This document shows positions 1 through 41,610 of a DNA stretch of 41,610 nt, piece after piece. Position numbers and translations under genes: made by a program. The stretch lies in contig CAJINV010000001.1 of NCBI GenBank assembly GCA_905178155.1, positions 5,075,992 to 5,117,601 on the forward strand, in the 5' to 3' direction. The DNA comes from Amoebophrya sp. A120. Its lineage: Eukaryota > Protista > Dinoflagellata. The notes beneath the pieces are model-generated. The model saw nothing but the letters and a program-made list of their open reading frames with translations, was not told the origin of the DNA and searched no databases. Every line of letters begins with the position of its first letter. The first letter of the stretch is position 1.

Positions 1-270
1 CACTAGGTAAATCGTCAGGAATCAGGAGGGAGTGCGGGAACTTGAAGACCTACAACTGCGAACCCGGGTGGACGACGTCCACCGATAGCGAAGCACCGAG
101 TCCCCCGGTGGCTGAGCTGTCTCCTCTGCTTCGTCCGCCGAGGCCGTGCCGGAATACCTGGCCTGCCCATTTCCTTGATTTCGCTTCATTGTGAAAAAAA
201 AGAAACACACAAGAAGGTGCCCGAAAATGTAGGATGCAAAAATTTTGATTTTTTTAGCTGCAGACATTTT

Positions 271-2918
271 TCAGTTTAGTATCAAACAGACCTCGGGCAC
301 CGCTTTCCATTCGGCGAATTTCTCGCGAAACTGTTTTGCGTATAACCCGCTCAGGTGTTACAATCTCAAACGTTACAATAGAATCTGGAATTTGTGTTGC
401 AAGAAGTGCATGATCTACCCTACTCCCACAGGATTGCGCATGACAAGTTCTGGAGTCCCAATCCGCACTACAATCTGGCGAAATTTGTATTGCAAAAAGT
501 GGAACGCTGTCCGAGTCTGTCATGTTGATCATGCAAGACAAATCTCAGATTCTATTGTAACGTTTGAGATTGTAACGTTTGAGCAGGTCATATTGCGGTC
601 TCCTCGTTTTTGAACTTCAAACAGACGCGTATCAAATGCAAAAATGTCTGGGTCTGGAAACTTGTGATGCTGTGTGGCGTCTCATGATGAGGCCACAAGT
701 GCTGGCTCAGCATGACAAGTTTCTGAGCTTCTAGGTGTTGCCAATTCCGCATGACAAACTGCGCTTCTGCATCACAGAAAAATGGAGCTCTTGGGTAACG
801 TGCATGACAGATTTAAGAGTCATGCCAGACAAGCATGACAAACATGCATTCTTCCAGACCCAGACACTTTTACACTTGATAACGCGCTCCACGGACCCGT
901 CTTCGACAAACGCGTTGAAAACTGCGGTCTTTGGATTGCCCTCGTTCTCGGAGATCGCTGTGATGAGGGCGAATTTTATTTTCGCGATTTTCATATTTGT
1001 ATTTCTGAGTCTGACTCTGAGGCCTACGCCGTGGTCATGCATTAGCATTACACCGAAGCAGAACGCAGTCAGTCTCAGTGGCCAGCTCAAAAACCAGAAA
1101 GAAACTGGCTGCATTTGATTTTGATTGCAAACACTAAAAAAAGAGAGTGAAAAAAATGCAAATACCAAGCTCCGAGCGAACCGGCGTTTGCAGCAAAATT
1201 CGCCCCGTCTTGTCCTGGTGGAGGCAGAAGCTCACCGAATTCTGCGCACGATCGTACAGAAGTTTCCCTTCGCCATTTCCGACGTCGGTCCAGTGCTCAT
1301 CCGGTTCCAGCGTGAACCGGTACAGCTTGCACCGGGCCAAGAAAATTAGTTCTGGTTCGCTGCTCGCAGGAGAAACCACTTTTTTGCTAGCCTCTTTCAC
1401 CGGAAGATGCAGGCTCGGTTGCCAATCTGTGATATTGCGTTGAGATTATCTGCGAACCCCGGAGGCGCTATCGTCGCAGAGCGGCGCATCTAAAAAGCCA
1501 AACTGTGGTAGGCCAGGCTGTCAAAATGATGTAAATATTACGAATACATACTCAAGCTTTTAAGATTTAGAGAAAAAAAGCAAATAAATGGAAAAAGAGA
1601 TTATACTCGGCACTTCCGTGACCTCTTCCTGGGGAACTAGGTCAGTCATTTTCTTCTGCTTTTCGGTCGTCTTTTGTTCTTCGGGCTCCTGGGGTCGGTG
1701 TTCCACAAGCACTTCAGTCACGTCGTTTTGCACACCGGACACACAGGTTGGGTTCTTGATCTCTCCTGCTTCACCGGCAGCAGCGGAAACTACACTTTCG
1801 GCAAAATTGCAGCAGTCTCCCTCTTGGGCCGAACGACAAACAGCTGCTCGCGTTTCCAGTTGTACAAGAGTGTTTGGTGATACTTCTGAGCCAGTGCCGA
1901 CGTCCTCGACCACGACACAATCCCTTTTTTGCAAAGTACTACTTGTAGGTGTGGCTGTGGCTGCACGACTTCTAGCGGCAGTAATACTGTTAACACTGCT
2001 CCTCCGGCGGGACAACAAGGTGTCTGCCACGTGTGTGTCAAAAGCCGGGAGGCTAGTGCCTCGGTTTCGTCTGCTCGTTTCGTCGTCTGCAACACTGTGC
2101 GGCGACGAAAATCCACTTAATGCTGCGGGGGAGGAATGAAAGAAGCCGCTTTCGCAGTCAAGTGCGGTCGACGTCGTTGTGTTAATCTCACTACTTGTAC
2201 CTGCAGTAGTTCCTGTCAACACAACTGTACTAGCTTCGTCAAGGGCATCTAGATTGCGACTGTTCTTTCCTTTTTGTCGTTCACCCGCACTACCCGGTGT
2301 CGCGTTTTTATTCAGACTGCTTTCTCTACTTGTAAGGACGGCGGGAGTGATAGAGATTTTTTCCGTCGATGATGAAAAGAAGTTCAGGGAATTTTGCCGC
2401 TCTTTGTTTAGGACATCATGATGCTCCTCTTGAAAGCTTTGTCGTACAAAGAGAGACTGCGTTCTTCTTGTGAATGGAGAAGTCGTTTCTGGGCCTGTGC
2501 TGCGGTGTACTTTATTCGGTTCGGCGGATGTGGCCGTGCCAAAAATCGTTTCGAAAATCAAGCTTGAGAAGCTCGCAGACGAAGAACGGTTCGGCTCTTC
2601 TACCTCTTCCGCTACTTGGTCCTCTTGTTCATGATCCCGATAAGCATAAGCCTGTTCCTGCTTATGGTTTATTTGCTCTACTGACTGCAAATAATCCGTG
2701 AATCCTGCGAAGTGGTCGCCCGTAAAAGTGGAACTACGAATGGAGTTCCGATTCTGGACGTGGTGGTCATAGGTGTGATTGGAAGTTTTGAAACAGTCTG
2801 TCGTGGTTTCGATACAACCTTGATTTTGACTGGCTACACTTAGGGCAGAGATGGACGCGCGTCGAGCGACTTCCTCGCTCAAGGTAGTGTCAATTTGGTC
2901 TCTAAATCCGTTTTCCAT
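271..2918 (-). CDS. Ran-binding domain (RanBP1/RanBD-type) protein with a long low-complexity N-terminus; 5-exon model, about 581 aa
   Basis: Model exons: 2918-1607, 1426-1166, 957-882, 624-593, 335-271 (1746 nt, in frame). The spliced C-terminus reads LIFLARCKLYRF...WTDVGNGEGKLL...DKTGRILLQTPVRSELAISENEGNPKTAVF...CLKFKNEETAKQFREKFAEW, the RanBD pattern. It has two GT-AG introns (1427-1606, 958-1165) and two introners. The 3' end is uncertain because a further GT intron near 290 is possible. Confidence 0.8.
341..592. mobile_element. Introner (TIR element acting as non-canonical intron), 252 bp
   Basis: TAT...ATA ends with an imperfect inverted repeat of about 60 bp. Direct repeat TTGCG at 336-340 and 593-597. 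Removal plus one repeat gives the RanBD sequence ETAKQFREKF. Confidence 0.92.
630..881. mobile_element. Introner family A, 252 bp
   Basis: TIR TATCAA.TG.AAAA.TGTCTGGGTCTGGAA. Direct repeat ACGCG at 625-629 and 882-886. Removal gives VERVCLKFKN. About 94% identical by manual count to the reverse complement of 35404-35654. Confidence 0.95.
958..1165 (-). other. GT-AG intron containing a decayed TAT...ATA inverted-repeat remnant (994-1164)
   Basis: Donor G|GTATTT and acceptor CACAG give a gap-free RanBD alignment. TATTTGTATTTCT at 994 pairs with TATTTGCATTTTT (minus strand, 1164). No direct repeat survives. Confidence 0.7.
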
Positions 2919-3866
2919 AACGAAGAAGATGAGGTTCGGTTATAATGCAAGGACGCTTCGTCTGGTGCAAACGTCAACATGTAAAAATAAAAATAGAAAT
3001 AATTGTGCGTCGACAACAATTCAACATCCGAGGATGATGAACCAACCACAGCGCAACTAAGGTCAGCCACTACACATCGCACGTCGCTGCTATTCTACTT
3101 ACGCATCATCGCATCGCCATCTGAACAAGCTCGAACGCTTATCATCTTCATCACCGCAAGAAGATCACACGGAACAATTGCTGAATGATGATGATCTTGT
3201 CTATCTTCAACAAGCTTCGAAAATCATAAGGAGCTATTGACGATCTGTCTCGTCTGTCTCGAGACATACAATGCCTCATACATCTGGTATACTCACCCTA
3301 ATGAGATCGTTTTTTGATCGGGAATAGTACACACAACACGGATCACACACAGCACCGCCCTGATCGGTTTCATGTAGGAACGTGATCCCGCGGTGGCACC
3401 GGCAATGATGATCTCCGTCTGACTGAATCTCAGAATTGATCAATAATGAAACGACTGAAGACCACACTGGAGCTTGTAACGAAAGCGAGGAGAAAACACA
3501 TGGGAAGAGCCACATCTCCGTCACAACGACGGGTGCAAGCGCTGCGTCTGCAACTACATGCCGCGAAGCAAAAATCATTTTGCCGCGACTCCCATCATGA
3601 CACACTTCGTGAGCCCACGGAATCAATCAACCAGCTACTTAACATAAAGTAGCGACATTCCTTTTACTATTTTCATCTCTTTCAGTTTCATTCTTCAATA
3701 CCTTTGTATCTTCCTTTTCAGTTTCATGCTCGTCAGCCTCAGTAGCGGTTAGTTCAATTTTCAAAGAGTTCCAGAATCTCCGGAAGCGAAACAAATCATC
3801 TTCAATTTTCAGTGGGGGGCACAACGGCGCTCACCTGTACGTAGTATCCCTTTATACAACTTTTCT

Positions 3867-5620
3867 TTACACTCCGCCCTGCTGTTGAGTCCCCAAGCTG
3901 AGTCCGATCGTGACGGGCCAGGCGCGCGCGCCGTTGATTTCCTCTGACCTGACGTTCAAGCCAGGCACCTTGGCTAAGTGCGGAAACAGCCCAAACTCTT
4001 CGTAGGCGGCGCCAGATCGATCCGGTATCCTGAGTAAAAGCGCCCCCATATCAGAGTCAAGATGGGGAATCTGCTAGACAAATCAGCCAACTTTGGTTGC
4101 TTCGCATGACAAGTTTGTCCTCGTAGTGTAATCCTGTTTAGCTAGTTCAGAAGCATCACAGATCTAGCATAGCATGCCGATTTTAGCATCACAAATTCCA
4201 AAACACGAACAGAAAATGCTTCTCATACGGCCACGCATGAGAAACTTTTTTGGCATGCACAATTGCATCACACCTATGGGGTGGGGACGTTTCTACAAGG
4301 GATATCCGGGTGCATCTGCTCGACGTGATGCCGGAACATGGGATAGGGTGCGCCACTCGGCAAATGCCGAGCCGGCGGAGCATTATAAATCTCTTCGGTC
4401 AGGACGAACCGCGGTTCGGCGTTGGAAAAGGCTAAGAAAGCCAGGTCCGTGATGTATTTCAGCATCTCGGCCTGGGTTCTCCGCAGAGATTCCTCAAAGG
4501 CAGCGAGGAACCGGTTTTGGGGTCGTGGTGTCGGAGCAGGAGCGGGGCCTAGACCAAGAGCGGTTCGTGCCACGCGATTGATTTCAACGAGAGGCGTTCC
4601 AGCACCAGCTGTCCTTGGCATACTTACGGATAAAGATGATGAATTCGCGCTGTCCAGAGATGTCGTGGGCGATCTGTACAGTCCTTGGCCTCTTTCAAAG
4701 TCCCGCGCCAATTGGCACGAGAACAGGGGGTCAAAATCGCTGGCGTTCATCCCGTGAAATTGCATCACGACCGGTCCACGCGCCGGAAATTCCCCGTGGT
4801 CAAAAATGTCACCGATGCCGAACCACGTCCCCTCGGCGTCCATGAAATCGTAGCCTTTTTCCTTCAGAATAGCGCACACGTTCCCAAAGTGAATAGTGGC
4901 TCCGTCCGACATTTTCGGCATCGCCTGCAGCTGCGCCTCGGTAATCGAAATCATGCTGCCGCCGCTTTCCGCCGCCTTGCGGGCCAGGTCGACAAAGTAG
5001 TCCGCCGCGGCCTTCAGGTCTCGGCCCCGCTGGATGTTGGACATCTGTTGTAGATCGGCCATCGGAGTGATGCGGCAAAAATCATGTTTTTCCACCTCGC
5101 CAATAAGAAAACGGATCTTGTGAACGACATCGAGGGGGAGGCGGGCATCGCGCGACAGAATAACCACAACAGCTTTCTCACCTCCCTCTTCCACTTTTCT
5201 CCGGTTCGCGTGGAGGCAACCAAATTGCCAGGAATTCACCTGAACCGAAAAACAGTAGAATAGGAATTGGGAAACAAACTCAAACTTAACTTTATTGGTC
5301 CCGCAGCATAATTGTGTAACACCAGCTCTACGTGCGGGTCAAACTCAAAAATAAAGCTGAAAGTCATGCAAACGTCGCTAAGCCCCATTTGATCTTCCAC
5401 TACGTACCATAGCCCCCACGACTAGCTGTTGATAACGCGTCGCTCTGGTATTTTCTTCCACGGCCTCGAGTGACGAAAGCCACAGTTCGAAGGTTGTATT
5501 TCCGCTTTTCAGCAGAAGATCCGAGAAGGTTTTTTTCTTGGCTTCACGCGAGTCATCAGCATCCTCCCCTGTCGTGCGGGGCGCGACGCTTTGAGAAGAC
5601 GCTGCTGTGGAGGCCGGCAT
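3867..5620 (-). CDS. Uncharacterised tandem family, paralogue 1 (about 433 aa; F-box-like motif)
   Basis: Exons 5620-5408, 5239-4305, 4020-3867. A GT-AG intron (5240-5407) precedes VNSWQF and an introner occupies 4026-4304. Clear similarity to the three other copies. Confidence 0.85.
4026..4304. mobile_element. Introner, 279 bp
   Basis: Ends TATCCTGAGTAAAAGCGCCCCCA and (reverse complement) TATCCCTTGTAGAAACGTCCCCA. Direct repeat TCCGG at 4021-4025 and 4305-4309. Removal gives HPDRSGAAYEEFGLFPHL, matching the paralogues. Confidence 0.92.
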
Positions 5621-6597
5621 CGTGGTTTGTTTGCGGGGTCGGTGGTAGTGGGTAGTCTCAGTGAGATGAAATACACGAAAACGTACAGTCTACAGTTCAA
5701 CAGACCGAAATCGCGAAAATAAAATTCAAATTGATGTAGCCATCGATCACATCTTGTCGTTACAAACCATCAAAGAGGATTGGTACTAGCAGACAAAGCG
5801 TGTGGTTGTGGTACTTGTTTCGAATTGGGTAATAAATAAGCTGTGACTGCACTTTTTTTTCGTGGCGAAATGTAACCGTTAGCACGTAGAGAAGATGCGA
5901 AAAGAGAAGCCACCAAAGTTGTTCAGACTGAGACCGCTCATGCGTTACTATAAAAAAAAGTAACGCGGTATCTAGAACTCGTGCAAGAGCTCAGAACTAC
6001 GGTTCCTATTGGATCGCTTTTCGATCTATTTCCCACAACGTGAGGAGTCGGACAGGCCGCGTGCGACGAACAAAGAAAAAGACAACGCAAGATCGCAATC
6101 GCTTATTCATTGTTAGTGATCTAAGCAACAAAACTGCTTACGCGTAGGAGCATCACTCCGTGTGCGGTCTGAGTGGATGTAGATCTTTTTCGTTACAAGC
6201 TAAAGTAGCGGCCCGGCTAATGTTACATACCTAGTTGAGCGAAAATCCAAATAAACCTGTGAGATCGGCATCTACATGCAGGGAGTAGACACCTTGCTGT
6301 ACCCGAACACTTGCCTACTTGCCTGCGGTCTCACTACAGACCGAAGTGTTTCTTCCCGATTCGTTCGTTGTGCGAACGCGCTCGCGCGCATGCTCGTGTT
6401 CCGGTCATTGAGGTTGCACGATATTCTCCTTCAGCCCAAACAATCGCCAACAAAGTATGTATTTCTTGACGACCTGAATTCCAAGAGTAAGAAGTACAAA
6501 ACTCCTCTTGTTTCGGTGCGACTGCGAGCAGGACCAGGACCACCACAGAAGTTCAAATAAAGCAACAATAGGTGCGACGTAGATGCGTCCGCACTTC

Positions 6598-7986
6598 TCA
6601 GGGGACTGCCGAAATTGTCACGGGAAAGTGCAACACGAAATCATTATCAAATTGGGGAACTACTTGCAGGCCCGAAAACGTCCGCAGATGGTTTAACATC
6701 CGAAACTCGAACCTGTCTTCGAAACGTGCGTGAACGGCTTCCAGATCCCGGTCGAACATCGGATAGCGCACCCCGTTGGGCAGGCGAGGCGCGGCGTCGT
6801 ATATCTCCTCCGTTAGGACAAAGTTAGCGTCTGCATTGGCAAAGGCTTGAAGAGCGAGATCCGTGATGTAGTTTGCGACCTCGTCGCGTGTCACACGCAG
6901 GGCTGCTTCAAATGCTCCAAAAAATCTATTTGTGGATAGATTGTTCGAACCCACAGTAGATGACGAGCCGCCTCCGCCTCCTACTGGTAGTGATGGGGCC
7001 TGGTAGTGCCCGCGCCCCGCTTCCAGCTCTTTCACTATCTCCCGCATGAAGCCTGTTTGCAGCTGCGCGGACTGCGTTTCGTTAAACTGCATCACGATGG
7101 GATAACTGTCGTATGGGAAATTCACCGACCGGCTGGGATGGAATTCACGTCCGTCTCCGGTTTCGCTTGTGAATGTGTAGTCCCTGTCGTACAAAATTGC
7201 GAAAACATTACCGAGGCAGGGGGCAATGCCCTCTGACAGCTTCGGCATGGACGCAACATGCGCTTCTGTTATGAGCAGCTTGTCCCCTCCGCGCTCCGCC
7301 TCCTTCCGCGCCAAGTTCACGAAGTACTCCGCGGCGAGCTTGTAATCGCGCCCGCGTTGCCGATCGGAAATGCGCATCAGTTCATCACTTTGCATTATTG
7401 CGGTCGGTCTGCGCTCGACATTGCCGATAAACGCGCGAATCCTGTTCACGACGTCTAGCGGGAAACGCTTGTGTGATTCAACGACAACAGGGACAGATTT
7501 ACCTTCCCTCGCTGCCTCTTCAACTCTCTTCTTGTTCTGGTGAAGCATCCCAAACTGCCAAGCGTTCACCTATTTCCATTCATTTCGACGAGGACGATCG
7601 AACTATCAATACAAGCATCAGCACGCACGACTGCCACCAAACTCAAGCAACACAATTCCAGTCCTAAGGTGGGACTAAAGAAAGTCAGGTGGAAAGCAGG
7701 ATGGTTCGTTGTACTTTAAATTGTTAACCATAACAGCGAGAATTGAATAACTGCGATCCTGAAGATATTCCAACATTTAGTTATTTACCTGAGCGCCCAC
7801 AACGAGTTTTTGATACCGAAGCGCACGACTTTCGGCTTCCACATTTTCAAGCTCACCGAGCCACCCATCGAAGGTTGCTGTCTTTCCGCTCCCTAGCAGC
7901 AGGTCAGAAAATGTTTTCTTTTTCCCGACTTCTTGCTTTTCTCCAGCATTCCCCGCTTCCGCTGCAGTCGGGAGAGACGCTGCCAT
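6598..7986 (-). CDS. Uncharacterised tandem family, paralogue 2 (about 389 aa)
   Basis: Exons 7986-7789 and 7569-6598. Phase-0 GT-AG intron 7570-7788 before VNAWQF. Confidence 0.87.
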
Positions 7987-8617
7987 GGTGGATGTCGTGT
8001 CTCGCAATTATAAAGCGATGTTGGTAAAAGCACACTATATCAAGGTCGTGCAGTCATCAACTGCAATCAACAGGGAAGAGACAGAAGTGCTGGTAAGTCC
8101 TCGTATTGCATCAAGAAAGTAGCAAAACTCCTCCTAGAACCAAAGGGACACAAAACACCATGAAGGAGGAAGAGCAAAATGACGATAACGATAAGTATTT
8201 TACTTCTTAAGCAATCAATCGATATCGAATCGACCCATCCTCGTGCCAAAATAAAAATGTTATCAATCATAGTACGCGGTAGGCATTCGAACAATCGTCG
8301 AATACATCGCTCTCTTGTCACTCTGGCCCAAGGGCTCAAAATTACGACCACAAGAAACCGAACCAGGAGAGTTTGAGTTACTTACTAGACCTCATGGCGA
8401 TGTGCCTGAACACTTGGCGCCCGCTCGGCTCTCGCTATAGCACAAGGCCTTTCGCAATTATTATCCTTCCATTCGGGTCATGTATATGATTTACCGCATG
8501 CGTCTGCGTCTGCTGCTGCCTTTTTTCTTGCGCGCGTCGCATAATATGCATGCATGCGCGCACATCGCACCCACTGCAGCTTTTGTGTTCGTTTTCAAGC
8601 GCTCGGCAATAATCTCG

Positions 8618-8655
8618 AACCCTAACCCTGGAACCCTAAACAAAAACCCTAAACC
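8618..8655 (+). repeat. Short degenerate interstitial telomere-like tract (CCCTAA/CCCTAAA)
   Basis: aaccctaaccctggaaccctaaacaaaaaccctaaacc. Confidence 0.4.
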
Positions 8656-9403
8656 AGCCCTCCCACCACAAATCGTGCGCCAGTGGTTCCGCGGTTCTCT
8701 TGGAGGTGACACATCGATCAATTTGGGATATCTGAGACGATCTTCGTAAAAAATTGGATAAACGGTGTTGACGTATCATGGTCTTCTGCTCAATCGTACA
8801 ATTTCATAGCTTTCTTGCAGAAACGGAATCGGAAACATTGACATGTTATAGTGCGATCTATCAGTAAGCTCAGTCTTACACGGTGCTGTTACTTCTTAAA
8901 GTTGTGTTTTTTATTTGTAAAAAAAAGTTGAAGGCTGAGCGTGTTCATCATGTTTTCTTTTTATTTTGTAATCCCGCTCTCGACTTACCTTTTTCTCCCT
9001 GATGGGAAAGCGAAAAAATCAAGCACCTGAAAATTCCATGGCGCCCTTGATGAAAGCGACACGAGGAGCCGCTTAGTTCTTCTTCATAGAAGACTTCATC
9101 ACCGTCTTGTTCATCGGCTTCTTCACGTGATAGCGGCGGTGGTTGGGTATGGAAGGATGCTCACGGGCGGTCGTCGTGTTTCATGTCTCACAATCTCAAT
9201 CATACACAAAATCGGCCGAATATCATTCTTTTACACTTTTTCTTTTTGTAGTGATACATGAGAAATCGACGCAACCCACCTAGCAGGTTGCGGGTAGTAC
9301 AAGAAGGCGCATTCTCAGTGCCGATACTATCGCGCACGCATAAAAATATCTCTATCTGCCGGGCGGAAATCGGCTACAAAAAAAATGAAAACAAGTAGAG
9401 ACA

Positions 9404-10123
9404 TCACCAACGACCGCCCCAATTACACATCACTTCGATACGGATGAAACCCATCTTCGCAGCGTAAATCACCTCCGGCTCATCGCGGTCAGCCGCGTTG
9501 TTGACACGACGGCGGGCCGCCGGATTCAGAATCGTTTTCGTGGTGGACAGACAGTGAAAGTCCCCCTTCGCGTTTCCGTTCGGGAAGAGCACGCTCATGG
9601 GAATCTTCTTCACCACCTTCACCTTCCGGTACATCACGTTTTCCGTGATGCCGGACCCAACCGCACGCGACTGGAAGACCACCTCCTGGTCCAGCGGCGT
9701 CACCACGCGCGCCAGCGCGTTGTGCCCCCCGGCGGCGTTCCGCGGCACGTTGATCTCCTTGATGACCCACTGCGACCCCGGCGGAATGCACATTTCCTTG
9801 TACCATTCGCGCATGCGGCCGGTCTCCGTGTAGAACTGCTTGTCCTCGTTCGAGACGAAGGGCGACGCGTTGATCAGCTTCTTGATCTTCTCCAGCGCCA
9901 GGCTGGTAAACTTGAACCCGGTGCTGGCGGTGTACACGTCCTTGTCCTTCTTCATCTCGTCCACCACCTCCGAGCTGCGCGGGCCGTTGCCGACCCGCAT
10001 CACGGTTTTGCTCCCCGTATTCCACTTGTCCTGGCACAGACCGCCCTCGTATGCCATGAAGTGAACCGGGTACGCCGACATCACCATGGTGAGGTCCTCC
10101 AGAACGTCGCTGTTCGGCGCCAT
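9404..10123 (-). CDS. Hypothetical protein, 239 aa
   Basis: ATG-initiated ORF with strong G/C-ending codon bias and ordinary protein composition. No family recognised. A further 3' exon (about 9073-9180) is possible. Confidence 0.7.
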   Translation of the reverse strand: MAPNSDVLEDLTMVMSAYPVHFMAYEGGLCQDKWNTGSKTVMRVGNGPRSSEVVDEMKKDKDVYTASTGFKFTSLALEKIKKLINASPFVSNEDKQFYTETGRMREWYKEMCIPPGSQWVIKEINVPRNAAGGHNALARVVTPLDQEVVFQSRAVGSGITENVMYRKVKVVKKIPMSVLFPNGNAKGDFHCLSTTKTILNPAARRRVNNAADRDEPEVIYAAKMGFIRIEVMCNWGGRW

Positions 10124-11318
10124 AGTTTCTTTCGCTTCTGTGGGGCGTGTTCCAAAGCGAAGAGAGAAGTTGGAAAAATGAATGTAACAAGAGGAAATGC
10201 TCAGCTCGTGCTTCTCGACTTCGATTTATTTCCTAAACCCATATAGACCCTGAAAACCCTACAACTACAAAGCTAGCACAAAATAACGAGTTCCTAGCAT
10301 AGGCACTGTTGATATGATTTGACGGGTGGAGCTGGAGGTAGCGACTATTTATTAGCTTTTTCGATTTCCACAGAAAATTAAGGTTAATCATCAGAGAGAT
10401 GCATGTGCATCCTAATTCTTGCATTTATTTTCGGTTAAGACCGTAATCTAATGGATGCATCATTTGGATCTTCCAAAACCAAATGTGAATCCGAGCGTGA
10501 CAGACTCTGTATCCGTGCTATTTACTCATCTATCATGTATGTATGTTTTAAAATTTTCTAAGCTATGATCTCCCGCACTGCTGTAGTAGTTGATGCGGAA
10601 TCGTCAAGACCGAACACCGATTGGGGCAAGCAGACATCGATTTGTACCACAACACACCGACACCGTCTCAAAAACGAAAACAGACTGGACGAGCCGGGGT
10701 TGTTGACCTGGCGCTGGCCGCGTGTATATCAATTATCTGAGAACCGAAACAAATTGGTGACGACCGAGAATGAATAGGAAAACCGCATGACGACGATTCC
10801 ATTTGGTTGCGCACCGAGTTCATCAAGAGCAGCAAGTGTCTTCTTTTCTTGGAGGAGGTTTAGAAGTAGGAGTAGCTAAATATTTGTATGTAACTAACCG
10901 CGCATGAACCAAGCCTGCTGCAGCAGCGAATATGATTTTTTACGCTGCCAGAACCTCAATCCATGTATCGTATCGAAAGCAAAGAACATCTTATCCTCCT
11001 GGCAGCAGAAAGTATAAGTACCTATTTGTAAAGTAATCCCTTTGGCCGCTGCGTGCGTGAACTGGTGCAGACATCGGCGCAGGTTGTTATTTGATGCAAT
11101 TTCTTCATCAAAGCACTAGATTGTACTCAGTTCCATCTCGTTTCCGTCAACGAGATTTTCATTTTACAAAGCAGAGCTCTTTCTACTTTCTGAATCCTCT
11201 ACTTCTCCCGCCCTACTAGCATCATGTTTATAATTATATCTCGCTGCTCAAACCCGCACTTCTTTAGTACAGAGCGGCCGCCGTCGCAGAGATTTGCAAT
11301 TGATGTATCAAGCGAAGT

Positions 11319-12680
11319 TCACCGCTTAAGATACACCTTGAGCGGAAACCGACCGCCATCATCGGGCGTCTTCACACCAAGTCCGGGAACTAGCTGAATT
11401 CGATAATACATCGCGAACTCGTAATAAATATCGATAGTATCCCATGCGGGATGAAAATCTTTAAGATCAGCGGTGTAAAGTGGATACGTTTTTCCATTCG
11501 GCAGCTTCGGCCCCGCTTCGTACATTTCCTCGGTGAGTAGAAAAGACATATCTGCTTGCGCAAACGATTTTTCTGCTTCGTCGACTATGTAATTGAGCAC
11601 TTTGACGCGCGTTTTACGAAGAGCTGCTTCCAAGATGCCCGCAAGTTTAGTACCACCTGTCACTGGTACAGTCTGCGTGCTGTTCTCCCCTGATTCATGA
11701 TCTCTGGGACCGCGACCGGGGTCGCTTTCATCCGCATATATGCCGCTCTTGTTCTCTAGGTCTTTCAAGAGGGGCGCCGCAAAGGTTGACAAATCTTGGT
11801 CGCTGAAGTGAGCGTTGAAGCAAATCGAGAACGGGAACGCGTTGGGGTCTGGTCTCACGGTGTCAGAGAAGTACTCTTCACCCTCTGCGTCGTAAATGTC
11901 GAATCCTTTCACTTCCAGCGCAGCGAGGACATTACCGATGTGCGAAGTGCTCCCATCCGACATTTTCGGCGCTGCTGCAAACAATTCCCGTGAAATTTGA
12001 AAACTGCCTGCGCCCTTGGCTGCATCCGCGTGCATTAGACCTATAAAGTGGTCGGCAATTTTCAGCCAATCGCGTCCGCACAGCTTGTCAGAGATCCTCT
12101 CGAGCTGGGCTCGACGAAGCTTGTCGCTGCAGACCGCTTTGGCGCTTCCCAAGAAGGAACGAAATAGTGCTCACGACGTCGGACGGCAAAGAAACTCTGG
12201 TAGAGGAAGGCATCGCAGATGTTCGCTTCTTGTGGAAGACGCAGAACTGCCAAGCGTTTACCTGATTTATTTGCGCCAAAATGCAACAGAGCAGCTTTAT
12301 TTGGTTTTTTGGTGTCAAGACCTTCGTCCATTTTTTCATCTATCAGTATCATCTGCTTAATATCAACACAGAGGGTGTTACGCGAACGGATTATCGCACC
12401 ATTCCAAACGACGTAGAACAAGAATCACGGGGAAGACAATCATGAATCAAGCCTCCGACAGAAAATCACGTACCTGCGCACCCAGGACCCGTTTTTGATA
12501 ACGGAGTTCGCGAGTCTTTGCTTCGGTATCCTCCAAGGATATCAGCCAGTCATTGTAGCTCACGTTCCGACCAGCGCGCACAAGAAGGTCGTTGAAGGTC
12601 TTCTGCCTCTGTTGCTGGGACACGTTGGTCGTGCCATCGTTGGCTGTCGAGGAGCTCGCCGAGGAGGAGGAGGACGCCAT
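11319..12680 (-). pseudogene. Tandem family paralogue 3 with a +1 frameshift (pseudogene or assembly error)
   Basis: Exon 1 12680-12474, GT-AG intron 12262-12473, exon 2 12261-11319 = 943 nt (one extra base). Similarity to the paralogues switches frame at CTT GGG AAG (about 12148-12150). Confidence 0.72.
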
Positions 12681-13225
12681 GATCTTGTAATTCTGCTTCT
12701 TGCAGCCTTGGTTTCACCAATAATTTGACTTGGTACATTACTTTTTTACCTACATATTTTAGTGCTAGTGTGTGGCATTTCCATAGTCAAACATCAAACC
12801 AAGATAAACTAACGAAAATCGAAGTCAAAGGGAGAATATAGAATTCTGAACTCACCTCCAAAGGGAGAGGCAAAAAGACCCTCGATAAGCTTCATCATAC
12901 GCAACCTCGAGGACGAATACTGCCATCAATATTTTCCCACATCTCGTGCGTGAATGAGTAGTCGAACGGTTACGGGTTTGCTATGGCCAAATTGCCGCAA
13001 CCTGGCACTAACACGCTTTCGCAACGAACTTGCTTCCTCGGCTGATTCTAAAAAAATCTTCTTGCCCTTTCTTCCTTGTTGGTAAGTTTTTGGTCATTGG
13101 GTAAAAACATTGGCGGGGCGCAGTGATGCATTCGGTTTTGGGTAGGAGAGCCGTCGTATCTCTATCAAGGAGACTCTTTCCTGCTCGATGACGTTCAGAG
13201 CTTTTTTTTCGTCGATCGGATCCTA

Positions 13226-14502
13226 TTATCTTGCAGCTCGCAATTTCAGTAACCATTTGTCGTCTTCTCCGTAGAAGCTCAACGCACAAACAAGACCGAG
13301 GTTCGCGTATAGGAGCGAGAAAATCGCCCAGCTGTCCTCATCGTTGGCCTCACAAGCCTCCGGGTGCATGTCGTTCACTTGCGCTGCTCGCATCGGATAA
13401 ACACGCCCATCCGGAAGTTTCGGAGCCTGCGCTTCGTACACTTCCTGAGTTATTTCCAGCCACAACTCCGCCCTCGAGAAAGCTTCCTCCGCAAGACCCG
13501 TAATCCACTGCAAAACTTCCTCCCGGGTTTTTCGAAGCGCCTGCTCAAATACCAGCATGAAGCGACTTGCGGTGGCGCACGAGGACACGGACTCGACGGG
13601 AAGACCCACGTTGCGGTGACCCATGCGGCCGCCTCCGCTGACGTCGGGCAGCCCCTTCACGAGGTGCGCCATGTAGGCAGCATCTTCATCTGCAGGATTT
13701 TCGGCGCCGTTGAAAACCATTCGAAACGGGAAAGCATCGGCACTGAAGCGATGTTGATTTCCCCGCAAATTGAAATACATCCCTGTTCCATCGCAGATCG
13801 AGTAGCCGTGCACGGAATCCAAAACAGCAAAAATCTGGTCGAGGGGCGCCGCTGAGTCGTCCGACATTTTCGGTATGGCGTCAACCATCTCGCGGGAAAG
13901 CACTAGGAACCCTGAACCGATAGCAGCGCGCTGGGCTAGCAGATCTAATACGTGCTCCACAGCTCGCTTCACGTCGCGTGCCCTCTGCTGTTCTGAACGG
14001 TCTACAAGTGTCTCAGCAGTTAACGTCTTGAAAGTCGACTTTCGGTTGTTAAATACTGGCCCGACAAAAGCACGAATCACCCCGTACACATCCGGCGGCA
14101 GCTTGGACAAACCAAAATCGCCACCTTTCCCCTTCCTCACGTGAAACACGGAGAACTGCCAAGCGTTGACCTGCCAAATAAAATAATTTCGTAAGGCCTA
14201 CGAAATCAATTTCCTTCGAAGTACAATCAGCTATTGCTATGTATTACTACAAGTCTCTTAAACAAATACATTATCAATAGAAGTGGTACCATTGACCCCA
14301 CCACAAGCTTCTGGAAACAAATCGCCCGTGTTTCTGCTTCGATCTTTTCCATTGCCGCGAGCCAGTCATCGTAATCCTTTCCAGCACTGCGCACTAACAA
14401 GTCGGAAAGCGTCTTCTTCGCATTTTGTACATCTTCACGACGCGTGCCTCCGGCTCCCGCCGTGGTGGATGACGATGAAGAAGATGCGCCGGAGGAGGGC
14501 AT
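13226..14502 (-). CDS. Uncharacterised tandem family, paralogue 4 (about 385 aa)
   Basis: Exons 14502-14290 and 14170-13226. GT-AG intron 14171-14289 before VNAWQF. Contains LSKLPPDVYGVIRAFVG. Confidence 0.87.
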
Positions 14503-15112
14503 TTTTTGTCAGATACTTGATTTGTTTCTCTGTGATCAGGGACAGGAGAAGCGCTTGGTCTACCGCCTTACTCGACAAACAAGATAAAAATACGACGAGG
14601 ATTTTTTACAGAGGTTACCTACAACAAGAAGAAGAATGTTTAGACTTGGGACTTTCTTTCCCAACGCACCTAATAGGATAGCGAGCTAGAAATTAGGAAT
14701 TAGCGACCAAAATCATTTTGCTCGAGGCCACAATGCGAATACATATACACGCAATGGGGCGAAAGAACGACAATAGCAAGAATCGATTTCGATATGTTGA
14801 TAAAGATTCCGATATAAACGCTCTCGAAAATCAATCATGGCGTCCCTCTACGTTGGCATTCCCACCGACAACATGATCGATCTTCGTTTTCGGTTTCTTT
14901 CCAACGCGAGCTGAAATTCGTACATCTTTCATAGCCGTTTTTGTTGTAGGCGAAGGTGCCACAGCAAGTTGTTCAAATGTTATTTTTCTGTGAGACCCTG
15001 ACGCCCTGAGACCCAAACCAGCGAAACACGACGGCAGCGTGGTTTTCTTGTGTTTAGAATGACGCAAAATAAATACTCATAGCATCGCGATTTCGATTTC
15101 TCTTGTTTTTTG

Positions 15113-16130
15113 GGGGATCTGCCTTTTCCACGGGGATCCGCCCGTTCCCCGGGGATCCGCCTGTTACTCGGGGATCCGCCCGCTCCCCGGGGATCCGCCT
15201 TCGCCCAGGGGATCCGCCCGTTCCCCGGGGATCCGCCTTCGCCCAGGGGATCCGCCCCTTCCCCGGGGAACCGCCTTCGCTCAGGGGATCCGCCCGCTCC
15301 CCGGGGATCCGCCTTCGCGCAGGGGATCCGCCCGGTCCCAGGGGATCCGCCCGTTCCCCGGGGATCCGCCTTCGCTCAGGGGATCCGCCCGTTCCCCGGG
15401 GATCCGCCTGCGCGCAGGGGATCCGCCCGCTCCCCGGGGATCCGCCTTCGCCCAGGGGGTCCGCCCGGTCCCAGGGGATCCGCCCCTTCCCCGGGGATCC
15501 GCCTTCGCTCAGGGGATCCGCCCGTTCCCCGGGGATCCGCCTTCGCTCAGGGGATCCGCCCGTTCCCCGGGGATCCGCCTTCGCTCAGGGGATCCGCCCG
15601 CTCCCCGGGGATCCGCCTTCGCCCAGGGGGTCCGCCCGTTCCCCGGGGATCCGCCTTCGCCCAAGGGATCCGCCTGCTACTCGGGGATCCACCCGCTCCC
15701 CGGGGATCCGCCCGTTCCCCGGGGATCCGCCCTCGCCCAGGGGATCCGCTTGTTCCTCGGGCATCCGCCCGTTCCCGGGGGATACGCCCGTTCCCCGGGG
15801 GCTCCGCCCGCACCCCGGGGGATCCGCCTTCGCCCGGGGGATCCGCCTGCTCTCCGGGGGATCCGCCCGCTCCCCGGGGATCCGCCTGTTCTGAGGGGGA
15901 TCCGCCTGCTTTCCGGGGGATCCGCCCGCGCCCCGGGGGGTCCGCCCTCGCCCCGGAGGGCCGGTCCGCCTCCCGCGGATCCGCGCGCCCTGGGTCGCGC
16001 CTTTGCTGGGGGGGGTCCAGCCTACGAACTTTCTTTGGGGGGATCCTCCTCAGCTCGGGGGATCCGCCCTCACCCCGGTGCGTTCGCTCCAGCCTCCGGG
16101 GATCTCCCCTTGCCAGGAGGGATCCGATAT
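15113..16130. repeat. GC-rich 19-bp minisatellite (GGGGATCCGCC plus 8 variable nt)
   Basis: GGGGATCC recurs at 15132, 15151, 15170, 15189 and onward. The array degenerates after about 15960. Confidence 0.95.
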
Positions 16131-16285
16131 TCGTGCTTGCCCCTCGGACTGCGCCGGCGGTGCGGGGTTTCACTCCCTCCCCGACGGACACCCGGCCAGC
16201 CCGGGGCGGGTGCGCCCTTGCGCCAGAGGCTCGATCCAGCCTTAGGGGTCCCTGCCCTTGCCGCGTTGGCGGTGGGCACGGGCAC

Positions 16286-16542
16286 GGGCACCGGCAAACC
16301 GGCGCACATTTCTTGCTTCGGCTTGGTTCTTACAAGTTGTCAGTGTGTTGCTGGTTGTCAAAGCGCCGCTTTGACAACCAACAGCAGGATCGAGATTTGA
16401 CAACCACACAGAAACAAGAGGCGTTCGCACAACCACCCGAGGCCTTGAGAATCGAGGGAGTGCGCGCCGGTCTGCCGCGATGCCCTGCACTCGAGTGCGT
16501 TCCAAAATCTTCCAAAATGTGCGCCGGTTTGCCGCGGTGCCC
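16286..16542. mobile_element. Possible MITE-like element with an internal perfect hairpin
   Basis: Inverted ends GGGCACCG(CG)GCAAACCGGCGCACATTT. Hairpin TGGTTGTCAAAGCG-C-CGCTTTGACAACCA at 16352-16380. No TSD seen. Confidence 0.45.
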
Positions 16543-18902
16543 GAAATCGACACTGTGCCGCCGGGGAAAGACCGCGAAGGACGGCGCGAATCCGGCCAGA
16601 GGATTCCGGAGAGGATTTTGGAATCCTCTCAGGGACGAATCCTCTTCCGAAATCGAGGCAATACCGCCGGGGGAAGGGCGCGGAAGACGGCTCAACTTGG
16701 GCCAGAGGATTCCTGAGAGGATTTTGGAATCCTCTGCGGAATCCTCTGTGGAATCCGCGCCCGAAATCGAGGCAGTGCCGTCGGGGAAAGGGCGCGAGGG
16801 ACGGGCCAACTTGGGCCAGAGGATTCCTGAGGGGATTTTGGAATCCTCTGCAGAATCCTCTGCGGAATCCTCTCGCGAAATCGAGGTAGTGCCGCCGGGG
16901 TAAGGGCGTGGAAGACGGACCAACCTGGGCCAGAGGATTCCTGAGAGGATTTTGGAATCCCCTGAGGAATCCTCTGCGGAATCCTCTGTGGAATCCTCCC
17001 CCGAAATCGAGGCACTGCCGTCGGGGAAAGGGCGCGAGGGACGGCGCAACTTGGGCCAGAGGATTCCTGGGAGGATTTTGGAAGCCTCTGCGGAATCCTC
17101 CCCCGAAATCGAGGCACTGCCGTCGGGGAAAGGGCGCGGAAGACGGCTCAACTTGGGCCAGAGGATTCCTGAGAGGATTTCGGAATCCTCTGAGGAATCC
17201 TCTGTGGAATCCTCTGGGGAATCCTCCCCCGAAATCGAGGCACTGCCGTCGGGGAAAGGTCAGGCGGACAGGCCCGGGCGACCTCTTTTTCTAATTGGTC
17301 TCTGAAAGTTGTCTAATTTGAGAACCAAAAGAAGGCGCAGGCGCAGAAAAAAACACCCCGGCCGAACATCCTAGCCCGAGGGCGATGCCTCCTCGAAGAG
17401 CCAAACCCTCCGACCATTGCTGCTCCACTGGCGGGCGCAACGGAATCAACAGGGCCCAAAATCAGGCAAAAAAAGCAACCCGGAACGGAGAAACACCACA
17501 CCCACCCCGCCCGGCCCAAAGCCTTGCCGGAACACAAAGAAAGGCCCACCAAGAGAATTCATGGCGCCAGCGCAAGCCGATGCACGCGGCGCCCAACCAA
17601 TCAAAGGCCCGGCCGCAGGCCATTCAAATTCGAAGAGAGGGCGCGGGCGGGCAAACATCGGCCGGACCAAAATGAAAGGGCACAAATTAGAATCGGCTTC
17701 AAATTTGTGTCCGGCGCGCGCCGGTTTCGTGTCTAATTTGCGTCCGGGGACACCCCGCGGCCCCCCGAAAAAAAGGTAGCTAATCTGAAATCTAATTTTT
17801 TTGGAACCGTGTCTAATATGCTCTTTAATCTGCATCTAATTTGCAGAGGCCCCCGGCCCCCCCGCCGGAAAAATCGTTCCCGATTTCCTTGTGCAAAATT
17901 TCGTCGGTTTTGCACAGGGAAATCGGTAACGATTTTCGGCCGCTGCAAATTAGCCAGCCAATTAGCGCCTATTAGCCGCTACATTAGCTGCAAATTAGGC
18001 GCGGATTAGCTGCAAATTAGGCGCAGATTAGAAGCGCCTAAATGAGGCCCGTTTTCCAATTAGAATTTCAAATTAGAATTTTCATGGAGGTGTTCCCGGG
18101 GCTTTTGGCGGGCATGTCAAACATGGCCGATGCCATGTTTGAAATGCCCACGCCCATGCCCGCCCCCAGGCGAAGAAGAAGGAAAACACAGGACCAAACA
18201 CGAAATCCCCTGCCGGACCAAAATCCGTCGGCCCGCCACACCCTGCCCAGAACACACACAGACACGCGCCAAGCCGGAAAGGCCACAGGCTGAACGCCAA
18301 GCCAGAACACGCCCCCGGCGGCCGGACACGACTTCCAGGCCCAAGGGGGACGAACCGCCGGCGGCAATGCCACAAAGCGAAAGGCGCCATCGCCGCGAAA
18401 TCGGCAAAACCAGGAGGCCGCGGGCCCCCATTTGAATAACGGCGCGCCGAATGTTCCCAATACGTTGCGCAACGAGATTCGGCACGCAACCAACCCGACG
18501 CCAAGGGGCTCCACACGCTCGCAAATTAGCCGGATTTTAATTGATAATTAGAACCGGAAGGCGCCCGGGCCTGTCCGCCTGAGGAAAGGGCGCGAGGGAC
18601 GGCTCAACTTGGGCCAGAGGATTCCTGAGAGGATTTTGGAATCCTCTGCGGAATCCTCTGTGGAATCCTCCCCCGAAATCGAGGCACCGCCGTCGGGGAA
18701 AGGGCGCGGAAGACGGCTCGACTTGGGCCAGAGGATTCCTGAGAGGATTTTGGAATCCTCTGAGGAATCCTCTGTGGAATCCTCCCGCGAAATCGAGGCA
18801 CTGCCGTCGGGGAAAGGGCGCGAGGGACGGCTCAACTTGGGCCAGAGGATTCCTGAGAGGATTTTGGAATCCTCTGAGGAATCCCCTGCGGAATCCTCTG
18901 CG
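16543..18902. repeat. About 114-bp satellite with a variable number of 12-bp GGAATCCTCTGN subrepeats, interrupted by a TIR element
   Basis: Unit starts (GAAATCGA) at 16543, 16649, 16763, 16877, 17003, 17105, 17231, 18675 and 18789. Units are mostly 102, 114 or 126 bp (the first is 106 bp). Confidence 0.92.
17260..18582. mobile_element. Non-autonomous DNA transposon, 1323 bp, with 7-bp TSD
   Basis: TIR TCAGGCGGACAGGCCCGGGCG at both ends. TSD GGAAAGG at 17253-17259 and 18583-18589. Subtracting 1330 bp restores an exact 114-bp satellite unit. Confidence 0.9.
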
Positions 18903-19084
18903 AAAATGTGCGCCGGTTTGCCGGGGCCGCCAGGTTGCTCGCAATCCGCAGCCGACTGTGGCGATTTGGGCGCACGAGACTGCAACGCAGACGCGGCGCG
19001 GTTGTGCACACAAACAGCAGCGGCGTCCTTGCGCGCGCCGCGTTTTCGGTTGCATTGCAACACACTTTAGCACGAGCGAAGCCG

Positions 19085-19104
19085 AAGGTTTCCCGGGAAA
19101 CCTT
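19085..19104. other. Perfect 20-bp palindrome
   Basis: AAGGTTTCCCGGGAAACCTT. Confidence 0.85.
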
Positions 19105-19422
19105 AAACGACCTTGCCCGAGCGGAATCCATTGATTTCTGGGTCTCACAGCGTCACTTTCTCTTTTCTGTTTGGGCAACTATCGTACAAGAAGTCTATTG
19201 AGTTTTTCGTTTGTTGGTTCTCGAAATCGAACTTCTCTGATATCAGACTTGGATAGTGTTTTTGCTTGCGCGTAGAAGGAGGTTTACTATCTATGAAACA
19301 TACATATAGTAGGTACAGGCATACAAAGATCCGTCACGCTTCTTTTCCCCGTCGGTCTTCAATACAATTCGTGAGGAAGGAAGCAAGAAACCGTCATTAT
19401 TTTGCTGGTACACATACAGGGA

Positions 19423-20104
19423 TTAGACAAGGAAAATTCCAGAAGTACATCAAAAATCGAGCACCCCCCTCCCACGGGGTGGCGGCGGGGCGAGATGATT
19501 TGTCTGCGTTGCGGCTAGTAGCGGCCCGCCCCATTTCTGCAAGCCTATCGGCCCGGACCAGCCGCGACTCCTTCTCGAGTAGAAAGGGCAAGCGCGCATC
19601 TGCCGCGCAAGTGTTTCGCCTTTGGCGCAACTGGCTCGGGGGCTCGTTTACAAACAAGGCCGGCCAAAACTCTACAAAGGCGACAGGCGGAACCCAGGGG
19701 CCCCCCTCCAGGGGGGTGCCTGAGGGGGGTACTTTTTTTGATTCCGAAATCGGCCATTTTAGGTCGGGGGAAGGAACGCCAAGGGGGGTGCTTTTTGGGG
19801 GTGCTTTTTCTTGGGCAAAAGGGGGGCCCTTGGATTGGCCCCGCGGCGCGACTTTCCAGGAGACGGCCATTGCTCATTGGATCCGGAAAGACCTGGCCGC
19901 AGAATTCTTGAAGTATTGTCGTGGTGTTGCTCTGGGTGGTGACGGAAGACGAACGCCGAAGCCGGCGGCGTTTCCGGTTGTGTGGGACCCACTGAAGAAA
20001 GCCGCCACCTAGATGAAGCCTACCCGAGCCAACCGCCTGTCCCGTCACCCCACGGGAGGGGGGTGCTCGATTTTTGATGTACTTCTGGAATTTTCCTTGT
20101 CTAA
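19423..20104. mobile_element. Non-autonomous TIR element (MITE-like), 682 bp
   Basis: Near-perfect TIR of about 60 bp, beginning TTAGACAAGGAAAATTCCAGAAGTACATCAAAAATCGAGCACCCCCCTCCC. Flanks share only GGGA (degenerate TSD). Confidence 0.85.
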
Positions 20105-20404
20105 ATGGGAGAAGGCGATAGTACAAGAACTGGTGTCATCAATTACGTTTCTGGCGCGCGTTGGTCGTACTAGACTGAAAGAACCGTATACATAGTCATC
20201 AGAAATAGAAACAGAAGTACACCCTATTTGTTTTGGATTTCCATCTCACTGCAGGTGGACTTGCGGTCCGCGAAAACAAAAGCAGGTGGAGAGGTGATAG
20301 AGATAGTGCTTTCTTTTCATACAATTTCAAGTCGTAGGTCTTCAGCTACCGTGGATGAACAAAACGATGTCGGTAGGTCAAAGTATCGAATGCCTTGTTC
20401 CACC

Positions 20405-20890
20405 TCACGAAGTGACCAGGATTTCCTCCCGCAGTTCACCATCCGCGTTGGCGTCTCCGCCAATGCCGAACAGCTTGTAGAAGAATCCCATGCTGGCCGG
20501 CGGCGTGATGTTAAACCGGATCTCCGTGGCGCCGATGAGGGAGCTCTCTTCTTCACTGGACGACGTCGCAATGGACGTGTCTGTCTCGTAGTCACTGCCG
20601 CTGGATTGTTCACTACAACTGCTGGTGCTGGTCTCCATCTCAATCTCCTCCATCACGTCACTCAGCGTCGGGCTCCGCTCCACAGCAATGGGGGAAAGCA
20701 TCTCGGAGAGCATCTCGGAATTGCCAGCAGCCGGGTGCAGGAAGAAGGCGTCGCCCTTCGTGCTGCGCGGCGTGGTGGGGAACAGGACTGGAGTGGTCGG
20801 GAGAAGCAGGGGGCTGTGAACAAGAGAGATTGGATTTGCTATGGAGTTTTCATAAATTAGAAGTGGAAAGCAGGGAACGAGGAAGACCAA
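20405..20890 (-). CDS. Hypothetical acidic/Ser-rich protein or exon
   Basis: Open frame on the gene-bearing strand with a low-complexity product. Start and splicing are unresolved; it may join 21189-21809. Confidence 0.35.
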   Translation of the reverse strand: MVFLVPCFPLLIYENSIANPISLVHSPLLLPTTPVLFPTTPRSTKGDAFFLHPAAGNSEMLSEMLSPIAVERSPTLSDVMEEIEMETSTSSCSEQSSGSDYETDTSIATSSSEEESSLIGATEIRFNITPPASMGFFYKLFGIGGDANADGELREEILVTS

Positions 20891-21188
20891 GAAAACAGTT
20901 CATCTTTTATCATCACTTAAAGAGGTCGACAACTTGTAGACGTACAGTGATTGACTGGAGCTCTTTCTCTCTCCCGTTAGCCCCCCGCTCTTCGCTAACG
21001 CGGTCGGCTGCTGCACTGAATGGACTCCCGAGCTGCGCCCTTGCCGTGCGAAAAGAAATCCGAGTAAGATGCCCGACAGAAGCAACGCGAAACCCTGGGC
21101 GTGGCGGAGGTAGTGTTCCTGTTGTTGGTTTTTGTTTTTCGAATAAACAAGAGGTGTTCACCTAGACTAGTATGTTGAGTCGATGTCT

Positions 21189-21809
21189 CTAAAAGCAGCC
21201 CGAGTCGCAATAAAACGAAGTAATGTCCAGACCAGAGTTTCTTTGTTCCTGACCAACAGAAGCCAGTACCCAGAAATTCCCTCGCTTCTTTTGACTTTCG
21301 CCAATGGCGGCCTTGAGCGCCTGCACAGCCTCAGCGCGCGGCTCCCGACGCAACCAGAGTCCCCGAGACGACCTCTTTCCGACCGCCTCCCCCTGCTCGA
21401 GCTCACCGTTCGCACCACCGGCCGCAGCGTCGGCGTGCCCGCTTGACAGCAATTCGACAGACACTGCCGCAGGGCCTGTATGGTCGTCTTGCGCAGTGTG
21501 CTGCGGTTGCTGGACGTTGACGGCCACCGGAGCTGCGCTGCCTTTTCCAGCATCCACCGTTTCGTCCACGCCATCTTCGCCTTCGGCCAGTGGAAAAAGC
21601 GGAGCGATGGTGACGGCGACGCCGCCCGAACCTGTCGAAGAGTCTCCATTTTCAGCATGGTCAAACGCTTCGGATGGCGGTAAGCCATGGGGGTCCTCCA
21701 GCCCGGTAGTAGGTTGTGCCAGCCCGGTTCTCTCGGTCCGCAGCACGTGCGAACTCGTACCCACACCGTTATCGGCAACGATTGCAAGCGAGAAGGAACG
21801 AAGCAACAT
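21189..21809 (-). CDS. Hypothetical protein or exon, 206 aa
   Basis: ATG-initiated GC-rich ORF on the gene-bearing strand. No family recognised. Confidence 0.45.
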   Translation of the reverse strand: MLLRSFSLAIVADNGVGTSSHVLRTERTGLAQPTTGLEDPHGLPPSEAFDHAENGDSSTGSGGVAVTIAPLFPLAEGEDGVDETVDAGKGSAAPVAVNVQQPQHTAQDDHTGPAAVSVELLSSGHADAAAGGANGELEQGEAVGKRSSRGLWLRREPRAEAVQALKAAIGESQKKRGNFWVLASVGQEQRNSGLDITSFYCDSGCF

Positions 21810-22744
21810 CTTTTGGCGTGAGTGTTGTGGAGGATTACGTTTTTCTTTTTTATGATCGAGGAGAATATTCTGTCCTACTGGCGAGTCCGAACGAAAACGA
21901 CTTCAAAGACGAAGCAAATCTCCTGTTTCGGGGAATGATTCTATTAGTAATCGGTACCAATAGTGAACTTCCTGCTCGACACACAATTGTGGCTACAGAT
22001 TTTTTTGGAGAAAGACTGACACGATAAAATTGAGGGGTTTTGCGACTTCGGAAACCATAGAAAAGAGCACGAAACGACTACGATACCACTCTGACTCACA
22101 CTCGCTAATACAACTACGAGCACGAACACGATCTCGCCCTTGCGCAAAGCCATGTTCACTCTTAACGGATATAAAAAATCACACAGCACGAGCACACTCA
22201 GCCTTCAACGACGACGAAAAAAAATGAATCTGAATCAAGGGGAAGTTACAAACAAAAAGAAAAAACCTAATTCGACTCGCTCACGATACGAATGGCCAGT
22301 CTGCGGGACGAGCGCTGAGCAGGAATACCTAGACTGACTACGGAAAAGAACGCCATACTGTGGTAGTAGACTATCCCTGGGACATTCTTGTTTCGTTGTC
22401 CTTCCTTGCTGTTTTTTGATCGATGTTGATGTTTTCTTTCTCCTTCGTTCATTTTTCACTTTTCTGTGCGGCACATGCACAAACATACACAAGGGTATGG
22501 CGCTCTATGATCAACAGCTTCACAGTCAGATACGAGAAGTCCCTAGGGTGTATCGTTAATGGAATCAACGAGACTGACAGAACCAATACAACTACCTGGT
22601 AACAAGAACGGAATGAACTTGAATACGCTTTAGCCCATGGATTTCCTCTGCTTTTGTCCAACTCTTGTACGGAAAGACATTCAGTAGATGGCTTTGTCAG
22701 CGGACCTTGCACGACCTACTAGCTACATAGAATCCAAATCCAGC

Positions 22745-24802
22745 CTACTTCTGCGTAGAACGAGTGTGAAAGGGCTGGTGCCGGATTCCGTACTTCTGCT
22801 TGACGTCTTCCACAAATGCGTTGATTTCCTCCGCACCCTGCCCCATCGTTTTGGTGTGCATCGACGCAATTGCGTCCAACGAAGCCGGGGCCAGTTCTTT
22901 TAATGTGAAGAGGCACAGGTCATCGATGTTGTGCTCGAGCGGAAGGTGAAAAAGTTTCGACGACGTCGCGTGAATCATTCGGACAATGCGAACCGCACTG
23001 TTCCCGGGGGGTCTTTCCTCTTCCCAGGGAAAGATTTTGATCGAGTAGGCCTCCGTGTCAATGTTTTCCGACAGGGTCGCGCACCGCTCCACCAGCTCCG
23101 CCGGAATGAGGAAATCGGGGTGTTTCAAAAAGTTCGTCTCCCACAAGCGCTTGATGTTGTCGTTCGCGAAAGGATTGGGGGCCATGCGCGTGAGGAGCCT
23201 GTTGTTCAGAAAAAAATTTTCCAGCAACGTTGTGAAATGCACCGGCCGAGTGGCATTTTGTGACTCTGCACTGCTGGTAGCAGTTGCAGTTCCATCGGGA
23301 CTAGCAGCTGGAGGAAGTTCGTCCTTCGACTCAGCCCATTGATCGGGTGGCGGCTTTTCCAGGTGCAGTTCGTCACGCCAGGCACGCACAAGCCGATTGT
23401 AGATGGGGTCTTTGCTCAGGTCCGCCAGCGGCGTTCCATAGATTGCTTCCGCCGTGCGGCGCAGCGAGCGGCAGTGGCAAAAGACATTTTCGCCCCCCCA
23501 CTTGTCAATGGCCATCGACTTTGGAAACGGCGTCACAAGCTTGTTTTCCCTTCGCGCAGCGCTGAGAAACTTCTCAGTATCGAAGTCGGGTGGCAACATC
23601 TTCTTGAACGCACACAACCCGAGAAACAGCGCCAAATCTAGTAGAATCAGTTTCTTGAGCTCTGTGGCCGACCTGGCCTGGGCGTAAAAACCACGGCGGT
23701 TAGGGTAAAACTTTCGCCCCTCGATCTTCATATCCGGGTGCTCGCCATTGTACGTGGAGCCAACACACCAGTACATTTCGTCACTGAGGCGCATGCGGTA
23801 GCAGTCGACGAGCCAATCGTAATCATCATACTTTTCCTTTCTCTGCACGAGATTCTCGGCGATGAGAGGTTTGTACTCATATTTTGGAAGACCGGCATCG
23901 GCGAAAGCAGCAGCTGCTGGTTCTTTGCGATCTACGTCCCTGGCGGGTGCTGTCGCTGGGCTCTTGGATTGATTGTCAGGCTCTAGTTCTTCGTCTCCTT
24001 TGTTTTTCGCGCCCCCGTCCTGAGCAGCAGGTGGTTGCTTCTTTTTGTTTTTCGCATCTAATATTTCATCCATTTGCCCGTGGTGTTCGTGCGGCAAAGT
24101 GAAAACTTTTTTCTGCTGTGGGATCGGCTGCAGCCACCAGGGCCGAGCGAAGTCCTCCTCCAAAGGGTGATCTAAGACATAGTCGAGGGGTGCACGCAAC
24201 CGCACGTCCTTCGGGAACGCGCGCGGACCGTCCTCCCCGTTGCTCGTCACGGAATTTATGGTGACGGAGTACGTGACGCGTATCCACTTGTCCTTGCCCC
24301 GTGCTTCCTGCAAATTTTCCGGCTTCACCGCGAGCATTTCCGCGCTTTCGTCGGGCGCCCCCCGTTCTTCTGTGGAGGAAGTGGTAGTAGTACTAGCGGT
24401 AGGACTTGCCACATCATCCTGATGATCCCCGAAAAATGGGTCTTTAGTTTGTTCGTCACCATTTTTGACGCCCGTCTTTATTGCGTTATCTGGAGTTTCC
24501 TCTTCAACCACCTCCGCCTCTGCGTCGGGCTCCGCGAGCAGCTTCACCCGAAAGCGCCCCTTCTCCTTCAGCTCGGTCACGACCTCCCCGAGCCGCCCAT
24601 TCAGCTCCGGCCGCGCTACCAGGTTCCGCAGCACAACGCGGGTTTTGGGGCGAAACACCGGCTTCTCCAGCTCTTTCTGTATTTGCACCATCATAGCAAT
24701 TTTGTCGGCCGTCGTCGGCCGACGGGAAAGCCCGTAAGACTGCATATCCTTCTCCTCGAACACAGCCAGCGGGTCGCGCATATTATCGAACGGCATTTTC
24801 AA
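22745..24802 (-). CDS. Hypothetical 685-aa intronless protein; central region resembles the uncharacterised domain that accompanies MYND fingers in fungi/algae
   Basis: Long ORF. The N-terminal motif RVVLRNLVARPELNGRLG...LAVKPENL is common in algal proteins. The central motif is LVDCYRMR...LP...KS.AIDKWGGENVF...LRRTAEAIYG. The resemblance is from memory, not from a search. Confidence 0.8.
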   Translation of the reverse strand: MKMPFDNMRDPLAVFEEKDMQSYGLSRRPTTADKIAMMVQIQKELEKPVFRPKTRVVLRNLVARPELNGRLGEVVTELKEKGRFRVKLLAEPDAEAEVVEEETPDNAIKTGVKNGDEQTKDPFFGDHQDDVASPTASTTTTSSTEERGAPDESAEMLAVKPENLQEARGKDKWIRVTYSVTINSVTSNGEDGPRAFPKDVRLRAPLDYVLDHPLEEDFARPWWLQPIPQQKKVFTLPHEHHGQMDEILDAKNKKKQPPAAQDGGAKNKGDEELEPDNQSKSPATAPARDVDRKEPAAAAFADAGLPKYEYKPLIAENLVQRKEKYDDYDWLVDCYRMRLSDEMYWCVGSTYNGEHPDMKIEGRKFYPNRRGFYAQARSATELKKLILLDLALFLGLCAFKKMLPPDFDTEKFLSAARRENKLVTPFPKSMAIDKWGGENVFCHCRSLRRTAEAIYGTPLADLSKDPIYNRLVRAWRDELHLEKPPPDQWAESKDELPPAASPDGTATATSSAESQNATRPVHFTTLLENFFLNNRLLTRMAPNPFANDNIKRLWETNFLKHPDFLIPAELVERCATLSENIDTEAYSIKIFPWEEERPPGNSAVRIVRMIHATSSKLFHLPLEHNIDDLCLFTLKELAPASLDAIASMHTKTMGQGAEEINAFVEDVKQKYGIRHQPFHTRSTQK

Positions 24803-25636
24803 TGTGAAACAACCACAAGAAGGAAGTAGGAAAAAGCGTGAAGATGAGTCCGACGAACGTACTAGCCGTGTTCGTGTTTATAATTGTGGTACGGGCTCTA
24901 GCAGCTGTTTGCACTTGCAGCTTCTATACTGTCGTCGTGGCAATACTTTCTCGCGTCGATTTGGTACTGGTTTGCGTTTGTTTTTGGGGAAATGACATGA
25001 CGATTACGATTAGAATATGTTTACCTTGTAGTTGCAGCAAGAAACTACAGTTCTTCGGACTTAGTTGGCTGCTGCTGCCATATTCGCTTACGATTCCACA
25101 CCAGCAGAGTTAGAGCGCTCGCGACTCGCAGAACTACCACGCGTGAAGATCTGCGACGTCCAGCCAGAACAAGATCAAGACCAAGTTCAGCACACTGCAT
25201 ACCGCAAGAGCAAGTGCAAGATCTCACGACGGCGCAAATACAAAAATAGTACTTGCATACGCCAGTAGATCATATCGCATGGGAGTTGAAAGCAAACCGA
25301 GCTGACTTTTCGACCGATTTGCATCGTGCCGTCATAACTTCCAGCTCTGTCATTTGCTGTGCTCCTCAATGATATTGATCCTCGCTTGGATCATGTAGTC
25401 ACGAGTCAAGAACACACCTCCAAATCTCAAACTTGAAACAGAGCGCACTTCTATGTGAGAAGACTCTCGCCCTGGTGAGGACAATGGCGTCTGTAAATGA
25501 ATCGCTCGTCTCAATGAATGATTTGTTGGCCTTCATCTTTTTGCTTTTATGTGTTTGTACACTGCGAATGCATATGCAGTAGCCGCAAGAACGAAGTGCT
25601 GCAAAAAGTAAAGGTTGAACAATTGCGACTCTACTT

Positions 25637-28600
25637 CTACAGCAGTAGCAACGCGTCGTTGTCCGGCTCGGCCACGCATTCCTGAATCGCGTAGCCCAAC
25701 ATCTCTTGCGCAAAGGGATCGTCAGGCTGTAGAGCCAGCGCCCGGTGGTAAGATTCCACCGCCGCGTGCAGTTCGCGGTTGATGTGCCGGACGAACCCGA
25801 CGCCACAGTGCGCCGACGCGGAGCCCTGGTTCGAGGCCGCCAAGGCTTGGTGGAAGAAATCCAACGCTTTTTCGTATTCCTGGCACTTCAGGTACGCGTG
25901 CGCCAGGTTTTCCAAAAATGCGTCGAGACTGCCGTCCTGCGCGACGCCGCCAAGCTCCTGCACACGCTCCAGAAAAGCAACGGCGTGGCTGTGATACAGT
26001 ACGACGTCAATGGCTTTGAGACTGTAGTTCAAAAAGTCAATCTGAATCTTTCGAGTTCTTGCGACGCGCCTTGCATAGATACTAGTGCATGGGTTCGCTT
26101 TATTTGCTCATTCTACTATATGACTAGACGAAAAAAACACTTCTGTTTCCTATGTACGTGTATTCGTGCCGCTCGAAGGCACAGACAGCCATCTCGTTCA
26201 GCAGATTTGGATCTTTCGGCGCTATGGTGAGGCCCATGTGCAGCGCCTGCTGCGCTAGAATGAAGTTGGAGGACCGGAGGTATTCCATCCCCAAGTACAA
26301 CCAAGGAACGTGCGATCCGGGAAAAAGTCTCGAGGCCGTGCGGTACGCCGCAAGCGCCTGGTCGCTTTCTTCCTGCAGGGAAAAGGAATGGCCGTACCTA
26401 GTTTGATTCAAACAATAAATCACGACTGGATCCCACGACCCACTACGTTGCGTCATCGTCGCTACGAGCGAATGACGCGCTAGTACGCGGCTCATCGTTT
26501 CAGGTTATCCTCTGCAAGAAATAACTACTTCTGAAACGTGGCTAGTTCTAGTTGTATTGAAAAAAGTTGCAAATATTTGATTTTGCTATACGCGATCCAC
26601 GCCGGCGTAAAATTGTGGTCCAGCAGTGTGGCTTTGCCAAAGAATTTCCGGGCTGCGTCGTAGCGTTTCGAGAGGTAGTAGTAGCAGCCGGCGGCGAACC
26701 AGGCGACCGCGTATTGCGGGTAGGCATTGATTAACTGGTGCGCGATGTAGAAAACCAACGTCTTGTTCTCCGTCATCAGCAGGGAGGCGATGTGACAGGG
26801 AAGCACTTCCAGCTCGTACGGGTCCCGTTCGAGAATAGACTTCGAAACCACGTAACTCGAGGTGTAGTCGCCCTAGATGCGGAAATGGGAAAGGAAGTAG
26901 ATGAGACACTGCAGTGGCAGTGCGAGTTAAACAAAATTTTTGCACTATGTCACTCACAGATCGAAAGCACCAAGAAGGCCACCTAGAAGGTTTTTTCGCT
27001 ATGCTAATGCTTATGTAGAGCAGATAGAGATACAGCATTACGATTAAATACTTACTATACTTTGCATAATATCGACTTACCTGCTGGAAGTACTTTTCTG
27101 CGACGGTTCCGAGCACGTATGCGTTCGTGTGCAGTCGCTCTGGTAAACCAACGAGTGGCTCCTCCTTCTTGCAGTCCTCCAGCGGTTGCAGCGACAAGCG
27201 CTGCCGCTTTTGCCGCGGACCGCGTCTTCGGCGCTGTGCGATACCGGGTTTGCGCTTCAGAATGTGCTCGGCCGTGAAAGTGCTCTGCTTGCTGAACGTG
27301 GACAGCGAAGAATTGTTGCCCTCGCAATCGGAATTGCTTGTCCCACCGTGTTGTTGTTCATGCAGTGGCACACAGTAGGACACGCTCGACGAGCTGCTTT
27401 TCGCACGGTAAATGACCCGCATCCACTCATCTTCCGGTTCTAGCTGCAGTTTGTTTAAAAACCGCTCCTCTTCCGTGCTGGAAAGCAGCCCGGTGCCCAG
27501 CAACCGTGAGCTCGCTTCGTAAAGAAACGGATCATACTGGACCGCGAGCTTGTAGCAGTTCACCGCGCTTTCCCGGTTCTCAAAGTGCTCGAAGACGCGC
27601 CCCTTCAGGTACGCAAAAACCGCCCGGTTGTCGCCACGCTCGAATTGTTCGATGCCGATGCCGGAAGGCAGGCAATGTTCGTCGAGATAGCGAAGGGCTT
27701 CCTCGAACTCGCCGGCCTCCAGGTAGCTCTGAACGACGAGGAGCCTGGTAGTTTGTGAGTGCGAATTCATTTTTATGAGGATCATCATTTCAACTACTTG
27801 CCGCTGAATCTACTCAACACGCTGCTGGAGGTGGTGGTGGACGCCACAAGCCTACTTAAAATTGTGCATTTGTAATCGTCAGCAGCAACTGCATTTTACC
27901 GAAGCCGGTCTTGTGACTTCGCGGCGTCCGGATGGCGGTGCGTCAGCAAAAAGATCACCCTGGCAAACTCCTTGTTCTGGAAAAGGCACTCTGCAAGCGT
28001 GAACAAATCCTGTTGTGAAAATGAGTTTTTTCTTCACATGCGGAGTATCTTACAGCGAAATTAGAGCAGTCACATGTTGACTCAGCTCTACTGACAGCAC
28101 AAAAACCACAGCAACATCATCAATCAGTACGTCTTTTTCCTGCGACAGCGAGAAGACTTTGTCCGCTAGAAAAATCGCGGTTGGGAACAAATGCGCACGG
28201 AAAGCCGCTTGAACCCGTCTTCGTACGCGGCGAAGGGAACTTTGTGAAATGCCGCTCGAGGCAGAAGAAGAGGAACCGCCGCCACCGCTGGTTCCAGGTA
28301 TCGCGTTGGCATCTTCAACATGGGCGGGAGCTAGAATCAAATCTCCGGATCCTGCATTTGCTGCATGCAGAAATGGATTCTCTCTGTTTTGGTTTATCAT
28401 TTCATTTTTTCGACCAGATCTTCCCCCACTGTCGTTTCCACCCTTGTTCGCGGCTCTTACTGCTCCGGCAGATGAGAACAAAGGCATCTCCTGCGCTGCT
28501 CCGCCGCTCCCATTTGTCGCGTGCACGTTGCTAGTGCCTCTCCCGGAGGACATGAGCATATTTCTGTTCCCGGCGAGCGTCTCGCCAGGCACCCTGCTCT

Positions 28601-29834
28601 TCCGGAGGCCGCGCAATTCGCCCCCGGTCATGGATGCGGGCGTCCGGACCGACATAGGCAGCCCGAAGCTGCAGCTGTCGTCCTCGTCTGAACCTTCGTG
28701 GTGGAGCTGATCCGGCAACAGTTCGTGCACCCCGAACAGCTTTCCGGCAGAAGCTGTGGGCGTCAACGGCAACGGCCCCGCGCTGGAGTTGGGGCCACCA
28801 CCTCCGCTGCTCGCGACGCTGAATCCCGTACCACTGCCGGTCAGGGGGGGAGCGGACGGAGCGGTATACACGCCCATCATAGGCGGGGGCACAGCAGGAG
28901 GTGCCTCGTCTCCAGCAGGAGGGTTGACATTGTTTGTGCCTCCGGCTTCTGCATTTGTACCTCCTTGTTCTGCAGGCTGTGGCTGGTTTAGGTTTTGGTT
29001 CACCGATACAAGATTCATCCCTGGGGCAGCTGCCGTTTCGCCCGCAGCTGCAGCTCCACTGCCTTGACTGTGCGAAATAATCGCAGCGGCGCCAGCAGTT
29101 GCTCCTGGCATAGCATTCGGTATGGCCCCTCCCGTAGTACCGCCGCCCGTGGCGGAGAATAATCCCAGTGGCTGTGGTAGTTGGCTCGACGGTCCTCCGA
29201 ACAAAAAAGGATTCCAGCTGCCTGCAGCTCGCGAACGAACGTTGCCACCTGGCTGCTCCGGCGGTGTGGCCTGCGGATTGCGCTGGATGGGTGTGGCTTT
29301 CGGGACGAAAAACCCGGAATCCAATGTCGTCCTTCGCGGAGCCTGCGCGGGCGTCTCGTGAATTGTCCTGTTAAACCCACCTCCGCTTCCCGTTCCCGCG
29401 GCTGCCCCGCCGGCGGCACCCTCAACTGGAGAAGCGATGGTCTGCACAGTCCCTCCCGGGCCCGGAGCCACGGCAGCGGCTGGGCCGCCCACAGACGCAA
29501 TGCCGCCTTTGGCACTGCCACTAGATAAAAAGCCGCCCGCTAGCGGTCCCGCCCCTCCCTTTGACGAAGATGCGAATGGGGTTGGGCCGCTCAAGAGCGC
29601 AGAGCCGAGCTTCCCCCCTACGGGTGTGTTCCGTACGCTACTGCTTTGCTGAAACGCCCCACCGCGGCTGACCGAGGACGGTGCACCAATGCTGTACTGC
29701 GCATACCGTGCGGGTGCGGAGGGAACCTGGGGACCGCCCGCGGCGGGAGTGCCGCTCAGAGGAGTCTCCATGGCGCGGTGGCTACCGGGCGGGGCCGCAC
29801 TGCCGCGCCGGTTGTTGTGCAACGAGTCGCGCAT
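25637..29834 (-). CDS. CDC16: Anaphase-promoting complex subunit 6 (Cdc16/Cut9), TPR protein with a long disordered N-terminal extension
   Basis: Motifs TAIFLADKV, AVAWFAAGCYYY, ARKFFGKATLLD, AWIAYGHSFSLQEESDQALAAYRTASRLFPGSHVPWLYLGMEY, AVESYHRALAL. GT-AG introns at 28010-28130, 27745-27899, 26873-27080, 26398-26591 and about 26070-26157. Confidence 0.93.
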
Positions 29835-31422
29835 GCTCAAACTTGAAAAATAGGTGGCGGATTGCTGGCTCACGCTCACCACATCGTCGTGGTCGCTAAA
29901 TTTCTTCTACAGCGAAAGTCGCCTAGTAGTGAAAAACGAGAGTCATACAATTACAATGATAGATACATTTTCATCCTCGTACGACTCTCGGTTATCTTGC
30001 AGTCAGTTGGATGTGATAGTGATTGTGAAGAGCAGTTGTAGTTGTAGTTGATTTGGGTGTTACTAGAGCACGAGAAATCAAAAGTGGAGCAACAAGAACG
30101 GAAAGGCTATCTTCGAGCAACAAAAAGCACAACAAAAACAAGAACTCAATGACCAGCTAATTGGAGTCAGATACTTCTGCTTCGTCTGCTCCAAGAAAAA
30201 AAGAGGGCCTCTAGGCCAGATCGCAACTTGCTGATGTTGACCTTGAGACTCGTCTCGGGCTACATTCATAAGTACTTAAAGTAGCAAAACCGGAGAGAAC
30301 TACGAAACGCGAGATCCTGTGGCCAACTTCTTTTTAGTAAGTGTAAGACCAAGTCCACATAAAGCATGGCTCTATGCGAAACGAAGAAGATTGCTCGATG
30401 AAGGGTACTAGACGAAGCAACTGAAATTTCCCGAAGTTTAATCTCCAGCTTTGTTCCTGAAGTGCGGGAACAGTCTACAACAGCCCAAAACGTCCATGAG
30501 AGGACTGCAATCGAGTTCTTCGTACATGGTGATGGTCCGGTCGTGGATGCGCTTCAAAAATCACAATCTTCAAAGAAATTTCCATTTTGCAGTGGTCGCA
30601 GCAGGAGTGCGCCTACTTCTACGAGCAGGAAGCCGCACTCGGTCAGGTACTAGTACACCGTATTGGTATTTTATTTTGTTTCTATATCTATCGTACAAGC
30701 AAGACCAGCTCCTCGGGTGCTTCATTTGCGAAAAATCGTCTGCACGCGGAATCCTTGTCCAGTTCGTTGTAGTTCGGCCACTAGCTACTTCTGGCCGGAC
30801 CCAGAGCGCACTACTTTTTCGCGCAAGCTGCGGTACTCCTGGCGTCGTCCAGCGGTCCGTCCCTTCCACTTGTCAATGCGGAACAAGTGCGCCACCTTCT
30901 ATACGGACCGCGTCCCTTCAGCGCCAACCACCATCCTCGTGCTCGTCGTCCTCGTCCGCGTGGTCTTACTTCCGGATTATACCACAATCCTGCTCACCAA
31001 GTTCATCTGTCGCGTCGGTTCACTCGCTGCAAACAAGCCCGAAACTCGGATGAAATAACGCCGTTCTTCACGACGTGTGAACCTTTCCGTGATCAGCTGC
31101 GCGTCGTGCCTGCTGCGTCCGGTTGGGGAAGATGGAAAACACACAGTCCTCTGCACCAAAAGATCAAGGAACAAACGCAGTGAAGCTCATGGTAGCAGAG
31201 GGAATGGCGGTGCGGAACCGCTTGCGCAGGCGGACTAACACGAACGTAGGGCGCTGTAGTTCTGACGGGACTTACTGCTGCTGCTTTTGCTTTGGTATGC
31301 CCTGGTACCTGAAGACATTGCGTGTCATGATCGTGGAGTTTCTCGTGGTAAATCACACACAAACACTATGAATGTATCACAAGTGAAAATCTTGCAGGAT
31401 GTTCATGGTGAAACAAGGTGGT

Positions 31423-31992
31423 CTAATTGCAATAACATATATTGAAATTCAAGTACAATCCGAGCAGGTTGAAGAACAAGTTTTCCGGCTTCTTCTTCGA
31501 CGTTGCTCCAAGTCCGAGTTCAATGTTTCTTCGCACACTTTCTGGATCTGGGTGCTTGTTGTTTCCCCTGCTGTTCTTGTTTAGCATGCCGTTCGTGCCG
31601 GTACTACTACTGCCTGGCATGCCAGCTGCACCGCCCCCGCAAAGGAATTGTAGATGCTCCGTACCACCTCCAGCGGAAGTCGGTGTTGAAGCGGAGAGGA
31701 GACTGCTGTTCGGGTCATTGTGTGTGATCAGGCCCGGCGACATGGCGACGCAACCATGATTGCTGACGATATCGGACGGGTCGGGCTCGCAAGCAGGTTC
31801 TCGGACCTCCTTGTTCTCTTTCTCCTCCTCGTCTTTCTTAGTCTTTTGCAGCACCACACTGTCGGCATACACCTTGTAAGCGTAGCCCGCAAAGAGCAAC
31901 GCCGCGCCCAGCTTTACGCACGCAAACAAAAATGTCATTTTCGAGCTGCTTGCCGAACTTGTACTTGTTGCACCGTCACTGCTCGTTGGCAT
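31423..31992 (-). CDS. Hypothetical protein with a single N-terminal transmembrane/anchor segment
   Basis: 189-aa ORF. Hydrophobic FLFACVKLGAALLFAGYAY is followed by a charged segment. The 3' end may be spliced. Confidence 0.55.
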   Translation of the reverse strand: MPTSSDGATSTSSASSSKMTFLFACVKLGAALLFAGYAYKVYADSVVLQKTKKDEEEKENKEVREPACEPDPSDIVSNHGCVAMSPGLITHNDPNSSLLSASTPTSAGGGTEHLQFLCGGGAAGMPGSSSTGTNGMLNKNSRGNNKHPDPESVRRNIELGLGATSKKKPENLFFNLLGLYLNFNICYCN

Positions 31993-33378
31993 GGTCGGAC
32001 TAGTATCTCAGTTTCTCTGATACGGAAATTATAAGTTGTGACAGCGGGAAAAACAATCTGCTGGTTGACAACGAACGCGAGCGCACGATGGACCCGGCAA
32101 TCATATGCGGAAGAGAAAGCGAGAACACAAAAAATCTACGTCGGCTTGGCTTTGGGCGGGTTACGAGCGAATCATACAACTTCAACTCATCTTCACCCAC
32201 GGCAACCATACAAAGGATAGAAAAAAAGATAGATTCCTTGGAGCACTTCTGAGTTTTCGACTTTGGCCTTCTAGCCTGTCGCGCCAGGTCTTGATAGTAC
32301 GGCTTTTATTTTTTTAACCTCAACCCCGAATACAAATATGATGAGATTCATTTCAGAAGATGAGAACATGAGGTTACTTTTAGTAGATTCGACTTACCGA
32401 TGACCCTTTTCACTTCTCCCAACACCAACCCTGCTGAAAGTCTAGAGGCCCAAAGAGAACGAATAGATACGAAAATCCAGTAGCAGTGCCCTAAATGCTG
32501 TTTTCCGCCCGGCGTAATTCAACATTACCAATACCAACTACCGAACTATCACAGCATTTTTCAACACATGCAGACGACTCACTCGAAGGCACATGCCCCC
32601 AAAAACACAAACAGAAGCATTTTTCTCCGCGAAGCGAACCCATGCAAGAACACACGACTATCGATCCGAAAAAACGATTCATCTTGATGAGTTCGATTAC
32701 TTTCAGTTCTATTCTTCGCGCATCTATGTATGATACATATACAAGGCATCATAATGAAGTAGATGTGTACAGATTACATGCATTCTGCTGTTCGGCATCA
32801 GATGGCTCGGCTTTCCGCTGCCGCAAGAAAAGCGGACAACTGCAAATAGAAACACTTGCAATCAATCGGAAAACAAAAGGAAGGTGGTCACGGAAACTTG
32901 TTGAAATCAAATCCTCAGAATGGGTGAATGCCGAAGACCCGAATCAAAAAACCATATCGATACCGTTGGTTCTGTTTTTTGTAGCACAGATTTATATAGG
33001 AAAAGAAAGTCTCGAGCTCCATAGGTAGCCAGTGCTGTTGACATCGTCCATTGAACCGTCGTGTCGAGACGAATCGCTGAAAAAGGCACATTGTATCTGT
33101 GGCCTCTACTTTTCATAAAATCATCATGAAACGTGACGGATGCAAAAAAAAGTGAGCTGCAAAAATTTAAATTTTTAAATTTTTGTTGAACCGTATTTAC
33201 GGAACAGTCTATCTTTCCGAGACACATTAATTATTCACATCAAAGTAGAACTAGAAGCGCACTCCCACTCGAAACTATTTTGATTTTCTCTAGTACAACT
33301 TGTAGTTTTATGCATCGACTACGACTACCTATATAGCCATCAGCATAGATTGTTGTGCCACTCGACCGCGGTGTGCTG

Positions 33379-33591
33379 TCACTTGTGCTTTTTATGTTGT
33401 CCAGAATTTGGCAGGGTTGTGCCAGACGCCGCGGTTTTTGCCATTTTCTGCTGCTTCCGTTTATACCGTTCCTCGATGGCCTTTCTCTTGCTCAACTCGG
33501 CCTTCTGACGTGCGCGAGCCGACGCGTTCCATTGCCAAGCCATGAATCTGTGGATATTAGGTCGAGTAGTGGTTTGCTTCGGCTTCAACAT
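33379..33591 (-). CDS. Small basic hypothetical protein, 70 aa
   Basis: ATG-initiated K/R-rich ORF with a plausible helical segment, preceded by a pyrimidine tract and AG. Confidence 0.4.
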   Translation of the reverse strand: MLKPKQTTTRPNIHRFMAWQWNASARARQKAELSKRKAIEERYKRKQQKMAKTAASGTTLPNSGQHKKHK

Positions 33592-34070
33592 TGACGAGTT
33601 GCCTCAGAAACAAAAATGCACACTTACACGAGATACATCTTCACTGAGCGAAGATCTTAAAAGAACGTAAAGTACTTTCTTACCCAAACAATCCGAGAAA
33701 CAGGCTGGTGGCGACCAGTTGCACGACCTGTTGCACCCAGCAGGAGAAACCCTCTTCGCTGGTACCGAAAATGCTGTTTTTGGTTTTATACGCACCCCAA
33801 TCCGGACGGGAAGAATACGCACGTGAATCCTCCCGTATCTGCAAGAACGACCTCACACAAGATGCTACATGCGGAGCTTTTCACTCTGACAGGAATTCCA
33901 GCAACATCAAAGTGGACGAGCCACAAAAGATTGCTTCTAATCGGCAAGAACGTAGCGCGAAAGATGTTGATAGTGATGCGCTTATGGCCATCAGCAGCCG
34001 AAGAAGGAGGCAAGTCTAAGTGCTTAAAAGTCCTCTCGCATGTAGTTGCACTTGCACGTACAAGTCGTCC

Positions 34071-37000
34071 TTAAGAACAAGAACCTCTGTTGTAGTCATG
34101 CAGTACTTCTGCGGAGGTCTCCTGCGGACACAGGCGGATGCACAACTCGCATACGGATTCTTGCACTTTCATGCTGGCCATCTTCTGCATCATGAAGTAG
34201 TACTCCGTTTGCAGCGACTATCCAAGAAAAAAACTGTGTAAGTGTAAGTTTGTAGGAAGAGCAGCATCACAAATTCGCTTTGCATTACAGGGAAAACCTA
34301 TCATGCGCAGCTAGTACGTGGAAACACCTATGAAAGTAGCCTATGAAGCAGATCCAGCATGACAAGTGTATACAGTTTTGCACTTTCTGCATCACAGACT
34401 TACGCTCACATAGTTTTCTTCTGGCATAGCGACCGGACCTTGTCCGCGCGTTCGCTCTCATATCAAATGTAAAAGTGTCTGGGTCTGGAAGATTGCCAGG
34501 TTTACCATGCACATTTTGCATGACTCCTGATGTCTGTGATGCATGCCCTAGCGTCACAGATTTTGTGAGGGCTTCCTGATGCCTATACCGCATGACCAAT
34601 GCTCTTTCCGTGTGGCAAAACTTGAACCCTCTTTGCAGCTGCTCATGCAATACAGATTTTTTTAGAATCCAAAATCAGCATGACAAGTTGGATTCTTCCA
34701 GACCCAGACATTTTTACAGTTGATATCTCATCCAGCGCTTCGAATGTGAGTTGGATCCGCCCCGGCAGCTTATGGGAGTCGAGTGTCAGTATTGAAATCG
34801 AAAAAGTTGAATATAACTTGTAATGCTAAACCGAAAGCGAAATAATTTGTAATGCATAAAATCGATACCAGTTGGAAGCCCAATTTCCAAGCGGCCGGCG
34901 CATGACAAATTTCGGCACCGTTTACATCCAGCTTGTCATTCTGTTTAGGGACAGAAAACGTCCTTTGTCATGCTACTTTAGCAGCTCTATCGCAGACCCC
35001 AAACAGGATGACAGTCGGCCTCGCTTGCCATCCCTGCAATAGAGGCGCGCGCGCTTCATGTCTTGATGCAATTTATGCATGGAAAATCATTTCAACTTTG
35101 TCGATTTCAAACCTGACGCTTGCATACAGCTCCGGCGACTTGTAGTCTTTGAATTTGTCGAACTCTTCGCGGTTCAGAGAGCCGAAGCAGTGCACGGTGA
35201 GCTGAGAGAGCATATGAACTGCAGAAGTATCGTACTAGTATGAATCGCGTGACAAATTAGCTTAGCATGACGAATGGAATTTGTCATGCTGTTTTACCTT
35301 GGGAAAAAGATCTGTAATGCATGATTGCAATTACTACGAGTACGATACTTTTGCACAGGATAGAGCAGTTGCGAAAGCAGTTCGTGCTTGCCGCGGGCCA
35401 TGTTATCAAGTGTAAAATGTCTGGGTCTGGAAGAGTTCATGTTTGTCATGCTTGTCTAGCATGACCCTTAAATCTGTCATGCACGTTACCCAAGAGCTCC
35501 GTTTTTCTGTGATGCAGAAGCGCAGTCTGTCATGTAGAATAGGCAACACCTAGGAGCTCAGAAACTTGTCATGCTGAGCCAGCATCTGTAGCCTCATCAT
35601 GAGACGCCACCCAGCATCACAAGTTTCCAGACCCAGACATTTTTACATTTGATACATGTAGAGTTCGTACAGCTGCTTCTGCCGCACTTCCTCCCCGCCC
35701 CGCAACGCCCACTTGGAGTTCTGCACTTCCTGTCCCGACATCTTCAGACAGGTGTGCAGCAGCTTGTAGGTATCAGCGTCCCCTTGCTTTTGCACAAGTA
35801 TCCAAGAAGGGCACAAATTGACTAACACGAGGGCAAAATCGAGGTCATCTACTTCTTCTTTTCGCGGTCCTCTACTTCGAGCACGAGCGTTTCAACTTTA
35901 ATGTTCTCAAGACAATCACCTTATATCTCCATGAAGATGAACATGCAGGCCCACTAGACTACATAAAGATCATGAAGACAGTATCTATCACTATGACTAT
36001 GAGCTGCATGTAAGTACGACTGAAACTAGGTATGACATATCATTCTTGACTCCGCCTACTTCCTTGAGCAAGCCAGCACAAATCAGATAAATTTAAGTGG
36101 AGTTTTTACTACATATGCATGCACTATCATACTTACTATGATAATGCTTGTGCTGCACCTTCCACTCCCCCGCCCTTGCACGAGCACGACGGTCCTTCTG
36201 GATACAATTCAGCATTGCCACCCCGAGCTGCTGCACCGAGATGTTTTCGCGATTGAGCCACAGCATCAGGCGATGCGCGCGGTCGCCCAGCTGCTTGATT
36301 GCGTCGGTGACCTCGTCCGCCTTGTCGCTGTTGAGGTTAAACACGTTGTTCCCCAAAAACAGATCCGCGACCTCGGTGCGCATTTTCTCGATTTTGTTGT
36401 CCCGGTCCCAGAGCGAAGCGTGCTTCATGCCATCCACCTTCTCGTAGATAATCCGGTTAAACCAGTCGAACGCCAGGTACTGCGAGTCCGTTTATCCCAC
36501 AGAAAAAAGCAGGAAAATCTGCACTGCGTATCCCAAATAGCATGCTTTCAGCTCGCCAATGACAGACTCACTTTTTTTCAATTTCACTTCTGATTCTGTT
36601 AAATTATTTATTTCTTTTGCGTTTGCCAATGTGCCCTGCCTGCTTTTTGCTGTATGATATCCCCTCCTGGTTGCCCAGCGCGTCGGACAGCATCGCTTCG
36701 GCGAGCGCCTTGCTGGTCGGGTCCGCTCCGCCGCCTGTTTCTTTGTTCACGTGTGCGTTTGGGAAGAAAATCTGGCTCAGGTACAGCCGTGCCATTTTCT
36801 TGATCTCGTCGTCCGCCTGCTTCCGTTGCTTCACCTCCTCCCGCACCCGCCCATATGCGGCGTGCACGAGCTCCTTGAGAACTTTCTTCGACATAGCGCT
36901 TTTGCCGGGGAGCGCTGTTCCGTCGGGCGTAGTACTACTAGCTACAGTAGCGCCTTCTTCTCCGCTCAGTTGTTGTTCCTTTTTGGCCAGCATTTCCTGG

Positions 37001-38212
37001 GCGTGCAAGTCCTTTCCCATCTGATAGGCTGCGTCGCAGAACTCGCACTTCACCTCCCCGTTCGGCTGCTCCTTGAACAGCATGTTCGTCAGCATCGAAG
37101 CCGCCGTCGCCTTTGCGTCCAGCACATTGGAGGGGACTACACGACGACCCGCACCGAAATCAAAAAGCGTCTCGCCCTTTTTCAGCCCGAAGTCCGAGTT
37201 TGGGATCAGCATGTCGACGACGTACTCCACCTTCTCGCCGTTTTGCCGCTTGTTAATCTTCAGCTTCTATGAACTGCAAATGTATGAATATCGTACTCGT
37301 ATAAATGCATTACAAATTTGAATTTCTCAGCATGAGAGTAAAATCTGTAACTGTAATGCGGATTTTCCTTAAGAAAAAGATTTGTAATGCATGACTGCAA
37401 TACGAGTACGATAGTTTTGCACAGGATAGCTTCTGTTCGTCCAGGAGATTGGTGATGTTCTTCCCCGTTCCATCGTCCAGCGGCGGAGCCGGGGGATACT
37501 GCACATTAAACTCATCATCACCCTGCTGGTCCGAAGTTGAACTATCAGCATTTTGATTTCCAGATCCTGTCCCGGTAGAAGTTGCCGTCTGCTCCCATTC
37601 TTCATTGGCGTCCTCCTCGTCGCCTTCGTCATCGTCACCCGCACGGAACATTTTTGTCTTCTTTGCGGGAGCTGCTTCTTTTTCGGCAGCACGTTCAGCA
37701 GCGAAGGCGGGCGCTTCCGCCTCCCCTTCCTCGACATCTTCAACACCATCACCTGGATTGTTGTGGTGCTGCTCAGCCTCAGGTGCTGGAGCACCAGCAT
37801 GCTGGGCTGGACGAGAGCTAGTACTCTTAGTGGTTTGATGCTCCCGGCGAGAGAGATTCTTGCTCCCGATGGGCAGCTCCTTGTTCGCATTTTCTACTTG
37901 CACCTTTTCCACCTCCCCGGCGGTGAGTTTATCCTCCGATCTGGTTTCGACGTGGTGGTGGTCCCGCCCGGGCGTGTCCTTACTGGTCGACAATGTAGGA
38001 GGTTCGTCCGACTGCTCCTGCAGGTCATCCCGTACACGAACGACGTTGTCATGGTCGGTACTACCGTGTTGCGCAGTAGAACTTGGGACAGCAGATGTTG
38101 AGCCGGCTTTTACAGGAGCGACAACATTCGGATTCGCGTTTGCAAAAAGCCCAGCACCGCTGTAGCATAGTAGAAACGAAAAGAACGATGCCCAGGAAAT
38201 AGAACAACACAT
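34071..38212 (-). CDS. Predicted secreted hypothetical protein (about 711 aa) split by eight introner-type introns
   Basis: Signal-peptide-like start MCCSISWASFFSFLLCYSGAGLFANA. Exons 38212-37429, 37262-36660, 36487-36205, 35793-35655, 35398-35363, 35207-35127, 34765-34726, 34455-34429, 34213-34071 sum to 2136 nt in one open frame. Two junctions (36493 and 35799 elements) are less certain. Confidence 0.75.
34219..34428. mobile_element. Introner, 210 bp
   Basis: Ends TATCCAAGAAAAAAACTGTG and (reverse complement) TATGCCAGAAGAAAACTATG. Direct repeat GCGAC. Frame restored (KVRSLQTEYY). Confidence 0.9.
34461..34725. mobile_element. Introner with family A termini and a different interior, 265 bp
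   Basis: Same TATCAA...TGTCTGGGTCTGGAA TIR as 630-881. Direct repeat TCTCA. Frame restored (ALDESERAD). Confidence 0.93.
34771..35126. mobile_element. Introner, 356 bp
   Basis: TATG...CATA ends with a weak inverted repeat. Direct repeat CAGCT. Frame restored (SPELPGRIQ). Confidence 0.87.
35213..35362. mobile_element. Introner family B, 150 bp
   Basis: TATGAACTGCA...TTTTGCACAGGATA. Direct repeat GAGCA. Same ends as 37268-37428. Frame restored. Confidence 0.92.
35404..35654. mobile_element. Introner family A, 251 bp (inverted copy of 630-881)
   Basis: Direct repeat CATGT. Frame restored (YELYMARGKH). Confidence 0.95.
35799..36204. mobile_element. Probable decayed introner, 406 bp
   Basis: Ends TATCCAAGAAGG and (reverse complement) TATCCAGAAGG. 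The direct repeat is not intact. Removing the element plus 5 nt, or using the overlapping GT with a downstream AG, joins the flanking ORFs in frame. Confidence 0.5.
36493..36659. mobile_element. Introner with decayed direct repeat, 167 bp
   Basis: Ends TATCCCACAGAAAAAAGCAGG and (reverse complement) TATCATACAGCAAAAAGCAGG. Flanks CCGTT and TCCCC differ. Removing the element plus 5 nt is in frame. Confidence 0.75.
37268..37428. mobile_element. Introner family B, 161 bp
   Basis: Direct repeat GCTTC. Removal fuses the 38212 and 37230 ORFs (DEQKLKINKRQ). Confidence 0.93.
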
Positions 38213-38860
38213 TCTGGAGCCTGGTCCGTTGCTCTGAACTGGCACTAAGGAATCCATCGGCATCACTTTCATACACCAGCTAATTCCGAAGCTGAAGGGT
38301 CTACTTTTCACGTGGTTCAATAACAAAAACAGTATTCTTATCCTTGCATATGCAAAAACGAATGTTGGAATTCTTTCATGACATGGTAGACTTCTTGTTC
38401 GCTCTAAATTTTATCTCGAAAGAACTTGACAACATGAACATACTGCTCTAAGACGGTCGCGCTCGATAAACTCATCCCAATCTATCTCTCAAAGACGCAC
38501 AGAAAATCACGCCAGAAGCACAGACGTCGGGGCCAGAGACGGATGGACACAAACACCACTATGATAATCGCTGGGCACTGAGAACACAATCGACGTTCGC
38601 TCCGTTACAAGACACAGATACTCAGCGAGAATTGACTTGATACTGCTTCGAAATTATAAGTCCATAGTTCTTTTGGTTTTCCTGTCGCGTGGCTGGTTGT
38701 CGCTGTAGCGTTAACAGAGCATGCACTTGTTCTACTTTTCTTGTTCTACTTTTCGTTTATGCCGCAATCCACTTTCGGAACGATTCCGCATTATGATAGA
38801 TCTTACTCCTTGTTGACCGACGCTGTGCATCAATTCGTGTTCAATAATTCCCCGTCCGAT

Positions 38861-39616
38861 TCAGTATTTCCATCGGTTGAAAACCCAGCCTTTTCCGGTT
38901 TTGGCGTTTATCATACAGAGTTTTTTCCCGACGCTGGTACACAGCCGCGACTTTGCCGCCACCGTGCCCCAGGTTGTTAGGTGATGTGTGTGGTTTTCCC
39001 CATGAGCTTTCGCGTCAAAGGTTCCGCCATGGTCTACCAACACCGCAAATTTGGCGTGATTTTTTCCCTGACCACTCCCCTCGTAGACGAGAAAGTCAAC
39101 GCCAAACTTCAATCCGGAGCGAACTATGTAGCCTCGTTCTTTTAACATAGCGTAGACGCTGTTTCGGTTCTTTCTGGAAATTTCAACAAAAGACATAGTA
39201 CAACGTTCGGAAGAAGTTGTTACTCGATCCGGCACTTCTATCTCGTCATGTAATTCCTTCCCCGGAGACTTTTTGCTCCTTTTTGGTGGTGAAGGTACTG
39301 TAGCACCTGCGCTAGCATCAACATCCTGTCGCGCTGCTCTGCTAGAAGAGGAGCTCGATGCTGAAGCTGAAGCCCCAGCGGTCCCTGCAGCTTTTTTGGC
39401 AGTTCCTTGTTCACTGATCAGCTTTTTTTCCCGCAAAAAAGCCATTTCCTGGCGGTCGAAAACGAGATGGGAATCGTCGAGAATACTACCCATCCCCATA
39501 CGGTGAATGACCTTTTCGTACCATTCCAAGGAGACTTCTTTCGACTGCACGAAGCATCGTCCGGTGTGCACACACTCCTCCAGAGCTGTTATCGGCGGCA
39601 AGAGAGAGGGCTCCAT
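38861..39616 (-). CDS. tRNA-splicing endonuclease catalytic subunit (Sen2/Sen34 family, more Sen2-like)
   Basis: VYAMLKERGYIVRSGLKFGVDFLVY...NHAKFAV...W...SRLCTSVGKK contains the Tyr/His/Lys catalytic triad positions of the tRNA intron endonuclease C-terminal domain. Confidence 0.88.
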   Translation of the reverse strand: MEPSLLPPITALEECVHTGRCFVQSKEVSLEWYEKVIHRMGMGSILDDSHLVFDRQEMAFLREKKLISEQGTAKKAAGTAGASASASSSSSSRAARQDVDASAGATVPSPPKRSKKSPGKELHDEIEVPDRVTTSSERCTMSFVEISRKNRNSVYAMLKERGYIVRSGLKFGVDFLVYEGSGQGKNHAKFAVLVDHGGTFDAKAHGENHTHHLTTWGTVAAKSRLCTSVGKKLCMINAKTGKGWVFNRWKY

Positions 39617-40074
39617 GGTGTTCGGAAGTTCTACTACTTGACAACGTCTGGATATTTGTTCGCTACAGCATCGTAGTTTTCTGCAGCTCAATTACGGGCA
39701 CAAGTTACACTAACGTTCGCAGATGATCTCTCGATTAATACGCAGGGATCGCGCAGCCAGGGGTGTCACAGTCGCTGTCACATCATATAATTAATTTGCT
39801 GCTACTTGAACCTGATCGTGATTGCCGTTGCCATGCCATGGGTCATTACAGCACAGAGATCGAGATCCGGTGAATAGTGGCATCGGGAGCGAAGAACTGC
39901 TTGCTCTTGGATGCCGAAACAGACGGAGACGCAGACTCAAACAAAGTCTAGGAACCTCCTCAGGTCGAGAATTTTTTTTTGTAAATGTAACTCAGAACCT
40001 GGTTGCATTTTGAAGGTTCACTAACTTGCTTATCCTTTTCTTGTCTTTCTGCGGACATGTAAAGCTGTGAGGTG

Positions 40075-41108
40075 TGCGTGCGCGCGCGCGCGCGTTTTGC
40101 GTGTTTTTGCGCGCGCGCGCGCGCTTTTTGGCGCGTTTGCGCGTGCGCGCGCGCGCGCGGAGCTGCGTTTTTGCGCGCACGCGCGCGCGCACGCTTTTAA
40201 GCCAGGTGTGTCAGATGTGTGTGTGCGCGCTTCCGCGCGCGCTGGTGTGCGCGGCGCGCGCGCGCGCGCACACGGGGACCAGGAGGAGGTGCGCGCGCGC
40301 GCGCGCTCCCGCTCGCGCTCCTGTGCTCTGCGCGCGCGCGCGCGCACACGGGGATGCGGAGGAGGTGCGCGCGCGCGCGCGCTCCCGCGCGCGCCCCTGT
40401 GCGCGGCGCGCGCGCGCACAGGGGGACCAGGAGGAGGTGCGCGCGCGCGCGCGCTCCCGCGCGCGCTCCTGTGCTCTGCGCGCGCGCGCACACGGGGATG
40501 CGGAGGAGGTGCGCGCGCGCGCGCGCACAGGGGGACCAGGAGGAGGTGCGCGCGCGCACGCGCTCCCGCGCGCGCTCCTGTGCTCTGCACGCGCGCGCGC
40601 GCGCGCGCGCGCACACGGGGATGCGGAGGAGGTGCGCGCGCGCGCGCGCCCCCGCGCGCGCTCCTGTGCGCGGCGCGCGCGCGCGCGCGCACAGGGGGAC
40701 CAGGAGGAGGTGCGCGCGCGCTCCCGCGCGCGCTCCTGTGCGCTGCGCGCGCGCGCGCGCGCACACGGGGATGCGGAGGGGACGCGCGCGCGCGCGCTCC
40801 CGCGCGCGCTCCTGTGCGCGGCGCGCGCGCGCGCGCACAGGGGGACCAGGAGGAGGTGCGCGCGCGCGCGCGCACAGGGGGACCAGGAGGAGGTGCGCGC
40901 GCGCGCGCGCACAGGGGGACCAGGAGGAGGTGCGCGCGCGCGCGCGCTCCCGCGCGCGCTCCTGTGCGCTGCGCGCGCGCGCGCGCACACGGGGATGCGG
41001 AGGGGACGCGCGCGCGCGCGCTCCCGCGCGCAGACGGGGATGCGGAGGAGGCGCGCGCGCGCTCCCGCGCGCACACGGGGATGAGGAGGAGACGCGCGCG
41101 CGCACGCA
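40075..41108. repeat. (CG)n-rich compound satellite
   Basis: Variable-length alternating CG tracts are separated by the conserved spacers GGGGACCAGGAGGAGGT, GGGGATGCGGAGGAGGT and CTCCTGTG. Confidence 0.95.
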
Positions 41109-41610
41109 CTTGGATGGGGAGGAGACGGAGCAGTCCACCGCTCTTGGTGGTTGAAAAAGGTGTCTGTGCGTGAAGGCTCCAAAGGTCGAGCGTTGCCAAG
41201 CTACTCCCGACGGCAGGCTTGCGCCTGAAGGACGCTCTTTCTATTCCTGTTGTCCTCCAGACGCAATGTCCTACCCGCGCTCTTGCCTGGGAGCGCGTTT
41301 CGCTTGCGCGGTTGCTTGGGTGCGTGCTTGCTTCTGTGGCCGGGTTGTTCTACTGTGGCAGGGTGATCTTGGCCCATTTCATCAACCACCGGGGGCATCA
41401 ACCCCACCACCCACCTACGAGGCACAACAGCGGCTACCATTAGCCAGGCACAGAGCAGGCGAGGGGAGGGGCAGGCAGGCAGCCGCCGCTGTCCCGAGCC
41501 GCCGCTGGCTCGCGGGCCGGGCAATTTCATCAGCCACATCAGCCGGCCAGGCGCAGGGCACGCAGGCAAAGGGGCGGGCAGACAAGGGCATGTCCACCTT
41601 AATCAGACAG

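Follow-up and report, generated by a model that had tools for sequence, protein, structure and literature searches.

According to the available excerpts of the literature, at least 60% of Amoebophrya introns lack GT-AG borders, and A120-type strains contain tens of thousands of non-canonical introns. The introner elements of strain A120 (Farhat et al. 2021, PMC7789003) are presented in the accessible sections of that report as hairpin-forming sequences whose inverted repeats start with TAT and carry a run of A at positions 11-15, with direct repeats of 3-5 nt and a mean length near 240 nt. They constitute many families, contain no ORF, lack GT-AG and have RNA-seq support; a figure legend gives the introner border as variable or unknown. 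In our reading of the accessible Table S4, T occupies +2 in each of the nine top A120 motifs and A occupies -2 in eight, and the A25 repeats, with a TTA start and TT- motifs, give U+2 and A+3. The same repeat layout is present in 15% of A120 canonical introns. In A120 introner family 38, terminal inverted repeats enclose an ORF of Copia/Gypsy-like type (PMC12130899).

Two other systems are relevant. The nonconventional introns of Euglena carry a stem code for which the authors argue for a separate machinery, hybrids being rare (PMC12501133); the accessible part of this PNAS text makes no mention of Amoebophrya. The MITE-derived non-canonical introns of Fritillaria borealis are attributed, in the accessible parts of the reports, to an adapted U2 spliceosome (PMC11282704, PMC13326754) and may serve, by analogy, as a precedent for spliceosomal removal of MITE-derived introns.

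The stretch of DNA analyzed here (the window) comprises 41,610 nucleotides, and all its host genes lie on the minus strand. It contains 13 elements of this kind, with a mean length of 260 nt, in addition to the following host gene and ordinary intron:

33381..38272, minus strand: host gene (predicted protein of 802 aa), interrupted by one GT-AG and nine non-canonical introns
33548..33683, minus strand: ordinary GT-AG intron, missing from the contig that also lacks nine elements
341..592, minus strand: introner, 252 bp, 5-bp repeat TTGCG intact, in the RanBP1-domain gene; predicted intron 337-593
630..881, minus strand: introner, 252 bp, 5-bp repeat ACGCG intact, in the same RanBP1-domain gene; the joint skips 257 nt
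4026..4304, minus strand: introner, 279 bp, 5-bp repeat TCCGG intact, in the first of four tandem paralogous genes
9148..9440, minus strand: old introner, 293 bp, repeat lost (1/5 match); intron 9144-9441, fits 1+4 only
33816..34153, minus strand: old introner, 338 bp, repeat lost (2/5); intron 33812-34154, from the downstream exon edge and a length sum
34219..34428, minus strand: introner, 210 bp, 5-bp repeat GCGAC intact; removal by length sum
34461..34725, minus strand: introner, 265 bp, 5-bp repeat TCTCA intact; removal by length sum
34771..35126, minus strand: introner, 356 bp, 5-bp repeat CAGCT intact; removal by length sum
35213..35362, minus strand: introner, 150 bp, 5-bp repeat GAGCA intact, 74% like 37268-37428; removal by length sum
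35404..35654, minus strand: introner, 251 bp, 5-bp repeat CATGT intact; removal by length sum
35799..36204, minus strand: old introner, 406 bp, repeat lost (1/5); intron 35795-36205, fits 1+4 only
36493..36659, minus strand: old introner, 167 bp, repeat lost (1/5); intron 36489-36660, fits 1+4 or 2+3
37268..37428, minus strand: introner, 161 bp, 5-bp repeat GCTTC intact; the contig skips 166 nt

All nine elements of the original prediction were found at its coordinates, each starting with TAT, ending with ATA and flanked by the exact 5-bp repeat it had named; its list was incomplete, since four more exist (9148, 33816, 35799 and 36493). By itself, a TAT...ATA pair no more than 2 kb apart with a 5-bp repeat does not clearly exceed chance (the window has 19 such pairs versus a mean of 9.7 and a maximum of 19 in 50 shuffles); with an inverted-repeat score of at least 8 the pattern occurs seven times versus a mean of 0.02 in shuffles. 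Elements 34771 and 37268 fall below this cut-off, yet both give self-inverted BLAST matches. A loose inverted-repeat scan that did not require the direct repeat was discarded as noisy (92 matches versus 48-57 in three shuffles); it overlooked 9148, 33816 and 35799, which came from the RNA contigs.

This class of elements is already known. The window elements agree in kind with the A120 introners as given in the accessible text of PMC7789003 (TAT ends, repeats, hairpin, non-GT-AG borders, length), which bears out the proposed link to Amoebophrya introners; judging only by the repeat motif, the strain would be of A120 type. The exon-intron border carries a direct repeat of this size in 9/13 elements of the window and in 269/380 elements of related loci. 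The published repeats measure 3-5 nt and the border is variable or unknown, whereas here the repeat is 5 bp and the cut fits a single register that outlives its loss. The four old elements, with no near-full-length match in 143 related loci, fit the singletons of the same report, as far as it is accessible. With the Euglena introns (PMC12501133, PMC11282704, in the parts available) the window elements share MITE-like ends, direct repeats and, as seen through the introns that do not slide, complementary triplets set at constant distances from the splice sites. The Euglena pattern is N3-CDG...CHG-N5-6 followed by a purine, with circular products, whereas that of the window is N1-TAT...ATA-N4, and neither CDG at +4 nor CHG before the last 5-6 bases is found in elements ending in N-TAT and ATA-N4. 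Inverted ends, target duplications and non-GT-AG ends are shared with F. borealis; the accessible descriptions of that species give AG-AC or AG-AT as preferred ends and a conserved U1, in contrast to N-T...NN and no U1 found here.

The suggested MITE-like origin is supported: the elements are short, have terminal inverted repeats and 5-bp target duplications of fixed length, and lack coding capacity. Their inverted repeats, of 8-20 nt or more, consist of TAT, about seven variable bases and an A run; among 760 element ends, from a scan requiring TAT, A has a frequency of 0.68-0.89 at positions 11-15. The 380 elements of related loci include 269 with an exact 5-bp repeat, one with an exact 4-bp repeat and none with a 6-bp repeat; the 269 targets represent 233 different 5-mers, and the motif GCAT[GCT]AC occurs 14 times per kb inside these elements versus 1.2 outside. 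In 143 related loci, each of the nine elements has 5-145 near-full-length matches and the four old ones have none. Elements 630..881 and 35404-35654 are 93.7% identical and lie in opposite orientations. No ORF of an autonomous partner was found among 23 window ORFs and 80 of 135 long locus ORFs. A 972-bp element of related loci contains no ORF of 90 aa and gave no Pfam match (20 short ORFs checked); other long end pairs in these loci were rejected as chance pairings of separate elements. Searches for the end motif in viral contigs and against Rfam gave no match. Duplications of 5 bp suit Copia-type integrases. A120 family 38 (PMC12130899), which belongs to the same organism group, is a candidate transposase source, and no ORF like that of this family was found in the window or scanned loci. 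A transposase encoded elsewhere would have inserted the elements nearly at random and in either orientation, duplicating 5 bp.

With respect to the host genes, the upstream exon of the RanBP1-domain gene matches PF00638 (E 8.9e-6, profile 9-66 of 122), and the 39-aa next exon, scanned alone, gave no Pfam match. Of the claim that elements 341 and 630 interrupt a recognizable RanBD domain, the domain itself is confirmed, and the elements would lie in its second half. The gene at 33381..38272 gave no Pfam match at cut-off in the two exons scanned, and a database search with its protein gave no copy; a tRNA-splicing endonuclease gene is located about 600 bp from it. Among named homologues of a window protein, the closest comes from Amoebophrya sp. 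A25 (33% identity). Each of the three host genes has an open frame once the element plus 5 nt is taken out, as had been predicted; in the gene around 9148 the frame check did not locate the junction. The tandem paralogues were too divergent at the site of 4026 to provide an empty target site. At 190 sites of related loci, 85 are open for 80 codons on each side once the element plus 5 nt is removed, 29-34 with other removal lengths, and five with the element retained. In the RPB1 gene of a related locus, six of ten removed elements lie inside aligned exons, all joining in one frame, and two junctions equal P0006 at all 20 residues shown.

The RNA support consists of assembled contigs of one sample, presumed to be RNA (runs X1-X4, transcript contigs); the host gene at 33381..38272 was compared with X1 only, and each old element relies on one contig. 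These contigs skip exactly the element plus 5 nt, in agreement with the predicted junctions and precise removal. Four of the nine reported elements are skipped by direct joints: 335>593 for element 341 (257 nt, 2/4 runs), 624>882 for 630 (257 nt, 1/4 runs, the shorter side being 28 letters), 4019>4304 for 4026 (284 nt, 4/4 runs) and, for 37268, 166 nt missing where two neighboring pieces of X1 contig 1 meet. For the remaining five, the skip follows from an exact length sum, since they lie within a stretch that occupies 243 nt of X1 contig 1 and equals the predicted spliced length. The junctions of 35799 and 36493 also fall between adjacent pieces of this contig, and joint 9143>9442 skips element 9148 unambiguously (298 nt, 1/4 runs, depth 6). 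Nine elements and the GT-AG intron are all missing from X1 contig 1 (depth 58.8), whose coordinates equal those of the predicted 2841-nt message at 9/10 anchors, the tenth lying in repeat ambiguity. Because the ordinary GT-AG intron 33548..33683 is also removed, this contig is spliced RNA. In raw RNA runs X9 and X10, 140 and 2 reads match element ends only (90-99% identity, foreign flanks), and no read falls on any exon, which makes these two runs uninformative. The junctions of the nine elements lack GT-AG in every register, as the original prediction stated, and GT/GC-AG ends are found in 0/13 elements in any register. Removal very probably takes place at the RNA level.

The four old elements define the position of the cut. 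Although only one or two of their five repeat bases match, they are still skipped as element plus 5 nt. On the transcribed strand, a cut located 1 nt upstream of TAT and 4 nt downstream of ATA suits every one of them; for three it is the sole register possible, and the chance of four agreeing is about 0.009, given the skip length; in the nine with a perfect repeat the junction position is ambiguous. A fixed 1+4 cut register is therefore very likely, and a literature search found no description of such a rule. Since repeat-less elements are still removed exactly, the 5-bp repeat is a dispensable insertion scar: it is present at the nine sites, as had been noted, but is not the source of precision. 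The first three end pairs (UAU/AUA) can form in 13/13 elements, one end of 33816..34153 being TAC, which gives a U-G pair in RNA; in 8/13, each of the three has a predicted pairing probability of 0.7 or more. When the register was tested by codon likelihood in 29-43 imperfect elements of related loci, the one-sided p against the mirror register was 0.035-0.054; the test is weak, as signs are evenly split and 0+5 and 2+3 are also allowed, and 52-66 of 95 imperfect elements were dropped for having no clear frame, after removal of mis-bounded ones. Mismatch positions in partly decayed repeats, tried as a pointer to the exonic copy, gave no distinction.

Our main reading is that these are introners of likely Amoebophrya A120 type, cut from pre-mRNA at a fixed position next to their predicted end-to-end hairpin, and that a relaxed version of the ordinary spliceosome probably does the cutting (rough probability 0.5). 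The UAU and AUA ends are predicted to pair in pre-mRNA and draw the two exons together, and the cuts that release the element plus 5 nt would lie 1 nt upstream of UAU and 4 nt downstream of AUA. In a fresh insertion such a cut drops exactly one repeat's worth of bases and therefore restores the target gene; the five intron-side bases would drift later without any change in cut position. The intron start N-U-A-U may mimic the G-U-A-N donors of this organism, so that a spliceosome needing neither G at +1 nor a final AG could take its 3' site from the stem. With the 1+4 register, positions +2 and +3 are U and A, which is also the case for 13/13 ordinary GT-AG donors seen: GTA starts 7/7 RNA-supported GT-AG introns of the window and 6/6 resolved in RPB1 (of seven gaps), and GTAT starts six of the 13. 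The published A120 and A25 motifs, and the 15% of A120 canonical introns with this repeat layout, count in its favor as well. At young insertion sites, the future -2 base shows an excess of A (46/126, p 0.0015 before correction for 20 tests). Against a spliceosome, neither the +1 base nor the two final bases are constrained, the UAU that resembles a donor would, by prediction, be hidden within the stem, no U1 snRNA was found in either A25 or A120, and the similar stem code of Euglena is ascribed by its authors to a separate machinery. Young sites show no bias to G at +1 (39/126) or final AG (12/126), and G at +1 does not distinguish old from young copies (3/4 vs 2/9, p 0.22). Spliceosomal chemistry itself stands at about even odds.

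A dedicated non-spliceosomal machine of the kind suspected for Euglena, in which a structure-specific endonuclease would cut at the stem base in the same 1+4 register and an RNA ligase would join the exons, is a serious but somewhat less probable candidate. It would accommodate the lack of constraint on the +1 and terminal bases, the fact that elements are removed whichever way they point (630 and 35404) and the missing U1, and Euglena introns, in the texts available, use a stem at fixed offsets and exit as circles. No back-joint is listed for the X1-X4 contigs, a kind of sequence that is unable to prove the absence of circles. The neighboring tRNA-splicing endonuclease gene could also be invoked, but it has one named orthologue and three matches overall, and the bulge-helix-bulge motif cannot form because the flanks are identical, not complementary. 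A new enzyme would not need to match 13/13 ordinary donors at U+2 and A+3, and GT-AG introns of hybrid type, carrying the same repeats, are frequent in A120 but called rare in Euglena, according to the accessible reports. Since the 1+4 register aligns TAT with ordinary GTA donors, a relaxed, hairpin-guided spliceosome fits at least as well as a putative cut-and-ligate enzyme and is favored here; of the non-standard removal system originally proposed, precision and the absence of GT-AG hold, and the machinery may be either new or a relaxed form of the usual one. That N-UAU...AUA-N4 is a genome-wide code of A120-type Amoebophrya, read by a putative non-spliceosomal machine measuring from the hairpin base, is less likely than not.

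Joining from repeat to repeat in RNA, guided by the 5-bp repeats and lacking a fixed register, would suit the 9/13 elements with ambiguous junctions, but it is very improbable given that four elements with one or two matches of five are skipped as element plus 5 in a common register. Template switching by reverse transcriptase has to be considered because a hairpin with a direct repeat is a known substrate for this artefact (PMC4176328, accessible part) and all RNA sequence here is presumably cDNA-derived. The four elements have no repeat to switch on and are still removed, making such an artefact unlikely; moreover, retained elements, including those in RPB1 exons, bring stops or shifts (5/190 sites stay open), and one contig of depth 58.8 lacks nine elements simultaneously. 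This explanation is very improbable. Excision from DNA at some life stage, as with the internal eliminated sequences of ciliates, followed by transcription of excised templates, agrees with the transposon-like ends, and the comparison DNA is a single DNA-like run (X5) whose kind and stage are not on record. Nevertheless, X5 contigs retain the elements they span, running unbroken across 33000-34246 and 35631-37316 with three old elements and the GT-AG intron; an X1 contig of low depth (3.67) lies inside element 33816, and the element-skipping contig also lacks the GT-AG intron. An unequal 1+4 cut without a repeat would also be hard to obtain by symmetric transposase excision and repair, and excision from DNA has very little probability. 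Young elements have a far greater summed X5 depth than old ones, a depth sum being no copy number.

A fixed 1+4 register would let gene predictors place these intron borders, and through it the removal of non-GT-AG introns in Amoebophrya becomes testable. Should the agreement between the 1+4 offset and the 5-bp duplication be by design, insertion geometry would be linked to splicing geometry. If a genome-wide code were read by a dedicated machine, any insertion of a TAT-ended transposon would be silent at once, at any site and in either orientation. The fixed register would explain how transposons can be harmless in essential exons such as those of RPB1.

The nine young elements of the original prediction, named here by their starts (341, 630, 4026, 34219, 34461, 34771, 35213, 35404 and 37268), all lie at the positions given and show TAT and ATA ends and the exact 5-bp flanking repeats ascribed to them, and GT-AG is indeed absent whichever way any junction slides. 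By itself, the pattern of TAT...ATA plus a 5-bp repeat does not clearly exceed chance: the window has 19 pairs, while shuffles average 9.7 and reach 19. With complementary arms added, it does (7 versus 0.02 in shuffles). All nine fold far more stably than their own shuffles (z from -3.5 to -12). Elements 630 and 35404, which are oppositely oriented, share 93.7% identity; 35213 and 37268 share 74%. Most element ends in the window fit the end motif published for A120 (TAT, then seven variable bases and an A run), and the proposed link to Amoebophrya introners holds, since the elements belong to the class described in PMC7789003. The expected RanBD was recovered as a RanBP1 domain match in the exon upstream of elements 630 and 341; the nearest named homologue of a neighbouring gene product in the window is from Amoebophrya sp. 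A25 (33% identity). Together with the end motif, this makes an A120-type Amoebophrya the likely host.

Transcript contigs from one sample (runs X1-X4) lack the elements at the predicted junctions, each missing as element plus 5 nt. In the main host gene (33381..38272, minus strand), an X1 contig of 3048 nt (depth 58.8) aligns piecewise between 38325 and 33000, likewise on the minus strand. The message predicted without one GT-AG intron and nine elements, each taken with 5 extra nt, is 2841 nt long, with the restored frame that had been anticipated (802 codons). Anchor positions in message and contig are equal at 9/10, the tenth falling within a repeat; five of the first-listed elements, with short exons between them, are verified solely through the length sum. 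Across window positions 1-14600, X1-X4 give 10 joints, six over GT-AG introns and four over elements, and those over 341, 630 and 4026 each skip the element plus 5 nt. Contigs of X5, a run of unrecorded kind, are unspliced and continue unbroken through three elements and the GT-AG intron of the main host gene. The observation is real and RNA-supported in one sample. In another sample (raw RNA run X9), about 130 reads at 34677-34727 join a related element end to foreign flanks, and thus some copies are unspliced in RNA.

The RNA also revealed four old elements absent from the first list. Register 1+4 denotes cuts that, on the transcribed strand, fall 1 nt ahead of TAT and 4 nt past ATA.

9148-9440: old element; flanking 5-mers match 1/5; 1+4 the sole fit, from a direct joint
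33816-34153: old element; 5-mers match 2/5; 1+4 the sole fit, from exon edge and sum
35799-36204: old element; 5-mers match 1/5; 1+4 the sole fit, from a direct joint
36493-36659: old element; 5-mers match 1/5; 1+4 one of two fits

All four retain paired ends, and the skip is the element plus exactly 5 nt in each. They have 0 matches in 143 related loci, picked by the ends of one element family, where the nine young elements have 5-145 near-full-length copies each. Because the flanking repeat is gone, the cut can be placed; the chance of all four agreeing on register, given the skip length, is about 0.009. A register test from DNA alone is weak (0+5 to 2+3 best; p 0.035-0.054 versus the mirror register). 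Since the elements without the repeat all fit a common cut register, the 5-bp direct repeat is a scar left by insertion, dispensable for removal. Exact skipping of these four repeat-less elements also speaks against the joints being artefacts of reverse-transcriptase template switching, which prefers direct repeats (PMC4176328).

The related loci (540,663 bases, from a scan for the shared end motif) hold 380 distinct elements; a 187-kb subset has 126, against 3 in shuffled sequence. The 5-bp repeat is exact in 269/380 (233 different 5-mers) and matches at 4/5 in 50; a 6-bp repeat occurs in none. When element plus 5 is taken out, a long frame is open at 85/190 sites, versus 29-34 for control lengths. 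Relative to the inferred host strand, element families lie in both orientations. An internal GCAT[GCT]AC motif is enriched about 11-fold. In RPB1 (locus L062), six elements break aligned exons, with in-frame rejoining; two sit in stretches identical to the comparison sequence P0006, which we take to be the bridge helix and trigger loop. Two RPB1 insertions are listed.

L062:5792-6763: 972-bp element in an exon; perfect 25-bp ends, 5-bp repeat; inside it neither an ORF of 90 aa nor a Pfam match
L062:7308-7547: element nested within an ordinary GT-AG intron; repeat with one mismatch

No transposase was found among the window and related-locus ORFs searched.

Several neighbouring features were recorded.

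38861-39619, minus strand: catalytic subunit of a tRNA-splicing endonuclease (PF01974, E 9e-17), without introns; overlain by an X1 contig and adjoining the element-rich gene
3850-5240, 6600-7570, 11040-12260 and 13045-14170, minus strand: four tandem paralogous genes, no Pfam family at cut-off
25600-29830, minus strand: TPR-repeat gene, possibly for an APC6/CDC16 subunit; introns apparently ordinary, no elements
22372-22552: candidate fifth old element, intergenic, inverted ends TAT and TAC; no flanking repeat, 0 matches in related loci
15100-19000 and 40050-41100: tandem arrays of GC-rich repeats, with several types of unit
8620-8655: intergenic, with a few words resembling the telomeric CCCTAAA type

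The endonuclease gene is probably a housekeeping neighbour, because it has one A25 orthologue and 3 matches altogether. Each paralogue has a GT-AG intron near its 5' end, and only the first carries an element.

Read in the 1+4 register, every element intron starts N-U-A-U; the resolved ordinary introns all start G-U-A (13/13), six of them G-U-A-U. T is second in every top motif of the published A120 table, and by our own reading of the tables the A25 ends, TTA combined with TT- motifs, would likewise yield U+2 and A+3 (PMC7789003). This donor likeness, the published motifs, the hybrid introns reported in A120 (PMC7789003), a weak A bias at -2 and the Fritillaria precedent favour a relaxed spliceosome, which would take its 3' site from the stem; we give this candidate a probability of about 0.5. 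The +1 and terminal bases are free, the donor is predicted to be buried in the stem, U1 snRNA was not detected in A25 or A120 and there is a parallel in Euglena (PMC12501133), all of which count against a relaxed spliceosome and speak for removal by a separate endonuclease and ligase, a somewhat less probable candidate.

In PMC7789003, the Fig. 3 legend describes where the cut falls as variable or unknown; a range of 1-5 nt appears in the legend to S23. A fixed register is not stated in the open-access Amoebophrya literature searched, and the figure logos of PMC7789003 may already show the offset; further literature on the topic includes PMC12130899, PMC13326754, PMC12787238, PMC11453091 and PMC11282704. 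The element class is already described; what is added here, a fixed register and a dispensable repeat, is modest but useful, and makes the question of how the elements are removed testable.

Follow-up and report, generated by a model that had tools for sequence, protein, structure and literature searches.

TAT...ATA miniature transposons are very probably removed from transcripts of Amoebophrya sp. A120 at the RNA level, with their inverted repeats defining the removed segment; signals in their interiors and signals co-opted from the insertion site are excluded as intron definers. The analysis was based on two copies in two minus-strand genes of a 41,610-nucleotide stretch (the window) and on 146 loci of a second assembly. 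We read the elements as non-autonomous DNA transposons that insert with random 5-bp target duplications and are removed together with one duplication by measurement from the repeats, probably by a relaxed U2-type spliceosome; taken whole, this account is held to be slightly better than evenly balanced.

The inverted copy pair and its host genes

Copies 1 and 2, 630-881 (+) and 35404-35654 (-), had been described as reverse complements with about 16 differences in 252 positions, and alignment confirmed this, with exactly 16 of 252 columns differing; blastn separately gave 93.7% over 255 nt. With 32 nt trimmed from each end, the interiors align in the opposite orientation only (score 310 vs 22; shuffled maximum 24). 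The two copies are thus truly inverted, and their inverted repeats do not create this result. Both copies are TAT...ATA miniature transposons with terminal inverted repeats of about 30 nt and an exact flanking 5-bp duplication. Copy 1 is predicted to fold into a single long terminal stem (-118.1 kcal/mol, z -7.7) and copy 2 into a terminal stem of -111.4 kcal/mol (z -6.9); an Rfam search of the window gave 0 matches. The coordinates of these and other features are summarized in Table 1.

Table 1. Elements, introns, exons and target duplications in the window
Feature	Position	Strand	Remarks
TAT...ATA element, other family, exact 5-bp duplication, copy-1 host gene	341..592	-	P0001 resumes at 339
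Micro-exon separating copy 1 from element 341-592	598..629	-	Putative RanBP1 part; P0001 residues 549-560 match 594-629, 100%
Target duplication of copy 1, left, 5 bp	625..629		Exact duplication
Copy 1, TAT...ATA element, 252 nt, inverted repeats ~30 nt	630..881	-	Read in transcript sense, interior is antisense to that of copy 2
Target duplication of copy 1, right, 5 bp	882..886		Exact duplication
Exon, N-terminal half of RanBP1 domain, RanBP2/Nup358-like host	1161..1433	-	Pfam; public model GSA120T00003531001
TAT...ATA element, different gene	4026..4304	-	Removed as element+5; joint 4019/4304
Copy 2 host transcript	33200..38325	-	11 exons, 819-codon frame, 1 GT-AG and 9 TAT-element introns; left end as far as traced
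Intron, duplication decayed	33812..34154	-	GT..CT as sole register; cuts 1 nt ahead of TAT and 4 nt past far repeat end
TAT...ATA element	34219..34428	-	Removed as element+5
Element with the 30-nt inverted repeats of copies 1/2, interior different	34461..34725	-	Removed as element+5
TAT...ATA element	34771..35126	-	Removed as element+5
TAT...ATA element	35213..35362	-	Removed as element+5
Target duplication of copy 2, left, 5 bp	35399..35403		Exact duplication
Copy 2, element 251 nt	35404..35654	-	Removed with one duplication; joint 35398/35655, 256 nt
Target duplication of copy 2, right, 5 bp	35655..35659		Exact duplication
Intron, duplication decayed	35795..36205	-	Single register GT..TG, 1+4
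Intron, duplication decayed	36489..36660	-	Two registers possible, 1+4 or 2+3
TAT...ATA element, related to 35213-35362 in equal orientation	37268..37428	-	Removed as element+5

The original prediction placed both host genes on the minus strand, in agreement with a Ran_BP1 exon and the public protein P0001 for copy 1, and with the 819-codon frame and a minus-strand GT-AG intron for copy 2. In the copy 1 host, 1167-1445 (-) matches Pfam Ran_BP1 (E 1.2e-5), P0001 (an A120 gene model) aligns to the minus strand, and the matching protein comprises 2911 aa, a size beyond the length limits of two word-index protein searches that gave no match. The RanBP1 domain scores 69.2 bits with copy 1 removed vs 45.6 bits with copy 1 retained, a profile that does not separate removal of element+5, +2 and +8 (69.2, 71.0 and 64.4 bits). 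Exons are likewise joined at copy 1 in the public gene model. Completion of the domain and this gene model make it likely that copy 1, too, is removed from its transcript; its joint is unseen in RNA, transcript contigs leaving 901-1200 uncovered and raw-read runs giving 1 and 0 reads. Exon 887-985 alone had no PDB match, the pieces 881-1000 and 884-1231 had no Pfam match, and brute-force enumeration of open reading frames around the junctions left the boundaries unfixed.

For copy 2, the joint was found in contigs from 4/4 runs; these and all other RNA joints come from one sample and from unstranded contigs whose RNA nature is presumed. Ten joints, all on one contig per run, yield the single 819-codon minus frame of its host (best plus frame, 568 codons). 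As had been noted, removal restores the reading frame, but the unit that must go is larger than the element: it includes one of the two 5-bp duplications and measures 257 nt for copy 1 and 256 nt for copy 2. Removal as element+5 was observed in 7/7 intact elements having a transcript-contig joint, and a GT-AG reading is impossible for all seven in any register. Against copies 1 and 2, element 34461-34725 scores nearly alike in either orientation (116 vs 112 and 129 vs 132), so no relative orientation is assigned to it.

Orientation, reading frame and boundary signals across families

Orientation relative to the host gene was tallied at the 146 loci of the second assembly, a sample rather than a genome-wide set, with host strands at outside loci called by a codon model (7/150 flanking pieces reached the Pfam cut-off). 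The tally was near 50:50, as had been anticipated for elements removable in both orientations: 20:19 in the family of copies 1 and 2, 39:48 in the largest family, and 8:8, with one uncalled, among the 17 copies at least 85% identical. Two smaller families among the 12 tested leaned one way (13:4, p 0.05; 3:10, p 0.09). Sense and antisense copies alike behave as frame-restoring introns, coding continuity being best with element+5 in 15/17 sense and 13/15 antisense copies, and in three cases two copies facing opposite ways share a single frame (frames of 184-1121 codons). Over all 303 elements, element+5 best restores the frame in 181, vs +4 in nine and +6 in 11, with 102 unresolved; in one case a DAGAT domain match spans an element (143-186 and 188-259). 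An exact 5-bp duplication flanks 52 of the 56 complete elements that carry the copy-1/2 repeat, and 42 related interiors fall into one component; summed contig depth in a DNA-like run is very high over 601-900.

The duplications of 221 elements are random in sequence on the transcript strand. GT-AG boundaries are possible in 10/221 elements (opposite-strand control, 7) and, with GC and GA donors allowed, in 21 (control, 15); G occupies intron +1 in 71, AG the intron 3' end in 21, and a purine exon +1 in 140. Cryptic spliceosomal signals particular to each orientation are therefore not borne out. Of the claim that strand-specific signals are unlikely to define these introns, the part concerning interior and duplication stands, since neither gives GT or AG; motifs inside the inverted repeats could still serve.

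Three introns whose duplications have decayed allow the cut register to be read. All three fit cuts that lie 1 nt outside the 5' repeat and 4 nt outside the 3' repeat (1+4), one of them also 2+3, and the register follows the transcript; the three belong to one gene and both unambiguous ones start with GT. In the 1+4 register, intron +2/+3 is always TA, as in 3/3 canonical donors here. Applied to 44 mismatched duplications, a codon test gave a flat result that does not inform on the register. Table S4 of PMC7789003, in the portion considered, was rejected as support for polarity: T stands at +2 in 9/9 predominant A120 types, but A stands at -2 in 8/9. The subterminal motif CAT[GC]AC is without transcript polarity (353:369).

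Proposed mechanism of removal and its alternatives

A transposase would insert the element with a 5-nt stagger, facing either way at random. Within the pre-mRNA, one repeat would pair with the other and/or the outer 14-nt motif (TAT-7 nt-AAA) would be bound, and cuts would fall 1 nt before TAT at the 5' side and 4 nt after ATA at the 3' side. The original exon would be rebuilt because both cuts take equal phase in the two duplications, and a flip would change nothing because all cis information sits in the repeats. The elements are short, with terminal inverted repeats, a target duplication of fixed length and many copies, as is characteristic of MITEs; neither an autonomous element nor a cognate transposase was found in the window or at the 146 loci.

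Recognition had been proposed to rest on the symmetric terminal stem or on DNA-level excision. The repeats very probably define the ends, but flipping does not separate a stem from a motif, and DNA excision is disfavoured. On the transcript strand, G-U mismatches in the arms number 196 and A-C mismatches 210 (74 vs 91 when counted per element), so G-U is not in excess, a comparison weakened by the many mismatches inherited from the founder element, and therefore give no sign of selection for a transcript-strand RNA stem. Sequence conservation runs through the repeats site by site; arm positions 4, 5 and 7 pair in 158, 177 and 113 of 265 elements, and positions 9 and 11-13 in 243-251. The flip cannot prove stem over sequence, because motifs inside inverted repeats read identically after flipping; nor does creation in either orientation alone exclude the spliceosome, because this is known for introners with ordinary splice sites.

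Given RNA-level, repeat-defined removal, we rate the spliceosome as catalyst somewhat better than even. Freedom at both terminal intron positions fits poorly with spliceosomal chemistry, and a dedicated non-spliceosomal cut-and-join activity reading the terminal stem with 1-nt and 4-nt overhangs, like that of euglenid nonconventional introns, is a serious alternative of well below even probability. In its favour, the introns need no terminal dinucleotide, the long terminal stem is predicted to fold in both orientations, and in one resolved intron the repeat ends in GTA, keeping a G-U pair with TAT. Against it stand the lack of an overall G-U bias, the uneven pairing of the arms, which is more like a motif than a simple stem, and the identity of +2/+3 with the canonical donor; furthermore, we know of no candidate enzyme. 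A120 retains nearly all spliceosomal proteins, which together with the TA at +2/+3 and the reported dependence of non-canonical, transposon-derived Fritillaria introns on the U2 spliceosome (10.1101/2025.08.15.670264) counts for the spliceosome, whereas its U1 snRNA is undetected, in the passages of PMC7789003 considered here. The spacer code of Euglena is similar, short at the 5' and long at the 3' side (N3-CDG...CHG-N5-6; PMC12501133, in the part considered), and its excised introns are circular (PMC11282704). That a spliceosome-independent ruler pathway, needing only N-TAT...ATA-NNNN ends, removes tens of thousands of insertions appears rather unlikely; if true, it would silence exonic insertions in either orientation and represent a second, convergent splicing code of the Euglena type.

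Other readings have little probability. Ordinary spliceosomal introns with GT, GC or GA and AG carried or co-opted in each orientation have a precedent in the either-way introners of Polarella and Aureococcus (10.1101/2020.10.14.339549), and copy 1 offers a GT register, copy 2 offers GT..AT and AT..AC registers and both unambiguous 5' ends are GT; the register counts given above, near those of the opposite strand and 0/7 for GT-AG among RNA-joined intact elements, largely refute this reading, which we consider very improbable. We judge just as improbable an excision at DNA level from a transcribed genome copy, as for ciliate internal eliminated sequences. The transposon anatomy, the precise loss of one duplication and the unpolarized CAT[GC]AC motif would fit it, but DNA-like contigs (all 30 bins covered) cross element-exon borders unchanged (855-4079, 4198-9000) at flank depth and hold filled sites, with room for rare empty ones (15 of 73 joints listed), the elements are also present in the DNA of the second assembly, and the register follows the transcript in 3/3 resolvable introns, all of one gene. 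Hairpins with short direct repeats are also the classic setting for reverse-transcriptase template switching, and the joints come from cDNA contigs of one sample; that the joints are such artefacts and the elements stay in cellular RNA is the least probable reading of all, since retention breaks frames, including those of the RanBP1 and DAGAT domains, two joints lack any direct repeat (slide 0) with unchanged spacing, and one contig per run bears all ten joints.

Relation to known introns and significance

Introner elements of A120 are among the non-canonical introns already described, with 1954 published families (Farhat et al. 2021, PMC7789003; this and what follows from it refers to the passages considered). 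The organism, the TAT + 7 nt + AAA repeat, the direct repeats of 3-5 nt, the non-canonical ends, the hairpin and the length of about 250 nt are alike; copies 1 and 2 have TAT-7 nt-AAA ends and 5-bp direct repeats and are repeated, and copy 2 is non-canonical and removed. The published splice position relative to the hairpin is variable, with no clear signature, whereas our set is unbiased in orientation, keeps to element+5 in length and has 1+4 as a candidate for a fixed register; those passages contain no orientation tally.

The introners of Polarella glacialis and Aureococcus anophagefferens are likewise inverted-repeat transposons with target duplications and both orientations (10.1101/2020.10.14.339549, which cites Huff 2016). 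They differ in carrying or co-opting GT/GC/GA and AG, in particular targets and in an orientation bias in the described classes; the A120 elements occur in either orientation, but they use random targets, need no GT/GC/GA-AG dinucleotides and are unbiased in the large families. Euglenid nonconventional introns share self-complementary motifs at fixed unequal junction distances, the absence of GT-AG, a proposed MITE origin and an unknown machinery (PMC12501133, in part; PMC11282704). Their motif is CDG/CHG at 3 and 5-6 nt, in contrast to TAT/ATA at 1 and 4 nt in A120, and the lineages are unrelated; Euglena also requires an exon +1 purine, which A120 has in the 140/221 noted above, and the A120 ends, N-TAT...ATA-N4, do not conform to N3-CDG...CHG-N5-6 plus purine. 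Introns of Fritillaria borealis are also MITE-derived with ends set by inverted repeats (10.1101/2025.08.15.670264; PMC11282704), but prefer AG-AC and AG-AT ends, whereas the terminal bases in A120 come from random duplication. The literature searched yielded no description of introns that are neutral to orientation and also lack splice dinucleotides.

The result refines the described A120 introner system, and would define a new system only if the catalyst is non-spliceosomal. Non-canonical introns make up 65% of supported A120 introns, and their mode of removal was left open (PMC7789003, passages considered). The cis code is now narrowed to the outer inverted repeats, with 1+4 as candidate spacing; interior, orientation and terminal dinucleotides play no part in it, and the question of the catalyst becomes directly testable. 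The repeat-plus-5 rule is usable for gene finding in the A120 genome, and repeat-defined removal would explain how a class of transposons spreads through exons free of cost.

Host genes of the two copies and evidence for their removal

Copy 1 (630-881) and the reverse complement of copy 2 (35404-35654) differ in 16 of 252 alignment columns (93.7% identity over 255 nt, blastn). With 32 nt cut off each end, the interiors scored 310 in opposite orientation vs 22 in the same orientation (shuffled maximum, 24); they align in opposite orientation only, and therefore the copies are truly flipped, as the original prediction had it at about the same number of differences. Both start with TAT, end with ATA, and carry an inverted repeat of approximately 30 nt and an exact 5-bp duplication at the flanks; the transcript-sense fold shows a single long terminal stem (copy 1, z -7.7; copy 2, z -6.9; 0/200 shuffles equally stable). 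A Rfam search of the whole window returned no matches.

For the copy-2 host gene, one contig per run, in four runs, links eleven exons between 33200 and 38325 on the minus strand. The four runs represent one sample and unstranded contigs, and are putatively RNA, which is supported by the GT-AG intron that the same contigs join. The copy-2 joint (35398|35655) was found in all four, with 256 nt gone, i.e. the element and one duplication (element+5). The same loss was observed for all seven intact TAT...ATA elements with a contig joint in the window (see table); a GT-AG reading, sought in all 6-8 equivalent registers of these seven, was found for none, and the copy-2 joint permits an AT..AC register. 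Three introns with decayed duplications, all in this gene, fix the cut position, and each is compatible, in transcript sense, with cleavage 1 nt ahead of TAT and 4 nt past the far end of the repeat (register 1+4), which on these three introns of one gene is a candidate fixed ruler. A further joint, the eleventh, which links 35465 with 35614 (short side of 24-25 nt; two of four runs), was set aside as probably derived from another copy. The exons between successive elements in 34428-35398 comprise only 28, 40, 80 and 37 nt, yet are correctly joined; the 819-codon protein gave no Pfam match above cut-off among the exon pieces scanned.

For the copy-1 host gene, the best protein match of exon 1167-1445(-) is a public model, P0001 (CAD7924137.1, GSA120T00003531001; Amoebophrya sp. 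A120 per its source), with 99.5% identity to 1602-2918(-) and 100% identity to the small exons 881-958, 594-629 and 292-339; the exon also matches Pfam Ran_BP1 (positions 9-66 of 122). P0001 is continuous over the copy-1 site with element+5 taken out, and A120 gene models are described as built from aligned transcripts (PMC7789003). The copy-1 joint itself was not seen in RNA (X1 contig depth absent on 901-1200; 1 and 0 reads in two raw-read RNA runs). Against a RanBP1 profile of 139 positions, derived from the domain sequences (n=516) of the remaining hits, the joined product scored 69.2 bits over positions 15-136, vs 45.6 bits with copy 1 retained and 45.4-47.0 bits for frameshifted removals; removals of +2 (71.0 bits) and +8 (64.4 bits) score near element+5, and hence the profile sets the frame, not the removed length. 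P0001 continuity and the profile point indirectly to removal of copy 1 from its transcript. The predicted restoration of both reading frames is thus borne out for copy 2 by the contig joint, and indirectly supported for copy 1 by P0001 and the RanBP1 frame. The minus-strand assignment of both hosts also held: by the P0001 and Ran_BP1 matches for copy 1, and for copy 2 by a minus-strand frame of 819 codons, against 568 for the longest on plus, and by a GT-AG intron that reads on minus. A codon model trained on three contig-joined frames (leave-one-out test passed by 3/3) places most high-scoring long frames of the window on the minus strand.

Intron 959-1164(-), upstream of the copy-1 exon, starts with G and then TAT, and the public model joins at ~958; it is possibly a decayed element. 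At 35-202 the sole X1 contig differs at 10 places, and at seven of these the DNA-like X5 contigs carry the alternative letter in full depth; residues 551-580 of P0001 hold a 15-residue repeat beside the copy-1 micro-exons that is absent from the window. The X1 differences (35-228) and this repeat possibly reflect an assembly flaw or local duplication near the window start.

Coordinates of elements, introns, repeat arrays and element pairs
Feature	Location	Remarks
Intact element, contig joint	4026-4304	element+5 lost
Intact element, contig joint	34219-34428	element+5 lost
Intact element, contig joint	34461-34725	element+5 lost
Intact element, contig joint	34771-35126	element+5 lost
Intact element, contig joint	35213-35362	element+5 lost
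Intact element, contig joint	35404-35654	copy 2; element+5 lost
Intact element, contig joint	37268-37428	element+5 lost
Decayed-duplication intron	33812-34154	one register, fits 1+4, starts GT
Decayed-duplication intron	35795-36205	one register, fits 1+4, starts GT
Decayed-duplication intron	36489-36660	two registers possible, fits 1+4
Tandem repeat array	15112-16126	
Tandem repeat array	16539-18905	period ~114 nt
Tandem repeat array	40069-41124	extremely GC-rich, up to 84%, CG runs
Opposite-orientation pair	L004	frame of 1121 codons
Opposite-orientation pair	L048/L049	frame of 451 codons
Opposite-orientation pair	L014	frame of 184 codons

Orientation and removed length across loci

A search with the exact 30-nt repeat, covering 17 of 64 parts, yielded 146 loci (80 with long flanks), with contig names all from one assembly and matching the window in elements only; the sample is skewed to elements of this repeat type. 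Once overlaps were merged, the set comprised 324 elements, of which 254 carry a perfect duplication and 49 a duplication with a single mismatch; an exact 5-bp duplication flanks 52 of the 56 complete elements that have the 30-nt repeat. Host strand was assigned with the codon model; where a junction call and a whole-locus call both existed, they concurred in 173/175. The copy-1/2 family is oriented 17:15 relative to host strand (three uncalled, n=35), 8:8 among 17 at >=85% identity, and 20:19 of 42 by signed clustering; the other clusters gave 39:48 (of 108, the largest), 13:4, 10:10, 7:11 and 3:10 (window copies included), with no sign conflicts and p 0.05 reached by one of 12 clusters. In this sample, the near-50:50 ratio proposed earlier is seen in both the copy-1/2 family and the largest cluster. 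Of nine related pairs lying within a single stop-free frame, three consist of oppositely oriented copies, a count that needs no strand calls.

Element+5 gave the best coding continuity in 15/17 sense and 13/15 antisense copies, with strand and model chosen on +5, which favours +5. In a fairer control (n=303), in which the codon model came solely from the three contig-joined frames and either strand was allowed, +5 was best in 181, +4 in 9 and +6 in 11, with 102 lacking a clear winner. Pfam searches of 150 of 162 flanking pieces, in the called frame only, gave 14 matches at E 0.01 (seven above cut-off), which adjoin copies of both orientations; at locus L078 a DAGAT domain spans an element (143-186, then 188-259; second piece slightly below cut-off).

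The tandem paralogues 3626-5774 and 6369-8228(-) each have a GT-AG intron, placed at an identical codon, and TAT element 4026-4304 lies in the first only, within the contig-covered part, which indicates recent intron gain. A 797-nt segment (19398-20194; TAT...ATA ends, 5-bp direct repeat, GC-rich interior) encloses a 63-nt inverted repeat (95%; 19423-19485/20042-20104) and is perhaps a nested or different transposon. At locus L022 an unpaired repeat end (3001-3800) is followed by GC-rich repeated sequence to the contig end, and may mark where a longer element begins.

Recognition signal and candidate catalyst

The duplication is random on the transcript strand (G at intron +1 in 71/221; flank background, 31%), and AG ends 21 of 221 introns. 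GT-AG is possible in at least one register in 10/221 vs 7 on the opposite strand, or 21/221 vs 15 with GC or GA donors added; splice sites therefore come from neither interior nor target, in line with the claim that strand-specific signals are unlikely. Recognition had been ascribed to the terminal stem or to DNA-level excision, of which the repeats stand as the probable locus of the signal; the flip cannot tell stem from motif, because inverted-repeat content reads both ways. DNA-level excision is disfavoured: X5 contigs cover all 30 bins, and those at 855-4079 and 4198-9000 pass element-exon borders unchanged, though rare empty sites would escape the joints listed (15 of 73). Among 265 elements, arm positions 9 and 11-13 pair in 243-251, and positions 4, 5 and 7 in 158, 177 and 113, counts inflated by the search itself (TAT/ATA and >=9/15 pairs demanded); arm mismatches showed no G-U excess over A-C on the transcript strand (196 vs 210). 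A subterminal motif, CAT[GC]AC, occurs in 215/221 elements across unrelated families, at 13.1 per kb inside vs 2.2 outside (~six times) and without transcript polarity (353:369), and may be a transposase-binding site.

Insertion would involve a 5-nt stagger in random orientation; in the pre-mRNA, the repeats would pair and/or the outer repeat motif would be bound, and cutting both duplications in the same phase (1+4) would restore the exon exactly. A relaxed U2-type spliceosome is slightly favoured as the catalyst, because intron +2/+3 is TA, as in three canonical donors seen here, because A120 is reported to have nearly all spliceosomal proteins, though U1 snRNA was not detected (PMC7789003), and because Fritillaria gives a precedent (10.1101/2025.08.15.670264). 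A dedicated cut-and-join enzyme, slightly less favoured, would suit the free first and last intron bases and the parallel with Euglena introns (PMC12501133).

Relation to known introners

The feature is real, and its class of element and genome are already known: the repeat motif TAT + 7 nt + AAA is that published for A120, where the introner elements, their repeats and hairpin were described and splicing was left unexplained (PMC7789003); in its main text, the four uses of 'orientation' found all concern gene blocks. Flip tolerance by itself is also known elsewhere, as Polarella introners act in either orientation with ordinary splice sites, with the same cited for Aureococcus (10.1101/2020.10.14.339549), and PMC10228655 likewise ascribes either-orientation introners to Huff 2016. 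Introner diversity is treated in PMC9860276 and PMC12130899, the latter discarding families with unverified non-canonical ends and mentioning integrase-like elements in A120; there are euglenid, diplonemid, fungal and tunicate parallels (PMC12501133, PMC11282704, PMC12621601, PMC8469720, PMC12787238, PMC13149111, 10.1101/2025.08.15.670264). Full-text literature searches found neither a tally of orientations nor a fixed register in A120; either could be present in subscription papers, figures or datasets (e.g. PMC7789003, Fig. S23). What is new is flip neutrality combined with random targets, a lack of splice dinucleotides and a candidate ruler (1+4), which sharpens the question of how these elements are spliced.
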